Assembly (NCBI RefSeq): GCF_037042905.1 | Contig: NC_087248.1 | Span: forward strand, 29,450,001-29,514,000 | Direction of reading: 5' to 3' | Length of the DNA stretch: 64,000 bases | From: Lytechinus pictus | Taxonomy: Eukaryota | Part shown: positions 1 through 64,000 of the stretch, one piece after another | Position numbering within the stretch: the first letter of the stretch is position 1 | Layout of the letters: each line of letters begins with the position of its first letter | Translations under genes and position numbers: made by a program | The notes under the pieces: model-generated | What the model saw: the letters and a program-made list of their open reading frames with translations, nothing else | What the model was told of the DNA's origin: nothing | Databases searched by the model: none

Positions 1-693
1 AATGTTTGCCAAAGGAGGGGGAGATGTAAGGGGATGGGTTAGAAGGGCAACGGGGGGGGGGGGGGGGGGGGGCAAAGGATAGTGATGAGATCTTGATCCA
101 CACTTGCTCACAACTAATCTAACAGATCCTTAATTGTTCAGTAAACCCCCCCCCTGCCCCCGACAGTTGCCATACGGGGAATTGAAAATGGCTGTTTTAA
201 CAGTTTTTGTATCAGCTACATATGGGTAGTTTGAATAAAATTAGATTAAATGTGACTGCAGTATTGCAGATCTTATCTTGTGAAATTCATTGAAAATAGT
301 GGAGGGGGGGGGGGAGCAAGTTGGCACAGAGAGGGGTAAAGAGAATGGGGGGCAAAGGATGGTTATGAGACCCCAGCCTCCCCCTTCTGCATGCGACCCT
401 GATCTCATAAACCTATATTTTAATTTGCACATAGCTGTGGGAGGGGTATTGTGTGGGAGACTGTAAAGTGCGATGAGGGGGAGAGTTCAATCAAAGATTG
501 ATATAATAAAGTCTCTCTTCTCAAAATGTTGACAAATGAGCGGCAGTAAACTGCTCATACTAGTAGGTACATAAACCCAAATTGCTTTTGTGAAAATGAT
601 CCCTATGTATTATGCTCCATGCAAAATTATCAGGGGCAAACTTCCTTTACTCTTTCACAAGATAACATAAGGAAATATGAGCTAAAATTATAT

Positions 694-1300
694 TTAAAGG
701 TCAAGTCCACCTCAGAAAAATGTTGATTTAAATCAATAGAGAAAAATCAGACAAGCATGATGCTGAAAATTTCATCAAAATCGGATGTAAAATAATAAAA
801 ATTATGACATTTAAAGTTTGGCTTATTTTTCACAAAATAGTTATATGCACAATTTAGTCACATGCAAATGAGAGAATCGATGATGTCCCTCACTCACTAT
901 TTCTTTTGTTTTTTATTGCTTAAATTATACAATATCTTTATTTTTTACAGATTTGACAGTAAGGACCAACTTGACAGAACCATAAAATGTTAAACAATTG
1001 TAATTCCACATGTTCGGGGAGAAATAAAATCTGTTTCATGGGACAATGAGGAGAAAATTAGATTATTTCATATTTCATATAATAAAATACAAAAGAAATA
1101 GTGAGTGAGTGATGTCATCATTTCCCTCATTTGCATACTACCCGGATGTGCATATAAAAATATAAATTAAGCAAAACTTTAAAATGTTATAACTTTGTTA
1201 TATTACATTCGATTTTGATGAAATTTTCAGTGTTATGCTTGATAGATTTTTTTTCTTTTTATTCAAATCAACATTTTGTAGGGGTGGACTTGTCCTATAA
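694..1300 (+). mobile_element. Non-autonomous TIR element, family A (Kolobok-like, TTAA target site), copy 1
   Basis: TTAA-AGGTCAAGTCCACC...GGTGGACTTGTCCT-ATAA ends; long imperfect internal inverted symmetry; near-identical copies at 36234 and 38465. A TTAA target with RR...YY termini is the Kolobok pattern (classification inferred). Confidence 0.85.
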
Positions 1301-1665
1301 GAAAAGGAAGTACTAGGAATCCAGCTTACAGTTTGTAACTTTGACTATATTTATTAGATTGAGAAATGGAATATGAGAAAGGAAGAAAGAGAAACGTAAC
1401 CTGAGGATAATGAAAAAGAAGAAGAGGGTTGGATGAAAAAGGATGGGAGATGATTATAAGCAGCGAGGGAGCCCTTTATTCTCTGACCTCGGACATCAGA
1501 TATGTGAGTCAACACAATTTTTTCCGCAGTGAACGTTAAAGGGAGAACGTTGGAGGGTCGGCAGCCAGTTTTCTGGAGGCCTAAATAAAATCATCTTGAC
1601 CTTATAATTAGGCTCGCCTAGGGACATCTGGAGTGTCGTGAGATGTTTAGAGGTCTTCATTTACT

Positions 1666-2151
1666 TTAAAGGAGAATGGAACTCATGGATCTTGAATTAG
1701 ATAAATTCAACTAAAAATTTGAGTAAAATTGGAAATAGAAAGTTATTAGAATTTGAATATTTGGAACACTAATGCTGTGGAGATCCTCCCATTGACAATG
1801 TGAACAAGATCTTAGATGTCTTACGCGCTCTCCTTTGGACATTGAAACCGTACCTAAAGCAATATTTTTGCTCATTCTTAAAATGGAACCATACAATTCA
1901 TCCATGATATAATGTTTTTACACATCCTGTCCTGAAAAAGAGCACCTGATCTTATGGTGGACAATACAAAAAAGTAGATTTATTTTTAGGTGAAATATGT
2001 ACTAAAGTGAATGTGAAATCACAGCATTAGTGATCTCAATATTCAAATGCTTATGAATTTCTTATTATTCATTCTTTTTTTTCCCAAATGTTTCTGTGAT
2101 TTTTCTCTTCTGTATAAATTTAACTGGTTTTTAATCTTCATTCTCCTTCAA
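1666..2151. mobile_element. Old Kolobok-like MITE
   Basis: TTAA-AGGAGAATGGAA ... TTCATTCTCCT-TCAA terminal inverted repeats. Confidence 0.55.
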
Positions 2152-2254
2152 AGGTAGTTAGTAACTTTGTCCAGGACTCAAAATCAATCTCACCATTCCA
2201 GCAACTGTTGTAATGAGAATAATCCTGCTGGTATATGTGATCTACTTGGTATCA

Positions 2255-2390
2255 TGCTATTACCCTAAGTTGTAGCTGAGCCCTGTATAGGCGCTTAAGC
2301 ATTCAAGGAAGAAATTCTACCGGGTTCCCATTTAACTCACCTGAGTCGAGAGCAGCCAATGTGAAGACCTTTCTTGCTGAAGGAAATTAA
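2255..2390 (-). mobile_element. SINE body fragment (same family as 10438-10736)
   Basis: Shares 'gcattcaaggaa...ttcc...cccatt...ctcacctg.gt.gag.gcagc...ttcttgctgaaggaaa' with the full SINE. Confidence 0.7.
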
Positions 2391-3586
2391 CAATGTATAG
2401 TGACAAACTTTCTGGTCAAACACGCATTGCCTGAGCTTTGCAGACTATGCAGGCATTCGTACATCAATATATCCATGGTGGTATATTAAGCTACTTCTAT
2501 ACTATCAACAATTCTTGTCAAGGGCATAGCCTAATCTTTGTATTTCACAGTTGGCCTGCGTTGGATCATCCAAACTGGCTATTACTGCTGGCAGCCCAAG
2601 AAAGCCTTACAACAAACCTCAATTTTATTTTTTTAAATACTTTTTAGATAGTGAGTTCCATTTTGTCTGGAGCTTTCAGAAATTGTTGATTCTTTTCTTA
2701 ATTTTAATGAAGTTAATTAATCCCTTTAAAGACAAATTCTGGTCTTAAATCTATAATAATGCTATAGATTAAATTGTTAATTTTCGTCTATTTGAACATG
2801 TGGTGTACCAAATACTTGTATGACTTCTTGGTCATGATTTCGAAATGACTTGAATGAATGAGTTTGTGTTTGTTCCACCAAAGTAAAAACCCCAGAAATG
2901 CTTATGAAAGTAGGAATAAGCAGAAAACATCTTTTGTAACAAAACGTCCAAACATTAAAGTTTTTTTAAATGAACCATGTTTGTCTTTTTATAATTTTTT
3001 TAATTCTTCAACTTAGAATGTTGATAATCAATTCAAGAAATTAAGAAATAAATGTTTCTAGAAAACGTGCATTCAAGGTGAATTATTCAGTTGACGTAAG
3101 TGAGAAAAAAACAAGTCTATATGTTCTGTATCTCTGATTATGTTTTGAAGGTATTCCTATCTTTATCTAAATCTGAAGTGTTTTCTCCCTCCCTTGATGG
3201 GTAATTATTTTTCCTCAATACATATCTGAACACATGGAGTGTCTTCTTGTTTGTGTTTTTATCACAATCAACCTTGTAACTCTCAAGAAAAGTTTGATGA
3301 CATGGAATTCTAGTTTGTTGTTTTTTACAGATTTCAAATCATGCTGTATGGTACTTTGAGTAAAAAGTTTCATAATAGAGCCTCAGAGAGATGGGGAAAG
3401 GAAGAGAGAGATGATAATTATGATGACAATGATGATGATGATAATGATTGTTTATATTTCTATAGCGACTTTTTTAAGAGACATAAAATGCTAATAAGCA
3501 TCAGAGAGCAGGGAATACAGATACAGATGAAACAGAGAAAGGAGAGGGAGATAGAATAAGGAGGAGATTGTGGGAAGAGAGAGAGA

Positions 3587-4008
3587 GACGCCATTCTCAC
3601 TACCGTCCTAAAACTAGTTTACTGGAAACAAGTTTAACATGTAATGAGAACGGTCAAAGTGGTCTTGGAAGCGATCTTCCAAACCAGTTCAGAAAACCAC
3701 CTCGCGATGTAGTTTTGAAGATTGCTCTGCCTCGTTAAACTGGTTTTAGCGTAAGTGAGGACACGACCGTTCTTTGGGAAGCGATCATCGCACATTTTGA
3801 GCGCGCTACTCCACACACTGTGGAATGCCTATGCTGCGGTTTCGAATTTTGCGCGAAACCGAGTGTTCCCATAGCAACAAGACCGTTTTATGCGAAGTGG
3901 TTTTGAAAACCACTTTCGGGTGATCAAATGGGAGAGCTAGCCTCCAAACTGGTTTCCTGAACCGGTTTCCAGTAAACTAGTTTTAGAAAGTATAATGAGA
4001 ATGGTGTC
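3587..4008 (+). mobile_element. PIF/Harbinger-like MITE family C, copy 1
   Basis: TIRs GACGCCATTCTCACTAC / ATAATGAGAATGGTGTC; repeated AAACTAGTTT/AAACCAGTT motifs; inverted copy at 14878. Confidence 0.8.
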
Positions 4009-4416
4009 AGTGAGAGAGAGAGATGAAATGTAGAAGAGAGATTAATGAAGAGGAGATAGTTATAGGTCATTAAAAAGAATGAGAAAGGGAGAGAGAGAGA
4101 AAGGAAAGTGAAAACAAGGCTTGATGGTAATGAAAGATCTGACATTAATTTTATGCATGTATATAAACTGATTGCATGCACCAAGGATAATAATTAGGGA
4201 ATCTTTCCCAAGATATCTTCTTCTACGTCCTTGTGACGTACCATGAAACATAAAAAGAAAAAAAATTAAGTGAATACTTAATATGGTTACAGCCAATGAA
4301 GTATAAAAAATATTGAAAGTGCAATCTTACCTTGATCTTAAAGTGAATCATGTGCAAGCAGAAAAATGGGTTGGTGAACGATGTTTAGAGGAGCTACTAT
4401 GATGGATCAGGGCTCC

Positions 4417-4811
4417 TTAAAGATAAATTCCAGTTGTGGTAACGATCTGAAATTGACTTTTTACAGAATCTAATATAATGACCACACAAGTGTCTATTTG
4501 TATGAATGAAAAATATGTGCTAAAGGATTCTGGAAGAAATAGTGTAATTGCTGAGAAATAAGCAAAATAAGCGCGGATTCGGTCACTTCCGTCGGGTCTT
4601 TAATAATAATACACTGTCCCACGTGTGCGTATCTGTGTTGGCGATCTTCAGTGTGATCGTATTTCAGCTTAGATTTTATGATTTCACAAGGTTCAGTTTA
4701 TGTAACTGTACCAGATCTAGATCCACGATGATATATCAATACTTTACCTTGGTTTTACAGACGTTCTCACGAAATCAGTGTTTTACTGCAACTACTGTCA
4801 TTTAGCTTTAA
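4417..4811 (+). mobile_element. Kolobok-like MITE family B, copy 1 (nested in an older MITE at ~4408-4963)
   Basis: TTAA-AGATAAATTCCAGTTG...CATTTAGCT-TTAA with TTAA duplicated; near-identical copy at 33529, diverged copy at 60009. Confidence 0.85.
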
Positions 4812-6777
4812 CCTAAAGATTTGCAATCAATCACCAAATGCCAATGACCAATCAAGATTATTGTTACAGGACACTTTGTTTAAAACACTGACTAGGAACC
4901 AATCAGAGTGGCTCTTTCATTATTTGCAATTCATGGCAAATATTTATGGTATGGGGGGCCCCAGTAAGTAGGCATTGCTGGTAACAAAGGAAATTTATAT
5001 CTTTGAGATGAAGTGGTACATAGTACCTCTCTAAATATTTTCAAACATAAATTGAAATTAACGTTGATTAATGTGGCAAACACGTTTTTTTTCTTTTTTT
5101 TATGTACACTCTAAATGCTGACAGTTGTAATTAATTGGCATTTCTTTATGCATTATTTTCATTTCATCGTCCGCTCCTACAAATTAAGACATCATATTTT
5201 TTTTATCCTGCAGACCTAACAAGCTTTGCTTTTTTTATGCAGGTTCCCTCATATTTCACCATGTTTTAAATTGTCTTTGATTTCAAATCGCTGTATTATG
5301 CAATTTAGATGAATGTTGCTATGTCTTATTTTTTATACGATTTTATTTCTTCTGATCTTATATCGTTTTTGTACTATGTTCATGATTATGTGAAATGTGT
5401 AAATAAAGTCAATATCAATATCAATTATTATTATTAGAAACGAAGATTAATAAAAAAAATATCAAGTTATATATAAAAATCTATAAGATAACATCCAAAA
5501 AATGAATAAAAGTTTAAAAAAAGTAAAATTAAAAAAGAAATGAACGCCTAAAGGAAAACCTTATATAATCAGGTAATAAGAGTATTTATATTTCCATTTT
5601 GATTTATTCTATCTTTTCTAAGCGAACAGTTTTGAGAAAAACAAGGAAACATAATGAAGGGGTTCTGATCAACCGAAGCACACAGATTGCATGATATGAA
5701 TTGTTTTCGGTGAATTTTGCATTTCAAATTCATAGCCTACCCCACAAGCAATTTTGAAAAGTTGCAAATATGTTAAACGGCTGATAATAACTTCATACAA
5801 TAAATTAAAATCAAAATCACTGATTCATATGGTGGGTAAATCACAATTTGTAAGGTTATTATATTTTTGCTCCAAGGAGTCTATCCCATGCTAAATTGGG
5901 ATGAATTTTTTTTTTTTATGTGAGGTTTTATCAAACAGTTCAAGTTAAATTGAGAGATTAGGTTCAAGATTTTTTTTTATTTTATAGCTGGAGAGATGAA
6001 GTTCGGGAGCATTGACCTCTTGCTTTGCTAATGGGCTAGCCTGACCTCTTGTGAGGTCACGACCCCTTGGCAGAAAAACAGAGAAGAGGGGGCCAAGGCC
6101 GGTGGCAAGGCTGTGCCCTTGCCTGACAATCGACAATTAAGGGAAATCTCTCTCTTGCTCTTTCTCCCGAGCCTAGCCTCAGAATCGAGGCAGAAATCAA
6201 CTGACAACAGAAAGATTGAAATAATAAACGAGGTCTTTCCGGACGAAGTTAGTATAGTAGAGATTGGATGTGTTACTCATTCACAAGTGCACTTTTTAGT
6301 TCTATCCCCGTTTTTTTCTTTCTTTCTTTCCCCTTGATTTACAGGTTTCCAAGGTCATATGGGAAGCATATAAACCTGAGCTTTGTATGTACTCGGCTTG
6401 AGAGAGCACAATGGGCCAAAGACCTTGAGGAACATGCACAAATGTTCTCCATTGTCTGCTCAAATCTGTTTTCAAATGAATCGTTAAATGAAGCTGAAAT
6501 CTGTTTGCAATACGGAAGGCAGGTCAATCGCACTATGGAAAATTAATGGAGGGAAGGGATGCACTGTGATTTGTGTCCAATTTATTGGTGATTTTATAAT
6601 TTTAAGTGAAGGTGCTTTTTTAATGTTTTGTTGATTGAATCTAGGAACTTTATTTTCCCTTTTCCGTGTGATCTTAGATTAGAGCTGTGTATAATAACTT
6701 CAATAGGTTGCTTAAATAAAGAATTTTATCTAATGCTTCCATGTATTCATTCCCTTTTCTATATACTTCTCTCATTA

Positions 6778-7250
6778 GGTGGTTTCAAACCGCCTCGATC
6801 ACAAGAATCCCCGTTAAATTACGAGAACATTTTTAGGCTAAAAAATACCCATTAATTATTCCTGCATTCAGACCGCCCCGAAACATACACTTCGGGATAA
6901 ATTCCTGAACTTAGGAGCATGTGCAGTATGGTCTAATAAGCAGGCAAGGCGCGAGATTCAAAACTACTAGCCCAGCAGCCACCAACGGCGCCGCACCCAA
7001 CGACACGCTGGGCTAAAAGTTCCCGGAATTTGCTTTCACATCGCCAAAATACCTGCGACCTTGGAAAAATCCCCGCGAAAGTTCTCGTAATTTCGCCAAG
7101 TACCTACTATTTAGCGGGTATTTTCTTTCGGGGAAATTACGCATAGTTTGCTTTCACATTACCAAAATACCTGGTATTTTCTGATCGGGGTAAATTTCCC
7201 GATCAGAGAATACCTGGAACTGACGAACTTCGAGGCGGTCTGAAACCAAC
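6778..7250 (+). mobile_element. PIF/Harbinger-like MITE family D, copy 1
   Basis: TIRs GGTGGTTTCAAACCGCCTCGA / TCGAGGCGGTCTGAAACCAAC, TTA flank; inverted copy at 30044. Confidence 0.85.
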
Positions 7251-8959
7251 TTCTCTCTCATTGTTTCTCTCTCACTGATTTCTACTGTGCTATTCTGTCT
7301 GGGTCAATATTAGGAATTCAAAGAGCCACATTAAATTTAGGCCTATTATATGATTACCAATAGAATCTTCTATTTTACAGTTCAATAGGCACTGGCATTA
7401 CACTCGGCAGTGAATATAAAACAGGAAACAAGTTGTATACCGGTACTTCTTATTGATATAATCCATAACTTTTCCCTAATTTTTTTTTCTCAGATAAACA
7501 TTAATGAGCTCATATGCCTTGACTGAAATCCATATTAGATAAATTCCTAATGAGCTCATATCATATGTTATATCAAATGTGATATTATTGTTAGGGTGCT
7601 ATGATGAAACCAACCGCCCTTTCACATGGTAAAAAAAAATCATAGTTTGAATGATGATTCCAATGAAAAACAAGGCTATAGATGAATTTTAGCACGCGTG
7701 AAACCAAACTAGAATCTTGAACGCTAATCACAATTATGAATTCAAATTCCACTCCGGAGGTGAATTCCAGTTAAGTTTCACTCAAATTACGGGACAAATT
7801 TTCCGTGTGAAAGCTCTGATGATTCTAAAGACAAATGGTAATCATCATTACAGCGATGATTAAAGATAAACGTGTGAAAAGGTCCCAAGTTAATCCAGAA
7901 AAGTCTTTATTTACTTTTAAAAAAAAACGGAATTGGAGAAAGGGATTAGGCTTCAGGAGGAGATTGAGGATGAACGAGACATTTTTGCGGTTAGTCTCTC
8001 AAGGCAAAGCATATCAATTATCCCATATTGGATTGAGCATTTTCCACACACTAGAAGCCCCCCTCCCTCCCCCCCTCCTCCCCCATCCTCCTGATTAGAC
8101 AAAATACACCATTTCTAGTCTGTGCTTTTTCATTTCTTCTGGATCGACATGGGCAATGCCTTGCTAGCCAAGATATGCCAGGAAGTATCCGGTTTCACGA
8201 ATCGCTACAACTGAATGTCGCTCGGAATAGACGAGGATCAAGCGATCGGCGGGATTGCCTGTCTGTCTTTGTTCCGATTCCGCCAATTGGGCTGATCCGT
8301 GCAGGATGCTGGATTAGTGCGATTTAATGATTGCCAGGCTGTTTAATGACTTCTCTCGCACTTTTGCGATTTATTCATGTCGTATGTTATTGCCGAATGA
8401 CGGGACAAAAATGGCAAGGGACAGTGCCTGCATGCAGGGTTTAAGGAAGGCTAAGATGGTTGATCTGAGCCAAGGAGTTTTATCCAGGGAGTATTTCATG
8501 TAGTAAATAGGGCCTAATTGGTCGGTGATTTGAACCATTTGTTCTAAGCTACTGAAATCCTTGTACGTGGTTGGCTGCATTAAGCAAAGCCAATATTGAC
8601 AATGTTTTATAGACATGACTTGCGTTGTCTACCCGAGTTGAAACTTGCATCAATCTATCCGGCTTTGACAATTGGGCAATGTTATGTAAACTCTACAATA
8701 TCCTACCCATCTAACTTTGCTGTATTAGTTACTGGAAAAATGTTCAAAACACTTCACTTTTGGTCGATAATCAAGTGACTTTGGTCTTTGTCTTTGCTGA
8801 ATTCGTTAAGAGGTTTCTAAGTGGTGTATAACAGAGGGAGGGGTGGTTATGTACACAGGGACACTGCAGGGTGTATCATATTAAATGATTATCGACAACG
8901 CACATTCCCCAGCTTGGGCTAAGGTCAAGGCCGTTGAGGTTATTATTAACGAGGCCGTC

Positions 8960-9530
8960 TTGGAAAGAGACAATGTGAGCTTGATTGTGATGAAGAGTTC
9001 ATGTCTGACGAAACTCATTAGGCTCGCCGAAGGTTGATTGAAAAATAGGTGTGATAATGATCGGATGGATGGGGGATTGGGGGGGGGGGTGTGGGGAAAA
9101 GGGGCATCTTCTCTTCTTCACAGTGTAATGAAGCTGGGTTTTTTTTTTTTAGGATCTGGGATACAAAGCAATGAATCTGATTTTAGTGAAGAGTTCATAT
9201 CTTAACAAAACACCTCAGGCTACTCACTGATGTTTGATTGAAATTGGTGATGTGAGAATGATTTTACGAAGGGGGGGGGGGGTTCTACTTTAACAGATGC
9301 AGATCCAGATGCTTGTTCAGAATGTCATCTAGGATAGAAAGTAATGAATCTGATTTTAGTGGAGAGTTCATGTCGTAACAAAACTCATTAGTTAGCTCGT
9401 TGAGGGTTGATTGAAACATAGGTGTGAGTATGATTTTACAGAATGGGGGGGGGGGAGTCTTCTTTCCAGATGCTTGTTCAGATTGTCATCTAGGATACAA
9501 AGTAATGAATCTGATTTAAGTGGAGAGTTC
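8960..9530. repeat. Degenerate tandem repeat, ~160-195 bp period, about 4 copies
   Basis: Anchor G(A/G)AGAGTTCAT recurs at 8992, 9188, 9361 and 9522 with shared 'aatgaatctgattttagtg' and 'ggttgattgaaa...ggtg' blocks. Confidence 0.75.
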
Positions 9531-10437
9531 ATTTCTTTATTTCATTGGGTTCTTAGTGTTACAACTTGCTACTTACATCATAATGTGTGAAGGCAATGTG
9601 TAATAAGGTTAGCAGTGAATACAACTCGGTGATATATTTCTTGAAAAGATGGCTTAATGTTCCAGTGTGCTTAGCTGTTATTAAATGTTCAGATGTAGCA
9701 GTAATTCTAATCAAAGCTATTCATATAACACCAGTGAACTTTGGTTTTCATTCCTAAATTTGCAACAATTAATATAATACCTAGCACACAATAAAATACA
9801 TTCTCACAGAAATTAATGACTCAGAATAAACTAAGAGAAAATAATGGCAGATTAAAAATTAGGTTTTAGAGGTTAAGGATTAGTTTGTTTTTCCTTTTTT
9901 TTTTGTGGCGGGGGGGGGGGGGGAATAACTGCCCTCATTCTTTTTTCATAATGAACGCTGGTTTGATACCATCTTTTGAAAATGATAATAATGACCTTGA
10001 CTATGAGGAAAGATTCAAGTCCAACAAGGTGTATTACTATTTATGGAGCTGGGTTTGTATCAAAATGACTTGTACTTTTTTTTGCAAACCCTATATGGTA
10101 TTAGCAGAATTCAATAATGGAAAAATGTAGATGAAATGCAAGGAATTAGCTTGACTCTGATGAAGAATTCAATTCTTTTTATTACAGTTATATTCAATGG
10201 ATTTTCGGGTTGTAATTGATTTAAGATATTTCCTTTTTTACCGGTAGTCTTTTCAGATAAAATCTATAATTTGTAATAGCCGAGTATGTACACATTCTTT
10301 TTAGTTGTGCACAAATGTCTCCATCCTTTTGAAAATCTAGTCATCATTCAATGTATTGATTATTTTCCTTCTCTATTATGTCTTCATAACAGCATAATAT
10401 AAATAATGATAACATTGGAATTTTATTGTCCACGTAT

Positions 10438-10736
10438 ATAATAATAATAATAATAGTCAGTTCTTGTATAACGCATAACACATTATGAATAACGTCTCTA
10501 TGCGCTTCCAAAGGACTTGGATATTATTACCCCGGCTGTAGCTCAAGCAGCCTTTTTAGCGCTCGGCATTTCAAGGAATGAATTCCTGCCAGGTACCCAT
10601 TCACCTCACCTGGGTTGAGTGCAGCATAATATAGATACATTTCTTACTGAAGGAAAGTACCCCATGACTGGGATTTGAACCCGCGACCCTCTGTTTCAAA
10701 GTTCGGAGACTAATCTACTGGGCCACAATGCTCCAC
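10438..10736 (-). mobile_element. Full-length tRNA-derived SINE
   Basis: On the - strand: A box TGGCCCAGTAG, B box GGTTCAAATCC, central '...CAACCCAGGTGAGGTGAATGGGTACC' body, LINE-like tail ending in (TAT)n. Confidence 0.85.
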
Positions 10737-10904
10737 ATATATAGGGCACCATTGTGGGCCTATGTGCTGGAAATTGTTGTATTTTAATGAAAATGCGTGG
10801 AGTGACTGTGTTCTACTGCATAATTGACAATGAGATTGTGAAAAAACAGCACTTTTAAAGCTGACATTAAAGCAACTCTTCAATCTTTTATGAAAATCTG
10901 ATAC

Positions 10905-11050
10905 GTTGCATAAAAGTTACTGTATGGTATCTTTGCCATCCAATGGTATCTACCATGGTAACGCTGATCAACAGCCAATCAAAATCAAGGATTCCATGCA
11001 AGTTAGAATTGCATGGCAAAGTTACCATAACAGTAACTTTTATGCAATGA
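10905..11050 (+). mobile_element. Short MITE family F
   Basis: TTGCATAAAAGTTAC...GTAACTTTTATGCAA inverted ends; core 'ccatggtaacgctgatcaacagccaatcaaaatcaaggattcc' recurs at 13955, 21987 and 47755. Confidence 0.75.
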
Positions 11051-11652
11051 AGCCTATTTCTTTCTGTTGCGCATTGATATTAATATATTTATGTTTATTT
11101 TTTCTATTCCTTTTTCCTTCCTCGGCTTATCTTGGTGTGTCGTGACTCTGGCATCTTTCTGTTGTTATTACTTGCTACACCTTAACAGGTAAGTTGATAA
11201 TAGTATAAAAGCATACATTAAATGTCTAAATGTGGAAAACTTGTGCCCCTGGTAATTTATTATTATTTTTTGTTAAAAATAGGACAGAAGGATTATGATA
11301 ACATCTTTGGCTATCTATCTAGTACATTAACTAAGTCTGATAAGACTTTAAAAATAAAGTATGAAAATACAGCTATAGTGACACCCAGAGTAATGATAGT
11401 TGCACTTTTGTACCCTATCAAAAAACACTCTATAAATCAAGGTATTATTATAATTATTATCAAACCAAATCAAGAGATATGTTATTGAACTTGGGTAATT
11501 TTTCTTGTGATGTTATAAAAACTACAAGTTATATAAAAGAAACACTTATTCACAAGGGAAAATGCAATGAAGAAGTTGTCTTGTATTCCAAACTCATCTC
11601 TCACTGTCACACTTTAATTTTCCATGAATTTCACTCCTGAATCAGTTCAGTA

Positions 11653-11885
11653 CACAGTTAAAACACTGTTTAAAATTATATACAATATTGTTGACTATAT
11701 AAACCTCACATTAGTTGTTTAACAGTCTAAGCAACCATGCTGAATCTAGTAAGAATAAAGTTTTAAAAGTAAACTTTTTTGTAAAAGATGTTATGCTCTT
11801 GTTTAAACTGTTTAAACAACTATTGTATAGGTTCATGTAGCAAACAGAAATGTATAAAAATTTGAAACAACATTTTTTTGCTGTG
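11653..11885. mobile_element. CAC-terminated palindromic MITE (EnSpm/CACTA-like)
   Basis: CACAGTTAAAA...TTTTTTGCTGTG ends with internal symmetry; related degenerate copies near 13320-13540 and 49260-49432. Confidence 0.55.
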
Positions 11886-14014
11886 CAGGGTTTTATGAAT
11901 TCATTTATCAGATACTGTAATCAATAAAGACGCAATGAATTCTTATACAAGTGTTATTTAAGTGTTGTGTAAGGAAATAATAACTTATTTAGCTGATTCC
12001 TACAAAGATTCACACAATGATATCTCAATTGTTAAAGCATCAAGTTCATTCATTTCAGTAAAAGTGATCGCAATGTCAAGGCCTTGCCTTAATTTTTTCT
12101 GCTAATCCACATAATCTATATAATTAAAACTTCTGATTTTGGTGTCAGATAAACCCATTATTAGTTCCTTTTTGTTTTCACAATGACGTGGTTTCAAGTT
12201 CATTCCTGAAAGTGATGTGTGGTTTGAACAGTCGTCATGAATTCAATCATTTCCCCTTGTAATTTTGAACCTTTCAATGAGCTGTGGAATATTTTGGCTT
12301 TATGGTAATCTATAGAAGGAATTATTTTGCTCTTAATAGATGAATATTAATTTGAATAATGATTTTTCTGCCTTAAAACTACTGCATCAGCCTACATTGT
12401 AAAAAAGTACATAATATTCAGCTTTAATTGAATAATGTCATAATTGCAATATGTCAGTCAAAGATTGCAAATGAGAAATGGTTATCATGGTAATCATCTG
12501 AAAGTACTTTTACAAACTTATAAAAAATGCAAAACTTACCTAGGCTCTCATAATCAGTATACCCCAATATTTTAATTTATTTTGGCAAACTTGAACCATA
12601 TATTGACCAAAGCATCTAACGTTTGCACATTCATTTCAAATCTAGATGGGGGATGAGGGGGGGGGGGAAGTCGCCGTTCACCCATCATTTCCTGAATGTT
12701 CACCATAAAAGGAAAGTTCATTTTGTGTTGTATTCTGATTTTGCTCCTGATTTGAAGTTTGTCCTTGTGAACTTTGTTGACATTTTCAGGGTTATATTCT
12801 AGGTTTTTGGAACAACAATTTCATACACAGCCAGCTGAGAAAGAAGGCCAACAAATTATCTGCCCCAGATCACTGGAGAGAGAGAGAGAACGAAAGAGAA
12901 AAATTAGCTCTAGAGAAAGAGCATGGCTGGAAAGAGAGAAGTACATGTGACTTAGCAAAAAACATTATGAATTTGTAGACCTGATTTGAAGGTCAAATTG
13001 TAATCCTTATTTCACATCCCTGGAAACTCATTGATTAAAATTTCTCCTAAAGTTTCTCTCTCTTTATAAGTATATTGAAATGAAATATAAAATAGGGGAA
13101 TCCCAACATATTTATTTTCATATCTTCAGATGGAAGTAGGATTAGAGTAACAGAAAATATCATCCATGACAAAAGATTTGGGTCAATGATGATATTAATC
13201 CAAATGCAAAATACTTTTTTATAATTCAGTATTCGAGTGTAGAGCTCAGGAAGGTAGCTTCTTGTTGAGAAGTTCTATATAATTTTGTTTAGGATTCAAT
13301 GATTGTATCTGTACAACTATACAGTAGAAATGTTGTTTAAAACTTGTATACAATGTTGTCTAATACATGAACTTGACAGTAGCTCGACAGATTAAACAAG
13401 TGTTTAAATTTTTAAGCAACAATTAAGTTTAATTTTACATATGAAATCTTCAATTAATTAAGCATGGTTGTTTAAATTGTCAAATAACTAATGTAAAGTA
13501 AACAGCATTTTATACATTTTAAATAGTGCTTTTACCGAATAGCCTATAGGCCCTAAGGGAATTATACACTCTTTTTCAAATCTGTGTTCTCCATTCAAGT
13601 CATATTGATTTGTTTTCCAATATATTTTGACTGAAATGGTCAATATATAACTGCCATAGAGTTGATTTCTTGCTATTTCCATTCGTAGTCAAATTCATTA
13701 AGACAATCAGAGTCACTTTACCTTTGCAAAGAGTTCAACATAAATTCAAGTTGACTGAAATGCCAACAATATTTTTTAAAGAACACAAGAAAATGACAGC
13801 CAGACAATTGTTTGAGGTTTCCATAATGAACCCTTGATACTAACTGTATAGATATAATCCAAGAAATATAGCAATTTATTTTCAATTTAAAGGTAAGGGA
13901 GAAAATTTAATTACAAATTTCAACATTAACATGTTAAATCAAATCTTGTTCTATTGCTTTGCCATCCAATGTCATGAAATCCTTGATTTTGATTGGCTAT
14001 TGATCATTATTACC

Positions 14015-14137
14015 ATATCGTCGCCTTCCCACAAAAGGGCCGTTATCGTGCAGTGAACAGTACGCGCTAACGGGTTTTGTGCGGGAAGGCGACGCGCAGT
14101 CCGCGCTAACGGCCCTTTCGCGGGAAGGCGACGATAT
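14015..14137. mobile_element. GC-rich palindromic mini-element inserted into a family F MITE (13955-14172)
   Basis: ATATCGTCGCCTTCCC...GGGAAGGCGACGATAT arms; the host family F sequence resumes on both sides. Confidence 0.75.
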
Positions 14138-14877
14138 GTTACCATTCGATGGCAAAGGTTTTTTGATAGTAACTTGTATGCAACAGGACCCCAGAAGTGT
14201 GAAAATAAGTTCTAAATAAAATTGGAATTAAAATTTCAATTCAGATTAACAGGAATCGCCCATAATTCCAGACAAACCCAAGGATAGTTTCTCCTGCAAT
14301 GTGATGTTAAGACTAATTATTGATCATTATTGGTAATGATGAAACCCCAGTAGGGTCCCATCCCCTGCGAGCCCCGCCCTTCCACTGACTCCCAACCTTG
14401 AACTGTAGAGCAATGGCTTGAAGTAGGCCAGGGATCATCGACAAACAATAGTACAAGGTCGCCACGGTAACGTCTGTCTGGAAAACAAAAGTAGACATGG
14501 GTTGCTCTCCGCTGTCTCCAAATCTCATCTTTCCTCATTTCATGCTCTGCGATCGATCGATACATCGCGAAACGATATCGTCGCTCAAGGCCGGCTGTAT
14601 GTACTTTAGGAATCACTTACAAGGGCTGTTCTCATGAAGAGAGGGATAGAGTGATAATGAGTTTGAGAAGGAGAAATAAAATTTTGGATGAATGAAGAAC
14701 GGGGAAAAGTGGAGAATTTACAATGTCGTGTGACCTTTCATTTGCATCTGCCATTTCAAGAATTGAATCTTTTGTTTTGAAACGGAACCATTGTCAATAA
14801 TCAAGGCTAGATGTGATCTAAAATCACTTGTATTTCCTTGAATATAAAACAATGTGACTGAATGAGAAAGGGATTTT

Positions 14878-15289
14878 GACACCGTTCTCATTACGCTTTC
14901 TGAAACTAGTTTACTGGAAACGGATTCAGGAAACCAGGTTTGAAGATGGCTTTGCTAGCGTTCCCACTTGATTACACTTCGCGTATAGCGATCTTGTTGC
15001 TATGGAAACGCTCTCAGTGGAGTGACACGTTTCGTGCAAAATTCGAAACCACAGCGTAGGCATTCTACACCTGTTGTATGGAGTAGCGTGCTCAAAATGT
15101 GCGAAGATCGCTTCCTGAAGAACAGTTGTGTCCTCACGCTAAATCCAGTTTAACGAGACAAAGCGATCTTGAAAACTACATCGCGAGGTGGTTTTCTGAA
15201 CTGGTTTGGAAGATCGCTTCGACTGTTCTCACTACACGTTAAGCTAGTTTCCACTAAACTAGTTTTAGGAAGGTAGTGAGAACGGTGTC
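14878..15289 (-). mobile_element. PIF/Harbinger-like MITE family C, copy 2
   Basis: GACACCGTTCTCA...TGAGAACGGTGTC; reverse complement of 3587-4008. Confidence 0.8.
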
Positions 15290-15374
15290 TTAGAGAGCGA
15301 AGGCCGGTGACAAGGAAAAACATTGAAAAAAATAATGGGAAGAAAAGATGTAATTATTTTTTATTAAGCCAGTC

Positions 15375-15520
15375 CGCCCTGGTATTCATTTTCTTCACCC
15401 GGGTGAAGTGCAGCATGATATGGATAAATTCCTTGCTGAAAGAATTGAACACCCTTGGCCGGGATTTGAACCCAGAACCTTCTGTTTGAAAGGCAATTGA
15501 AAAGCCATCAGCCCATAAGA
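15375..15520 (-). mobile_element. SINE 5' fragment
   Basis: B box (gggatttgaaccc on +) and body similar to the 10438 SINE. Confidence 0.65.
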
Positions 15521-15783
15521 CTTCCATCATTATTATAGCTCATTGTCTGTTCATAAAAGTAAAGCATGAAGAAAAATAGGATTCAAAACATATGATTATC
15601 TTTATAATAGTAAGAACCCCAGGTTTAACATGGACATACAAGAGATAGGTCTGTTGAATTCCTATTTTTTTATTGTTTCTGTGGAAATGAATAAATATGA
15701 AATTGAATTTTGATAGTGAAGTTTGATAAAAGAACTCAATTATTGAGCAGTGGAGCTCACCTGTGGTGAAATATTCTTGACCT

Positions 15784-15970
15784 GGGGGTGTTTCACAAAG
15801 ATTTAAGTCGCACTTAAATGCTGATGCGTACATGATATGCAATGCTCAATACGCAGTAGTGCGCATCCTCTTGGCACGATCTGACCAATGCGGTCATGCC
15901 TTTTATACAGTAAGCAACTTGACATGTAAGTGCGACTCTAAGTCATACTTAAATCTTAATGAAACACCCC
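15784..15970. mobile_element. Short palindromic MITE
   Basis: GGGGGTGTTTCACAAAGATTTAAG ... CTTAAATCTTAATGAAACACCCC inverted ends. Confidence 0.7.
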
Positions 15971-16023
15971 TCTGTTTATATTATATTATTTGATAATCAG
16001 AGGTAACAAAGTTTGTATACTAA

Positions 16024-16688
16024 TACCCCTTTCATATTGCGCTTTTCACCGGCGAAGTTCGCCAGCGAAGGGGAAAGTGTCCAGTATGAAAGATACATAA
16101 GAGAACTTCACCGGTGAAGTTTGCCGGCGAACTTCTCCACCTCTAGAGCTGGAGAAATTTGCCGGCGAAACTGTTTCACCGGCGAAGTCACCGGCGAAGT
16201 TTGCCGGTGAAAAGGCCAGTATGAAAGCAAACCGGAGAACTTCTCCTCTTTAATGACATCAGAGGTCAATTTTTTTCTCTCCCGCAGTCCCCTGTACCGA
16301 GATTTCGCGCGTGATAGTTGCAAGCTCAGCTGAATGCTATGGCCAAGTAGATACCCTCGAACATAATTTATTTTTTACTAACAATATTTATTAAAAAGCA
16401 CTTTTTGCATGTATAAAATGCGCTAAATATAAAAACAAGGTGATATTGTTTGTTTTTATCGTAATACTTCCAAAATATGTTGTAATTAATTTTTTTGATA
16501 CCTTTTTGTAATAGGTAAGAAGTAATGTTTACAATTTTTCTTTTGTTTGTTCTGCAATCGCCCGTTGACTTTCGCCGGGGAAGAATGTCAGTGCAAAAGG
16601 GTACATTTTTTTCTTCGCCGGGGAAGTGAGGAATGCGAGGCGGAAAAGTTTGCCAGTAAAAAATGAAGAGGGCAGTATGAAAGGGGTA
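16024..16688. mobile_element. PIF/Harbinger-like MITE with TAA TSD
   Basis: TAA-TACCCCTTTCATA ... TATGAAAGGGGTA-TAA; many internal CACCGGCGAAG motifs. Confidence 0.85.
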
Positions 16689-18439
16689 TAAGAAATTCAG
16701 GAGTGAACATCGGTGAGTTATAGTAGTCAGCAAAGGTGGAATAATAAAGATAAAATGATTTATGGAGTCCCTAAAGTCAAGGATGGAACAGAAAAGATGA
16801 ATATTAGAGATCTCCAGTGCACAATTATTATCACCGAGTCGAGTCGTAGGAATGGCTTTAAGAAGGTGATTGAATGGAAAGATCACCCAATTTCCTGCTG
16901 CTTGTAGATTGGATATTTCAAGAATGATAAGGTTGCAGAGAATGAATCAAGGACATTTTTATATTCAACGACTAATTCTTTGAAAGTGAAAGATGGTACG
17001 TCAGCATCCGTCAAACACACACATACGGTTTGTGATTACGCAGTCAGGGAAAAATATTGATGCGCAAATATTGGAAAATTTGGGAATGATATTTGAACAA
17101 GAACGATTGAAGGTCGCTCACGTAGCACCGATAGAGAGTGTAGACTTGCTGCAATCCTCAAAAGTATTTCACAAAATGTACCCTCATCAGGATGGAGGTT
17201 TGAAATAAAAAAAAATTTGTGGATTTCTGTACCTTATTTTAGAGAAATAAATAAGGGGGGGTCAAGCCCTAACTGTAGTAAAAATAAAAAGAATGAGCCC
17301 CAACTGTTGTAAACACTTGAAGACTCAACCCCCTCCATCTGAGAAAAAGAAAATCTGGTAATTTTTTATTTTACTTTTCCAGACAACTATAGAAAAAAAT
17401 TAGATTATAGCCTTCATTTCGGGTTCTTAAGGGTGTCGTGGGTAGGGAAAAGGAACATTTATCACACAGTCCTCCAAAAAAAGCACTGAAACGGAACATT
17501 CAAACAATACTAGTTTTTATGAATCCTGGCAACATTCATTCATGTTTCCAAAATGTTGCAAAAGGATTTGATACATTAATTCAATATATGCATGTTGTAA
17601 CTGAAGCTAATTGGATATTTATAGATTGAAAATTTAGCATCCTATCATCGAGTCATTTGTAAAGTTGTGCATAACATTTTATAAATTATTCAACCCCCCC
17701 CCCCCCCCGCCTGGTACTCAAAAGAAAAAGAGCCCCTTTTTTTCTTTGGGAGGGAGTTTGTTTGCATACTAAAAATTTGAATATCTACCATTTTGAAGAG
17801 TAGAGGAAGGGGGATAAGAGATGATGGAAATAAAAATTTATGAAAATGACTTGAATTATCTTCTGATTTTTGCAAGAATTAGAGAGGAAGTCGTGGAGAA
17901 GGGTCGAGAGTGATAAAGATGGGGAGAAAAAAAAATCCTTAATTTTTTTCTAAAGAGCACACAAAAAAAAGTTGTCAGACAAAATAAGAATAAATGTGGA
18001 TTGGAAACGAGCTTCCTCCTCCTTGAACTTGGGCAAGATATCCGAAGATCTAGAGCACAGGAAAGGAGTCGAAAGCTTTTTATCCAAGTAAAGAGAGATT
18101 AGCAACCTCCTTGACCAGCTATTGTACTTTGCATCATCTTCCTCTTCTGATTCCTGGGGCGGAGGTTGCCCCGCCTGGGATGGTCAAGAACAAAGCTGGG
18201 ACAAAATACTGCCAGTGTCTTTGTCTTTCTCTTGACGACTTGGTGCTGGTATTGAGTAAGTTGGGTTAGAATATGTTTCCTGGGGGTGGATTTATGGGGC
18301 AAGGTATGATGAATAAAAAGTAAGAAATGGTGGAGAAAAAGAAGTAAGAAAAAAGAAATACTGCTTTGACCTGTTATTTTGATTTTGTGCAATTGACGAG
18401 GTCTGAGACCTTTCCGCAACTTGTTGAATTTGTCTTAAG

Positions 18440-18640
18440 AGACAGACGAGGAGTAGAAGAATAGGAAAAGGAGAAAGAAGGAAAGAGGAGAAGAAGGAGG
18501 CAGAGGAAGACAGGAAGGGATTGAAGAAAAAAAGAAGGAGAAGGAAAATAGAAAGAGAGGAAGGATAATAAGAAGAAGAAAGATGGGGAGAGGGCAGGAT
18601 AAGGAGTATTAGAATGAGAAGGAAAAGAAAATGATAGTGA
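18440..18640. repeat. Purine-rich (GA) low-complexity tract
   Basis: Almost only G/A on +; explains the spurious F/L/S-rich ORFs on -. Confidence 0.8.
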
Positions 18641-20692
18641 GATATGAAAATAATTATCAGCAATAGCAGTTTGTTTGAGAAGTACATTTTCGAACACTTT
18701 CTCTTCTAGGTCAAGTCCTAATTAGAATCTTCAGAAACAGATACTTTGCACTCCACTTTCAGCGACAGAATAATGTTTTAGCCTGCTTTTGTGCTGTAGC
18801 CTTGTATTCATTGTAGCAGACAGAGAGCGTACTGCAACTTAATTCAAATATGAAAACAGGCCTTGGATTTTGAAGCGGGGAGGACACATCGCAGAGCCTT
18901 CAAACATATCAAGAAATAACATGCACATGATAAAATTATAAAGGCATGGAAAAAGCCGGATTCCCATTTTCACTCTCATATGCCTATTGATTTTTGGAAA
19001 TGTTTGGCAATGACATTTTACTTCTACGCTTTGTGTTTGTGTAGAGACGGCATGACATTAAACATGTCGCAGTATATCCGGGGCCCCGGTTCTCTTTTTT
19101 ATGAGTGGCATCTCGCTGTGAAATTACAGTTTCCATTCTCGTTCGACCCTGTTCCAGATTGGCAGGTCTTTTATTTCTGTCTGTCGTTTAGGTTTCATAA
19201 AATAGGGGGAAATATCAAAATAGAATTGACTTTTATTCATGTTTACGGGGATGGCATGAACAAAAAACTCTCTGAATGCAGATTACAATATCTAAAGGAT
19301 ATACTAACTTTGTGTTACGTAACACTTTTTATGATATTGAAAGTGCTCAACAATATTGATGTTATAAATGAACAGAGAGCAAGTGTAATCATGTAACAAA
19401 ATATTCATGAAAATAATTGATTTTCCATTAGATAAGTCTTAGTCTTTAATTTCAATCTAAATGAATTGATGTCAGCGATACAACTAATGGAAGATGTAGA
19501 ATTCCACGAATGGGGGGGGGGGGGGGGGTAGAGCTTGAGGAGGAGCTATCAATTAAAAGCTTTGTATTGGAGAGAGAGATAGAGAGAGTTGTATTTTTGT
19601 GTTTGGCGGGGGGGGGGGGGGGGAGGGGCATGGGTAAAAGTCATATTTCTCCCCTGGGTTGCTCAATATCACTACACAACCAGACCACTAAAGCAAAAAT
19701 TGAATTACATTTCTTGATTTATTGTTTTATGCTGAATTTTTCTTCACTCAAGCCCCATAGGGCCGATAGCGTGAGTGTATATACAGAGACAGAAATAGAA
19801 AAGAAGAAAGAAGGGAAGGGGGGTATGGTAAAGTACAGAAGGTAAAATGAATAGCAGGGATGCAGTCAAAATGTATAATATGCACAGAAATATAACCAGA
19901 GAGAGAGATGAAAAAAAACAAATATGAAGATATGACCCCGTGCTAAATACAAAATTTTCTGATGACAATGAGCGATGAAAGAGCAGAGGAAAGGAAGGTT
20001 ATTTACTATAGTGAATTTAGGTCGCCCAAGGTCCGCCGCAGCGCGTTCAATGCTATGCACTTTTTTTTTAGTTCACAAAAGGAGCACTGATACACAACTC
20101 TGCGAACAACCATGATTCAAGCATTTTCCATCACTGCGCGATTAGTTACTTGGAGTAATTTTAGGAGATGGCAAAAAAGGTAGGAAACAGAAGGTCATCG
20201 CTAGATATTAATGAAAGAGAAAGCTTGAAGAGAGTCAGGAAATTTAAAGAGAAGGAGAGAGGTCATGGCCTTATCCACTAGGAGGGGAGGAGGGGGGCAT
20301 GGGCACTTGCCCCCCCTCCTCCTCTCCTTAAATTTCAAAAAAATTTGTACACATTTAAAAAAGATAACTCAAAGTGAGGAGGCCACCGTTTTGTTCTATT
20401 TTGATTTACAAATGAAAAGCCAACTGTGTTTTAATATTGCACCCCCCCCCCAAAAAAACACAAAAAATGCCTGTGTACGGCTGCCCTATACGAGATTAAA
20501 GAGAGTTAGTAATAGAAGAGAATGATACTCAGATTTTCAGTAAGGATTAAAGTAGACATACATGCAGAGGTAAACTTAAGAACCTTAACAATCTTAAAGC
20601 AGATACGAACCAATAGCGGGTCCTGATGGAGTGAGGTTTCAATCTTTCAAGAGAGAATATTTGCCTTTTTGGTTCAAAGTACAAAATAAATG

Positions 20693-20858
20693 CAGGGGCC
20701 GTGGAACGGTTTTCAGAGTGGGGGGGGGGGGGGGCTGACCATGCAAAAAATCACGATCTTATGGTCATTTTTCCATTTTTGTACACGGTTTTGGAAAAAA
20801 GTGGGTGGGGGGGCTGAAGCCCCCTTGCCCCCCCCCCCCCATGCTTCCGCGTCCCCTG
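20693..20858. mobile_element. CAGGGG...CCCCTG MITE with 5-bp TSD
   Basis: AAATG flanks at 20688-20692 and 20859-20863; G-run/C-run subterminal arms. Confidence 0.75.
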
Positions 20859-20989
20859 AAATGCACACTTTTACTCCAAAAAAGTAGAGGTTCGTTATAA
20901 GAATTGAAATCTTGCTTCATCGGGACTGGTCCCCCGTATCTACCCTAGGAGGAGTGTGATTAGGTACCAGATTAGCTCCTTTACATTTA

Positions 20990-21377
20990 AGGCAGTGCTG
21001 CACCAGCCAGAGATTGCTCAATCTCGAGATTTTAGCTCGATCGGCCCTCTTCGCGATTAATCTCGAGATTCAAGAAACCCCGTCTCCACCATCGCAAGAA
21101 GAGCGATTCTCGAGCGAGGCAACGATGCATTATGGTCTGATGCCGTGAATAAAATAATCCTGAGTGCGTCTGCACCTGCGAATTAGCGGGATACTTCGTA
21201 AAATTTTTGCAAATAATCCCAAGTTGACCTTGGATTGCAATCTCGAGATCAATCCTTCGAACTAGCACGATAATTGCTTCTCCATTACAAATAATCTCGA
21301 TATTGTTCAGATCAGAATCATTTGCCGGATCAGAAATAGCGCGCTAATTTGAAAACTCGGGCTGGTGCAGACGGCCC
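20990..21377. mobile_element. PIF/Harbinger-like MITE
   Basis: Imperfect TIRs ...CTGCACCAGCCAGAG / CTCGGGCTGGTGCAG...; internal repeated AATCTCGAGATT palindromes. Confidence 0.75.
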
Positions 21378-21986
21378 TTTAGAGAGTAAATCCTGTAAAA
21401 CAGATTTTAATTTCATTTCCTCCACATCATACACATTCATTTAAACTAGTAATGAATCTGTAAAGTGACGATACATTTTGGGGGATTTTCCAAACTGAAG
21501 ACCGGCTTTAAATGTACAAACCTGATGCACAATTTTAGCCTGAATCAAGTGAATCAGGTTACATTCAAATATCAGTCATATAACTAGAGCCTGTTAAAGG
21601 TTCATAATAAAATCATTATTGCAAGAGTAGAGTTTCTTTTGATTGAAACTCATATTGCCATATTCAGTAAGGAACATGGACAGACCAGAATATTTATCAA
21701 ATAAAAAGATGGGCAGCGGGCAATGACTTGACGATGGGAGAAAAGAAAAAACCTTCCAAGAAATGACTAAACCTATTGATTTATCCAGTGTACAGGAGAA
21801 AGACAGAAATCTGTCAGCTAGTAGATAAGGGACAGTACCACAAAGAGGGTTATTACCCCCCCCCCCCCCGCCAAAGAGAGGGGAAAATAAAGAGTATTGA
21901 AAGGAAAGGTTTGGTCTGGGAAGAAGAGCTATTCATTGCAGAATAAATTTCTCTTATAGCCCCCCCCCCCCACTATAAAAAATATC

Positions 21987-22149
21987 CTGGGCCCCGCTGC
22001 ATAAAATTTACCATTATGGTAACTTTGCCATGCAATGGTAACTTGATTGGAATCCTTGATTTTGATTGGCTGTTGATCATTGTTACCATGGTAGTTACCA
22101 TTGGATGGCAAAGTTACCTCAATAGTAAGTTTTAAGCAACAGGGTCCAG
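21987..22149 (-). mobile_element. MITE family F, full copy
   Basis: CTGGGCCCCGCTGCATAAAA ... TTTTAAGCAACAGGGTCCAG; reverse complement of 10905-11050. Confidence 0.75.
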
Positions 22150-25100
22150 GTGTCCCCCTCTCCCCCCTCCCCCCCCCCCCCCATGGATATTTCAGACGAG
22201 GTAAAAATGAAAGGCAAGCTGGAAGATGAAATAAAAGTAAAAAACTCAAATGGAAGAAGAATAAAGAGTGCCCCTGACCCACTTGCCACTCCACATATCT
22301 CTGCATGTTTGGATATCCTTACTGTGCCTGTTTTTCATCGGATGTATTTGGCTCTTTATATTGGTGAAATAAATGAATGAATAATAATGGAAATAATAAG
22401 CTATTGGGAGAGGTAAGTCAATGATGATGGAAGGATAGAACAATGAAAAGGAGGTGGATGGGAATATTGAATATTGAAAAACTGATTTATACATCAAAGA
22501 TGTCTATACACTTAGCTCAAGGTTTTCTATTATATATTTGTTATACATGTAGTTGAAGACATCCTTCACATAACTTTTAAAAAAAAGTTCAAAATGTTTT
22601 TTCATATGGAAAATGGAGGTTGGTATGTCTTTTCCTTTCCAGCATTGAAAGAAAGAAAGAAAAAAAAAGCCCCAAGGTCTTCTAAGTGTATGCGTATATT
22701 ATATTTATATTCTTCCTTATTTACGCCCAGCAATGAATTAGCCTCTTTTGTATAATTCAATACAACTCTATGTTTGCCTGGCTTGGGTGGCCTTCGAGCT
22801 AAAATCCTTGACGAGATCTAAAGTCCGGGAGCACACAGACGTGGGCTCAAATAATACATACATTTGTATTTTTGCCTGCTCAGAAATTTAATTTAGCAAT
22901 GGCCTTCAAACGGATGAATGTCTCCTTTTATTTAAAAAATAGAGGGAGAGGGGATGAGAAAGGGAGAATAGATCTCTTTTAGAGATGGTTGTGTCGCTGC
23001 CGAGATGGGGAAACGGTGGCGTCACCGATTGGAGAGCGCATCTCACATTTTTGTATGATGGGTGAATTTGATCTTGGTCAAATAGAGGACAATTATAAGA
23101 AAGTATTTTGGTGCAAAAAGGTGGTATTCGCTTTTCATAAATAATTGAATATTTTGCCTCGTGAGCGATGGAGCAGTGTTGGTTCTTGTTCTTAAATACA
23201 TAATACATATGAACTGAATCACTATAGTGAGACCCAGTCGCCGGGGGGGGGGCACTGACATATTTTGGTGGTACGGGGGCGTGCTGCTTTGATGACCCCC
23301 TTTTTCAGACCTAATTTTCAGTTCTCTGGATACTCGGCATGACAAAAGTTCAATTCAGAAACTGCCCCGCACTGCCCCGCTCGCAGGACCTCCGTTACGA
23401 AACATGCCAAATTTGTCCAGCGCGAGCACCGCATGCGAGAGCTGCACGCACGGCCTCACAACTCACTCCGCTAGCAGCTCCATTCAACGCTAGCGCCCAC
23501 ATAATTGCACAGCGCTAGTGTGCACCGTATCTACTGTACCGCGATCCGTTCCGTAGCCCCTGTTTTCACACCGCCCTCAAATAATGATTTTTTTTTAGTC
23601 ATATTTATCTTGAAAGAGTCTGCCTGAATTTGATTCTTTATTTTTTCTTAGGTGTTTTTTGCAATTCATATGAACAATACCAAATTCAACACATGTAAAA
23701 GGTAAGGATTAAAAACTTTAGGGTTTCCTCTGTCTTAAGGAGTAATTACCAAGAATAAACGTGGGTGTCAACAAGAAAATTCCCTCCTATTGCAAAATTA
23801 CATTTTTTAAATGAAAAAGCATCACGCTGTTATTTCATGTTTTCTTTCCTGTAGAGCAAAGAGTCTGAAGGATATATATTCAAACAATAACATCAGATAT
23901 TCCCCTTATATAAAAGTACTTTATTGTTGTAATTATATAATGAAGGGCAACTGTATTATACTCCCTAAAGAACAACCACCTTGCATGCATACTTGTTTGC
24001 TGTAAGTAAGTCACAAGGCGATTGTTAACTCCTATATCAATGTAGATCTATGATTTTTATTTTGCTTCTAATTGCCAAATTTCTTTTTTGTAATAACAGG
24101 ACCTATTATTTTCAAAGAGGAATCTTGCTCTCAATTTTTAATAATATAACATGATAATTGTATGAATAAATACAAAATAGTCTAAACACAAAAATACTAA
24201 TTTTGAGCAAAACATATACATGATATATGGCAAAATTAGACAATGAAAATCAAAGTTATTAATGTTCTGAAGATGAGGTCACTAAAACTGTGAAACCATA
24301 ATTGGTAATTTGGTATTTGAATAAAGTTGAGAAAAAACGAAGGGAATAAAATCCTCATCTCTGTTATTGATGAAACCCTTTTAGCCAAGAAGTGTCCCTA
24401 TTAACAAGGAATGTTTAACAATTTGATGATCTTTTAAAATTGTTACCAAAATGTAATCAATCAAATGGATGCAGTGCATTTATAAAGTTAAGTGCAAACT
24501 TTTTAGATCTGACCATGACAAAACCTACTTAGCTCTACTACATGTTCAAGGGCAATTGCTTTTTATCAGGAAATTTCATTTTTAATTTAGGTGGTTGCCA
24601 ATTTTTTATTGCAATGTATTATTTTTCTCTTTTACATTTCTCTGAATTCTTTAATTTCTTTCAAGTTTAATTTGTTAAATGAGGTATGGTCTAATGATTG
24701 AGAGATATGATTACTTCAGTAAAAGTCCATGTATGTATTCTTCAAACACTTTCTATATAGTGCATTTCTCTTTTTGTCTTCATTTCTCTCTCCCTCTCTC
24801 TCTGTCTTTTATCCCCAAACTCTCAATAATTCTGTCTTCAATCTTGTACAAATTCATGTTTGCAGTTTGATATTGATATCTTACTTGTGTGTGGCCTTTT
24901 TTAGATAGTTAATCTTCAATTTTGAAGTTGAAGCTGCTGGATTACATGTTGCAAAAATACAAAATGTAACTTTGCCAAAGTACAGGAGATGGAACAAGAT
25001 TTTTGTTTTACTTTTTATAACATCAGGTAAAAATTGAACACTATTTGGGTGCTGGATCACCTATTTAGTCATGAAAAACTTGCATTACATTTAAAGACAG

Positions 25101-25557
25101 CTTTATTTCAACACGTCCAATAAATAATATGAAGCGTACTGATATAGTTATTTCATAAGTTTACTCTACCCATCTTGCAATTAGCGATGTCTGTTTATAA
25201 TTACTTGGTATTGTTCTCTTAATTGATCTCACGTTGCTCATTTTTGCTTCTTGTTTTTACCATCTGAGCTCCTTTTTCCAAGTAATACACACCCTAACGT
25301 GTAGCTTAATTAGTCTTTGCCTTGCCCTACGTTCACAGAGTGACTCGGCGTCGGGGGGGGGGGGGGGTGGGGATCCTCAGGGGTTGAGCAAGGTCTGCAA
25401 GAGATCTGTGTATATACATGTTTTTTAAAAAGGTTTCCCAAAAAACTTTTTGGTTGAAATGTCGCAGTATCCAGCGTTTGTTACATCTTGTTTGACATTA
25501 TGACATATATTGTAATAATTAGAATAATAATATATCAATAATATTTGGGTAATAATA

Positions 25558-25621
25558 ATTGTGAAGCGCTTTGAGCAGTCGTAGATAAAGCGCTCTATAA
25601 ACGCCAATTATTATCATTATT
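25558..25621 (+). mobile_element. L2/SINE-type 3' tail remnant
   Basis: TGTGAAGCGCTTTGAG...AAGCGCTCTATAAA stem-loop followed by (TAT)n. Confidence 0.55.
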
Positions 25622-26766
25622 GTGCTGCGTGGATCAATATGACGCATACATCTTTCTGCGTGTCCTCAGAGGCCCGGATGTAAGACCAGGGAAAATACAA
25701 AGGTATATTTTGCATCGTATCTGCATGCAAAGTCAGTACATGCATAAAGACTGAGCTAGGAGAGTACAAATGATAAATCTCTTCCAGATATGAAATCTAG
25801 GGTAATACGGTTTGTAAATTAATTACCAGCTCAGATGCCTCATACGGTTAATAATGTCACGTATTACCGGGTTTGAAGCGGCTTTCTATTCAAACACACA
25901 CAAATAACGAGTTTGGCATGGCTCAAAGATTTTAAACTTGCGATTCTGAAGAATAAATAATCAGATTAAAACGGTCTGCTTTGGGTCGGTGTGAATGCAG
26001 AAAATAATTATTGGGTATCCTTAAGGCCTGAATAAGTTCTGGTAATATAACAGATACTATTGTGATCAATTGGTCTGAATGCACACATAATCTTTATTTC
26101 TCAATTTGCTCTGAGACACCGGCTAAACATGTACTTGCCCATCTCTCTCTCTCTCTCCCTTCTTTTCAACTACTATTTTGTGTATTATTTCTATTTAATC
26201 CACAATTACATAAATGTATCTGAACTAAGTTCACTATCTCTTTCACTTTCTTAACCCCCCCCCCTCATCTCTTTATGTGCATCACTCTATCCGGCCCCCT
26301 CCCTCTCTCTCTATTCATTTTCCCGTTTGTTCCCACCCCACCCCTCTCTCCCTCATTCTACTACAAAGCCTGTAGCGTCCTTGAGTAGTATAATTACCGC
26401 TTCCCTCCTACTGTATCAAACCTGCCTGTTTTGCATTTATACAACATTGCTTAATATCATATCGGCCCACTCAATATTCCCTTGAAAATGTTAAGGGTTA
26501 TTAGACATAGTTGGCATTCTTTTAATCTGTGTCATAACAAAGAACCCAATTCTTAGTTCTTCTCATTACTGTTTTTTTTCTTTATTCACAGGTTAAATGT
26601 AAGAATTTGGCATGATGGTTTATATTTAGCTTTTAACAGAGGTACTTTTAAAAGGAATTTTTACAAAGCTACTTAACCTTGCAGAATGATGTCTTGTGCT
26701 TGAATACACTTCACAAGGCATGAAAATGCAACTGTCTTTCACATATTGGTTTTGGATTTCATTTAA

Positions 26767-27166
26767 TACCCCTTTCATAAACCCAATAAAACCTATCCTC
26801 CAATTAGCCGCCTAAGAGTAATGCGGATAATTTAATAAAAATTGCGTTCACAAACTCCGAAAATTATCCGCATTATTTTTACGAGCGCCCGTCCTGAAAA
26901 AGGCGGATAATCGTCATGACAACTGGACACGCCCCCTCCGATGCGGTTGTGTTGGAAAAGGGTGACCTTGTGACCGCACCATGGCAATTATCCGCATTAT
27001 TTGGAAATACGTTCATAAACTCAAAATCTTGTCCCGATGCCGCTATTATGCGGATAATAGCAGCATCAGAATAATGCGGATAACTCTTGTCCTCCTCTGA
27101 TTTTACGACCAAATTATGCTGCTATTAGCCGCATAATTGGGTTTTATTGGGTTTATGAAAGGGGTA
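26767..27166. mobile_element. PIF/Harbinger-like MITE with TAA TSD
   Basis: TAA-TACCCCTTTCATAAACCCAATAAAACC ... GGTTTTATTGGGTTTATGAAAGGGGTA-TAA; repeated TAATGCGGATAA motif. Confidence 0.9.
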
Positions 27167-29299
27167 TAATACTACTCAGTTGTTTTGAGCTGTGAAACTT
27201 GTCTTGAGGATGTAAATCATGAGCTAAAAACGTTTTGTGTATGATGAATTTGCAGTCGATAAACAGGGCATAGTCTCATATTTCACAAAATATCTAAATC
27301 ACGATGACATAATATGGAATTTGCCCAATTTATGAAGTTTCATTTTCGAATAGAGTCTTGTACACTCATTGTTTGTTGGATCAATAAAGTTAGAATTTTA
27401 TCTTAATTTGTCTCCTATGTCAGAGTAGACTATTACTTACACAAATAATATGATAGATGTCTTTTCAATAGGCAGGCATTGAATAATGCAGGCTTTGAAT
27501 AATTAGGGAATTGTGCGGTGATATTGTCATTAATCAAATGATACATTGACTTGTAAGCAGGGTTAAAAGGGCAATGTTTCACGGCACATTAGTCTCTGAT
27601 CATGTCATAATGTTTAGCATCAAGCTGTAGATCACTTTAAAGCACAATTCTAATAGCCACATGCAGTGAGCAATAATTAAACAAAATCTTAAGGGTAAAG
27701 ACAAGTATGTATTATATTATTAAAGTAATTTTTAACATATGTTACAATTAGAAGTATCTTTTAAGCAAGCTAAACATCCTAGTGATTATAATGAATAATG
27801 CTGAATATCTTGAGGATAAGTAATAACATATTTGCACAAGTTAGACCATGTCTTAGAGAAAAACAATGAAGTGATGCCTTTGAAAATTTTCAATGGAACT
27901 GCAAAATTAAGTGGGCTCTCCAATTATGAGAACTTGTATTAATTTAAAACTTTATTCTGTTAATTGCTTTATAGTCTATGAGTGGGACATTTTATTCGAG
28001 ACAGAACATGTATTTTGTGTCATTTTATTTTCCTCTATATGTTCAGTTTACTCGTTGATACACTCAAACCCACCCCTTTCTGATAATGCTCCTTTTGATT
28101 ATTCATATCTCTCCCTCTCTCTCTCTCTTCATCTCTTTCTCTGTCTTCATATGTTTGTTTATCTAGCTAATTCTCCCTCTCCCTCTCTTATTTTATCTTT
28201 CACCTCTTTTTGTCTTAGTTTATTTATCTCTCATTTCTCTCTCTCTTGTCTCTGTCTATTCTCTCCTCTCTCTTTTTCCTCTTTCTCTGTCTTTCTCTCT
28301 CTCCAGCTTTCCTCCTCTAGTCGATGACCATGGCATTGACTTTGAATCAAACTAATTGTGTCCTTACAGTACGTTTATTGGAGCATCCCAAATCAAGTTA
28401 TTACTTTGAAGATTTCCTGACCTTTCTCCGCTTCTCCCTCGCTCGCCCGATTGTCCGTCGCTCTAGCGGCCAAGGCCGGGATTCACGTTATTCTCGCACT
28501 TGTTCTTGACCGCTCTCTACGCTTTTCCTGTCTTAGGCCCAATTGATGACCCAAATCTGAGGGTATTTTCATTCATTTCATATCAAGGGGTTGTGCAGCA
28601 AAAATATGACCAATATTCATAAATATGCAGTAAATAGACCATAATGGCCATTAAGGTTTTTTTTCTGCCAGTTTTAGTGATGAATTAAATTCCATTACAG
28701 TGATGAAAATAATTACAGAGTAGAATTTTGTAAATGATTTTCCTGTATGAATAGTCATATGATATTGGAGGTCAATTATTAAGAATATGTAGCTGTTTGG
28801 TTCTCCTGCATGATGTTAACCAGATTAATTTGTCTTCGCAACAATGAATTCTTCATTCTTTGCCGGTGATGATAGGGAGGTGGACAGTTTATTAACCCGT
28901 TCACACAAGATTAAAAAATCCCCATAGACTTTGTACAGGGCCCACCCGTTTCCCGTAGGCAACAGGTTAATAGAAATTGGCACTTTGGATACGTGCTCGG
29001 GATATCTACAAACTCAGTCTATAGGAAGAATACCTGACAGAATAGAAGCCCTTCTCAAAAAAATCTAAATGAATTAATGTTGTGCTATCCCATATTGCTC
29101 TTTGAATGATTAAATGTCAGGCATAAACAATGTTTGGTATACTAGTATAGGAAGTTATCTTACCAGCTATCCTATTTCTTCTTTTAATGAAATATAAGAA
29201 GTATGGAAATAATTTTTTTTGTTTCTCGAATTGTTTCTCAACTAAGGAAATAGTTACTTGTTTCGGTATGGACTTAAGGCAAAATTTCGTCACTTTTAG

Positions 29300-29413
29300 C
29301 ACTTGGCCCCCCCCCCCCCCCTTTGAAGGTGAAGGCTTTTTTTTTGCTTGTCAAATTTTTCCTTTGGAAATTGTGCCCCCCCCCCCTTTTGGAAAATCCT
29401 GGATCCGTCCCTG
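29300..29413 (+). mobile_element. Internally deleted hAT-like MITE
   Basis: Perfect 8-bp TSD ACTTTTAG (29292-29299 and 29414-29421); right end GGAAAATCCTGGATCCGTCCCTG matches the 33049 element. Confidence 0.75.
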
Positions 29414-30043
29414 ACTTTTAGGATGTTAATTTTGAATGTATCAAAGGAGTGATTCTGCATTTGAAGCATAATATAATTTTTAAAGTATATATTTTCATGT
29501 ATATACGTTAGAAACTTTTTTTTGTATCTCTACCCTTCTTTTTTCTTTGTTCTTTAAAACACAAACTCACATACAATCTCCCTTTCTTGGTTCTCTGCTT
29601 TTCACAGCATACCCCCTTCCCCCTTTCACAACACCCTTTCTCGTTAGCGTCTGAATCTACCTCTTCTCTATATGATTATCTTATTTCCTCTCTTTTGTCT
29701 TTGTCTCTATACTCATATTGTCTCTCATCTCTACTTAACCTTACAGTTCATAAATCAGATTCTATAATCCTAAATTGATTCAGTCACACTCACCCTGCCA
29801 CCCCTCCCCCCCCCCCTCTCTCTCTCATGGTCACTCTCTTTATTATAATCCCACCCAAACTCCCCCATTCAGTAAAACTTTCCTCCAGTCATGTACCACC
29901 TGCCTGTCTAGACCTCACCACCAGGGGGCAGTATAATCTCTCTAATCCATCTCTGTCTTCGTCAAGGACAATGGACTATCATTGAGATAGTCTTGAGCAT
30001 AAAGACCCTGTCATAAATCTTCAATTTCTAAAGTTACCCATAA

Positions 30044-30526
30044 GGTGGTTTCAGACTGCCTCGAAGTTCGTCAGTTCCAGGTATTTTCTGATCGTGAAAT
30101 TTACCCCGATCACTCGATCAGAAAATACCAGGTAATATTGGCAATGTGAAAGGAAATTACGCGTAATCTCCCCGAAAGAAAATACCCACTAAATAGTAGG
30201 TACTTGTCAAAATTGCGAGAACTTTCGCGGGGATTTTTCCAAGGTCGCAGGTATTTTTGCAATGTGAAAGCAATTTACGGGAACTTTTAGCCTAGCGTGT
30301 AATTGGGCCCAGACGCCTTGGGTGGCTGCTGGGCTAGTGATTTTGAATCTCGCGCCTCGCTCGCTTATCAGACCATACTGCGCATGCTCGTAACTTCAGG
30401 AACTTATCCCGAAGGGTATGTTTCGGGGCGGTGTGAATGCAGGAATAATTCATGGGTAATTTTTAGCCTAAAAAAGTTTTCGTAATTTAACGGGGATTCT
30501 TATGATCGATGGGGTTTGAAACCACT
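30044..30526 (-). mobile_element. PIF/Harbinger-like MITE family D, copy 2
   Basis: Reverse complement of 6778-7250; TAA/TAT flanks. Confidence 0.85.
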
Positions 30527-30932
30527 TATTGGCAGCAGTCAATGTACAGAAAGTCCATATCATTGCAAACCTATTGATATTGTAAAGAGTTCAAGATAAA
30601 TTTGGCTACAGCATTGGCCCCCATGTGTAAACAATGTTTATCATCTTATATATATATATATAAAGCTGTTGTAAATTGCAAAATGTATTTCCTTTAAAAT
30701 GAACAATTTCAGTTTTCATTCTGCATATTCCATTTTTTTTTGCAAATAAATATATCTAATTGATTGGACTTTGGTAATTTTATCAATCATTAGGAATTAT
30801 AAGAAAAATTGCAAAACATCCCTCTGAAAAAAGAGTGAGAAGAAGAAGAAGAAAATAGTAACAAGAAATGAATCACTTAAAAATGAAATTAATGAATGAA
30901 TTAATAAGATGAGAGTAATAACAGTAATTATA

Positions 30933-31485
30933 TACCCTTTTTACACACGCTAAAATTTCCTTAACCCCGTACTATAGGTGGGGCTAAATTGCCATTTAGC
31001 CCCACCTATAGTACGGGGTTAAGCTTAGCCCACTTTCTTTTTACACAGCATTTTTGCAAAGTGGGCTAACCCCACCTTTAGTACGGGATTATTTGGCCCT
31101 GCAAAAAAGCAGGGTTATCCCAGCAATTGCGGTGCTAAGAGCGATAGTACGGGGTTAAAATCGCTAGTGTAAAACGAAAGTGGGCTAAGCTTAACCCCGT
31201 ACTATAGGTGGGGCTAAATGGCAATTTGGCCCCACCTATAGTACGGGGTTAAGGAAATTGTAGCGTGTGTAAAAAGGTACGAGTGAAGTACTTGTACTAC
31301 GAATGATCGACAAAAACCACTAGTCCGGGGTTAGCGACTTTCGTGTGTGAAAAGCAAGCATTCCTTATCCGGGGTTAGCAATAACAATTAGGCATGTGTA
31401 AAAAGGAAAAAAAATAGTACGGGGTTAAGGATAGTACGGGGTTAGCGATAGTCCGGGGCTAAGAAAATCCTGTGTAAAAAGGGTA
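30933..31485. mobile_element. PIF/Harbinger-like foldback MITE with ATA TSD
   Basis: ATA-TACCCTTTTTACACA ... TGTGTAAAAAGGGTA-ATA; many TAGTACGGGGTTA motifs; long near-perfect internal inverted repeat. Confidence 0.85.
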
Positions 31486-32671
31486 ATAGAAAATAACAAT
31501 AGGGATTGTAATTTGTGAAACAGCCACCATAAATTAGAAAAAATATGAAAAAGTAGACCCTCTCCACCTCCAGAAATTTGTGGAAGAGCCCTCTATGAGA
31601 AAACACAGAACTATGTCTTTACATGATTCCATTATCTTTCTCTGCTCTTTGTTCAAATCTTATCTTCTGAGATGATTTGGAAAACTCTAATGACTTATCA
31701 CAAAGATACTACAAGGGGAAGATCGGACAATTCAGCGATTTTTTTGAAACGCTCGATAAATGCTCATGGGGAACATAGGGAAGGACGCCAACTAGCGTTG
31801 AGTTAGTAAACCTTCGCACATCGGCATGCAGCTGTGTATAAAACATTTGGGGGAAATGAGAGAGTGGATTTTGGAGAGGGCTCAAGGGCAGTGCATGGGA
31901 ATAATTCCACCTTTAATTACCCAGAAACCTCTGAAATATTTTCATCTCTAATTAAAAAAAAAAATTGAAGAATTTTTTTTTAAAATGTACAAATCCTCTA
32001 TTCCTTCACCCCTTCACCATTTCTCTCATATGTTTTTTACACAACCAGATCGCAAAGGTAAAAATGGTTGTTGTCCAGAGCGTTTCATTGCGCGGCCTAT
32101 GTACTGTCCAATCTTCCACTTATAGTATCGTTGCTTATGAACATAGTTAAGTTTTAAGTGGTAATTCTGGCTGAAAATAGAAATTGTAGTTAAAATCAGA
32201 TTACCAAATAAATAGTATCCATAAAATCAGATAAAAAGTAAACAAAGTTTAGAGTTTTGCATAAGTCAAGGTAAAGACTTATGTACTGTCATTAACATAC
32301 ATTTTTTTCCATGCTCAGTTCAAAGACCTATAAGGATTACTGCAAAAAGAGGAAGTTAAAGTCCTAAAAGAGTTTTACCATGCTATATTGGGCAGAAATT
32401 TTCAAAATAGACAAGAGGAAATGGATCTTCTTTCTTACTAGAAATTCCATTTATAATTAGAAATATATATTTTTTAATACTTCCCTTTGGCTACCAATTT
32501 TAGACTTTCGGAGAAATAGTTCTTCCTTCCACCCACTTCATTATTACTTCTAGTTTATGATCATTAAATGGAAAAACAAGTTTAAAAAAATAAATTTAAG
32601 AAATTGATCGGAAACTGACTCAAAATAAAGTCAAATTTTCTGCCTTGAATATTGACATGTGTGAATTTGTG

Positions 32672-32895
32672 AATGGCGTAATTTCCTTCAGCAAGAAATT
32701 TATCCACACTGTGCTGCACTCAACCCAGGTGAGATGAATGGGTACCCGGTAGGAAGAAATTCCTTGAATGCTTTGAGCGCCTAGGCAGCCCAGCTAAAGC
32801 CGGGGTAATAATAATAGCAGGGCCCGCTGGGAGAACAGTTTTCGGAACTGAAGCGGCTTCCCTGGGTAAATATACCTGTATTATATATTATTATA
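32672..32895 (+). mobile_element. 5'-truncated SINE (same body as 10438 copy, different 3' tail)
   Basis: Body 'ccttcagcaagaaatttatccacactgtgctgcactcaacccaggtgagatgaatgggtacc...gccggggtaataata', then a distinct tail ending in a TAT-rich run. Confidence 0.8.
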
Positions 32896-33048
32896 TATGT
32901 GCTAATTTGTTTCCTATTTCTTTACTTTTTTCTTCCAACTTGATCCTGCTCTACATTCTACACTACCGTTTTCCATGTTGTACCAAATGCATGCCAATAT
33001 TCACCATGTATTCAGGTAAGTGATGTAATAGGCCTTTAAATCTTCACC

Positions 33049-33247
33049 CACTGGCGGATCGAGGGGGGCACAGCCGGCCCGTGCCCCCCCCCCCCTTTTG
33101 AGAAGCAATATTAAAATTTGTAATATGAAAATGCTGTTAAAACAGAAATGTGCCCCTTTTGAAAGTGAAGACCTTTTTTTTTGCTTGTCAATTTTTTCCT
33201 GGGAAAAATGTGCCCCCCCCTTTTGGAAAATCCTGGATCCGCCCCTG
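33049..33247 (+). mobile_element. hAT-like MITE
   Basis: CACTGGCGGATC...GATCCGCCCCTG; 8-bp TSD tcttcacc/tgttcacc (1 mismatch). Confidence 0.75.
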
Positions 33248-33528
33248 TGTTCACCTGTTCATTCTATAATTAAACAATTCTCGGGTATGCAAATTCATTT
33301 TAAAAACTATGAACAAATTAGGTGAATTTTCTTCAACCCAAATTCTATGGCAAGCAAAATATATAATGACTGCCCTTACAAAGGAGCGGGGGGGGGGGGC
33401 AGTTTCTTTCAAATTTATGATAAGCAAAATAGTGAACATTCTGACTGTAAGACCTCGAAGTTGAGGAGGGGGTAATTTCTATGATATTTCTGACAAACAT
33501 TTCTGTTTGAAATGGGAAGCACTTTATT

Positions 33529-33921
33529 TTAAAGATAAATTCCAGTTGTGGGAACGATCTCAAAATGACTTTTTACAGAATTTAATATAATGATCACCAA
33601 AGTGTCTGTTTGTATGAATAAAAAATATGTGCCAAAGGATTCTGGAAGAAATTGTGTAATTGCTGAGAAATGAGCGCGGATTCGGTCACTTCCGTCGGGT
33701 CTTTATTCCAGCAATAATAATACACTGTCCCACGTGTGCCTATCTGTGTTAGCGATCTTCAGTGTGATCGTTTTTTAGCTAGATATTATGATTTCACAAA
33801 GTTCAGTTTATGTAACTGTACCAGATTTAGATCCATGATGATATATCAATACTTTACCTTGGTTTTACAGACTTTCTCACGAAATCAGTGTTTTACTGCA
33901 ACTACGTTCATTTAGCTTTAA
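33529..33921 (+). mobile_element. Kolobok-like MITE family B, copy 2
   Basis: TTAA at both ends; highly similar to 4417-4811. Confidence 0.85.
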
Positions 33922-36233
33922 GAGGGAGGGGTTGTTTGAAGATGCCATGGATTGTAGTCTTGTAATCAGACCAGCGTATTTCCTGCATGTGTGTTGTCCA
34001 AGGCCTGAAGTTGGAGACTAGCCTGGAGGCCTTCCAATGTTCAGAGACAATCTGTCTGTTATTGTGTCCTTTTTAGAGACCGAACAAGGTTAACGGTCTT
34101 TATCTCCTAACCAGAACCCAAGGCCGGCACTCTAATTACTCTCTTTACTTGGCCTAGCCCACTCATTCACTGGCATTAGGCTCCTTTTAGCGATGAAGGG
34201 AAAATTTGTTTTTCTAATATTCTGTGTCCTTCACGAAAATCTGTGCTGCAGACAATGCTCTGGCGCTTGATCGCCTTAGCTTTAACCCTGTACATCAATC
34301 ATATGTAAGGAGATTGTGATTTGGCAATTTATCTTTTTAGTGAAAGCTGGTTATGATGACTTAGAAGAGATGATGAGGATGAATGCATTGCCTCCCGGGT
34401 TTAGAGAGGCATTGTTGAATCGATGCCATTTTAGCTTTAATTACCTCGGGTGGGTAATAGTTAACCTCCTGAACCCAAAAAATGTGACATCCTAAACTAA
34501 TGCATGGTTTCTGTTTGGTGCAATAAAGGGAGAACCTCTGGCAAAAGTTCAATTGAAAATAAAATTGCAATATAATTCAAACGGACATTAGCTTATAGTG
34601 AACCTAAATGTGAATTATCTTTTTGGAAGGTTACACTGCTGATGTAAGTTAGTGCATGACATGTTCGTTGAATCTAGAGAGCTATCCTCACTTTACATCT
34701 TCACAAGATTTCAAGAAATAGGGAAATGGCGGAGAATCTCATTCTTCATAAATGATTTCTCAATATATAGCCTTCTTGATTCGTTGTCAGTACAAATTGT
34801 ATTTGTCGATTTTTATGGTTAATTGTGTCTGGTTGTGTGTGAGGGGAAGGGAGCGCAGAGTCAGGGAGGGGGGGGGGAGGATAATAAATGATATAGGATA
34901 TTTGTAAATAATAAATAATATAGGGTATTTGTATGGCGCACATATCCACCTTGTTAGGTGCTACAGGCATTTCTAATAATAATGATGATGATGATGATGA
35001 TCATTGGATTTATTTCCACAGGTTAATGGCATATATGTTAGTGTTGGAAGAAATATTTATTACCTAATTTCCACTCTGTAAATATCAATATCGGGAGATT
35101 GTGTCATGATCTTATCTTGGGGAGGGACAATTGGCCTTGTCTCTTATTTTATTTTTATTATTTTTGTTTGTTTGGGGGGGGGGGCTTATTTTATTCTCTT
35201 TCTTTGTATTTTAAAGTGACCCCCCCTGTTTTTGGTAAATCTTAAGCAACTTGTTCTAGTCAGTAAATATGATCAGTATCTGGAGATTATGTCATAATCA
35301 GACATGGATCGGGGGGGGGGGGTGCCCTTGTGTATTTTTTTGGCTTTTTTTTTCTTGCTTGATTGTCAAGAGTGACCCACTGCTTTTGGTAAATTTTAGA
35401 TCTGCCCCTGTCATTGTTCCATGGGATATAGGAGCTCTATATTTTAATGATGAATTATTTGTTGGATGTATGTGCATTTAATAGATTCACTTACAGTCTG
35501 TTTTGACATTATGTTCTATCAGATTATCAAAATTGCAAGAATTAGTGGGGCAGTAAAGTGTCTTTAAAAGATGGTTGGGGCAAGCCCTGCTGGTAATTTG
35601 CATTCAATAGAGAATTAGTAAAAGACAAGTTTCTTAGATTGAGCTCTAATGGGCAGTTCTCTTCATAGACAGCTAGGGGCATGCACCCCTGCTTGAACTC
35701 GCCACTGTGTATGTGTGCCTAATTAGTTACGTTAAAGGAATTAAGATATTTCGATTCCTTTAAAATAGAGCTGCAATGCTACACACAAAGTGATTACATC
35801 ATTTCCGTTCTTCCTTATCTCTCTTATGTTCCAAGTAGTAAGATAGACTTTACCTGTTATCACACACATAGCCATGTTTAACAACACACAAGGGTTGGTC
35901 TGATTAACAATGATCAAAAACATCAACTGTTACAAAACCCACCCTCAAAAACAAATACATTACATCACCTCTCTGATTGGCCAAGCTGGTATTGACTATG
36001 TCATTGCCTTGGTCGCCATGGCAATGTCCGTCAATCCATGCTATTTTTATTTTGTTTTTCCCTGCTTTACATGCTAATGATAGGTCATTACGAGTGCTAC
36101 AGACGACATTACTTTGTATTTTGATTGAGTCAGTTTGTTGCAAGTTTTTTTTTTTTTACATTAAATCAATGTAATGACGATAGGTGACTGTTACAGTACC
36201 CTTTGGGGCTTTGTTAAACTCCAGTCTCCCTTG

Positions 36234-36842
36234 TTAAAGGTCAAGTCTACCCCAGAAAAATGATGATTTGAATAAATAGAGAAAAATCCAACTAGCAAAA
36301 TGCTAAAAATTTCATCAAAATCTGTTGTAAAATAAGACAGTTATTACATTTTAAAGCTTCGCTTATTTTTCACGAAACAGTTATATGCACATCTCAGTGA
36401 CATGCAAATGAGATAGGCGATGATGTGCATCACTCACTATTTCTTTTGTTTTTTATTGTTTTAATTATACAATATTTCATTTTTTACAGATTTTACAATA
36501 AGGACCAACTTGACTGAACCATATAGTATTAAAACAATGCTAATTCGACATGTTCAGAGAGGAATTAATCTTTTCACTTGACAATGAGGAGAAAATGATA
36601 ATATTTCATATTTCATATAATGAAATACAAAAGAAATAGTGAGTGGATGACGTCATCAGTCTCTTCATTTGCATACTGACCAGGATGTGCATATAACTGT
36701 TTTTTTTAATTAAGCGAAAATTTGAAATGTCATAACTTTCTTATTTTACATCCGATTTTGATGAAATTTTCAGTGTTATGCTTGTTCGATTTTTCTCTTT
36801 TTATTCAAATCAACTAATGGTTAGGGTGGACTTGTCCTTTAA
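36234..36842 (+). mobile_element. Kolobok-like MITE family A, copy 2
   Basis: TTAA-AGGTCAAGTCTACC...GGTGGACTTGTCCT-TTAA. Confidence 0.9.
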
Positions 36843-36979
36843 CTACTGTAACATAAATGTATAAAGGTTATTGTGAGAGTGACAAATTTCACTCATAATA
36901 ATAAAGATGGTAATGGCTCATTAGATCGAGTTCACAAAAAGAACAATCCAGCCTCAAATTAAAGATTGTAAAATAAAAG

Positions 36980-37710
36980 ATGGAGAGTCATAGAGTCAGT
37001 TTAAGAGATAGGGTAATTATTATTTGTCAGTAAAAATATAGAGAAAGAGAGAAGATATATTTTCGCCATTAGCAGGACACATTGTGGCCTTCCAAAGCAG
37101 TAATTAAGAAAATCTTAAGCGGCAAAATGGCTACTTTGTCTTTTCAAAGTGGGAGCCAAAGAGTAAGTTTAAGAGATTTATAGGTAATTATTATTTTTCT
37201 GTGGAAAGAAATAGAGAGCGAGAGGGAATTAGATATTGTCACTATTACCAGGACTCTTTGTGACCTTCCGAGGCAGTAATTAAGAAAATCCTAAGCGGCA
37301 AAATAAGAAAATCCTAAGCTGCTAAATGGCTGCTTTTTCTTCTCAAGGTGGGAGCCATAGAGTAAGTTTAAGAGTATAGGTAATTATTATTTTTCAATGA
37401 AAAAAATAGAGGGAGAGAGAGGATTAGATATGTTCACCATTACCAGGACACATTTACGGCCTTCCAGAGCAGTAATTAAGAAAATCTTAAGCGGCAAAAT
37501 GGCTGCTTTTTCTTCTCAAGGTGGGAGCCATAGAGTAAGTTTAAGAGTTTAGGTAATTATTATTTTTCAATGAAAAAAATAGAGGGAGAGAGAGGATTAG
37601 ATATGTTCACCATTACCAGGACACATTTACGGCCTTTCAGAGCAGTAATTAAGAAAATCTTAAGCGGCAAAATGGCTGCTTTGTCCCTCTCAAGTTGGAA
37701 GAGCCTGTGA
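36980..37710. repeat. Tandem repeat, ~170-bp unit x4
   Basis: AGAGT(A/C)AGTTTAAGAG anchor at 36992, 37160, 37359 and 37532; units 3 and 4 nearly identical; unit 2 has an internal ~22-bp duplication. Confidence 0.85.
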
Positions 37711-38464
37711 GTCTAGACATGGCAAGGTGAATCATCGTTAACCCTATGTCTGCCAAGGTCAATTGCTGCTCTCATCCGGAAGTCAATGGTATGAAGGAGG
37801 TGAGCGGTAATGAGTGGGTTAATTAGGGGTCTGTTCACACTGCAGCCAGATCAATTTGGTTAACGTACGCAGGATTCTTGGACGAGTGCAAGGGAGAATT
37901 AGGACTAGGTTAAGGGCCTAAAGGTCTACACAGACAAGATGACTTTTCATTTTTTTTAAGTAAGGGAGAATTAAGAAAGTAGTTTTTCAAACAGTCTTTA
38001 CAAGCGTCGCTGCATATTCCCTTCCCCCATTAAAACTGATAAAACAGAGGGGTTTTCTAAGAACCTATATGTCGTTTACTTTCAGACAAGAATTCGACCC
38101 TGAAGGCTGATTCCTCTGTTAGCATATGAACAATTTTTTATGTACTGATTGCTTTAAAAAAAAATCTTATATAGCAATATCAATCTTGTTTTCAGTTCTT
38201 GAAAAACCCACAGAGATATGTCTTAGATTGAAATAATTCATCACTTTTTAGTTCAAATCTAAAGCTCATTCAAAAGAAAAGCAATTTTCTCCGCGGTTCA
38301 TTCTGATATCCATTTGCAGTAGTCTGAATTACTCCATTTTAAACCATGGTGATTGTTGGTGTCATTCAGACTGAATGGAATTGAATCAGTTGTGTCAGTG
38401 CTGTCGTCTGAATATGGCTTCTCATGATTGTGGTTGTGTGAACTCATGGTATGGTTGGGGTTCC

Positions 38465-39068
38465 TTAAAGGACAATTCCACCCCATCAAAAAGTTGATTT
38501 GAATAAAAAGATAAATATCCAACTAGCATAACACTGAAAACTTCATCAAAATCAGATGTAAAATAAGAAAGTTATGACATTTCAAAGTTTCGCTTATTTT
38601 CACAAAACAATCCTGGTTGGTATGGAAATGAGGAGACTGATGACGTCATCCACTCTCTTTTTCTTTTGTATTATATTATCTGAAATATGAAATATTCTAA
38701 TTTTCTCCTCATTGTCAAGTGAAACAACGATTAATTCCTCCCTGAACATGTGGAATTAACATTGTTTAATACTATATGGTTCAGTCAAGTTGGTCCTTGT
38801 TGTCAAATCTGTAAAAAAAATGAAATATTGTATAATTCAAACAATAAAAAAAAAAGAAATAGTGAGTGATGGACATCATCGACTGACTCATTTGTATGTC
38901 ACTGAGTTGTGCATATCACTGTTTTGTGAAAGAATAAGCGAAACTTTAAAATGCCATAACTTTCTTATTTTACATCCAATTTTTGATGAATTTTTCAGCA
39001 TTATGCTAGTTTGATTATTCTCTATTTATTTAAATAAAGACTTTTTTGGGGTGGACCTGACCTTTCAA
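38465..39068 (-). mobile_element. Kolobok-like MITE family A, copy 3 (inverted)
   Basis: Starts TTAA-AGGACAATTCCACCCC; contains the reverse complement of the family A core (tatggttcagtcaagttggtcctt). Confidence 0.85.
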
Positions 39069-39169
39069 GATCCCATGATGAGTTGACCTTGTGGAGTATC
39101 AAGAACAAAGGAAAGGATCATGATGGAGAGAGAGAGTGAAGACTTGAAAAAAAAAAAAAAATAGTGGCG

Positions 39170-39752
39170 TTTAATCTTAATGATATGCATTTTAGTGATC
39201 ACTCTTGTGAATTTTTTGGCCCATTGCCATTGTACACAATATTGTTTGGGCCAGTGGCGGCTATTTTAGATATCAAAATACAGCAATGTTCCCATATATG
39301 ACATAATAAATGATATATCTCGTTAGTAATGATGATTTGCATATATTACTTCGTTCCTACATCGCGATTTTTTGCGGTTTAGTGCTAATTTTTGTGAAAA
39401 TTAGTTTTCCCTATTCATATTGTACATAATGAGTATACAGGGGCCTATGGTGGCCATTTTGAATATCAGGAAAATAAATATTTTGTCAAAAATTATTTTT
39501 TCAGAGAGTATTTCACTCCTGCCACACGATTTCATGCATTTCATAGCCAATGTGCGGATAATTTTATGATTTTCATGGGTAATTGCATATTTTGGCGGCC
39601 ATATTGGATTTTGCCAATTTGCGGAAAATGCTCAAGGTTACACGTGTGGCATCATCCAGATTCGTAATCAGCACCCTCGAATTGACAAGAAACCCTAAAA
39701 AAATATTGTATATATAAAAAAAACAAGGTTATGTCTCTTCTATCCTAGACTA
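39170..39752. mobile_element. Truncated DNA-transposon end (hAT-like)
   Basis: Repeated GGCGGCCAT(A/T)TT motifs and a terminus ...TATCCTAGACTA; partner end not seen. Confidence 0.45.
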
Positions 39753-39932
39753 ATTAAGCATGTTTTCCAGTACTCATCAACAGGAAGGAATACTAATTAA
39801 TAGAAAGCATAATCTGCTTTATAGAAACCATATTATTAAGAAAATAACCATGGAAAAGAGGATTTTTTTGTTTTTTCATGAGGCTGAGATGATCAGTAAG
39901 CTTAGTTTGAATTTCTAGGAAAATGTGCTTCA

Positions 39933-41402
39933 TTTTTGTCTCGCCCACCAGAGGTGAAGGCGAGACTTAGGGATCCAAATGTCGTCCGTCCGTCGTCCGT
40001 CCGTCACAAACCTGTAATGACACATAACTCCACAACCGTAAGTCGATTTTCAACCAAACTTGGATGGTTGATGAACTTGGGGGACCTGCAAGTTATCCTG
40101 CAGTCTGAGGTCACATGGTAAGGTCAAAGGTCATTTTCAGGTCAACGTTAAAGTTTATATGCAAGACTCTCTTATGACACCTTACTCCACAACCGTAAGT
40201 CGCTTTTCAACCTAACTTTGATGGTAGATGGACGTGGGGGACCTGCATGTTATGCTGCAGTCTGAGGTCATATGGTAAGGTCAAAAGTCATTTTCAGGTC
40301 AACGTTAAAGTTTACATGCAAGACTCTCTTATGACACCTAACTCCGCAACCGTATGTAGCTTTTCAACCAAACTTGGATGGTAGATGGACTTGGGGGACT
40401 TGCATGTTATGCTGCAGTTGGAGGTCGCATGATAAGGTCAAAGGTCGTTTTCAGGTCAACGTTAAAGTTAACATGCAAGACTCTCTTATGACAGCTAACT
40501 CCGCAACCGTAAGTCGCATTTCCACCAAACTTGGATGGTAGATGGACTTGGGGGACCTGCATGTTATACTGCAGTCGGAGGTCACATGGTAAGGTCAAAG
40601 GTCGTTTTCAGGTCAACGTGAAAGTTTACATGCAAGACTCTCTTATGACACCTAACTCCGCAACCGTAAGTCACTTTTCAACCAAACTTGGATGGTAGAT
40701 GGACGTGGGGGACCTGCATGTTATGCTGCAGTCTGAGGTCACATGATAAGGTCAAAGGTCATTTTCAGGTCAACGTTAAAGTTTACATGCAAGACTCTCT
40801 TATGACACCTAACTCCGCAACCGTAAGTCACTTTTCAACCAAACTTGGATATTAGATAGACTTGGGGGACGTGCATGTTATGCTGCAGTCAGAGGTCACA
40901 CGGTAAGGTCAAAGGTCATTTCAGGTCAACATTAAAGTTTACATGCAAGACTCTCTTATGACACCCAACTCCGCAACCGTAGGTCACTTTTCAACCAAAC
41001 TTGGATGGTAGATGAACTTGGGGGACCTGCATGTTATGCTGCAGTTGGAGGTCACATGGTTAGGTCAAAGGTCATTTTCAGGTCAACGTTAAAGTTTACA
41101 TGCAAGACTCTCTTATGACACCTAACGCCGCAACCATAAGTTACTTTTCAACAAAACTTGGATGGTAGATGTACTTAGGCGACCTGCATGTTATGCTGCA
41201 GTCGGAGGTCACATGGTAAGGTCAAAGGTCTTTTCAGGTCAACATTAAAGTTTACGTGCAAGGCTCTTATGACAAGTGTTATTCCATCCCAGTCATTTCA
41301 CAATGAAGTTTCGATATAATTCTTTTGCGTGCCCTCGCAAATCACGATATTTCTGGTTATTTTAATAAGTGGGCGAGACACAAAATTGCTTTTGCCTTGT
41401 TT
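39933..41402 (+). mobile_element. Helentron-associated (HINE/DINE-1/Tsp/pearl-type) element with 8 x 157-bp central tandem repeats
   Basis: 5' T-run + subTIR TGTCTCGCCCAC with nearby partial inverted copy GGCGAGAC; GTCC microsatellite at 39981-40005; unit starts at 40017, 40174, 40331, 40488, 40645, 40802, 40958 and 41115; 3' subTIR GTGGGCGAGACA then short hairpin CAAAA-TTGC-TTTTG and T-run. Confidence 0.85.
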
Positions 41403-42891
41403 ACTGTAAAAAGTTCTCCACTTTGGAAAGTGTTGAATCTATTGAACATTGTGTTATATTTGTATTTTATTTGCTTCTTTCCATGAACAAAGAAATGATA
41501 TCCTCCTCATGATTTTGGGAAAAGAATTACATCAATTGTATAATGCCCCTTCATTCTCCCAATGCATCCATCATATAGGCTTACAGTTCAATGACTCGTA
41601 AGGATCATACAAACGAATTGAAAAAAAAAACATTCTGTTGCAATATATCCTAATGACTCACATTATTGAGCTATTTCTAGGAATGTCATCCTTCTATTGT
41701 GACGTATGATCTTATTATTCATTTAAAGCCCCCTTTTTAACTTTTAATCTCACAAAATATGTGAAGGACACGATCAGACGCTTCCTTTTTCCACCTGTAT
41801 GTAAACGAGGATCTCTTTGATAAAGCAATACCCTGAAGGCACACTCACACCTGCCCCAGTCTGAAATATATCTCATATTTTGCAAGTGTGAAAGAAACAT
41901 TTTGTACCGTAATATCTCTGAAAGAAAAACAACTAACCACAAAGAAGTAGGTAGGCCTACATTTCAAATTTCCAAAAAAAATTGCAGGATTTTGTCAAGG
42001 TTGCGGTATGTTTGCAGTGTGAAACTGAAAACTGATTGATTAAACAACTTCTTTATTTATAATTTTGATTGGGTACTTGAATTGAATTTATTTTCATACT
42101 TCACAAGCTAGCAAAGTAATAACATAATATGAGAAATGCATTTGATAAAATACAAAAGATAATAGCAGTAAATAAAGTGAAATATGAAGGAACCTGCCTA
42201 AAAGCAGGTTGATTTTCACAAAACTGATTCACAAGGTGCAAATATAGGAATATACAAGTTAGATAACAAGAACAACTTTATATCCAGTCTCTTCATAAAA
42301 GTGTTTATCTTGTTGCTTGCTCATAACTATGAGAATTTATTTGCTTTTAGTAGGTGTGAAAACAAAGTCATTTAATATCAGGTCTAGCCTGTTGAAGTAA
42401 ATTGACAAGTTAGTTTACCTGTCATTTTTCCTATTTGGGGCGGGTGTAAACATGTTCCAAATAATAGTTCTTTCTGTTTTCGCAAGGACAAATCAATCTA
42501 GTATTCATACTTGTCTTTTAAGTGACGATTATGTAACATGTGTACAATGCCAGCACATCAAAAAAAAGACAAGAAACTGAACCTACTTGATCATAGGACT
42601 AGTAGGTTAGTTTTTCATTACAGACTGTTTCTCAATTTGTTTTTAAATATTTGTAATACAAGATCTTTGTTTTGTAAAAAGCAAATAAATTTAAACTATT
42701 TAATTTTAACTATTAAAAAAATCAATTTGTTTGTTTTTCATCAAAACTCTTTTCTTTAAATGACTCTTTAGATACATTCAGGTTATTTTGATATACGTAT
42801 AACCTTGGTTTATGTTTGATACTATCATATATTCAATTATGCATTATTACGAAGATAGTGAAATTACTGTAAGTAAAAAACGTTTTCTTAT

Positions 42892-43165
42892 TTAAAGGGA
42901 ACTTCACCCTGACAGAAAGTTTATTGTAAAAATAGCAGAAAAAATTATTGCAGAAGGTTTGAGAAAAAGCCATCAGAGAATAAAAAAAAGTTATAAGAAT
43001 TTTAATTATTTGATTTGTGACATCATATGCAAGCAGCTTTCCTACAATAGAATGTAATTTTCTTAGATAATTGAAAATGGTTTCATCAAACCTTCACCAT
43101 TATATTTTATTATTTTTCTGCTATTTTTAAAACAAACTTTTCTACAGGGTGAACTTCCCCTTGAA
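42892..43165. mobile_element. Kolobok-like short MITE
   Basis: TTAA-AGGGAACTTCACCCTG ... CAGGGTGAACTTCCCCTTGAA. Confidence 0.7.
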
Positions 43166-46100
43166 GTAGGCTCTATTTGGCTATTCATTTCATTTCCACT
43201 ATGAGAGCAAAGTAACTAAAATTTGTACATCTCAAAGTCATTTTGAGAACTAAAAATTCAAATTACATTAAATATAACACCATGTACAATACATTGACAA
43301 AAGTAAATGAATAATTAGAATTGCAAGTGATCAATGTCACTTAAATGTTGTAATAAGGAGGAAACTTTGAATTCATGACGATCAATTTGATTGTTTTTAC
43401 CAGAAGTAATTCTGAAGGGGGGAGGGTCATAGTTGTTTATGCCTGACTACAAATGAATGAAATATGGTCACACAAAATGAGAGCAATGTTTCAAAACAAT
43501 GTTTTCCCTACTGTTACATTACACTTCCCAGAAAAGGGACTCAAATAATTTTATTAAATTCTGCTAAAACCCTAACTTTGTTCTGAAACATGATGTCTAC
43601 AGGTTAACATAGGCATATTACAGGAAAGATTGGGCTGAACCAACATAAAGTCATGAAGAAACCAATTTTACCTTGAAATATACCATTCATTCATATAGCT
43701 GTTCATACCTTTACGAACAGCTTTATGAAACCACCCCTGGGGGTCATGTCATAAAGCTGTTCGTAAGTTAAGAGCGACTATTACGAAAAGCTTTATGAAA
43801 CGGGGCCCCAAGTCAAGGAACCATTGTCTGTACATTGAGACCATGCATGATCAAAGACCAATATCTTTGCCCTCGGTGGTGCGCAGATTAAATTGTTGAG
43901 CACATCCTCTTTTTCGCATTATTCCCTCTGTTTGCTGGTATGTTATATATTAAGAAGAGCTCAGTCATGTTCGATCCCATATCACCAAACCTTTATTTGT
44001 GTAATGACTTTCAACAAGAGAGGAAGGTCTTTGGCTTGTTTGATTTTTGCCCATCTCATTTCCGTTGCGTCAGTGCTTAAGTTATTTCTAATGTGCGAAA
44101 TATAAATTTAGACTTGGGTTTCTTAACCATCTTTGGCAGAGAACTTTGTAACTGAGTGAACCCCGAAATCACTCAATTTGTATCGAAAATAATATGTTCA
44201 GGTTGATTTTTTAAAATATAAGTGTGAATGAATGAATCTTGTTTATCCATTTCCACTGAACAATACAGAAAAGAAGGGTGTATAATAAAATATTTCAGTT
44301 TCATGCCATTCAAAGTCATGTCTTTGTTTTTCCTTTTCCTAGTTTCAATTTCTGGTCGATGGGGAATAGACAATCTATAGTTTGAAATAAAGGGGTATCA
44401 TAATTTGACTTCGAACATATAGTCATTGACCCATTGTACACATGATACTTCCTTCCTTATGACATCAACTACCACCTGATAAGAAACAGGAGCTATTTCT
44501 AGAAAAGATGTCCACTTTAATGAGCCAGTCAATATTTATTGATCGTTTGGTCATCGGCAGTGGTCAGATCTCCTCGAGCCAAGGACATGGATGAATGAGT
44601 GAATGGTCAATGGTCAGCAAATGGATGTTTAATGCCAGCAACTTCCAGGAACATTTCTGACCAATAAGTATTATCTTTCAAGTTGAGAGGATCGGAAAAA
44701 GAATATGGTCTTGGGTAAATGTTATTGTGTAACCCACACATTTTGTTGGATAAGGGGGTAGTGTGAGTAAAGGCTATTGTAGCCTAGAGATGACAGGCAC
44801 AGATCCAGATTCCGACTTTCACAGGGTGAGAATTTGCCCAAAAAAATCACAATCAAGAAAAGGGGGTCATTACGATGATTGATGGGATGTGCAATGAAGG
44901 CTCTCTTTGGGAGCCACCACTATATTTCCAAATTTTTTACGAGAATTGTATTTTTATCTGAAAAATGAGGTATGGATCTTGAAGTATTTGGTTAAAATTG
45001 TACTTGAATGAATAGGAATACATTCAAGCAACACTGTGTAGAGGGAAAAGAGGTTATCAGTAGGTGATTTCAAAGCCTTTTGATTTTCTTGTAAGGTACA
45101 TCCAATACAGTGATTTGCAGCTGAATAGAGTGACATTAGAGGAAACTATGAGATTTTATCACATAAATTTAGCCCTTCTCATATAAATGAAGTGAACAAC
45201 TGAAATATTAAATGCTATGGGAGAATTACCACAACTTAAGACAGATTTTGCAAAAATATAGGTGAATATCTTGAAAATAAAATTGAGAAATGTTTGAAAT
45301 TGAAAAGAAATTTGCATATTCATATAATAAGTTAATATTTGTTTATATAAAGTCTATTCACCAATTTGTTTTATTTACTCGCTAGGGAATTTATTTTTTT
45401 AATTGTTTATTTATCTATTAGCCTCTCATTTCCTTATTTGCTCTTTATTAATTTCTTTATCTATTTATTACAATATTAACTTAATCATTTTTAGTGACAG
45501 GGTAGCTCCATCAGTTCTTGGGGAAAGATTTCTTCAAGGCCACCCAAAAAAAACCCTACCCTTATTGGCTCTGACCATACATCCTTTATAAAGGTCATAC
45601 AACTATGAGCCAACCCAAAAGAGAAACTGGTCATATTTTTCAAATGATAATTACAAATGTTCAGTGGTTGATATTAAAGTGAACAGGTCGTTCAGTTCTT
45701 GGAAGAGAATCATGAATACTTGTTACCCCGGGCTTGTTACGTAATGATCACATGTCTAAGTTGAAAAGAAAGGGGAAGCTCTCAACAAGGTTTTATACCT
45801 TCAATAAGAGAGACAGTTCTGGAGAAAGATTTTAAAATGTGAAGAACTTAATGACCTTTTTCAACAACAAAAGTTTATGCTCCCTTCACATCAAGAAAAG
45901 GCTTTATCTATACTCAAGGTCTTCTTCTTTTTTAAGATATCAGTTGAGTATAAAATATAAAAAAAGGAAAGAGTTCACAGAAAATGAGGATGTCTGTGTT
46001 ATTAATAATATTTTATTATATTACATTATATTATATTGTTTTATTTTATTTGTTCATAGTTTTTTTCATTCCTTGTAGAGAAACATAGTAGTTGAAGGAT

Positions 46101-46929
46101 CAGCGCTTATGTATCATTACTTTTAAAAGAATGATTATCGTTGAGTGTTTCCCTGAACAAATTCTCTCTGGGTATACTTCTATATTTATTTTTTGAATTA
46201 TTACTCGAGTGATAAAGAGAATGTGATGGATAAAAAGCAGTTATAAAAAGGGAAGGGGGGGGGGTGTTCTAAACTGAGTAACTCATATTCAATAACCTAT
46301 TGATGACTCGTTGTATTTTATTTTGAATTTAGCTTTTACTTGGTCAAGTACTTCAGATAGGACCCCTATAGGTTGGGTATGAGTAGTTACAAGTTTTTGT
46401 ATAGCCGACTATCGTCTTGTTAGGTTTCGGGTTAAAATCAGTTTAAAAAAAAACATTTCACTTGTATAAGTTGTATTATTACAAGAGTGCAAAGATAATG
46501 GATTATATACATTTTGATTTTATCATCCTACTGTGAACATTCTGTATAAATAAAGAATAGATTGAGTAAGATACAATAGTATAAAATGGTATAGTATATT
46601 TTCATTTGATGTATAATTTTTTCAGTGTAGGCCTATATAATGTATATTGACCTCCCTACTTGGAAGTGAAAAGCGATTTAAGTATTTGACAAGGATTTCT
46701 CTGCTACAAGGGCCATTCATATGTATCTGGATTATGTAAGGATTCTGTGGAAAGAAGGCTCCGCCCACTTGCCAAAAAGTTCATTCAGTTTATTGTTCTT
46801 CAAGGTTACACCCCCAACATGCACACACAGTTCAGGCGAGAGGGGAAGAGAGAGGGAGAGTAAGAAAGAGAGAATATGATAGTACACAAAAACATTATCC
46901 TTGGGCATCTGCTGTATCATATCTTATAA

Positions 46930-48624
46930 TAGGAGTGGGCTATAAATGGGTGATTTTTTGTTTTACTGTGACAACAGTTTTTTTGTGTTCCTGTTACCTT
47001 ATCTCAACATGAAATGACAATATTTTTTGTCTCGGGTCCGAGAAAAAAGTGTGCCAGGCCAAAATCCAAAATGGCCGCCAAAACCCCCCAAAATCACATT
47101 TTGGGCCACAACTTTTTTATTTGATGGTCTTTTTCTCTGGTTTTGGTGTCTATTCATATGTTTCTGGGGGCAGGTAACTTGTTTTTCCTAAACTTAGTAC
47201 TTTTAAATCATTATTTGTAGAGTTATAAGGTGATTTTACTTAAATTTACCAATTTTTAAAGCCATTTTTTTCAGCCAAAGAGTAGGTTTCATCGTTATGT
47301 GGTTCTTAAATATTAGACGATACCAGTTGAACAGTAGCAGTCAGCTTTATATAGCTTTATTGCTTTTATTCCTGTACTTTGGGTTTTACGGATATTTGTG
47401 AAATATATCTTATCAAATAAAAGAAAATGCCATTTATCCATAGGGGCTATACGGTATACAATTTACTGTACATACTACACTGCATATATACATGCATTGA
47501 CCACCATGACATATAAAATGGACATAAACTATATAGTGTCATAGAAATGAGCTCCTAATGTTTAGAATTAGATTGTGAATTTGATTGCTTGTCAGCTGAT
47601 GTATAATACATGATGAAACCAGCAACGTAAATTCACAAAAATATCACATATCATATATACATACATCATATTTTTAACCATATCTTCTCCATTTGGAGGC
47701 TTTTTTTTACCTGGTTATGGTGTCTAAACTTGCCTATATTTATGGGGTCAGTTAACTATCATGGTAACGCTGATCAACAGCAAATCAGAATCACGGATTC
47801 CATGCAAGTTACCATTAAGTTAAGTTAACATAATGGTAAATTTTTATGCAACGGGGACCAAAATAGCTAAAATGCCATGATGTGGGGTTAATTACCTCTC
47901 TCCGCCCCCTGAATTAGCATATTTGACAAAACGTCCTCAATTTCTGAGACAAAACTTATCTTCAATTTCTGAGGCATCTAACTCTAAACCTGAGAGCTCA
48001 TTTCTATGACACTAGTTTATACAGGCCTTGTTAGCTGTCATGGTGGCCAATGCATTTATGCAGTGCAGTATGTACAGTACATTGTATACATGTACTGTAT
48101 AGGCCCAATGGATAATTGACATTTTTTATTTAATAAGATATATATTTCACAAATATCCGTAAAACCCAAAGTAGAGGAATAAAAGCAATATAGCTATATG
48201 AAGCTGCTTTCTATTATTGACCTCGTACCATCTAATATCCAAGAACCCCAGGACGATAAAACCTACTTTTGGCTGAAAAGAAATATAAAAATTTGAAAAT
48301 TTAGGTATAATTACCTTTTAACTCTACAAATAATGGTTTAAAAGTACTAATCATAGGAAAAACTAATTGTCTGCCCCCAAAGCATATGAATAGACACCAA
48401 AACCAGAGAAAAAGACCACCAAATAAAGAAGTTGTGGCCAAAACTGTGATTTTAGGGGGGTTTGGCGGCCATTTTGGATTTTGGCCCGGCACACTTTTTT
48501 CTCGGACCCGAGACAAAAAATATTGTCATTTCATGTTGAGATACATTACAAGGAATAAAAAAAAACTGTTGTCATATTGAAATTACAAAAAAAGTATTTT
48601 TGACCCATGTATAGCCCACTCCTA
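46930..48624. mobile_element. ~1.7-kb foldback hAT-like non-autonomous element with ~640-bp inverted arms
   Basis: TAGGAGTGGGCTATA...TATAGCCCACTCCTA ends; CTTATAA repeated in both flanks; arms ~46930-47577 and ~47976-48624; family F fragment in the loop (47755-47859). Confidence 0.85.
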
Positions 48625-50195
48625 CTTATAAGACCATGACAAAAGAATGACTTGCTCTTGGAAAGTGATGGTATAAAAACATAATGAAGGGGTTCTTTCT
48701 GGGGATAGGCCTTTGCCTTCTTATTCCCTTGCGTGTGTTCAACTTGTAGGCCTATTTGCTGAGAAAAGAAGCTTGTACCTTTCGTTTAAATCAGAATATG
48801 TCTGGTGGGTTTCCTTCAAGGTTTTCATCATTCCAATTTAGATGCTAAGTCATTGTTTTCTTTCATCTTTCCGTAGGTGGCCACACCTGCCCAACAAGCA
48901 AAACACGAGGTCAAATATGGCAAATTTAGGGTGTCAAAACTACAACAAATATGAAAAAAAATTGCGTGTTTCTGGAAATTGAACAAAAAATGTTAATTGA
49001 AAGGGTATATTTTCTAGTTTGTCACATCTTTAGAGGTCTTTTCTCTAAAATTGTTCTGGGTTTTGCTGCCACTATAAAAAAAATTTCTGGAGAGATTTTA
49101 CAGTGGTCTAATTTACATAAAAATATGTAAAAACATGTTATGATATATTTGACCAATGAAAAATCCAACACTATGCTTTTAAGATGTGCTGTAGAAGTCC
49201 AATGGAACAAACTTAATGTAAGGTATATAATTACTAATATGAACCTCTGGTACCTTCCAATAGTTTACATTTTAAACACGCGTGTTTAATTTTTATTGAA
49301 AATTAAATATATCTAAAAATCAACTTTGTTGTTTAAAATTTTAAGCACTTGACATGTTTGAACTGTTAAGCAACTTCTGTAAAGTTCATATGGTAAACAG
49401 CATTGTATAAATTAAAAAAGAAAAGTACTGTGTTTAAGTTGTGGGAATAACAAGAAAAAAAAAACACCTTGTATGTCCCATTTGTCTGATATTTCTTTTT
49501 TTTAAAGTATTATTCATATTTGAAAATTGGTGTTGTATTTGAACCCCAGGGAGAGTTTTTAACACCTGGTTAATGGTTTCACCTGCATATGACAGTATAA
49601 TTGAGGGCTCCTAGTCTACTGTGCGAACCCTTCACTTGTGTTAAAGGGTCTGAAAGCACAACCTACAATGACTTGTGTACTGAAGGCCCTCTCGCTCAAC
49701 AGCAAGTTTTATATGGGAGAGTCTTGTGTGAAGACCCACTTGTTGATTTAAGTTTCAATCAGGGTCTGCGCCTGCAGACTAATTTGAGCTGGCCTCTTGA
49801 TTATGCATGGCCTTCAGAAGCATTGATCGCCCCCCCCCCCAAGAAAAAAATGTAGGGGAAAAATGTCCTGGCTATGTCATACTCTACTTCTGTGACCTTG
49901 CATGGTTGCTAATGATGAACATAATGAGTATTTAATGACCCTTCTAAACAGTCTTCAGCATGGACGAACTTGTCACCATCGTCAGACCCATACGTCAGTA
50001 GACTTGGATACGTCTTCTCTTCGCTTACGACATCATCACTGAAGTAAAAGGGAAGGTCACCCAGGTAATGAGTCGGTTTTAATAATAGCTGAAAAATGGA
50101 GAAAATCATTGGTGAAGGTTTGATGAAAATCCTTCAAAGAAAAGCGTAGTTATGATTTATTTTTTAATTTTTGATTTTGTAATATCACAGATGAG

Positions 50196-50611
50196 GGTAA
50201 ATTGCCAATTCGTCCACTGCCAACTGTCCACTTACCACATGGTCTACCTTTATTTAGTCTAATGCCATTCCGTCCATCAACATTTCGTCTAACAGCAATT
50301 GGTCCATTAGCCATTCGGTCCAATCATCACTTTGTCTAATCACCAGTACGTCTATAACCATTTCGTCTAATAACCAGTTGGTCTAATACCAATTTTCTTT
50401 TCCTTCATTTTGCACAATTAACACTTTAGTTTAATTAGACCAAATAGTATATGGACTAAATGGCTATTAGACCAACTGGTTATTAGACAGAATGGCATTA
50501 GACTAAATGAAAGTAGACCATATGGTGAGTGGACGAACTGATGGTAGACCAAATGAAACTAGACGAGTTGGCAATTGGACGAATTGGGATTAGACGAATT
50601 GGAAATGAACT
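50196..50611 (+). mobile_element. GG-terminated MITE with 8-bp TSD (Merlin-like by inference), copy 1
   Basis: TSD CAGATGAG at 50188-50195 and 50612-50619; repetitive 'gtctaa/ccaat' arms; copies at 59215 and 61578. Confidence 0.85.
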
Positions 50612-51167
50612 CAGATGAGCGGCTCCTCTATATGTTGTGTGATATAAGTTCCCCAAAATGAATTTTGATTTTTTGTTTTAATGAAAATTTGTCATAGAAT
50701 AACAGCATTATGAATTTTTATAGTTTTCATTTTGTGACATCACAGACGAGCGGCTCCTCTATATGTTGTGTGAATATAAGTTCCCCAAAATGATTTTTTT
50801 TCACAAATTTTAAAGTGATTTTATTTGTGCAGTGGATATATTATCAGACACATCATTTCATACCTCCTTCTATAAGAAGATTTTATAATACAATTTCAAT
50901 TCTCAATTTCAATTTTTTTATTATTTCATTTTCAACAGAACAAAGTAATGTGGTCAAAAATAATTACAATGAATTTTATACAAACAATATGAATGGAGGT
51001 ATGTTCATTATATCTTATTTGTTCCATAAGTAAACAAAAAGTATATATTATAAGCAAATTATCATAAACATTACACAGATCTGAGAAAATGGAGGGATCG
51101 AGTAAAAAGCAAATGCTTGTAGTGTGCATGTGGACCCCTCTAAATAATAATTGTAGAATTGCCTATA

Positions 51168-51480
51168 CACTGTTAAAAAAAACACCTGATTTTACAGGGG
51201 AAAAAAGAAGATTTTGCAGAAAGCAATAACAGAATCATTCTGTAAATTTATAAAACATGAATTTTTCTGCAATTTAACCGAACTGGTCTGTTTAAAAAGG
51301 GGAAAAGGGTGTTTTATTTAAGGAAATTTGTAAGGTTCCATACACCTGTACACCAAATACCAATTTCCTGTAATTTTACACGATATAATGTAAGATTACG
51401 CAATCTGGTAAGATTACAGGTGATCTCGAGACTCTGCTGCAGGAACTTCTTTTATTTTAAGGATAAATTTTCTAACATTG
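51168..51480. mobile_element. CACTG-terminated MITE with TA flanks (EnSpm-like)
   Basis: TA-CACTGTTAAAAA ... TTTCTAACATTG-TA. Confidence 0.6.
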
Positions 51481-54400
51481 TACAAGACACACATACAGGT
51501 GACAGAGCAGATAACAGCAGAAAAAAAAAGAACAAGAAAAAAAAAAGGGAAACATACAGGGGATATGAAAATAAACACGAAAAGATATAAAGAAAGATAA
51601 TAGAGCAGGACTTCAACAGCGGATTGCTCATATGCCGTTCAAAATTTAAGTTATGGAATCTATATTCCATGATGTATGGTGAAGCTCCTCGCATAAGATG
51701 TCACAAATTCTATCATTGAAAAGGTCATAACTTTCTTACTCTTTGATAGATTTTTCAATTAAATTTCACCAATGTTCTCAAATTTTGCTGCTTTTATTGA
51801 AATCAACTTATCATATCAGGGTGAACCCCCCTTCAAACTCAAGAGGCAGAAGAAACACTTTTTATTAATTTCAAGGATCATTTTGGTAGATATTTTTGCA
51901 TTATCAGCAAATATTTCTCAAGCTTCAATTTCATTAGAGATTTGGTGTCAGCGGTGATGTTGTCATTTTACATACAGACAGAAACATGTGCAGCAAACTT
52001 AGGGTGTTAAAGAAATAAATATGATTACAATTTTTTTAAAGAAATCTGAAAAGATGAAAAAAAGAATAAGGAAAAATGATTACATAGCTGGAAGAAAGAC
52101 CTTTTCATTTGTCTATTATTGTCTTTTTCCTATATTAATCCGGATATTCTTTTGTAATCTAAATTACATTGATAAGTTAACAGTTCACACTGGTTTAGGG
52201 TATAAGATATGCACAGAAAATGTCTTAAAATACCACACCATTTGAACAACTGAAACAAATATCAATTTAGGGGTATTTAAGATTTTTTTACAATGTGATT
52301 TTGATTACAATGTATCTACTTTTCACTTTGAAAGAAATTTATATTTGAGAATTGTATTTTTATCTGAAAAAATGGGGTATGGAATACAATACTCATGTCT
52401 TTTTTAGGTTTGGGACATGAATAATTAATAATAATTATAATTATGTTTTTCTATTCTTTCTTTCTTATACTCTCTATTATTTATCCCTTGACTCCCCCCC
52501 CCCCCTCCTCCATCTTTTGGTCGTTTTCCAATTTCATTTTATCTTACTATTATTCTTTTTCTACTTCATCATTTTCTGGTTACTTGATGCCTTTCGATAT
52601 ATTTTGTGTAAAACATTCAATGTAATAAATATGTATTCCGTTTCCACATTTGTTCGCCCAAAGTAATAACTTATATTTTCTCCCAATGGGAGCCTAATTT
52701 TCTACAAGCTCTGCTTTTTATTTAGGCTCCTCACTTTTTTTTACATTTTGTAGTGTACCTTATGTTTAAATACTTATGTTAGATATTTAATTTGATCTTT
52801 GATACACTATGTTTACGAATACATTTGTTATGTATATTATGCTATTTGTTTTAAAAGTGGAATCAATAAATGAATAAATGAATGAATAAAATACTTAATT
52901 GTTCAGTATATTCAGAAGAAATTAAACACTCGCCCCTTAATGGTAGGTTGAGGATTCAAACTTACACATCATTGAAAAGTCGGTTCTCAATTAGAAACAA
53001 AATCTTTACAGTTTGCAGGGCTCGACATTAGCAGTGGCCCGGGGCAACCAAAAATGAGAGTCGGGCCACAAATATTCTGCAAAAGCCCACACTTGGTGGC
53101 CCGGTTGGGCTACCAAAGTTTTGATAAAGTGTAATGTTTTCTGTTGTTTAGGACCACCATATTTGTTTGTCACAAATTTCTTTTTTAGTAATATTAGATT
53201 GTCCCATTTGTTATATAAGTTATTGACAAGGTTTCATGTCCTTCCTTTCTTTTATAAGGTTTCATCATTTTCAGTATTAGCTTTGTGTCTTGTCTTGCAA
53301 TCACCTTTAAAATAGAAAACCAGGCTCTCTGAAACCTTATAGTAAATAAAGAAAAATATATTTTTTGTAATCTCAGACGTTAATTAAAAGTTCAATTAGA
53401 CAAACTTATAAGGCATAGTATTAATTTATATCTCAAACTGAAAAACAAGGCTGTATATTATAAACCAGGCTTCAACGTGATCGGGATATATCTGCTCATT
53501 TTGGAATTTCACAATATATTGATTTTCTTCTCATTGATTTCCTTTGAAAGTGATAGAAGCTTTTGGCCGTGAATGTAACCTAGTTTAATCATTGTCCTAT
53601 ACACCCAATCTGAGCATATATGCCTTTATATGGTAAAAATAAAAATGTATAAAGCAATATGTGAAGAAGAGAAGTTGCATTGAGAATGAAACGACCTTGT
53701 TTACATCATATATGTAACGTTGAGATGCAGGTCGCGGTGGGTTTGCAATCATGAAAATCTTCACATTTTGGGAGATTCCGGAAAGACGACGAGGTTTCTT
53801 TTAAAAATAATGATGCAGGGAGCGGAGGAGCTGATTGCAGTCATTGGGCGCCCTCGCTCGATGTCAGCGTCCTTGATATTAACGTTAATCAGGTCACGGA
53901 GGAGTATATCAAGACACGGTCTGCCCAGACACGGCCTAGATTGATGGAATATTTTGAGAGAGAGACGGAAAGGGAGAAGGAAGGCAGATAAGACCTTGTA
54001 ATCAAAGAAACGACTAATTTTTGCTGCAAGAGTTTTTTTTTCTGGGACAATTGAATTCATGCTGCTTTCGGAGTCATGTAACTAATTTAACCTTCAGATG
54101 GGGGGGGGGGGGGGGGGTGGGGGGGGGGTTTCTCTTGGACTTGGGTACAGCTATTTTGCTACCATACAATATGAATGCTCTTTTGAAATAAACCAGGCAT
54201 TTTTGCATTTCTGTCATCATTCATTCCATTAGGGAAACGGTTCATATAATGCCTATTTGAGGGGTGTTTCCTATTTTGCCTTTTGTTACGATGTTACTCA
54301 GAAATCTGTATTGGATTAAATATTTTTCAGATAGGGCCTATATTCATGATATCAGTAAAATACATTAAGCATTTTTTTTTTCATCTGGAATTTGTATCAC

Positions 54401-55119
54401 TTCAAAGAATTATTTTTTTAATATATAGAATTAAAATATAGGAAGGTAAAATCATCATCGATTTTCTTTATTGATGTAATAATTCAAGAGTATGCAGTTG
54501 TGAATAATACCCAGTACACAAAATAACCAAGTAGGCCTATATTTCTTGAGAATTATGCTCTGCTCGTTGGGGCAAAACAACTTCACCTTAAATTACATAA
54601 TTTCCATGGTATAAACAATATGCAGTTATATGTTTGTCAAGATATTTCATTTCTATAAAACAAACAAAATTGAAGCTGGTTTGTTATTTTTTCTTCATTT
54701 TTAGTAAAACAAAAGAATGAAATCTATGTAGAGTGTATAGTAAAACGCAGCAAGGAAACAGTATGTCTATAGGATAAAAAGGACCTTTGTGAATATATAT
54801 GCACTTTTTATATATCTTTTACACATTTTAAAAACATTTCTCTCATTGTATAGCAATCCATTTCCTAATGCGTATTTGATTACTTGGAAGACAACTATAT
54901 CCTCTGACTCTTATTGATACATTAATAAGAAACCTAAAGGCCACCTTGTGATTTGCAGTTTCTTTTCAACAGAAATGGCATTCAAAGTTTCTTCAGAATT
55001 ATGATGATGTCAAAGAATGTAATGGTTGTACCTTTTTTTTTACAGCTAACTATAGGAGTTTGCTAATGTTAGTAAATGACATCATGCTGTAACCTCTCTT
55101 TCAACTTAATATGGAGAAG

Positions 55120-55650
55120 TTTGTCACAAATTGGCCTTGGGAGTAACAGAGAAAGAGAGGGAGAGGGAGAGAGAGAAAACAAAGCTGAAACTGACAATAG
55201 CTGTCATTACTCATATGAAAGCACTAAGCTCCGCCTCCTGTATACTTTCTAGACCAATCAGAGGAGAGTTCATATATCCTATAGCCCTGTCAAGGCCAGC
55301 CTTGAAACATCACTCAGCTGTGACCATAGCCACACACAAGAGCCAGACGCTAATCCTGCTCTGTGATTGGCCGCTTGCCATGAGATAGTCAACAAACCCA
55401 CATAGCACACAGGGCAATGGCATCAGAGGGCACTGAGCCAGCCAGGTCGTCTAATGCATGCTCAAGGTTTTTCGGCAGACTGTGTGTGTCTGTGTGTGTT
55501 ATAGTGTTATGACTTGTGCAGAAAGCTTTCAAAGGCCACGCCTCCTCCACCTCTCTCTCTCTCTCTCTCTCTCTTGCAGGCAGCTAGCTTTACGCATTGA
55601 ACTATCTATATACTAGCTTGACATTTACGGAGTTTATTATTAGTGTGAAA
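55120..55650 (+). promoter_or_regulatory. Putative promoter of the LXXLL ORF / NR0B locus
   Basis: CCAAT at 55254 and ATTGG at 55366; GC/KLF-type boxes at ~55229 and ~55535; NR5A sites TGGCCTTGG (55132) and TCAAGGCCA (55290); TAATCC at 55351; TATATA at 55607 with an Inr-like TTAGT at 55640. Confidence 0.6.
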
Positions 55651-55953
55651 GACACAGTGCTTCGAACAGACCGTACTGGTGTTCTCTCGCAGAATATGAG
55701 TAAAAGTTGAATCAGGAGTGAATGGCCATAACATTCATCACGTGGATAGTATTGCTTACAGATCGAATTTGCACTACCGGCCTGCTTACTGACTGATCTT
55801 GATATTATAAATTCAGGATTCTTTATTTTCTGCAGGAGAATTTTCTTATCACAATATTTAGTGAGTTTTCAAGGAAGTAAACATTGCATCGGTTGCTTCA
55901 GATTCAGTGTTTGTGGAATATCTTCACTCCGTTAGACAAACTGACCGCTTTGG

Positions 55954-56436
55954 ATGTTGTATGCAAGCGTTGCCCCGACCAGTTGCGATAGAATGCACCA
56001 CATGTCTCAGACGCAGATCGAGAGCAGCAACCAGCCACTCAACCTTAGCCACCCCTCCAAGCTCAAAGCCAAGCTGTCGGCCCGTCACCACCACGCCATG
56101 ACCGCCGCGGCCCGTTCCCGCTCCCCATCCAGCTCGCCCCCATCTTCCATCTCCTCCACGACCCCATCATCCATCACCAAACCCAAAGCCAGGATGGGAT
56201 CGCATCACCACCACCATCACCATCATCACCACCATCACCACGACGATAAGGAACGCTCCTGCAATTGTCCACAGCTAGACTCGAAGAACACTATCCTCTA
56301 CCGACTCCTGACAGAAGGGTACAGCTATTGGACTCCTGTTTGTTGTATTGGTGGAAAGTGCCACGATGGACACATCCTAGGACAGAGCAAGTTAAAAATT
56401 CTCCTGGAGGAGAGCAAGAGACAAGCAGTGCAATAA
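55954..56436 (+). CDS. NR0B (DAX1/SHP) N-terminus-like ORF: PLNLS, poly-His and two LXXLL boxes; self-contained 160 aa (147 aa from ATG 55993)
   Basis: GC3-rich codons unlike the flanks; SCNCPQLDSKNTILYRLLT resembles SHP CPCQG..PAILYALL and DAX1 GSILYSLL; SKLKILLEE resembles SHP LKKILLEE (from memory); in-frame TGA at 55942 upstream, TAA at 56434, strong donor AG|GTAAGA at 56501/56502. Confidence 0.75.
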   Translation: MLYASVAPTSCDRMHHMSQTQIESSNQPLNLSHPSKLKAKLSARHHHAMTAAARSRSPSSSPPSSISSTTPSSITKPKARMGSHHHHHHHHHHHHHDDKERSCNCPQLDSKNTILYRLLTEGYSYWTPVCCIGGKCHDGHILGQSKLKILLEESKRQAVQ

Positions 56437-56904
56437 GGGCTGCTCCTAGCGAGAATCCATGGGCTAGCGGCAATAAGTGATTTAGGACTATTTATTGTTA
56501 GGTAAGAAAGAAGAACATTTCACTTTTTCCTCACAGAAATGCACTTGTTGTTACAGGCCTTTTAATGATATTAGGAAGGCCACTTTTTTCACACAAACTG
56601 AAGTAGGAATTCATTTAAAACATACTTCTGCAATTTTTTCTGTTCAAAGTGTTAAAAAAGGGCCTATTTGAGATGACTTCACCGACATGACCCATCTTCA
56701 TCAAATGTGGCATCTATGAATCTATCAACTATGAAGCCTTTTTGTAAAACAGTAGATGAATTCCTGCTTTCATCATTTTTTCCAATCACTCTACTGAAAC
56801 CATAAGTACAGTTTTTATGAATGGTTAAAAACGTGTATCATGACATGAATATAGTGAGTGTTTTCTGGACAGACAAAAACATCCAGTGCACATTGATTCT
56901 ACAA

Positions 56905-57110
56905 ACACTACAGATTAAGATAATTATCCCTAATCCAGGGCAGATTACACTAATCCCAATCACATTTATTTTCCTCTAATCACATTCGATTCATTAGCTT
57001 TCCCTAATCCATGGATTTACCTAATGGTTTATTTCATATGGTCTACTATGACAATCATGTGTCATAATCACTAATCCAAAGACTTAGACATTATACATTA
57101 GAGATTAAAG
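56905..57110. promoter_or_regulatory. Cluster of K50-homeodomain (Otx/Pitx/Gsc) sites, candidate intronic enhancer
   Basis: TAATCC at 56931, 56951, 57005 and 57072; AGATTA at 56912, 56942 and 57102; TAATCA at 56977 and 57065. Confidence 0.55.
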
Positions 57111-59214
57111 GAATTGCTGAGGCTTCTCCCTTTGTAATACAAGCTACAATTACACTTTCTATAGTTGTATATATAACAGGATCATGTAATTAGTGAGATT
57201 TGTTAATACATAGATATTAGATACTACATTGTTTCATTGGTGACTATTTTGGTCTTTCCCCCATCTTTCCGTCTTATAAATTGCATTTTATTTGCATTAT
57301 ATTGCAAGATAAACAGTTTTCTTTCTGTTTATTTAAAATGAGAATTTGTTTCATTAACCCTATCTATTACTTTAAACATTTAAGATGATTACCATGTAAA
57401 TAGGAAAAAATTCAACTGAATGAATGCTGTAATGACTAATGGAAACAAAAATCATGTGTCAAAATAGGCCAAAATCTTTATTGATTCATTAAATATGTAG
57501 GAGTTGCCCATCATGCCCACAATTATGGATAACTGAATAAACTGGATAAGTTCAACCCTTGACAAAAATAATATGAAGCATTGGTTAAATTCACATGTGA
57601 AATTCCATTCATACATCATGGTCAATCAACTTGCATTTTGCTATGGAAATGAAACATATATGTCTCATTTGAAATCTGATTTCCCGTCAAGCATCCAAGG
57701 GCTAAAGAGTAGTGTCTTTGCCTGAGGATTTTCAATGTTTTTCCCTTACTAATGTGTATATTTTGCACGGACTCTGGATTATAAAAAAAAAGTGATTTGG
57801 CAGGGCAATGGATGAGGTAATGTCTGCATCACACATAGAACTAAATTTCACTTTCAAGCATACTTTTATTGATTTTTTTTTCAAAGCAAATGTTGAAATT
57901 GTTAATTTTGGTGAGGCTATATAATTCCTGTTAGGTGGGCCTTATTATACTGTTTAGTTAAGCTACGACTCTTGAGTACAAGCTAGCACTTTCTTATGTT
58001 ACATGTACATGTAGGTCTACATATCCCAACTTTGGTAAGCTATAACGTTTCAGTTCGTTAAGAACGGCAAGAGGATTAGACTAGAACTCTCTGCACTCTC
58101 TGAAATGTTTCAACCAACCTATCAGTTGGTTAAAATGTTGCTCGACCAATTGCTGGTTAAAAACAAAATTGCCTGCAGAAAGAATCCTTATATTACCCAA
58201 TAGTTGGCTGGTTCATATTGTAATCAACTTTTGGGATATTAACCATTATTTGCCTAGGGTTGGTTAGAAAATATGCTGAATGAAGCTTGCCCTATCAGAG
58301 GTACACTGCCCCCCCCCCCCTCTTATTTTGTTACTGCTGCTGCTGGGCTTGACCAAGGAAATGACCATATGGTACACTGGTCAATTGACCAATGTACTGT
58401 ATGACCTTTTGTCTCCTCTCTCTCTCTCTCTCTCTCTCTCATTTGCACTCCTCTAGCTCTTTGCTTTATCTTTTCATGTCTGTCCCTCTTTATGTCATTT
58501 TCTCCCTCCCTTTTCTCTCCCCTCATCTTTTCTTTTTCTCTTTATCTTTGTTTCTCTCTTATATATTTATTATCTTTCTCCCTAAACTTTCTACTCTCTC
58601 TTTCTATTTAGTGTTTTACAAGCAAAGGGATGTATAGGTTTTCTTCCAAAGGCCATTTACTTCCTCGCAAATCAACGGGTCAAGGCCGTCGCTTTTAGTT
58701 ATACAGAGCGTTGGAATGCCAATATTCATTTTCAATTAACCAAGGATTAATGGGGGCAGTAGGAGTTGTCATAAAATAACAATAAATATTCATATTTGGA
58801 CAAGCATCTTCTCTTTCTCTTTCCCTCGCAACACACAATATTGCTAAGTCAAATTAAAGTTTGTGATTATTCATTTCCAACAGAAAGACAAAATAATATC
58901 AAGCTAGTCTTTCAGACTCATTTGTATATCCCCTATTTTAAAGGCTTTGTTAGCATTTTATATTGCTCTAAAATTATATGAAATTTTCTTGTCTAAAAAA
59001 TGTACATGTTCACGATAGTACAGCTTTGCTTTTGTGAAATTTGTATTATTCATATACATATATATTATATATACAAAAATATTTATTTAATCATGAAAAG
59101 AGTGTGTATAGAGTTGGTTATGTCAACTGTGTTTATTAATGACTGATTGATTCAGATTACCAAGGCATTGTTTCAATTACATGCATTAAGAATAATAACA
59201 TGTATACATAGCCC

Positions 59215-59602
59215 GGGTAAACTGCCAACTCATCCGCTCACCACATGGTCTACTTTCATTTAGTCTAATGCCATTCAGTCTATCAACATTTCGTCTAACA
59301 ACTGTTTGGTCTTTTAACCATTTGGTCCAATCATCACTTCGTCTAATCACCATTTCGTCCATAACCAGTTGGTCTAATATCCATTTGATTTTCATTCATT
59401 TTGCACAATTTAACGCTCGGTCCAATTAGACCAAATATAATATGGACTAAGTGGCTATTGGACCAACTGGTTATCAGACGGAACGGCATTAGACTAAATG
59501 AAAGTAGACCATGTGGTGAGTGGACGAACTGATGATAGACCAAATGATAGTAGACGAGTTGGCAATTGGACGAATTGGCATTAGACGAATTGGAAATAAA
59601 CC
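59215..59602 (+). mobile_element. GG-terminated MITE, copy 2
   Basis: TSD CATAGCCC at 59207-59214 and 59603-59610; same body as 50196. Confidence 0.85.
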
Positions 59603-60008
59603 CATAGCCCCTTCCCGCCTCATGACCATCATGGCTGGCTCAGATGCAAGAATATCTAATGAGTTCAATAATCAATAGATTATACAGAGAGGAGATTACA
59701 AGCGGATGTAACTCAAGTTATATCAATCCCCACCTTGTGTAGAGAAACCTTGTGCTGCGCTTATCGCAAGGTCGTAGCGCGATTACATCAAGACCAGTTC
59801 TGTTTTGAAATCGTTGAATGGAAAACAAGTCTTTATTGATTACGCGGAGGCGATGAGTTTTCTGGAAATGTTTTCATGATGTCAAGCTCTGGCCAGGTGG
59901 CACAGGTGTTGTTCTCAGGATATCACAGTGACGTTCTCATGTTCTTATTTACATCTGATCAATGTTGTCATTATATATAGTAAACCCTTAATTTCATGTT
60001 ATTTACCC

Positions 60009-60385
60009 TTAAAGATAAATACCAGTTTTGGTAACAATCTCAAAATGAGTTCGAACAGAATCCAATAAAATTACCACCCAAGTGTTTGTATGTATGAATA
60101 GAAAATATGTGCTAAGTGGCTCTGGGAGAAAATGTGTAATTGCTGAGAAATGAGCAAAATAAGCACCGAATTCCATCAAATGTTGGGTATTTTATCCGAG
60201 CAATATTAATACACTGTCCCACTCCCACATATGCTTTCCTGTGTTAGTGATCATCAGAATTATCGCTTTTTAACTAAAATTTCATGACTTCACAAAGATA
60301 AGGATATTTCAATGTACCAGACCTTGATTTTAAAGACTTTTTCATGAAATAATTGTTTGCTGCAACTACTGTCTTTTACATTTAA
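60009..60385 (+). mobile_element. Kolobok-like MITE family B, diverged copy 3
   Basis: TTAA-AGATAAATACCAGTT...TTTAA; colinear with 4417-4811. Confidence 0.7.
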
Positions 60386-61090
60386 AGCTTTAGACAATAC
60401 AAACATTACAATGTAAAACAGTTTTTTGGTCTGTAAATTCTGTTTTACATGGTGTACAGACTTTTTTCACATAATTCTTTTCAAGCATTGTCTGTCATCA
60501 TGAAAAAAAAAGAATATTGCTAAGCTGGTTAAAGCGTAGCAGCTGTGAGAGCGGGAGAACCTTGAATCAAGGCTACTTGTATTCAAGAGGAAAGAGCAAA
60601 TCATAACTATATTTAGTTTAGCCTTCCTTCCTGTTCACCTTGAGTTAAAATCAATGAATACAAGCAAGCATCGATATCTGCAAAACATTTCATTTGATTA
60701 ACTTCTGTTGACTGAAAAAAATAACTGTTGACTGAAACAACATCATGAAAAAAAAGTATTGTATTTACTTTATTTTAAATTTGTACATGAAGTTGAACTG
60801 GGAAAGATGGAATTCAGAACTTTCTCTGAACTGAATTTATTATCAAATAATGTGAAAATACATTGATACAAGGTAAAGTGTCATATACTTCATTGGTATA
60901 AGGACTCCACAGAAAATTATAGCAAGTACTGCTAGTGGGACATGGAACCCTATCCTACAACATAATTAATAGCATGAAATAACGTTTAAAAGTAAGTTAA
61001 CATGTTTATTGTTTGAAGTTTATTATCTATCAACATGATGATACAATCTACATTGTAAAGATGATTAGTAAACTAACCAATTTATGGAGA

Positions 61091-61212
61091 CAGTGTCACA
61101 GTGGCGGGCCGTGACCCAGAGGAGACAAAGCATTGGAGGGGCACTGTATTGTTTGTGAACAATGATGTGCCCCTCCAATGCTTTGTCTCCTCCGGGTCAC
61201 GGTCCGTCACTG
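61091..61212. mobile_element. Near-perfect palindromic hAT-like mini-element
   Basis: CAGTGGCGGGCCGTGACCC...GGGTCACGGTCCGTCACTG; 8-bp TSD TATGGAGA at 61083-61090 and 61213-61220. Confidence 0.85.
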
Positions 61213-61577
61213 TATGGAGATAACAAAATTATTCAAAACATAAATGTGGATAAAAATGATATGCAGATCAGAGGTGCAGCTTTTTTAATTTAGCCCTTAA
61301 TACATGATACAAACATTAAAAGAATACTCAAAGTAAAAATACACCATAAAGATATTGAGCGAATACATTTGATGGGGAAATAAAAGATAAACTAAAAAAA
61401 AAATGATTATATCTTGTAAATTCTTGTTAAAATAGAAGTCACAGGTACACTATTCTCTTTCAGGTGATCCTATTATGTCCATTTTAACATCTCGAACAAA
61501 ATGAATTTTAGAAGAGTAAAGATGATATAATAAATCAAAATTATGCCCCAAACCAATCATTATCAGGCCACAATATC

Positions 61578-61958
61578 GGTAAATTGCCAATTTGTCTACT
61601 GCCAACTCATCCGCTCACCACATGGTCTACTTTCATTTAGTCGAAAGCCATTCCGTCCATCACCATTTCGTCTAACAACCATTTGGTCCAATCATCACTT
61701 TGTCTAATCACCATTTCGTCTATGACCATTTGGTCTCATAACCAGTTTGTCTATCTCCATTTTAAAATTCGTTCATTTTGCACAATTAGTCCAAATTGAC
61801 CAAATGGTAAATGGTCTAAATAGCTATTGGACCAACTGGTTATTAGACGGGAAGGCATTAGACTAAATGAAAGTAGACTATGTGATGAGTGGACGAACTG
61901 ATGGTAGACCAAATGATATAGTAGACGAGCTGGCAATTGGACGAATTGGAAATCGACC
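61578..61958 (+). mobile_element. GG-terminated MITE, copy 3
   Basis: GGTAAATTGCCAAT...AATTGGAAATCGACC; same body as 50196; TSD not preserved. Confidence 0.8.
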
Positions 61959-63685
61959 ATTTTAATTGGGGTAAGTTATTTGGTGGAGGTGGATTATCAA
62001 TATAGCGACAAAGTAATTGTGCTTTTCCATTCTGATCATAAGGGTCTGATTTAAGTTAGACTAAACAAAAAAAATGTTCATGTCACATGTGTTGTTACAG
62101 CTTCTATTTTACTCAAACATAATTTTAGAAGGCCTTAAGCCAAGGCTAACCCTTCTGCTTTCTGGCTCCATGGATGTTGATGTTCATAGTACAGTCCCAT
62201 TGGTCTTGTACTTCAAACCCTTTATACAAAGATGACACCTGTTCCATATTTAGATGATTCTTTTTTATGTGTTACCAGGCAACGATCATGTTAGACAATT
62301 CTAGCCATACACCAATTTTCTTGGGAGAAAACATTCTTTGTACTTGTCAACCTTATGTGTTGTGTTTCTTTCAAACTTCTCAAATTTAAGTGTCTAGAGA
62401 GAGCCTGGTACAAAGACTATTTTATTTAGCCTTGGAGACTGATTTGTGTTCAGTAACACTCCAGTTCATGTTAGCCTGCATGTTTGCATTGTTTACCAGT
62501 CAAAATTAATTAACGTAGAAAGCGCCTCAAGGTTCCTTTCTGCATCAGCTTAATTCTCCGACCTTACATCAGCTTTTATTTTTCCTCCAGGATAGGTTAA
62601 ATCTCCTGGCAGAATATTGATCCATGCTCATGAGTGGAGTCCTTGGCTAGACAAAAGCCTGGCTAAGAGACTAATGTCCTCCTTTCTTTTGTTCTGGAGT
62701 TGAAATCATATCCTCCAATGCATATTCCAAGACATTGTCTTCTGTAAATTTGTTAGAACAAGGACTTACTCCAAACTAATTGATAGATGAGAATAGTCAG
62801 TTTGCGTCAATTACATCTTAGTGCATGTTGGGGTGGACGTCATGTTTAACCTTGTTGTTTAAGATGGTTATTTTTCAGCATGAATTGCAGTGGTTTCTCA
62901 TATTCTCTTGCTAATTGGCCAGGATATTGTCCTTGGCTTGTCATGTCAAAGATGAAACATGGCCTCATTAGACTGAATCTTGCTGTGAGTTGTGATCAAT
63001 TTTCTTTATTTAAAACAAAGTGTACGCTTAATTATTTAATGAAAATTTTAATGAATACAGTGAAGGTCGGCGGAGATGGTGTATATATAGGATTTCTCTA
63101 AAAAGATACTGTTAATGAAAAAGATAACAATATTTGTATACAATTTTTTTCTTCTGTTTGTTACAAGGCATTTCTCACACTTGAATGGGTGATCCTCAGA
63201 TACCCATACTTTTTCAAGTAAAAAGTAAACCAAAATTGCTGATGTGTACGGTTTGGGCCAAACATTTGATGAAGTCCCACGTATGCATCTTTACGTGCAG
63301 TGTGTGCGACTTACATCAAAATGGGAATCGATTTCTGATCATTTCCATCATTCTGAAATCTTACTGGATCATTTCTTTATTTAGAAGTTTGAGACTTTTT
63401 TTCTTCATTCTCATCAATCCTATGTCCAAACTCGGGGCGATTTGATGTCCTGTGAAAAGTGCGAAATTGTCCATTTTCCTTCTTACATTGTATACCTCCA
63501 CTGTGTCGTTAACTTTATGAAGACTTCTGATTTTTTTATTAGTTCCATGATTTTCTCATTTTTGATTTTACCAAGCCTATGTCGATCATGCCATGTTATC
63601 ATGGCTGCTACTGTTGTTTGCCCCCCTGTATTAAAAACGAAGTAATATTTGAATAATTTTCTCCTTTCATTCTCTTCCGCTGCAG

Positions 63686-63930
63686 ATGTTCGAGGGTTGT
63701 CGAGCGCCGGTCTGGTGGAAACCCTTCAGGGCCACACCCAGCTCAAGCTCTCGGAGTACGTCACCGCACTGCACCCCCGGGACCCCCTCCGCTTCGCCCA
63801 CCTCCTCCTCAGCCTGCCCCCGTTGCGTAACGTGCGCCCTCGTGTGGTCACCCAGCTATTCTTCCGTGACCTGATCGGAGAGGCAGTGGAGATGGAGGAG
63901 ATTCTTCAACAGATGCTCCTTGGCGAGTGA
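63686..63930 (+). CDS. NR0B: Terminal coding exon of an NR0B (DAX1/SHP-like) nuclear receptor: C-terminal LBD helices and AF-2
   Basis: Polypyrimidine tract + CAG acceptor at 63683-63685, phase 1 (G|AT). DVRGL...LQGHTQLKLSEY...RFAHLLLSLPPLR...LFFRDLIGEAVEMEEILQQML aligns with DAX1 DVPGL...LQWGTQQILSEH...[20 protein letters not shown] at the same intron position (from memory). TGA at 63928. NR2E/NR2F is the less likely alternative. Confidence 0.85.
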
Positions 63931-64000
63931 TCATCATCTTTGGCAATACCAAGGATGGTTCAGGATCAGAGAACAAAGGATAAATGGATGAAAGACAACT

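What the first reader, a model, noticed from the sequence alone, without database searches (positions are those of the whole stretch)
6000..62200. Locus-wide excess of NR5A/ERR monomer sites (CAAGGYCR): candidate ancient NR5A-NR0B feedback loop
Seen by eye, either strand, outside recognised MITEs: 6093, 6349, 8925, 9992, 14453, 14585, 28470, 34118, 35132, 37753, 39084, 45534, 49893, 53692, 55132, 55290, 58680 and 59766. Four more lie inside MITEs (7057, 21225, 26963, 30239), and near matches occur at 6105, 6420, 12076, 18858, 33998, 60558-60575 and 62140. A rough zero-order estimate assuming ~35% GC predicts about 3 in 64 kb; this is a hand estimate that ignores local GC variation. Most hits fall in GC-richer unique islands. 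Established: SF-1/LRH-1/FTZ-F1 and ERR bind YCAAGGYCR; vertebrate SF-1 and LRH-1 activate DAX1 and SHP, which repress them through LXXLL boxes. Inference: the same negative-feedback circuit is wired into an invertebrate deuterostome across a more than 55-kb regulatory domain.
Basis: partly seen in the sequence, partly recalled or inferred. Interest (0 to 1): 0.85.

Follow-up and report, generated by a model that had tools for sequence, protein, structure and literature searches.

The report
NR5A-type sites fill NR0B intron
A sea-urchin DAX1/SHP-like (NR0B) gene has a 195-kb intron carrying about three times the genome's usual density of the DNA word bound by SF-1/LRH-1-type receptors; the same excess occurs in sea stars, where many sites are conserved, so the vertebrate NR5A-to-NR0B link may be ancient, though binding is untested.

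Summary
All 22 CAAGGYCR sites exist, against 5.1 in shuffles and a genome mean of 7.95 per 64 kb (Lytechinus pictus).

The window is not upstream DNA. It lies inside the ~195-kb single intron of a two-exon, DBD-less NR0B-like gene. Exon 1 is 132 kb before the window and exon 2 is at 63686-63930.

The excess covers at least 160 kb of intron (52 non-repeat sites, 19.9 expected) and ends at the gene's 3' end.

It replicates in the orthologous loci:
- Two sea stars have 26 sites each, the top-ranked of 960 matched patterns and about 3x control loci.
- A crinoid has 5 sites in 10 kb of intron.
- Between the sea stars, 14 of 26 sites lie in conserved blocks and 9-10 are retained, against 25% for matched 8-mers.

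It encodes a conserved LBD-less LxxLL mini-protein. Two sites lie 200-500 bp upstream of its start.

The sites are probably functional and fit a monomeric nuclear receptor, NR5A best. Occupancy and the feedback arm remain inference. The canonical CAAGGTCA word is barely enriched against the genome total.

The parts
6094..6101 (+). CAAGGCCG site, single copy
6350..6357 (+). CAAGGTCA site, single copy
7056..7063 (-). CAAGGTCG site inside a MITE-like repeat (copies at 30240 and 4.2 kb upstream of the window)
8926..8933 (+). CAAGGCCG site, single copy
9992..9999 (-). CAAGGTCA site, single copy
14454..14461 (+). CAAGGTCG site, 132 bp from the next site
14586..14593 (+). CAAGGCCG site
21225..21232 (-).
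26963..26970 (-). CAAGGTCA site inside a young repeat (100% identical copy of at least 208 bp, 41 kb upstream)
28471..28478 (+). CAAGGCCG site, single copy
30240..30247 (+). CAAGGTCG site inside the same MITE-like family as 7056
34119..34126 (+). CAAGGCCG site, single copy
35132..35139 (-). CAAGGCCA site
37754..37761 (+). CAAGGTCA site
39084..39091 (-). CAAGGTCA site with further AGGTCA-like half-sites nearby
45535..45542 (+). CAAGGCCA site
49893..49900 (-). CAAGGTCA site
53692..53699 (-). CAAGGTCG site
55132..55139 (-). CAAGGCCA site (CCAAGGCCAA), about 350-500 bp upstream of the internal transcription start
55291..55298 (+). CAAGGCCA site within the near-palindrome CAAGGCCAGCCTTG, about 200-350 bp upstream of the internal transcription start
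58681..58688 (+). CAAGGCCG site in the short intron between exon 1b and exon 2
59767..59774 (+). CAAGGTCG site in the short intron between exon 1b and exon 2
1..63685 (+). 3' part of the ~195.5-kb single intron of the NR0B-like gene. Exon 1 lies at C4:29317442-29318125, about 132 kb upstream of window position 1.
   Evidence: P0003 residues 12-215 and 213-294 match two abutting pieces on the same strand; orthologue gene spans of 147 kb and 181 kb; no helix 3-9 coding sequence anywhere in the 264 kb held.
55100..55650 (+). Internal promoter region (P2): CCAAT boxes near 55255 and 55366, two CAAGGCCA sites, near matches at 55461 and 55531. Transcription starts at about 55484-55653.
   Evidence: zero read depth at 54501-55100, then contigs starting at 55484 and 55653; sequence.
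55484..56501 (+). Exon 1b, transcribed and ending at the canonical donor TTAG|GTAAGA
   Evidence: an 849-nt contig at depth 733 ends exactly at 56501, with depth 23 beyond; a relative's 948-nt contig continues off the stretch; donor sequence.
56002..56436 (+). Conserved small ORF (144 aa from the conserved Met; the first ATG is at 55954). It encodes an NR0B-type N-terminal box (CNCPQLDSKNTILYRLL) and SKLKILLEESKRQAVQ, then a stop, with no LBD.
   Evidence: dN/dS 0.055 between the two sea stars; only 'hypothetical' homologues
63686..63930 (+). Exon 2 of the NR0B-like gene (LBD helices 10-12 and stop), after the acceptor ...ccgctgcag
   Evidence: COUP-TF2 1.9e-13, DAX-1 4.7e-7. PF00104 at 18.8 bits..

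Best explanation
The 22 sites are part of a much larger, gene-bounded field of CAAGGYCR words. The field fills the giant intron of the Lytechinus pictus NR0B (DAX1/SHP)-like gene and extends to the promoter of an internal transcript.

Most likely, many of these words are working binding sites for a nuclear receptor that binds DNA as a monomer through a 5'-CA-extended half-site. NR5A (Ftz-F1/SF-1/LRH-1 type) is the best candidate. The sites would be spread over many intronic enhancers and the internal promoter, making the NR0B-like gene a direct target of that receptor in echinoderms, as DAX1 and SHP are in vertebrates.

Shown here:
- the excess itself;
- its restriction to the gene;
- its recurrence in three other echinoderm species;
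- positional conservation of the sites between two sea stars;
- an active internal promoter with two sites just upstream.

Inferred:
- the identity of the binding factor;
- that binding activates transcription;
- that the NR0B-like protein, or the LxxLL mini-protein, feeds back on that factor through its conserved ILYxLL box.
For: Enrichment in the urchin:
- 22 sites vs 5.1 in shuffles, and rank 1 of 960 matched patterns.
- 2.8x the genome mean, P = 3e-5.
- Not explained by local composition or by a general CpG effect. The 300 same-composition one-CpG words average 0.35, while CAAGGCCG has 6.
- The intron from -100 kb to +60 kb has 65 sites, 52 after repeat masking, against 19.9 expected (P = 1.5e-9). 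The 100 kb 3' of the gene has 14 against 12.4 expected.
- Specificity: the pattern words have observed/expected ratios of 4.9-7.4. Most one-base neighbours are at 2-3. Changes at A3, G5 or C7 are at 1 or below.
- A profile scan finds none of the non-repeat sites inside relics of the AGGTCA-rich tandem repeat.
- The sites pair or cluster mildly: 7 gaps of 150 bp or less against 2.8 expected, P = 0.015.

Replication in other species:
- Patiria and Acanthaster have 26 sites each in about 56 kb, against 6.4 and 7.6 expected, and rank 1 of 960 in both.
- That is 4.6-4.7 per 10 kb against 1.5 per 10 kb in 60 kb of control flanks, p = 3.9e-4.
- The crinoid has 5 sites in the 10 kb of intron before the last exon and 1 in the 10 kb after it.

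Conservation between the sea stars:
- 14 of 26 Patiria sites lie in the 22% of the locus that aligns to Acanthaster (p = 3.7e-4).
- 9 are kept as motif matches, 10 by inspection, against 25% for same-shape 8-mers (p = 0.002). This is the highest count of conserved instances among all 4,096 patterns.
- Neutral sites between the two species are saturated (dS about 1.0).

Gene identity.

Internal promoter.

Urchins have an NR5A (ftz-f1) and an ERR (PMC13666137).
Against: - No occupancy or perturbation data exist.
- The word is favoured genome-wide, at 2.35x its reversed control, and still ranks 4th of 960 in the non-NR0B downstream 100 kb. Part of the signal is therefore background.
- CAAGGTCA, the highest-affinity NR5A/ERR word by established knowledge, is only 1.4x the raw genome rate in the window.
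- The -1 base at conserved sea-star sites is C (10), G (8), T (2), A (0). G is not the expected pyrimidine.
- Conservation of the urchin window's own sites could not be tested. No second urchin locus could be fetched, and the read-laying output was truncated at the relevant places.
- The sea-star control is only 60 kb and uneven, with 6, 1 and 2 sites.
- A density of one site per 2.5-3 kb over 160 kb is unusual for classical enhancers.
Confidence: 0.5

Rival explanations
1. No function. The excess reflects this genome's general liking for the word, partly spread by transposable elements that carry AGGTCA clusters, plus regional heterogeneity in a large gene-poor intron.
For: - Genome-wide the word is 2.35x its reversed control, and many hits on contig C1 lie in 160-190 bp tandem arrays.
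- Two such arrays account for 8 of the 43 upstream hits.
- CAAGGYCR ranks 4th of 960 even outside the gene.
- Most one-base neighbours also sit at 2-3x the Markov expectation.
- An earlier scan note reports element families with clustered AGGTCA sites (s1-320161).
Against: - After repeat masking the intron still has 52 sites against 19.9 expected.
- A profile scan finds no non-repeat site inside a relic of the repeat.
- All four variants are enriched, not just the word the repeat carries.
- The same excess is seen at the orthologous locus in three other species whose repeats differ.
- Site retention between the sea stars is 2.5x that of matched 8-mers although neutral sites are saturated.
Confidence: 0.17
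2. The sites are functional and conserved but are read by a factor other than NR5A or ERR. It could be another monomer-binding receptor (GCNF/NR6A, NR4A, ROR/HR3-type) or a non-receptor protein that recognises (C/G)CAAGGCC.
For: - The -1 base at conserved sea-star sites is C or G in 18 of 20 cases.
- CAAGGCC forms dominate in sea stars, with 18 of 26 sites in each locus having C at position 6.
- In the urchin, AAAGGTCA and GAAGGTCA are also about 2.4x expectation.
- The genome holds 57 zf-C4 matches, so many receptors are available.
Against: The tolerated degeneracy (Y at position 6, R at position 8, with A3, G5 and C7 fixed) is exactly the published NR5A consensus PyCAAGGPyCPu (established knowledge). 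No other candidate factor is indicated by the data.
Confidence: 0.2
3. CAAGGYCR sites are a general ingredient of conserved non-coding elements around developmental regulator genes in echinoderms. The enrichment would then be real and functional but not specific to the NR0B-like gene, and would not point to a dedicated NR5A-NR0B circuit.
For: - The locus is rich in conserved non-coding blocks, 46 in 55 kb.
- The sites concentrate in those blocks, at 11.5 per 10 kb aligned against 2.8 per 10 kb unaligned.
- The only controls were a gene-poor flank in the urchin and retroelement flanks in the sea stars, not other regulator loci.
Against: The word is the single most conserved 8-mer pattern in these blocks, which points to a dominant input at this locus. 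No data from other developmental loci are available either way.
Confidence: 0.13

Closest known systems
Vertebrate SF-1/LRH-1 (NR5A) to DAX1/SHP (NR0B) negative-feedback loop (established knowledge)
   Same: - The target gene is a DBD-less NR0B-type receptor with an N-terminal LYxLL-type box and the same two-exon structure.
- The locus carries multiple PyCAAGGPyCPu sites, two of them promoter-proximal to a transcription start.
   Different: - The vertebrate sites described are a handful in the proximal promoters. Here there are dozens across a 160-195 kb intron.
- The promoter with proximal sites drives an internal exon that encodes an LBD-less mini-protein.
- Neither binding nor repression has been shown in any echinoderm; I found no paper on it.
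Homotypic clusters of transcription-factor binding sites in enhancers and promoters
   Same: Many copies of one motif near one gene, mild local pairing, and concentration in conserved blocks.
   Different: Classical clusters span hundreds of bases to a few kb. This field spans at least 160 kb at about one site per 3 kb.
Transposable-element tandem units carrying AGGTCA-type half-sites in this genome (earlier scan note s1-320161)
   Same: The 4-unit arrays at -98.7 kb and -15.6 kb relative to the window carry CAAGGTCAAAGGTCA in every unit. A related 8-unit array lies at window 40095-41242.
   Different: Only 8 of the 65 sites in the 160-kb intron stretch lie in such arrays, none of them in the window, and no non-repeat site is a detectable relic of them.
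DAX1 N-terminal LxxLL repeat domain and the human DAX1A alternative isoform that uses an exon inside the intron (established knowledge, from memory)
   Same: An extra exon inside the single NR0B intron, and a protein module built around C-x-C-P...ILYxLL.
   Different: Here the exon has its own promoter, and its ORF ends before the splice donor. The product therefore lacks the LBD entirely. It is conserved in urchins, sea stars and a crinoid.

Membership tests
NR0B (DAX1/SHP) nuclear receptor gene | Nuclear-receptor ligand-binding domain present | tested here: met
   Exon 2 in the window matches NR LBD helices 10-12: PDB COUP-TF2 1.9e-13 and DAX-1 4.7e-7, and PF00104 at 18.8 bits, below the cut-off on its own. 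Exon 1 at C4:29317688 matches PF00104 at 46 bits. The orthologues match PF00104 at 1.8e-15 to 6e-20.
NR0B (DAX1/SHP) nuclear receptor gene | No zf-C4 DNA-binding domain | tested here: met
   None of the 57 PF00105 matches in the genome lies within millions of bases of C4:29.3-29.5 Mb. The orthologues P0003, P0004 and P0002 hit only PF00104.
NR0B (DAX1/SHP) nuclear receptor gene | N-terminal LxxLL-related (LYxLL) box | tested here: met
   C-x-C-P-x6-[ST]-I-L-[YF]-x-L-L is invariant across six echinoderm NR0B-like proteins and the nested ORF. The L. pictus exon 1 aligns from P0003 residue 12, which covers the box, but its letters could not be read.
NR0B (DAX1/SHP) nuclear receptor gene | Two coding exons with the intron inside the LBD | tested here: met
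   P0003 residues 12-215 and 213-294 match two abutting pieces on one strand. The same split is seen in Patiria and Acanthaster. Transcript contigs in another species show the joined CDS.
NR0B (DAX1/SHP) nuclear receptor gene | Closest full-length LBD relative is NR0B rather than another subfamily | tested here: inconclusive
   For P0003 the best match over the whole LBD is DAX-1 (3f5c_B, 5.3e-27, residues 75-294), and SHP also matches (3.7e-20). COUP-TF2 scores marginally higher over the last 100 residues. NCBI names the orthologues NR0B1/2-like. No phylogeny was built.
Functional NR5A (Ftz-F1/SF-1/LRH-1) response elements | Match to PyCAAGGPyCPu | tested here: inconclusive
   The core CAAGGYCR is met at all 22 sites. 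The 5' pyrimidine is present at 15 of 22 window sites and 35 of 52 sites in the masked intron domain. At conserved sea-star sites the -1 base is C 10, G 8, T 2.
Functional NR5A (Ftz-F1/SF-1/LRH-1) response elements | More sites than the genome background | tested here: met
   2.8x the genome mean in the window. The masked intron domain has 52 sites against 19.9 expected. The sea-star loci are about 3x their control flanks.
Functional NR5A (Ftz-F1/SF-1/LRH-1) response elements | Evolutionary conservation of individual sites | tested here: inconclusive
   Met between the two sea stars: 9-10 of 14 aligned sites are kept, against a 25% base rate. It could not be tested for the window's own sites.
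Functional NR5A (Ftz-F1/SF-1/LRH-1) response elements | Occupancy by NR5A and a transcriptional response to it | not testable with these tools
   This needs ChIP or CUT&RUN plus perturbation. Only the presence of ftz-f1 and ERR genes in urchins is documented (PMC13666137).
NR5A-NR0B negative-feedback loop | The NR0B protein binds and represses NR5A | not tested
   Only the conserved LYxLL-type box is seen. No NR5A sequence from this genome was available for a complex prediction.

The most novel reading that the evidence does not exclude
An NR5A-to-NR0B regulatory module that predates the echinoderm-chordate split. Dozens of selected NR5A-type sites spread through a conserved giant intron would drive two products. 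One is the classical DBD-less receptor from the distal promoter. The other is a previously undescribed LBD-less mini-protein from an internal promoter, built on the LxxLL box (ILYRLL plus LKILLEE). The mini-protein would act as a stand-alone AF-2 competitor, giving the feedback loop a second, faster arm.
Probability: 0.15. Interest if true: 0.8.

Novelty: new member of a known kind. Interest (0 to 1): 0.55.

Why it matters
The SF-1/LRH-1 to DAX1/SHP loop is a textbook vertebrate circuit in steroidogenic, gonadal and hepatic regulation. Whether it predates vertebrates is not known.

This analysis turns an eyeballed motif count into a testable proposition. The same motif field marks the NR0B-like gene in three echinoderm classes (urchin, sea stars, crinoid), and it shows site-level conservation in sea stars. 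That gives concrete targets for ChIP, reporter and knock-down experiments in Lytechinus, a tractable embryo.

It also corrects the gene model to two exons separated by about 195 kb. And it uncovers an expressed, strongly conserved small protein that carries the NR0B LxxLL box alone. Genome annotation has missed it or labelled it 'hypothetical'.

Tried and rejected
1. Random sampling of the genome for an empirical per-window distribution. I did not try another route, so the background is the whole-genome mean plus the local flank.

2. Local GC or dinucleotide heterogeneity as the cause. Rejected: block-wise expectations stay at 4.4-5.1. A first attempt with full block shuffles timed out.

3. 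A general CpG-retention effect behind the CAAGGYCG surplus. Rejected: same-composition one-CpG words average 0.35 in the window.

4. One repeat family carrying the motif. Rejected for most sites by self-BLAST and a repeat-profile scan.

5. Decay of an ancestral CAAGGTCA-bearing repeat. Not supported: neighbours at other positions are much less enriched.

6. Rejected.

7. Fetching a second urchin locus or a brittle-star locus. P0001 is not on record. The Diadema and Amphiura gene ranges are too long. The P0160 and P0002 sample files are too large.

8. Deep DNA conservation between urchin and sea stars. Only coding pieces align: exon 2 and the small ORF.

9. Reading conservation of sites 58681 and 59767 from the relative's contigs. 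The difference table was truncated.

10. Pfam and the protein atlas on the small ORF. No hits.

Full report
OBSERVATION

Dinucleotide shuffles give 5.13 +/- 2.19, and none of 100 exceeds 11. Among the 960 patterns of the same shape (six fixed bases, one Y, one R) and the same GC content, CAAGGYCR is the single most frequent in the window, at 22 against a mean of 3.2. First-order Markov expectations computed in blocks from 64 kb down to 250 bp stay between 4.4 and 5.1. So the GC-richer flanks in which the sites lie (0.415 vs 0.36, p = 1.5e-4) do not explain the count. The flanks of the sites are unrelated to one another, with two exceptions: a MITE-like family at 7056 and 30240, and a young repeat at 26963. 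The near matches are one-mismatch sites.

GENOME BACKGROUND

The window is C4:29450001-29514000 of an 811.7-Mb assembly. A flanking retroelement ORF matches a Lytechinus pictus protein at 100% identity, which identifies the species.

The genome holds 100,863 sites, or 7.95 per 64 kb. The pattern read backwards gives 42,837. So the word is favoured genome-wide. Part of that comes from 160-190 bp tandem units reading CAAGGTCAAAGGTCA, in line with an earlier scan note on AGGTCA-bearing element families.

Against the genome mean the window is 2.8x enriched. Poisson P is 3e-5 for all 22 sites and 6e-4 for the 19 non-repeat sites.

Expected and observed counts per 64 kb, by word:

| Word | Expected | Observed |
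|---|---|---|
| CAAGGTCA | 5.2 | 7 |
| CAAGGCCA | 1.6 | 4 |
| CAAGGTCG | 0.73 | 5 |
| CAAGGCCG | 0.44 | 6 |

The surplus of the CpG-ending forms is not a general CpG effect. The 300 same-composition words with one CpG average 0.35 in the window, and CAAGGCCG is the top one.

EXTENT

I fetched 100 kb on each side. Upstream there are 43 sites, 33 after masking repeats. The window has 19 after masking. Downstream there are 14, equal to the genome mean. Across the 160 kb from -100 kb to +60 kb the masked count is 52 against 19.9 expected (P = 1.5e-9).

In that domain the three single-step pattern words have observed/expected ratios of 4.9-7.4 against a second-order Markov model (CAAGGCCG was not scored in that run). 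Most one-base neighbours sit at 2-3, and changes at A3, G5 or C7 are at or below 1. The generic half-site AGGYCR is barely enriched. A profile of the tandem unit finds no non-repeat site inside a decayed copy. The sites pair mildly, with 7 gaps of 150 bp or less against 2.8 expected.

Even outside the gene the word ranks 4th of 960, so some of the signal is background.

WHAT THE LOCUS IS

The ORF at 63649-63930 is the C-terminal exon of a nuclear-receptor LBD. Its closest relatives are short proteins with an N-terminal C-x-C-P...ILYSLL box and an LBD but no DNA-binding domain. For P0003 the best whole-LBD match among solved structures is DAX-1, and SHP also matches. NCBI names the echinoderm orthologues NR0B1/2-like.

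The helix 3-9 part of the LBD is absent from all 264 kb I hold. Searching the genome with P0003 resolves this. Residues 12-215 match C4:29317442-29318125 (E = 1e-35, in a 329-aa open frame). Residues 213-294 match window 63673-63921, on the same strand. So the gene has the vertebrate two-exon structure with an intron of about 195.5 kb. Window positions 1-63685 are intronic. No zf-C4 match lies near the gene. The orthologous genes span 147 kb (Diadema), 181 kb (Amphiura), 35 kb (Patiria) and 37 kb (Acanthaster). The motif field therefore coincides with the gene body, as far as I can see it, and ends at the gene's 3' end.

The ORF at 55954-56436 carries CNCPQLDSKNTILYRLL and SKLKILLEESKRQAVQ. 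It is conserved at protein level in Patiria, Acanthaster and the crinoid, always 2-7 kb before the last exon. In all four species it ends at a stop codon at the same place, with no splice donor there. Between the two sea stars dN/dS is 0.055 with dS about 1.0. Its homologues are unannotated or 'hypothetical', and it shares the invariant C-x-C-P...IL[YF]xLL box with the full-length receptors.

Public run contigs laid on 54501-60500 show the following:
- Depth is zero up to 55100.
- A same-species contig of 849 nt at depth 733 spans 55653-56501.
- Depth drops to about 23 beyond that point.
- A relative's contig starts at 55484.
- Contigs from three of the four runs end exactly at 56501.
- One relative's contig continues for about 670 nt that do not lie on the stretch.

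The sequence at that point is TTAG|GTAAGA. This is best read as an internal promoter with a start near 55.5-55.65 kb, and an exon 1b that contains the whole small ORF and is then spliced onward. The run type is only guessed as RNA by the tool, and the downstream exon was not seen.

The two CAAGGCCA sites at 55132 and 55291 lie 200-500 bp upstream of this start, among CCAAT boxes.

REPLICATION AND CONSERVATION

- Crinoid (Anneissia): the 10 kb of intron before the last exon has 5 sites and the 10 kb after it has 1. The Markov expectation for the whole 20-kb locus is 1.2, and the pattern is in the top 0.5% of matched patterns.
- Sea stars: the complete Patiria and Acanthaster loci with 10-kb flanks have 26 sites each, against 6.4 and 7.6 expected, and rank 1 of 960 in both. 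Flanks of unrelated retroelement insertions in the same two genomes give 9 sites in 60 kb, or 1.5 per 10 kb against 4.6-4.7 (pooled p = 3.9e-4). This control is small and uneven.
- Alignment: the two sea-star loci share 46 colinear blocks covering 22% of the Patiria locus. Fourteen of the 26 Patiria sites fall in them (p = 3.7e-4).
- Retention: nine sites are kept as motif matches at the aligned position, ten by inspection. Same-shape 8-mers in the same non-coding blocks are kept 25% of the time (p = 0.002). CAAGGYCR has more conserved instances than any other of the 4,096 patterns, and the runner-up overlaps its reverse complement. Because synonymous sites are saturated, this retention indicates selection.
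- Limits: no non-coding DNA aligns between urchin and sea stars. No second urchin locus could be fetched. So the window's own sites remain untested for conservation.

WHICH FACTOR

PyCAAGGPyCPu is the classical NR5A (SF-1/LRH-1/Ftz-F1) consensus (established knowledge). The tolerated degeneracy seen here, Y at position 6 and R at position 8, fits it. The abundance of AGGCCA forms fits NR5A better than ERR.

Two points count against a clean assignment. The conserved sea-star sites have C or G at -1 in 18 of 20 cases, and G is atypical. CAAGGTCA is the least enriched word against the raw genome rate.

Urchins possess ftz-f1 and ERR genes (PMC13666137). Invertebrate NR0B genes are known (PMC7827873). 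I found no paper on NR5A sites at an echinoderm NR0B locus.

VERDICT

The gene is NR0B-type, and the sites look like selected binding sites of an NR5A-like monomeric receptor. But the geometry was wrong: the region is an intron, and the nearby exon is an internal one that encodes a separate mini-protein. Both arms of the proposed feedback loop remain inference.

I put about 0.5 on functional NR5A-type sites making this gene a direct target. I put less, about 0.25-0.3, on a true negative-feedback loop.

Noticed in passing
window 55484-56501 (ORF 56002-56436, + strand); Patiria L024:40419-40748; Acanthaster L025:42404-42730; crinoid L023:7842-8015: An expressed internal exon of the NR0B-like gene encodes a conserved 110-145 aa protein. 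It has the NR0B N-terminal box (C-x-C-P...ILYRLL) and a second box (SKLKILLEESK.QAVQ) but no LBD, and it stops before the exon's splice donor. dN/dS is 0.055. Databases list it as unannotated or 'hypothetical'. It may be a stand-alone LxxLL competitor for receptor AF-2 surfaces. The urchin copy has a run of 13 histidines.
   Followed up: partly
window 40095-41242: Eight tandem units of about 157 bp related to the AGGTCA-rich 165-190 bp repeat seen at -98.7 kb and -15.6 kb and all over contig C1. This array has no exact CAAGGYCR match.
   Followed up: partly
L001:1200-2000 and L009:4200-5000 (window coordinates about -98.8 to -98.0 kb and -15.8 to -15.0 kb); window 26863-27070 and L009:5860-6070: Copies that are 99.5-100% identical, 83 kb and 41 kb apart inside the same intron. 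This indicates very recent transposition or segmental duplication of an element that carries the 4-unit CAAGGTCAAAGGTCA array.
   Followed up: no
Patiria L024 and Acanthaster L025, non-coding aligned blocks: A CRE-like word, TGACGYCR (TGACGTCA type), is retained in 5 of 5 aligned occurrences between the two sea stars. This suggests a cAMP-response-type input to the same locus. CAAGGYTR variants are kept in 5 of 7.
   Followed up: no
window-frame coordinates -41269/-41233, -9692/-9654, 98821/98862, 125578/125605; also window 55291-55304: Convergent pairs of sites (CAAGGYCR ... YGRCCTTG) whose starts are 27-41 bp apart occur four times in 264 kb, where about one would be expected. Two of them are outside the gene. 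Window 55291 is an overlapping near-palindrome, CAAGGCCAGCCTTG.
   Followed up: no
window 6094, 8926, 14586, 28471, 34119, 58681: All six CAAGGCCG sites in the window are on the + strand, the strand of the gene (two-sided p about 0.03, post hoc). The six in the flanks show no such bias.
   Followed up: no
L015:4612-9675 (- strand; 44.6-49.7 kb beyond the window's end): An intact 1,688-aa open frame of a BEL/Pao-type LTR retrotransposon (Peptidase_A17, DUF1759, Integrase_H2C2), 100% identical to an annotated L. pictus 'uncharacterized protein'. I used it only as a handle to identify the species and to sample sea-star background loci.
   Followed up: partly
L017:1500-1700 (window-frame coordinates about 125.5-125.7 kb): A locally very GC- and CpG-rich stretch (gggcgcggcccgctgattgcggcc). 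The downstream 100 kb has a higher CpG observed/expected ratio (0.6-0.8) than the intron (0.4-0.6).
   Followed up: no

Follow-up and report, generated by a model that had tools for sequence, protein, structure and literature searches.

The locus considered here lies in a stretch of 64,000 nucleotides from Lytechinus pictus (contig NC_087248.1, hereafter the window, with coordinates counted from its first letter), where AGGTCA half-sites are arranged in a tandem array upstream of a receptor-like gene. It raises the question of whether the array is a nuclear-receptor docking platform that acts on the gene, or whether it is the cargo of a mobile element that came to lie there. On the reading considered highly probable, a non-autonomous Helentron of a high-copy family has inserted at the locus, the insertion is segregating, and the resemblance of its satellite cargo to a composite DR1/DR5 element is fortuitous.

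The array itself is delimited by Tandem Repeats Finder (TRF) at 40017–41274, with a period of 157, 8.0 copies, 91% matches and no indels. When it is cut at the ATGACA anchor, the units start at 40017, 40174, 40331, 40488, 40645, 40802, 40958 and 41115 and measure, in order, 157, 157, 157, 157, 157, 156, 157 and 154 nt. Each unit carries AGGTCA-n7-AGGTCA-n1-AGGTCA-n5-AGGTCA, all on one strand, which gives the order DR7-DR1-DR5. The exact-word search found 28 perfect AGGTCA on the + strand of the array, 27 of them in register and one at 40981 in unit 7, where an A>G change within a GTAAGTCA stretch produced it. Five of the 32 in-register sites are broken, and all five fall outside the RGKTCA consensus: AGGTCG occurs three times (sites 1 and 3 of unit 3, site 3 of unit 4), AAGTCA replaces site 3 of unit 2, and a 1-nt deletion disrupts site 3 of unit 8. 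Direct RGKTCA pairs with spacings of 1–5 nt are present, with a perfect DR1 in four units, a perfect DR5 in three and a DR4 in one; judged by its letters, this arrangement would fit textbook response elements, which are direct repeats of RGKTCA (PMC1785376). The preliminary description had reported eight 157-bp units of four half-sites, 27 perfect half-sites, perfect DR1 in units 1, 5, 6 and 7, perfect DR5 in units 1, 5 and 7, and a DR4 in unit 6 owing to a 1-nt deletion; TRF, the word search and the unit-by-unit comparison reproduce each of these, its 27 being the in-register count, which becomes 28 with the new site at 40981. The monomer is also nucleosome-sized, as had been remarked, and in this it agrees with published HINE repeats (PMC7492417).

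The array is bounded on both sides by modules of a larger element, and the features recognised are as follows.

39933–41401, + strand: whole non-autonomous Helentron (HINE), ~1469 bp, placed by family contig ends, each end ±1 nt
39933–39937, + strand: 5′ terminal T-run TTTTT, from the sequence
39938–39948, + strand: 5′ subterminal inverted repeat (subTIR) GTCTCGCCCAC, 11 nt, from the inverted repeat arms
39953–39966, + strand: short internal inverted repeat GGTGAAGGCGAGAC, the partner of the 5′ subTIR in a hairpin, from the DNA fold
39981–40005, + strand: (GTCY)n-type microsatellite, from TRF (period 11, 2.3 copies, 100% match)
40017–41273, + strand: central repeats, 157 bp × 8, four half-sites each, from TRF and word search
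40108, 40265, 40422, 40579, 40736, 40893, 41049 and 41206, + strand: starts of the half-site clusters, from word search
41274–41368, + strand: right flanking module with the palindrome TTTGCG...CGCAAA (41324–41341; 6-bp stem), from the fold, with family depth high to 41415
41369–41379, + strand: 3′ subterminal inverted repeat GTGGGCGAGAC, 11 nt, from the inverted repeat arms
41381–41394, + strand: candidate 3′ stem-loop CAAAA-TTGC-TTTTG, weak and A/T-rich, from the centroid fold of 41365–41420

The extended inverted repeat arms (39933–39948 and 41369–41384) are 16 nt long and 94% complementary, and the 5′ subTIR begins 5 nt from the 5′ end defined by the contigs. In the DNA fold of 39925–40016, the hairpin spanning 39938–39966 is alone the centroid structure, at −11.4 kcal/mol; the candidate 3′ stem-loop, with a 5-bp A/T stem, lies after the subTIR, where HINE descriptions place such a structure, and shuffled sequence folds at least as well. 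The element ends read TTTTT... and ...TTGTT(T), and it is because of these T-runs that each end is uncertain by 1 nt. No target-site duplication was found at 39933 and 41401, where the flanks read ...GCTTCA before the element and TACTG... after it. The longest open reading frame (ORF) overlapping the element encodes 63 aa, a protein search with a 55-aa ORF of the array returned no homologue candidates, an Rfam search of 39000–42500 returned no RNA family, and a second copy of the element was not found within the window. Two other classes of repeat were ruled out: classical satellite DNA, since there are only 8 units and these are bounded by HINE modules, and a cut-and-paste MITE, since the inverted repeats are set back from the ends and the target is not duplicated at 39933 or 41401. 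The view that the array is borne by a transposon of HINE type is thus borne out by structure, by the family ends and by a probable empty site, the last two of which are described below. According to the literature on the family, an element of this kind, which has no coding capacity, would be mobilised in rolling-circle fashion by the Rep/helicase/endonuclease of an autonomous Helentron; the enzyme would recognise the subterminal inverted repeats and the terminal hairpins, and insertion would take place between two T without target duplication. The central 157-bp repeats would then be cargo, the number of which may shift by unequal exchange or slippage.

The family to which this copy belongs was followed in contigs from four public DNA runs, aligned to 39400–41900 at ≥80% likeness. 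Each organism-A run has between 16,000 and 30,000 contigs that fit the element, and the run that carries the label organism B has 1,918. Summed depth reaches 1e5–1e6 over 39904–41415, compared with 0–160 in the unique flanks 39820–39903 and 41416–41900, so that family depth is ~10^3–10^4 times unique depth. Contigs from other copies stop fitting at 39932/39933 in all four runs (45–80 contigs per run) and at 41401/41402 on the 3′ side (50–74 per run, organism A); the letters beyond these points are heterogeneous and A/T-rich, with an agreement of ~0.4, and each run has at least 100 distinct flanks that meet the element exactly at its ends. These shared breaks indicate that the family has fixed ends and occupies at least about 100 insertion sites per run. 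Near-identical monomer words were confined to organisms A and B and to unlabelled runs. A metagenome scan that used a 19-mer free of half-sites returned one bacterial match, due to chance, and no family copy, the viral scans gave nothing or one chance match, and the scan of prokaryote genomes with an 18-mer gave 17 chance matches, all ≤25 nt. Nor did words of the monomer and of the subTIR lead to the family, either in the literature or in the supplements of PMC7492417 and PMC8268682; they matched only an unrelated oyster satellite with TGACCTTTGACCT. The family is regarded as very abundant and lineage-restricted.

The depth along the element also shows which form of the repeat is common. The unit 3 cluster, with two AGGTCG, is the rarest part of the copy, with a depth of 1.9e4, which is still hundreds-fold above unique DNA; the units must therefore have diverged before amplification, whole arrays having been copied. 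Bins with perfect clusters have depths of 7–8.5e5, ~40 times that of unit 3, and so the perfect-AGGTCA form is the common form of the family. Among the variants listed, the majority of family contigs differ from the window copy at 40069, 40074, 40091 and 41127, and at all four positions the family letters revert to the in-array consensus, from which it follows that this consensus, including its four AGGTCA, approximates the family consensus. The AGGTCA cluster is a feature of the family consensus and not of this locus, every copy inheriting the four half-sites from the monomer, and each copy is, as far as its letters go, a latent cluster of sequence-perfect candidate nuclear-receptor sites.

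The insertion at this locus is probably absent from some haplotypes. X1 contig record 8 (561 nt, depth 66.3) aligns to 41400–41900 and has 64 leftover letters that do not fit the element, and single-contig rows of the same depth occur at 39898, 39902 and 39909, with end distances that put the contig end near 39870. From the matching depths and the end distances, this contig probably joins 39932/3 directly to 41400/1 and thus represents an empty site; its flanks are 5–10% diverged, and it could be a paralogue instead of an allele. The filled 3′ junction (41374–41559, 1 mismatch) is held by X8 record 31. The array had been called copy-number-variable, which holds for the copies across the family and for presence or absence of the insertion, a varying unit number at the locus being conjectural. 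The state of the locus is most likely that of a neutral, segregating insertion, its neutrality being a matter of interpretation.

Several observations concern the surroundings of the element. A different repeat of very high copy number occupies 39400–39819, immediately upstream of the HINE. Its depth is 1e5–8e5 in three runs, it has variant and indel hot spots of its own, and loose ends of its family fall at 39431 and 39583/4; a unique stretch of 84–113 nt separates it from the HINE. The unique flanks 39820–39903 and 41416–41900 are 5–14% diverged from X1 and X2 contigs and nearly identical in X8, which is labelled organism B, so that either the population is very polymorphic or the window haplotype is closer to the organism-B sample. 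Subrepeat blocks of 15–16 nt (TAGACCAAATGG-like) occur in both orientations at 50334–50604, 59257–59597 and 61634–61926, and resemble the subterminal arrays of a further transposon family. Two more short arrays, at 37105–37698 and 9154–9532, have units of 173–196 nt in 2.0–2.3 copies, without obvious HINE termini, GTCY microsatellite or AGGTCA clusters.

Whether the half-sites are special can be judged at the level of the monomer, of the array and of the family. The chance test was made on the monomer, as the 28 sites amount to four sites in one monomer that was copied eight times; a hexamer (any hexamer) occurring at least four times in the 157-nt consensus was seen in 360 of 200,000 dinucleotide-preserving shuffles (p = 0.0018), which means that the cluster is a non-random feature of the monomer. 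The DR1 is a perfect twofold tandem of the 7-mer AAGGTCA. Replication slippage yields perfect short tandems such as (AAGGTCA)×2. Within the array, the 24 half-site columns of the monomer differ in 5 of 192 cells (2.6%) and the 133 other columns in 59 of 1064 (5.5%), a lower variability that is not significant (Fisher p = 0.11, circular-shift p = 0.09), the units not being independent; the number of intact in-register sites, 27 against 22.7 expected, is not significant either (p = 0.065, binomial, for one array). An origin by CpG decay, as in Alu DR2, was ruled out, since AGGTTG occurs at none of the 32 sites and the AGGTCA form is dominant in the family. The four copies of the receptor hexamer and the lower variability of the half-sites leave room for a functional reading.

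In the whole 64-kb window, AGGTCA occurs 69 times versus 29.8 expected, 28 of these occurrences being inside the array. Outside the element, it still occurs 41 times, where composition-matched hexamers have a median of 17, which places it in the top 4%; together with the overlapping words TCAAGG, CAAGGT and AAGGTC, it ranks near the top of such hexamers, with 41–62 occurrences per word outside 39933–41402, against the same median of 17. This excess is owed in part to a repeated AGGTCAAGTC[CT]ACC[CT]CAGAA context at 698, 36238 and 39058.

On the downstream side, the array had been placed ~14 kb upstream of the promoter of a nuclear-receptor corepressor (NR0B). An ORF at 55954–56436 starts 14.7 kb downstream of the array; it is small, contains a His-run, has four homologues and carries two LxxLL-type motifs, ILYRLL and LKILL. 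A last exon at 63649–63930 corresponds to the end of a nuclear-receptor ligand-binding domain (LBD), with a Pfam score below the cut-off, and when this LBD fragment was compared with solved LBDs, COUP-TF2 was best (E 1.9e-13) and DAX-1 gave 4.7e-7. No receptor zinc-finger DNA-binding domain (DBD) was found on either strand anywhere in the window. A DBD-less receptor gene downstream is therefore plausible, and the NR0B label given earlier is plausible but tentative, COUP-TF2 outranking DAX-1. With insertion sites that number at least in the hundreds, some copy of the family should by chance alone fall within 15 kb of a receptor-related gene; nothing found points to a specific relation between the array and the receptor-like gene, and only proximity links them.

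These results bear directly on the reading in which the arrays are nuclear-receptor docking platforms, bound on DR1 and DR5 by receptors of the RXR, HNF4, COUP-TF, TR2/4 and RAR types and acting as an enhancer, silencer or sink that affects the gene 14.7 kb downstream. The DR1 (AGGTCA-A-AGGTCA) and DR5 are sequence-perfect, 27 of 32 sites are intact, and the excess of these over expectation leans in the same direction. It has been reported that invertebrate RXR and RAR share the P-box of their vertebrate counterparts and that gastropod RXR and RAR bind DR1, DR2 and DR5 in vitro (PMC5398557), and there are precedents in the Alu DR2, which recruits RAR, and in Alu sites that bind HNF4alpha (PMC1785376, PMC3252374). 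Binding of receptors to the sites is accordingly plausible, and in vitro it would be likely. The regulatory role is nevertheless very unlikely, because the conservation tests are not significant on units that are not independent, every broken site has left RGKTCA altogether, the family is so abundant that nearness to any one gene is uninformative, and an insertion probably missing from some haplotypes is not a fixed regulatory element. The cluster might instead be kept for the benefit of the transposon, a receptor or other factor opening chromatin or driving transcription or replication in the germline or early embryo and so favouring mobilisation. The dominance of the perfect cluster in the family, as seen in the depth by bin, would agree with this, as would the lack of AGGTTG at all 32 sites despite a window CpG observed/expected ratio of 0.53, and the 34 occurrences of AGGTCA and TGACCT in a 43-kb set of C. 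gigas satellite consensus sequences versus 16 and 13 for composition-matched controls. However, the commonest C. gigas HINE arrays are unenriched, with 56 matches in ~400 kb of text, so that AGGTCA is no general requirement of HINEs, and a master copy that amplifies would also make one variant dominant; this possibility is considered unlikely.

Helitron-like elements capture host sequence, and the monomer could thus be a fragment of a receptor-responsive regulatory region of the host that was picked up by a Helentron and multimerised. The cluster does resemble a composite response element, but a single-copy source was not found, the only match within the window being the element itself, and public collections gave only chance matches of 18–25 nt; such a capture is hardly credible. 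A broader proposal is that several Helentron-derived satellite families of this genome have kept a DR1-centred module under selection and spread working receptor sites by the thousands, including into introns of lipid-metabolism genes, the host DR1 binders (of HNF4, RXR, COUP-TF and TR2/4 type) being exploited by the transposon or used to mark or silence it. It is speculative and rather doubtful. The preferred reading remains the Helentron insertion whose cargo happens to resemble a composite element.

With regard to its meaning, the element represents a new family of a known kind, as bivalves and insects are already well known to have HINEs that carry satellite repeats of nucleosome size. Receptor sites borne by transposable elements are a known kind as well (Alu DR2, Alu HNF4), and so are rolling-circle elements that disseminate sites (ISX). 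Its unusual trait is a repeat consensus that reads as a textbook composite receptor element, eight times per copy and in hundreds to thousands of copies per genome. If receptors bind it, the family would parallel Alu-DR2 among the DNA transposons of invertebrates, and it would constitute a large sink or a source of wiring for receptors that bind DR1 and DR5.

Among known systems, the closest comparison is with the Cg_HINE elements of the Pacific oyster (Vojvoda Zeljko et al. 2020, PMC7492417), several families of which contain GTCY, GTCC or GTCK microsatellites at the corresponding position. HINE families often have monomers related by descent (PMC7492417), a kinship that could pass for convergence. 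The window element shares with them the order of modules, namely a 5′ subTIR with a complementary inverted repeat, a GTCY-type microsatellite, central repeats, and a 3′ subTIR with a candidate palindrome, and it also shares satellite-like monomers of 140–180 bp, short arrays, insertion into T-rich or TT sites without target duplication, and dense interspersion (PMC7492417). In contrast, none of the published clusters has a monomer of 157 bp, the supplements of PMC7492417 that were searched contain neither its subTIR words nor those of its monomer, and the Cg_HINE CL1 arrays are not AGGTCA-rich, unlike the array described here. In the literature search, no paper describing receptor-site arrays in HINE satellites was found. 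Across the 52 satellite consensus sequences of C. gigas in PMC8268682, the half-site word outnumbers each of two control hexamers by about two to one, and one of the satellites, CgiSat10 (PMC8268682 Data S1), starts with TGACCTTT and ends with ATGACCTTGACCTT, which in tandem gives three adjacent TGACCT half-sites.

The termini can be compared with DINE-1 and other HINEs, for which 2–5 terminal T and insertion into TT have been reported (Thomas et al. 2014, PMC4067079). Shared features are subTIRs of 11–15 nt a few nucleotides from the 5′ end, an inverted repeat 3–22 nt past the 5′ subTIR, a 3′ stem-loop, which in the window element is a candidate, terminal T strings, a TT target, and the optional microsatellite and central repeats; the 3′ subTIR of the window element ends 22 nt from the terminus, unlike in mite HINE families, where this distance is 38–60 nt (PMC4067079). 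With the Alu DR2 and Alu HNF4alpha sites, the family has in common that a high-copy mobile element spreads direct repeats of receptor half-sites (PMC1785376, PMC3252374). The Alu is a SINE and each element has a single site; CpG deamination that followed insertion gave rise to most of these sites, and binding was observed by ChIP (PMC1785376, PMC3252374). In the present family, by contrast, the candidate sites belong to the master consensus, stand four per unit in tandem and did not arise by CpG decay. The ISX elements of Drosophila miranda, which are Helitron-derived and DINE-1-like, supply binding sites for the MSL complex, with demonstrated function according to the work as cited in PMC4067079; at the level of that citation, the two systems have in common a rolling-circle element that disseminates binding sites for a host complex, those of the present family being candidate sites.

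What the first reader, a model, noticed from the sequence alone, without database searches (positions are those of the whole stretch)
55954..63930. Split NR0B locus: a stand-alone LXXLL/CtBP-motif small protein upstream of an orphan LBD last exon
Seen: the DAX1/SHP-like N-terminal ORF has its own ATG (upstream in-frame TGA at 55942) and ends at TAA 56434, 65 nt before a strong donor (AG|GTAAGA, 56501/2). Reading through the stop gives phase 2 at that donor, but the LBD exon at 63686 needs phase 1, and the phase-1 frame has TAG at 56483. I found no exon for the central LBD helices in 56.5-63.7 kb or upstream in the window. Established: in vertebrate NR0B1/NR0B2, one first exon carries both the LXXLL boxes and the LBD up to the N-P|D-V-P-G-L junction. 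Inference, three options: (a) the LBD-containing first exon lies more than 63 kb upstream, and an internal promoter makes an LBD-less corepressor peptide that uses the last exon as 3'UTR; (b) the gene lost its LBD core and works as an NR-box-only protein; (c) an assembly or haplotype deletion.
Basis: partly seen in the sequence, partly recalled or inferred. Interest (0 to 1): 0.9.

Follow-up and report, generated by a model that had tools for sequence, protein, structure and literature searches.

The report
Small NR-box protein nested in NR0B
In the sea urchin Lytechinus pictus, the DAX1/SHP-type receptor gene has a 195-kb intron, and a promoter inside it makes a conserved, unannotated small protein with only the receptor-docking motifs, whose mRNA uses the receptor's last coding exon as untranslated tail.

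Summary
The window is Lytechinus pictus C4:29450001-29514000.

**The last exon is not orphan.** Window 63686-63930 is exon 2 of the only NR0B1-like gene found.
- Exon 1 carries the NR box and LBD helices 3-8. It ends ...FFNP with a phase-1 GTAAGA donor and lies 195.6 kb upstream, at C4:29317397-29318129.
- Diadema RefSeq proteins join the two orthologous exons, in genes of 118-147 kb.
- The L. pictus interval has no N.

**The small ORF (55954-56436) is a real, conserved coding gene.**
- Homologues have invariant QPLNL..PSK.KAK, CxCP..DSK..ILYRLLT and SKLK[IL]LLE blocks and a conserved stop position.
- dN/dS is 0.04.

**Its transcript structure:**
- L. pictus transcriptome contigs cover 55713-56501 and leave the genome exactly at the predicted donor.
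- A spliced mRNA contig from a related urchin joins that donor to the 63686 acceptor.
- In-frame stops lie between the ORF and the junction, so the NR0B last exon is 3'UTR for this mRNA.

The motif CxCP-x7-ILYxLL occurs only twice in the 812-Mb genome: in NR0B exon 1 and in this ORF.

That the protein binds nuclear receptors, as an LBD-less NR0B-like adaptor, is inferred and not tested.

The parts
55713..56501 (+). First (5') exon of the small-protein mRNA. The 5' end is at or slightly upstream of 55713; the 3' end is at the donor.
   Evidence: Contigs of two L. pictus transcriptome studies (X1, X15) cover 55713-56198 and 56250-56501. Both start at 55713. Both stop fitting the genome at 56501, with 8 and 28 further letters. 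Depth is about 0 in flanking intron bins. Stranded raw reads have the first mate on '-' only, so the RNA is + strand. L011 is colinear over 55700-55756 and 55852-56501.
55954..56436 (+). CDS of the small protein (160 aa including the urchin-specific 13-aa N-extension). The alternative conserved start MHHMSQ is at 55993. Stop is TAA at 56434-56436.
   Evidence: ORF. Homologues; alignments A2 and A5. dN/dS 0.042 against L011, with the stop at the same position (TAG there).
56032..56073 (+). Invariant N-terminal block QPLNLSHPSKLKAK: a CtBP-like PLNLS followed by a basic stretch.
   Evidence: Invariant columns Q-P-L-N-L..P-S-K.K-A-K in nine homologues. No non-synonymous change in the first 35 codons against L011.
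56203..56241 (+). Run of 13 His codons.
   Evidence: Translation. The repeat breaks the transcript contigs at 56199-56249. The run is present in the urchin homologues, and independent His runs occur in P0025.
56260..56310 (+). NR0B-type box 1: CNCPQLDSKNTILYRLL (LXXLL).
   Evidence: One of only two genome-wide matches to CxCP-x7-ILYxLL; the other is NR0B exon 1. Invariant in all homologues. Predicted helix.
56386..56418 (+). Box 2: SKLKILLEESK (second LXXLL), just before the C-terminus.
   Evidence: Invariant SKLK.LLE block. It is the best-predicted helix, pLDDT about 82. It resembles the SILKKIL box of mouse SHP visible in the PDB alignment.
56437..56501 (+). 65-nt untranslated spacer between the stop and the donor. 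Its last 37 nt (56465-56501) are almost invariant.
   Evidence: There is a 1-nt indel against L011, and several stops in the ORF frame in L011, so it is not coding. 36 of the last 37 nt are identical, against about 57% in the first 28 nt.
56502..63685 (+). Intron of the small-protein transcript (7184 nt), GT..AG. It is also the 3' end of the 195.6-kb NR0B intron.
   Evidence: The L011 mRNA joins ...TTATTATTAG|ATGTTCGAGG, equivalent to window 56501|63686. No joint from 56501 lands inside 56502-61300.
63686..63930 (+). Coding part of the shared last exon. It is LBD helices 9-12 plus AF-2 of NR0B (phase-1 acceptor, stop TGA 63928-63930), and 3'UTR of the small-protein mRNA.
   Evidence: PDB hits: COUP-TF2 1.5e-12, DAX1 2.3e-6. 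92% identical to the C-terminus of Diadema NR0B1-like X1. dN/dS 0.041 in the LBD frame, and the other frames are not conserved. Held by the same transcriptome runs as the small-ORF exon.
63931..64000 (+). Start of the common 3'UTR. It continues beyond the window; the first AATAAA/ATTAAA is about 0.8 kb downstream.
   Evidence: 55% identity to L011 after the NR0B stop. Poly(A)-signal scan of window plus L025.

Best explanation
One transcription unit makes two unrelated-length proteins.

(1) The L. pictus NR0B (DAX1/SHP-type) gene has two coding exons.
- Exon 1 lies at C4:29317397-29318129, outside the window. It encodes the CxC...ILYxLL box and LBD helices 3-8.
- The last exon is window 63686-63930 and encodes helices 9-12.
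- A 195.6-kb phase-1 intron separates them. The predicted protein is about 325 aa.

(2) A start site at or near 55713, 7.2 kb upstream of the last exon and inside that intron, drives a second mRNA.
- Its first exon (55713-56501) contains a complete conserved ORF of 147-160 aa.
- It is then spliced 56501>63686. The NR0B last exon is therefore read only as 3'UTR.

Inferred, not shown:
- The small protein is mostly disordered. It carries an NR0B-type box 1 (ILYRLL), a second LXXLL helix (LKILLEE), a PLNL-PSKxKAK block and, in urchins, a poly-His tract.
- It most likely docks on the coactivator groove of nuclear-receptor LBDs. It would then act as an LBD-less, NR0B-like competitor or corepressor adaptor, a 'microprotein' of the NR0B family.
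- It probably arose from, or shares an origin with, the N-terminal part of NR0B exon 1.
For: **NR0B gene**
- A PF00104 scan finds an LBD-core open frame at C4:29317688-29318143.
- Its sequence ends STIFFNP|G gtaaga.
- Its best PDB matches are DAX1 (6e-17) and SHP (3.5e-11), both ending at ...FNP.
- It is the only such exon found in the genome, and there is only one matching last exon on C4.
- Diadema antillarum and D. setosum proteins of 334 aa read FFNP|DVRGLCSAGLVETLQGH.... Their genes span 147 and 118 kb.
- There is no N in 224 kb around the locus.
- The last exon has dN/dS 0.04 in the LBD frame.

**Small protein**
- Nine homologues share three invariant blocks and the stop position.
- dN/dS is 0.042 with dS 0.95.
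- The exon is transcribed from the + strand, and the contigs leave the genome at 56501.
- The spliced contig L011 joins the donor and acceptor to the base, with stops in between.

**Relation to NR0B**
- CxCP-x7-ILYxLL occurs exactly twice in the genome, in these two exons, which lie on the same strand 189 kb apart.
- The two LXXLL segments are predicted helices in an otherwise low-confidence model.
Against: - No read in L. pictus itself was shown to span 56501>63686 or exon 1>63686.
- RefSeq models of NR0B in Lytechinus and Strongylocentrotus stop by intron read-through (252-294 aa). Full-length NR0B mRNA may therefore be rare there.
- Homology between the small protein and NR0B rests on one 9-residue motif plus linkage. 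BLASTP gives E = 0.3 and hhalign gives no alignment.
- In a more distant homologue's mRNA (L004), the 3'UTR has no LBD-like exon, so the shared-exon layout is not universal.
- Binding to receptors or to CtBP is untested.
Confidence: 0.75

Rival explanations
1. The small protein is a real, conserved gene but is unrelated to NR0B by descent. It merely sits in the NR0B intron and borrows its terminal exon and poly(A) site. The shared CxC...ILYxLL motif is convergent, or reflects another function such as a Cys/His metal-binding or nucleic-acid-binding module.
For: No profile-level similarity beyond the motif. No Pfam, PDB or Atlas relative. Conserved Cys and His after box 1. The distant homologue's mRNA lacks an LBD exon in its 3'UTR.
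Against: The motif occurs only twice in 812 Mb, and both copies are in this locus, on one strand, in first exons that use the same acceptor. The order of box 1 and then a LK(K)ILL box mirrors SHP.
Confidence: 0.2
2. The exon-B transcript is mainly a regulatory, non-productive isoform of the NR0B locus. It could act by promoter competition, or as an NMD target, because the stop lies 65 nt before the last junction. On this reading the peptide is incidental.
For: The stop lies 64-65 nt upstream of the exon junction in two species. A 37-nt near-invariant element ends the exon. The terminal exon is shared.
Against: dN/dS is 0.04 over the ORF with saturated synonymous change. The stop position is conserved although the stop codon differs. 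Homologues are conserved as stand-alone ORFs on other contigs.
Confidence: 0.04
3. Assembly or haplotype artefact: the 195 kb between exon 1 and the last exon, or the loss of an LBD core next to the small ORF, is a mis-join or deletion.
For: None found. RefSeq failed to link the exons in three camarodont species.
Against: No N in 224 kb. Diadema shows the same long-gene layout. An independent spliced mRNA from another species has the same ORF, stop and junction. The ORF architecture is conserved in distant homologues.
Confidence: 0.01

Closest known systems
NR0B1 (DAX1) and NR0B2 (SHP), including invertebrate NR0B1/2 (molluscs, Platynereis; PMC4388693, PMC13012086)
   Same: The host gene is a member. 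It has no DBD, an N-terminal CxC...ILYxLL box, an LBD most similar to DAX1 and SHP, and the same NP|DV.GL phase-1 intron. The small protein shares box 1 and a LK(K)ILL-type box 2 in the same order.
   Different: The small protein has no LBD at all (no PF00104 hit) and ends at a conserved stop. The host gene's single intron is 118-195 kb in sea urchins.
Truncated NR0B isoforms such as human DAX-1A (exon 1 plus an alternative short last exon; from my own knowledge, not checked here)
   Same: The NR0B locus gives products that lack LBD helices 9-12. Urchin RefSeq models of 252-305 aa are of this kind.
   Different: Those isoforms keep exon 1 with LBD helices 3-8. Here a different first exon encodes an independent 147-160-aa protein, and the LBD exon is untranslated.
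LXXLL NR-box cofactors (p160/SRC box 2 'ILHRLL', RIP140) and CtBP-recruiting PxDLS corepressors (from my own knowledge)
   Same: Short amphipathic LXXLL helices in a disordered protein. A PLNLS motif in urchins fits the P-x-[DN]-L-S type.
   Different: About 105-160 aa in total, with no other domains. The PLNL block is followed by V or A outside urchins and is part of a longer invariant block. Binding was not tested.
MicroProteins and shared-exon loci (Id/LITTLE ZIPPER-type dominant negatives; INK4a/ARF or GNAS-type loci with alternative first exons; from my own knowledge)
   Same: A small protein keeps only the interaction motif of a larger regulator. It is made from an alternative first exon and promoter that splices to the host gene's downstream exon.
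   Different: Here the shared exon is not translated at all in the second mRNA. The relation to the host protein is limited to one motif.

Membership tests
NR0B (DAX1/SHP) - host gene (exon 1 upstream plus window last exon) | LBD most similar to DAX1/SHP, with no DNA-binding domain in the coding exons | tested here: met
   Exon 1's best PDB hits are DAX1 (6.2e-17) and SHP (3.5e-11). RefSeq names the orthologues NR0B1-like. Full-length Diadema P0004 scores 60.4 bits on PF00104 and hits no DBD family.
NR0B (DAX1/SHP) - host gene | N-terminal CxC-x8-ILYxLL NR box | tested here: met
   QCDCPEKMNHHSILYTLL in L001. It is conserved in urchin and Saccoglossus proteins.
NR0B (DAX1/SHP) - host gene | Single conserved phase-1 intron at ...FNP|DV.GL... 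| tested here: met
   Donor CCAG|GTAAGA after FFNP+G. The acceptor at 63686 needs one base. Diadema proteins read FFNP|DVRGL.
NR0B (DAX1/SHP) - host gene | Transcript joining exon 1 to the last exon in L. pictus itself | not tested
   Only comparative evidence (Diadema models) and coding-frame conservation of the last exon.
NR0B - small protein (window 55954-56436) | Nuclear-receptor ligand-binding domain | tested here: not met
   No PF00104 hit at E<=10 for the L. pictus protein or five homologues. The protein ends at a conserved stop 41-46 residues after box 1. It is therefore not filed as an NR0B member.
NR0B - small protein | NR0B-type box CxC-x8-ILYxLL | tested here: met
   CNCPQLDSKNTILYRLL. 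It is one of only two genome-wide matches; the other is NR0B exon 1.
LXXLL NR-box cofactor | LXXLL in an amphipathic helix that binds the AF-2 groove of a receptor LBD | tested here: inconclusive
   Two LXXLL motifs lie in predicted helices, residues 54-63 and 90-103 of P0008. Binding is not measurable with these tools.
CtBP-binding corepressor | P-x-[DN]-L-[ST] motif | tested here: inconclusive
   PLNLS in the three urchin sequences, but PLNLV or PLNLA in the six others. The invariant block is longer (QPLNL..PSK.KAK), so another partner or a nuclear localisation signal is possible.
Any described protein family (Pfam, PDB, ESM Atlas clusters) | Significant profile or sequence match | tested here: not met
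   Pfam gives nothing above noise. A PDB profile search gives 0 hits at E<=10. The best Atlas score is 0.80. Only four clusters were found among 1.84 billion representatives, none named.

The most novel reading that the evidence does not exclude
The small protein is an ancient, stand-alone 'NR-box-only' relative of NR0B, a single DAX1-repeat-like unit plus an SHP-like second box. It is conserved across marine invertebrates. It would be either the free-living ancestor of the NR0B N-terminal domain (NR0B formed when such an exon was joined to an NR2-type LBD), or a dedicated antagonist or partner of NR0B whose expression is coupled to it through the shared terminal exon.
Probability: 0.25. Interest if true: 0.85.

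Novelty: new variant of a known kind. Interest (0 to 1): 0.66.

Why it matters
- It corrects the gene model of the sea-urchin NR0B receptor. RefSeq proteins of Lytechinus and Strongylocentrotus lack helices 9-12 because the last exon lies 195 kb away.
- It uncovers an unannotated, strongly constrained small protein that carries only the receptor-docking boxes of DAX1/SHP. If it binds receptors, it is a natural LBD-less corepressor or competitor in a classic developmental model. It would also give a concrete handle on how the DBD-less NR0B family acquired its unusual N-terminus.
- The locus is a clean example of one terminal exon serving as coding sequence for one protein and as 3'UTR for another.

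Tried and rejected
**Searches and tests that gave nothing**
- Complex prediction of the small protein's C-terminal 61 aa with the Diadema NR0B LBD gave no verdict (score 0.00). This is not evidence either way.
- hhalign of the small-protein alignment against the NR0B alignment gave no usable alignment. BLASTP found only the 15-residue box, E = 0.3.
- ESM Atlas, the PDB profile search and Pfam found no relatives.
- The PDB hits of the whole ORF were His-tag artefacts.
- A third homologue search, with the C-terminal 61 aa, was meant to fish out transcript fragments. It found nothing new.
- The alternative C-terminal tails of Diadema isoforms X2 and X3 have no counterpart in the window. The L. 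variegatus 294-aa tail is intron read-through.

**Readings rejected**
- Read-through or frameshift from the small ORF into the LBD exon. There are several stops in the ORF frame in L011 and a TAG in the LBD frame at 56483. A 1-nt indel between species changes the phase.
- Translation of other frames of the last exon. They are not conserved.
- Hidden LBD-core exons in the window or the 195-kb intron. None were found.

**Left unresolved**
- The acceptor-like site at 55836/7 is not the exon start, because contigs begin at 55713.
- Both contigs begin at the same base. That is also what a de Bruijn branch would give if some transcripts spliced an upstream exon ending in CAG onto an acceptor at 55715/6.
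- The 28-letter overhang past 56501 in X15 equals what k=31 unitigs give when the downstream exon is shared with molecules preceded by [not T]AG. This is consistent with the 63686 acceptor but does not discriminate.
- The S. purpuratus contigs carrying the 252-aa product could not be assigned to RNA or DNA.
Full report
**1. The observation**

- The + strand ORF 55954-56436 has an in-frame TGA at 55942 upstream and ends in TAA at 56434.
- 65 nt later comes AG|GTAAGA at 56501/2.
- The acceptor ctgcag|ATGTTCGAGG at 63685/6 opens an LBD-like frame that needs one base from the preceding exon. That frame runs to TGA at 63928.
- The last exon alone is a weak Pfam hit (PF00104, 15.6 bits). It is a clear helix 9-12 match to solved LBDs: COUP-TF2 1.5e-12, DAX1 2.3e-6.
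- No LBD-core exon lies in the window.

**2. Where the rest of the receptor is**

The window is C4:29450001-29514000 of an 812-Mb genome. Protein names identify the species as Lytechinus pictus.

- The PF00104 scan found an LBD-core open frame on the same strand at C4:29317688-29318143.
- Read out (L001), it is a typical NR0B first coding exon: MMSAK...QCDCPEKMNHHSILYTLL...LBD helices 3-8...EFAYLKSTIFFNP, then G|GTAAGA. That is a phase-1 donor exactly at the vertebrate NP|DV.GL junction.
- Its best solved relatives are DAX1 (6e-17) and SHP (3.5e-11), and both alignments end at ...FNP.
- Genome-wide it is the only exon of this kind found. The window's last exon is the only matching last exon on this chromosome arm.
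- The RefSeq proteins of L. pictus (252 aa), S. purpuratus (252 aa) and L. variegatus (294 aa) are this exon plus intron read-through.
- Diadema antillarum and D. setosum have 334-aa models reading ...STIFFNP|DVRGLCSAGLVETLQGHTQLKLSEY.... The part after the junction is 92% identical to window 63685-63921. Those genes span 147 and 118 kb.
- The 224 kb from C4:29300001 to 29524000 contains no N, and tblastn of NR0B queries finds no further NR0B exon there.

The last exon is therefore exon 2 of an intact NR0B gene with a 195.6-kb intron. It is not an orphan, and an assembly deletion is unlikely.

**3. What the small ORF is**

It is a conserved protein.
- Searches found P0006 (another urchin), P0007-P0009 (marine metatranscriptome or Logan contigs), P0024/P0025 (marine metagenomes), and L011 and L013.
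- All are about 105-160 aa and share three invariant blocks: QPLNL..PSK.KAK..AR; C.CP..DSK..ILYRLLT; and SKLK[IL]LLE..K...V.
- All end within a few residues of the same point.
- None has a name, a Pfam family, or a PDB or Atlas relative.
- Against the L011 orthologue, dN/dS is 0.042 with dS of about 0.95. The stop is at the same codon but is TAG instead of TAA.
- AlphaFold gives a mostly disordered chain (mean pLDDT 55) with helices over KAK..ARA, ILYRLL and KLKILLEESKK.

**4. Transcript structure**

- In L. pictus, contigs from two transcriptome studies cover 55713-56198 and 56250-56501. The gap is the His-codon repeat.
- Both contigs begin at 55713. Both stop matching at 56501 while running on for 8 and 28 letters.
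- Neighbouring intron bins have no depth, which also shows that these runs are RNA.
- Stranded raw reads put the RNA on the + strand.
- No joint from 56501 lands within 56502-61300.
- The same runs hold the last exon.
- The link itself is seen in L011, a 1398-nt contig from a related urchin. L011 247-912 aligns to window 55852-56501 (80.7%), and L011 913-1157 aligns to window 63686-63930 (90.7%).
- The junction ...TTATTATTAG|ATGTTCGAGG falls to the base on the predicted donor and acceptor.
- Between the stop and the junction there are several in-frame stops and a 1-nt indel between species. No read-through product can therefore reach the LBD frame.
- The LBD frame of the last exon is nevertheless under strong constraint: dN/dS 0.041, with the other frames unconstrained. 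It must be translated from the NR0B mRNA.

**5. Relation between the two proteins**

- Written as degenerate DNA, CxCP-x7-ILYxLL occurs exactly twice in the genome: in NR0B exon 1 (C4:29317448) and in the small ORF (C4:29506260). Both are on the + strand. The reversed control gives 0 and 1.
- Both exons are first coding exons that use the same acceptor.
- The second box (KLKILLEE) recalls the SILKKIL box of SHP, visible.
- Beyond this, sequence statistics give no support for homology. Common descent by partial duplication of exon 1 is a reasonable inference, not a demonstration.
- In a distant homologue's 2.7-kb mRNA (L004) the 3'UTR has no LBD-like sequence. The shared-exon layout may therefore be echinoid-specific.

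**6. Mechanism**

Shown:
- two promoters or first exons and one shared terminal exon;
- two constrained coding sequences;
- the LBD exon untranslated in the small-protein mRNA.

Inferred:
- the small protein uses its two LXXLL helices to occupy the AF-2 groove of nuclear receptors, as DAX1 and SHP boxes do;
- its PLNL/basic block recruits a corepressor or directs nuclear import;
- it therefore acts as an LBD-less NR0B-like repressor or competitor.

**7. Comparison with what is known, and novelty**

- Invertebrate NR0B genes are known (PMC4388693, PMC13012086).
- I found no description of an LBD-less NR0B-like small protein or of this nested arrangement. Full-text searches for the invariant peptide strings returned nothing relevant.
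- I file the host gene as a member of NR0B.
- I file the small protein as a new variant, an NR-box-only relative. It is not an NR0B member, because the defining LBD was tested and is absent.

**8. Verdict**

- Observation: confirmed.
- Architecture: high confidence.
- Function: moderate confidence.

Noticed in passing
L001:7397-8152 (C4:29317397-29318152), outside the window: RefSeq NR0B1-like proteins of L. pictus (252 aa), S. purpuratus (252 aa) and L. variegatus (294 aa) are exon 1 plus intron read-through and lack LBD helices 9-12. The true last exon lies 195.6 kb downstream in L. pictus. Only the Diadema models (334 aa) are complete.
   Followed up: yes
window 6094-59774: The NR5A/ERR-type half-site CAAGGYCR occurs 22 times, against 5.1 +/- 2.2 in shuffles (none of 100 reached 22). 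Two sites (55132, 55291) lie 420-580 bp upstream of the small-protein transcript start. I did not check whether the sites sit in repeats.
   Followed up: partly
window 56465-56501: The last 37 nt of the small-ORF exon (GCGGCAATAAGTGATTTAGGACTATTTATTGTTAG region) are 36/37 identical to the L011 species. The 5'UTR is 60% identical and the CDS 83%. This may be a conserved splicing or post-transcriptional element.
   Followed up: partly
window 59100-59700, 59900-60500, 61100-61300: Intronic segments have contig depths in the thousands and many variant letters and loose ends in all four RNA runs. They look like transcribed interspersed repeats. Related ORF fragments recur on both strands at 59.2-59.7 and 61.5-62.0 kb.
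   Followed up: no
window 56203-56241; P0025: The small protein has a 13-His tract in urchins. Independently placed His runs occur in the distant homologue P0025, which hints that a His-rich linker is itself selected.
   Followed up: no
window 63686-63930 vs 55954-56436: Synonymous divergence from L011 is half as large in the last exon (dS 0.42) as in the small ORF (dS 0.95). This would fit an extra constraint on an exon that is both coding and 3'UTR, but it is a single pairwise comparison.
   Followed up: no
window 55713-55716: Contigs of two studies start at the same base, 55713 (CAG|G). This could be a sharp start site. It could also be a de Bruijn branch caused by an upstream exon ending in CAG (NR0B exon 1 ends ...CCAG) splicing to 55716. 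That splice would give a truncated NR0B with the small ORF as a downstream cistron. L011 is colinear with the genome through this point.
   Followed up: partly
P0010, P0011, P0013 (Diadema antillarum): Diadema NR0B has RefSeq isoforms in which exon 1 is joined to other short terminal exons (278 and 305 aa). The giant intron therefore harbours further alternative exons. None is conserved at protein level in the L. pictus window.
   Followed up: partly

What the first reader, a model, noticed from the sequence alone, without database searches (positions are those of the whole stretch)
56035..56406. Motif grammar of the small protein: PLNLS + His13 + two Cys-preceded NR boxes
Seen: PLNLS (56035-56049), a Ser/Pro/Thr linker, 13 His (56203-56241), CNC..LYRLL (56296-56310) and CCIGGKCH..LKILL (56392-56406). 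Established: PXDLS-type motifs including PLNLS bind CtBP; LXXLL boxes dock on the nuclear-receptor AF-2 groove; DAX1 repeats place CCFCGKDH before each box; long His tracts can target nuclear speckles. Inference: a minimal adaptor linking NR5A/ERR-type receptors directly to CtBP, like RIP140/LCoR but built from NR0B parts, and possibly an invertebrate relative of the DAX1 Cys-rich repeat.
Basis: partly seen in the sequence, partly recalled or inferred. Interest (0 to 1): 0.75.

Follow-up and report, generated by a model that had tools for sequence, protein, structure and literature searches.

The report
LBD-less mini-NR0B nested in NR0B
The motif-rich small protein is real, expressed and strongly conserved: it is a roughly 147-residue relative of the DAX1/SHP corepressors without their receptor-like domain, encoded inside the single intron of the sea-urchin NR0B gene, and it probably docks on nuclear receptors, although no binding has been tested.

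Summary
All motifs are at the stated coordinates. The ORF (55993-56436, +) is transcribed, under strong purifying selection (dN/dS 0.04-0.12), and conserved in eight sequences. Conserved: QPLNL[SVA]..PSKxKAK, CxCP..DSKxxILYRLLT, a Cys cluster, and SKLK[IL]LLE. The His tract is lineage-specific.

Box 1 is homologous to the N-terminal CxC-SILYxLL box of canonical NR0B (DAX1/SHP) proteins: 12-21.5 bits on 13 of 31 NR0Bs against at most 4.7 in 3100 shuffles.

The window is sea-urchin DNA. The ORF lies in its own TATA-driven first exon (55651-56501). That exon splices to the NR0B last coding exon (63686-63930), which is 91% identical to Diadema NR0B. Stop codons separate the two reading frames, so that exon serves here as 3' UTR.

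The canonical NR0B first exon is not in the window. In the starfish Acanthaster the same ORF sits inside the NR0B intron, 3.6 kb upstream of exon 2, so the nesting predates the urchin-starfish split.

The PLNL motif and second LXXLL box are absent from canonical echinoderm NR0Bs. "Built from NR0B parts" is therefore supported. Binding to CtBP and to NR5A/ERR receptors remains inference. No description was found in the literature. The scan had flagged this locus before (s1-322046).

The parts
55607..55612 (+). TATA-like box (TATATA), about 40 nt upstream of the transcript 5' ends
   Evidence: Sequence read. Contig starts of two runs lie at 55651 and 55653. The 5' end of the orthologous transcript L014 aligns to about 55661.
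55651..56501 (+). Exon 1b: an alternative or nested first exon that carries the whole small ORF. The 5' UTR is about 340 nt and holds two short uORFs.
   Evidence: X1 contig covers 55653-56501 at depth 733. X2 contigs cover 55651-56198 and 56250-56501. Stranded raw reads lie only over 55600-56599. The uATGs are listed.
55993..56436 (+). Small-protein CDS of 147 aa, MHHMSQ...QAVQ plus stop. An in-frame upstream ATG at 55954 would add 13 poorly conserved residues.
   Evidence: dN/dS is 0.039 against L014. The M-x-x-M-S start is conserved in the homologues.
56035..56085 (+). PLNLS (CtBP-type PxDLS-class motif) followed by the basic patch PSKLKAKLSAR
   Evidence: QPLNL and PSK.KAK..AR are invariant in 7 aligned homologues. 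One regex match is present in every member.
56086..56256 (+). Variable Ser/Pro/Thr linker with the His13 tract (56203-56241)
   Evidence: The linker length and the His run differ between lineages. The model is disordered here, with pLDDT below 50.
56257..56319 (+). NR0B-type N-box: SCNCPQLDSKNTILYRLLTEG (CxC prefix plus the LYRLL NR box). A helix is predicted at residues 98-107.
   Evidence: An HMM of the NR0B N-box ranks this ORF first of 2189 six-frame segments, E = 0.0086. The reciprocal HMM scores 12-21.5 bits on 13 of 31 NR0Bs against at most 4.7 in 3100 shuffles. Further support.
56341..56364 (+). Cys/His cluster CCIGGKCH. Together with the CxC of the N-box it is a possible Zn-binding set.
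   Evidence: C123 is invariant and neighbouring Cys residues are conserved with shifts. Metal binding was not tested.
56386..56418 (+). Second NR box, SKLKILLEESK (LKILL plus an acidic tail). A helix is predicted at residues 133-146.
   Evidence: SKLK[IL]LLE is invariant. The box is absent from canonical echinoderm NR0Bs.
56437..56501 (+). 65-nt 3' spacer after the stop. Its last 40 nt (56462-56501) are nearly invariant between two urchins and contain UAUUUAU (56489-56495). The spacer ends at the splice donor AG|GTAAGA.
   Evidence: 1 mismatch in 40 nt against L014 while dS is 0.4-0.96. Donor score is 9.5, the only strong donor in the exon. Loose ends at 56501 are. Similar UAUUUAU-plus-donor arrangements occur in L005 and L007.
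56502..63685 (+). 7.2-kb intron, rich in repeats
   Evidence: The loose end behind 56501 reads ATGTTCGAGGGTTGTCGAGCGCCGGTCTGG, which is window 63686 onward. L014 shows the same junction.
63686..63930 (+). NR0B exon 2 (LBD C-terminal helices with AF-2, DVRGL...MLLGE plus stop). It is coding in the canonical NR0B mRNA and is 3' UTR in the small-protein mRNA. The exon continues past the end of the window.
   Evidence: 91% aa identity to Diadema NR0B1-like and 94% to the urchin transcript P0041. dN/dS is 0.04 against L014 and 0.17 against L013. PDB and Pfam matches are to NR ligand-binding domains. In the small-ORF mRNA it lies after stop codons, and in the window in a different frame.

Best explanation
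The ORF encodes a conserved, mostly disordered protein of about 147 aa. It is an offshoot of the NR0B (DAX1/SHP) corepressor family that lacks the ligand-binding domain (LBD).

Its gene is nested, on the same strand, in the single giant intron of the echinoderm NR0B gene. It has its own TATA promoter. In sea urchins its exon is spliced onto the NR0B last exon, which then serves only as 3' UTR. In starfish the mRNA ends on its own within the intron.

The protein keeps the NR0B N-terminal docking box (CxC...ILYRLL) and adds three things: a second LXXLL helix (LKILL), a Cys/His cluster, and an N-terminal PLNL[SVA] plus basic motif of the CtBP-binding class.

Inferred mechanism: the two short amphipathic LXXLL helices dock into the AF-2 coactivator groove of DNA-bound nuclear receptors, as the DAX1 and SHP boxes do. 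Partners could include the LBD of canonical NR0B itself. Because the NR0B LBD-type repression domain is missing, repression would be supplied by CtBP recruited through PLNLS. If PLNLS is not a CtBP site, the protein would act as a simple competitor of coactivators or of full-length NR0B.

Shown: the ORF, its transcription, its splicing, its conservation, its homology to NR0B, and the nested locus. Inferred: all binding partners.
For: Motifs and ORF.

Expression and structure of the mRNA:
- Spliced contigs in two RNA runs and stranded raw reads.
- The same exon 1b-exon 2 junction in an independent metatranscriptome contig of a related urchin, L014.
- A common 5' end about 40 nt after a TATA box.

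Selection: dN/dS 0.039-0.12 in three clades.

Family: 8 members with invariant QPLNL, PSKxKAK, CxCP..DSK..ILYRLLT and SKLK[IL]LLE.

Homology to NR0B:
- The NR0B N-box HMM ranks the ORF first of 2189 window segments, E = 0.0086.
- The small-protein HMM scores 12-21.5 bits on 13 of 31 NR0Bs, always at the N-box and including the DAX1 repeats, against at most 4.7 in 3100 shuffles.

Locus:
- The downstream exon is 91-94% identical to urchin NR0B exon 2.
- Acanthaster has the small ORF at 42401-42730, inside the NR0B intron between exon 1a (from 10001) and exon 2 (from 46377).

Structure: disordered, with helices exactly at the two boxes.

CtBP regex: one hit in every member and none in canonical echinoderm NR0Bs other than an unrelated PPSLV.

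Established knowledge:
- LXXLL motifs of DAX1 mediate binding to nuclear receptors and coregulators (PMC10378570).
- The title of Iyer et al. 2007 (PMC2065763, cited, not read here) states that LXXLL motifs and the AF-2 domain mediate NR0B dimerisation.
- PxDLS-class motifs bind CtBP. This is recalled from general knowledge and the ELM motif class.
Against: No binding data of any kind exist.

The fifth residue of the PLNLx motif varies (S, V or A). The motif is Asn-type rather than the canonical Asp. It could instead be part of an NLS or another docking site.

No peptide or ribosome-profiling evidence of translation was available.

In the urchin mRNA the stop lies 65 nt upstream of the last exon junction, just past the NMD rule-of-thumb distance I recall (about 50-55 nt), and a UAUUUAU element is next to it. 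The mRNA may therefore be unstable.

The canonical NR0B exon 1a was not seen in this window. That this locus also makes full-length NR0B is inferred from selection on exon 2 and from orthologous transcripts, not observed here.

The second box and the PLNL motif have no detectable NR0B counterpart.

hhalign gave no usable alignment.
Confidence: 0.6

Rival explanations
1. Decoy or modulator of NR0B rather than a corepressor adaptor. The small protein uses its LXXLL boxes to bind the AF-2 surface of the canonical NR0B LBD, or to compete with NR0B for the same receptors. It recruits no CtBP. It would therefore tune, and probably antagonise, the product of its host gene. In this reading PLNL plus the basic patch is an NLS or another motif.
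For: It lacks the NR0B LBD-like repression domain. It shares the docking box with NR0B. It is co-located with NR0B, and in urchins shares its terminal exon, which suggests co-regulation. Per the title of Iyer et al. 2007 (PMC2065763, cited), LXXLL motifs and the AF-2 domain mediate SHP homodimerisation and DAX1-DAX1A heterodimerisation.
Against: The absolute conservation of QPLNL across lineages whose synonymous sites are saturated argues for a specific docking function. The motif fits the CtBP regex in all members. No interaction data exist either way.
Confidence: 0.25
2. Independent nested gene with an unrelated function, for example a small metal-binding or nuclear-speckle protein using His13 and the Cys cluster. 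It would merely reside in the NR0B intron and, in urchins, borrow the NR0B last exon as a terminator. The LXXLL and PLNL strings would not be used for nuclear-receptor or CtBP docking.
For: In starfish the mRNA has its own unspliced 3' UTR and does not use NR0B exon 2. Conserved Cys residues (CxC...C....C[HG]) and His-rich tracts could bind metal. Pfam, PDB and the ESM Atlas gave no confident family.
Against: The best-conserved residues are exactly the two LXXLL helices and the PLNL motif, not the His tract, which is absent in most lineages. Box 1 is homologous to a box whose function in NR0B is receptor docking. The ESM-Atlas feature neighbours were CtBP and nuclear-receptor cofactor families (E1A, NRIP1, LCoR-like, Knirps-related), but with weak scores.
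Confidence: 0.1
3. Non-functional or regulatory upstream ORF. Exon 1b would be an alternative non-coding leader of NR0B whose ORF is incidental, and the transcript a degradation-prone by-product.
For: The stop lies 65 nt before the last exon junction. A UAUUUAU element sits in the spacer. There are uORFs in the leader. The NR0B exon 2 frame is closed in this mRNA.
Against: dN/dS is 0.04-0.12 over 105-147 codons in three clades while dS is 0.65-1.6. The ORF is conserved between urchins and starfish, with conserved start and stop positions. In starfish it is a stand-alone mRNA. The contig depth of exon 1b was the highest non-repeat depth on the stretch.
Confidence: 0.03

Closest known systems
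NR0B1/DAX1 and NR0B2/SHP (canonical NR0B corepressors, including the echinoderm orthologues P0010-P0017 and P0041)
   Same: The CxC-(7-8)-[ST]ILYxLL N-terminal box is homologous. There is no DNA-binding domain. The genomic locus is the same and, in urchins, so is the terminal exon. Box 1 is expected to dock on AF-2 surfaces.
   Different: There is no LBD-like domain in the polypeptide, because the ORF stops before the junction and NR0B exon 2 is untranslated in this mRNA. It has a PLNL[SVA] plus basic motif, a second strict LXXLL followed by acidic residues, and a Cys/His cluster that echinoderm NR0Bs lack. It is about 105-150 aa against about 300-470 aa.
Mammalian DAX1 N-terminal 65-67-aa repeats (Pfam PF14046 NR_Repeat)
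   Same: The unit architecture is the same: Cys pair, then ILYxLLT, then Y/P, then a further Cys pair. The small-protein HMM aligns to individual DAX1 repeats at 12.2 bits, against a decoy maximum of 4.7.
   Different: It is a single unit, not a tandem array. The Pfam model gives no hit. The repeats in DAX1 are fused to an LBD.
RIP140/NRIP1 and LCoR (corepressors combining LXXLL boxes with PxDLS-type CtBP motifs)
   Same: The same motif grammar, NR box or boxes plus a CtBP-class motif in a disordered protein. They appeared as weak feature neighbours in the ESM Atlas.
   Different: No sequence homology. Those proteins are about ten times larger, with further repression domains. CtBP binding is proven for them (recalled from general knowledge) and untested here.
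DAX1A (NR0B1A), the human alternative NR0B1 isoform
   Same: A second product of an NR0B locus with an altered C-terminus, reported to heterodimerise with DAX1 via LXXLL and AF-2 (title of PMC2065763, cited).
   Different: As I recall, DAX1A arises from an alternative 3' exon and keeps most of the LBD. Here a separate promoter and first exon give a protein with no LBD at all.

Membership tests
NR0B (DAX1/SHP) family | N-terminal CxC-(7-8)-[SA]ILYxLL receptor-docking box | tested here: met
   The NR0B box HMM ranks the ORF first of 2189 six-frame segments, E = 0.0086. The reciprocal HMM scores 12-21.5 bits on 13 of 31 NR0Bs against at most 4.7 in 3100 shuffles.
NR0B (DAX1/SHP) family | LBD-like domain (PF00104) in the same polypeptide | tested here: not met
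   The ORF ends at 56436. There is no in-phase donor inside it. NR0B exon 2 follows stop codons in both the window and L014. There is no Pfam hit on the small protein.
NR0B (DAX1/SHP) family | Encoded at the NR0B locus, a two-exon gene with the intron at FNP|D | tested here: met
   Exon 1b splices to NR0B exon 2 at the conserved phase-1 site before DVRGL. The Acanthaster orthologue lies inside the NR0B intron.
DAX1 N-terminal repeat (Pfam PF14046 NR_Repeat) | Match to the Pfam model | tested here: not met
   No hit at E up to 10 for any of 7 members. The model is also not recorded for fish or echinoderm NR0Bs, so this test has little power.
DAX1 N-terminal repeat (Pfam PF14046 NR_Repeat) | Tandem array of 65-67-aa units | tested here: not met
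   There is only one CxC...ILYRLL unit. The second box has a different context.
CtBP-binding PxDLS-motif corepressors | Motif matching P[LVIPME][DENS][LM][VASTRG] in a disordered region, conserved | tested here: met
   PLNLS, PLNLV or PLNLA is present in all members at the same position. The background rate is 0.036 per 147 aa. The region is of low pLDDT.
CtBP-binding PxDLS-motif corepressors | Physical binding to the CtBP cleft, lost on motif mutation | not testable with these tools
   Needs a pull-down, two-hybrid assay or complex modelling.
LXXLL NR-box coregulators | LXXLL within a short amphipathic helix flanked by disorder | tested here: met
   In a model of mean pLDDT 52, the helices at 98-107 and 133-146 coincide with LYRLL and LKILL; the only other helix is at residues 29-37. 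Both boxes are invariant.
LXXLL NR-box coregulators | Binding to the AF-2 groove of a nuclear-receptor LBD | not testable with these tools
   No complex prediction or assay was available.

The most novel reading that the evidence does not exclude
For roughly 500 million years (my estimate for the urchin-starfish split), the echinoderm NR0B locus has encoded two products. One is the canonical LBD-bearing corepressor. The other is a nested, separately promoted mini-NR0B that keeps the receptor-docking box but replaces the LBD repression domain with a CtBP motif and a second NR box. This would be a natural two-output corepressor locus whose small product either redirects target receptors to CtBP or antagonises full-length NR0B. 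Such a free-standing N-box unit may also resemble the building block that was multiplied to make the mammalian DAX1 repeat domain.
Probability: 0.35. Interest if true: 0.8.

Novelty: new variant of a known kind. Interest (0 to 1): 0.7.

Why it matters
NR0B proteins (DAX1 and SHP) were long treated as vertebrate novelties. Their invertebrate orthologues are only now being studied, for example in Platynereis (PMC13012086).

A conserved NR0B-derived protein without an LBD, hidden in the NR0B intron, would be a new layer of nuclear-receptor control in echinoderm development. It would also be a natural experiment that separates the docking function of NR0B from its repression function. It is a clear case of a nested gene derived from its host. 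In urchins, a coding exon of the host is reused as untranslated sequence.

It also gives directly testable predictions: PLNLS with CtBP, and LXXLL with NR5A, ERR or NR0B LBDs. Sea-urchin embryos are a system where such tests are routine.

For annotation, it warns that small ORFs in alternative first exons of nuclear-receptor genes can be the functional product.

Tried and rejected
- Pfam, PDB sequence searches and the ESM Atlas gave no confident family for the small protein. The PDB hits were His-tag artefacts.
- Fusion of the small ORF to the LBD exon was rejected. The only strong donor is 56501, after the stop. The one weak donor inside the ORF is in the wrong phase. In L014 four stops separate the two ORFs, and in the window the frames also differ because of a 1-nt indel in the spacer. 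Readthrough or frameshift fusion is therefore excluded.
- Other nuclear-receptor exons in the window were sought and none found. The searches were motif scans, an inspection of GC islands, and tblastn with starfish, brittle-star, sea-cucumber and two urchin NR0Bs. Only exon 2 and the N-box hit.
- An LBD remnant in the 3' UTRs of the other homologues was sought and not found.
- My first guess that the genome was a bivalve was rejected. The oyster CgNR0B primers are absent and exon 2 is 91% identical to Diadema. The CgNR0B primer does translate to EPIDLS, a lead that mollusc NR0B carries a PxDLS motif. I did not follow it up.
- hhalign of the two family alignments returned a one-column alignment, so I used HMMER with decoys instead.
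- The supplementary NR0B alignment of PMC13012086 is not held as text.
- DNA of the Diadema, Amphiura and P0001 loci could not be fetched.

Full report
**Observation.** The region 55954-56436 (+) is one ORF.

**Is it a real gene?** A word-indexed search and an exhaustive profile search of metagenome-scale protein sets found six related clusters, P0001-P0006. None carries a functional name; one is labelled only "hypothetical protein".

Aligned, they share these invariant blocks:
- an M-x-x-M-S start
- QPLNL
- PSK.KAK..AR
- C.CP..DSK..ILYRLLT
- a Cys cluster
- SKLK[IL]LLE..K

The Ser/Pro linker and the His run are variable. The His run is present in the urchin sequences and in P0006 and absent elsewhere.

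dN/dS for the ORF:
- 0.039 between the window and the related-species transcript L014, with dS 0.96
- 0.06-0.10 among starfish sequences
- 0.12 between L005 and L007

A PubMed Central and bioRxiv full-text search for ILYRLL found nothing.

**Transcription and gene structure.** Reads and contigs of public RNA runs were laid on 54800-60799.
- They show an exon 55651/55653-56501, with contig depth 733 and 300.
- Stranded raw reads lie only over 55600-56599, all in the orientation expected for + strand RNA in the usual stranded libraries.
- Loose ends behind 56501 read ATGTTCGAGGGTTGTCGAGCGCCGGTCTGG, which is window 63686 onward.

So a consensus donor (TTAG|GTAAGA, the only strong donor in the exon) joins an acceptor (CAG|) 7.2 kb downstream.

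An independent JGI contig from a related species (L014) has the same junction. It is 81% identical at the nucleotide level in exon 1 and 91% in exon 2.

The 5' ends of the X1 and X2 contigs and of L014 coincide at about 55651-55661, roughly 40 nt after TATATA at 55607-55612. This is therefore a first exon with its own promoter.

**What the downstream exon is.** The exon 63686-63930 encodes DVRGL...LFFRDLIGEAVEMEEILQQMLLGE followed by a stop. This is the C-terminal end of a nuclear-receptor LBD. Its identities are:
- 91% to the C-terminus of Diadema antillarum "NR0B1-like isoform X1" (P0017)
- 94% to an urchin NR0B transcript (P0041/L016)
- 64-67% to starfish, brittle-star and sea-cucumber NR0Bs

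The intron is at the conserved FNP|D position. The window is therefore sea-urchin DNA, and this exon is NR0B exon 2.

The exon is under strong protein-level constraint: dN/dS is 0.04 against L014 and 0.17 against the starfish-like exon L013. Yet it cannot be translated from the small-ORF mRNA:
- The small ORF stops 65 nt before the junction.
- The exon 2 frame is closed by a TAG five codons before the junction.
- In L014 four stops intervene.
- A 1-nt indel puts the two ORFs in different relative frames in the two species.

The constraint must therefore come from the canonical isoform, exon 1a plus exon 2. That isoform exists as an mRNA in a related urchin (L016: MSAKTNPSNSSSQCDCPEKKNHHSILYTLLSS...FNPDVVGL...).

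No sequence like exon 1a is in the 63.6 kb upstream of exon 2 in the window. This fits the giant NR0B introns seen elsewhere. The Diadema gene spans 147 kb, the Amphiura gene 181 kb and the Acanthaster gene 36.6 kb.

**Conserved nesting.** In the Acanthaster planci NR0B locus (L017) the layout is as follows:
- exon 1a starts at 10001
- exon 2 starts at about 46377
- a 110-codon ORF at 42401-42730 on the same strand encodes MYIMSEAYAESSQPLNLVQPSKSKAKM...CHCPQIDSKSSILYRLLTDSY...ESKLKILLEESKKQAVQS

This ORF is 91% identical to P0003. P0002-P0004 are therefore starfish sequences.

The small-protein gene lies inside the single NR0B intron, a few kb upstream of exon 2, in both echinoids and asteroids.

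The 3' ends differ. The starfish transcripts (L010-L012) are colinear with the genome past the stop, so they have their own 3' UTR. The urchin mRNA splices to NR0B exon 2. The two unassigned lineages (L005, L007) also have a consensus donor 43-65 nt after the stop.

**Relationship to NR0B.** tblastn of four echinoderm NR0Bs against the window and against all small-protein loci always returns the same second hit. The NR0B N-terminal box aligns to the small protein's box 1. For example, DCNCPDRHSKDSILYSLLSGNSS aligns to NCHCPEIDSKSSILYRLLTGSDS, 57% identity over 23 residues.

Two HMM tests support this:
- A 27-position HMM of that box, built from 15 echinoderm and vertebrate NR0Bs, ranks the small ORF first among 2189 six-frame segments of the window (E = 0.0086, next best 0.21).
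- An HMM of the small-protein C-terminal half scores 12-21.5 bits on 13 of 31 NR0B proteins, always at the N-box and including individual DAX1 repeats. The maximum is 4.7 bits in 3100 shuffled NR0Bs and 8.8 bits in the other window segments.

So "built from NR0B parts" holds for box 1.

It does not hold for the other motifs. The PLNL motif, the second strict LXXLL and the Cys/His cluster are absent from canonical echinoderm NR0Bs.

Pfam's NR_Repeat model does not hit the protein. It is also not recorded for fish or echinoderm NR0Bs, so this negative carries little weight.

**Structure.** AlphaFold2 with the 7-sequence alignment gives a largely disordered chain (mean pLDDT 52). Short helices fall at residues 29-37, 98-107 (box 1) and 133-146 (box 2). 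This is the pattern expected for linear-motif coregulators.

**Mechanism (inference).** In DAX1 and SHP the LXXLL-type boxes dock onto other nuclear receptors and onto NR0B's own AF-2 (PMC10378570; title of PMC2065763). The C-terminal LBD-like domain provides repression.

The small protein retains the docking box, gains a second one and lacks the repression domain. Its invariant PLNL[SVA] followed by a basic patch fits the CtBP-binding PxDLS class. There is one regex hit in each member, against a chance rate of 0.036 per 147 aa.

The most economical model is a minimal adaptor between nuclear receptors and CtBP. The main rival is a decoy that competes with, or binds, full-length NR0B. I cannot assign partners such as NR5A or ERR, and no binding was tested.

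**Verdict.** This is a conserved LBD-less derivative of NR0B, nested in the NR0B intron. In urchins it is expressed from an alternative first exon that reuses the host's last coding exon as 3' UTR. I found no prior description of it.

An earlier first-stage note on this window (s1-322046) had already pointed to the small ORF plus an "orphan LBD exon". Here the exon is shown not to be orphan: it is NR0B exon 2, physically spliced to the small-ORF exon. Another note (s1-313881) reports a full NR0B on a different piece of this genome. I could not examine it, so whether the genome has two NR0B loci remains open.

Noticed in passing
window 56462-56501: The last 40 nt of exon 1b, between the stop and the donor, differ at only 1 position from the related urchin L014, although synonymous sites nearby have dS 0.4-0.96. 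They contain UAUUUAU (56489-56495), an ARE-like core. The same element sits just before the donor in L005 and L007 and after the stop in the starfish mRNAs. This may be an mRNA-stability or splicing element. The stop is 65 nt from the last exon junction, so the mRNA is borderline for NMD.
   Followed up: partly
window 63686-63930 (continues beyond 64000): NR0B exon 2 (C-terminal end of the LBD). It is 91% identical to Diadema NR0B1-like, with dN/dS 0.04. The canonical exon 1a is not in the window, so the NR0B intron here exceeds 63 kb. The Diadema gene spans 147 kb and the Amphiura gene 181 kb.
   Followed up: yes
window 63686-63874: An overlapping +1-frame ORF of 62 aa starts with ATG at the very first base of exon 2. 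It is not conserved in L014, where it has many replacements and an earlier stop, so it is probably incidental.
   Followed up: partly
window 59200-59600 and 60000-60400: Very high RNA contig depth, in the thousands to tens of thousands, with many variant letters and loose ends. These are expressed high-copy repeats inside the intron. Similar peptide-like strings (HGLLSFS...PFR...) recur near 50175, 59199 and 61534.
   Followed up: no
window 55696 and 55722: There are two upstream ATGs in the 5' UTR of exon 1b, giving uORFs of 4 and 24 codons. An in-frame ATG at 55954 precedes the conserved MHHMS start. It is present, as ML[YF]A.., in three urchin sequences, but the 13 residues it would add are poorly conserved.
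   Followed up: partly
window 55545-55575: A (CT)n microsatellite lies immediately upstream of the TATA box of exon 1b.
   Followed up: no
L015:714-1760: This public contig (JACSEG010000705.1) carries an uninterrupted starfish NR0B ORF with no intron at FNP|D. The near-identical L013 has the intron. L015 is therefore either an mRNA-derived contig or an intronless copy.
   Followed up: no
PMC4070562 supplementary primer table: The forward primer for oyster CgNR0B translates to EPIDLS, a classical CtBP motif. This hints that some spiralian full-length NR0Bs carry a PxDLS motif themselves.
   Followed up: no
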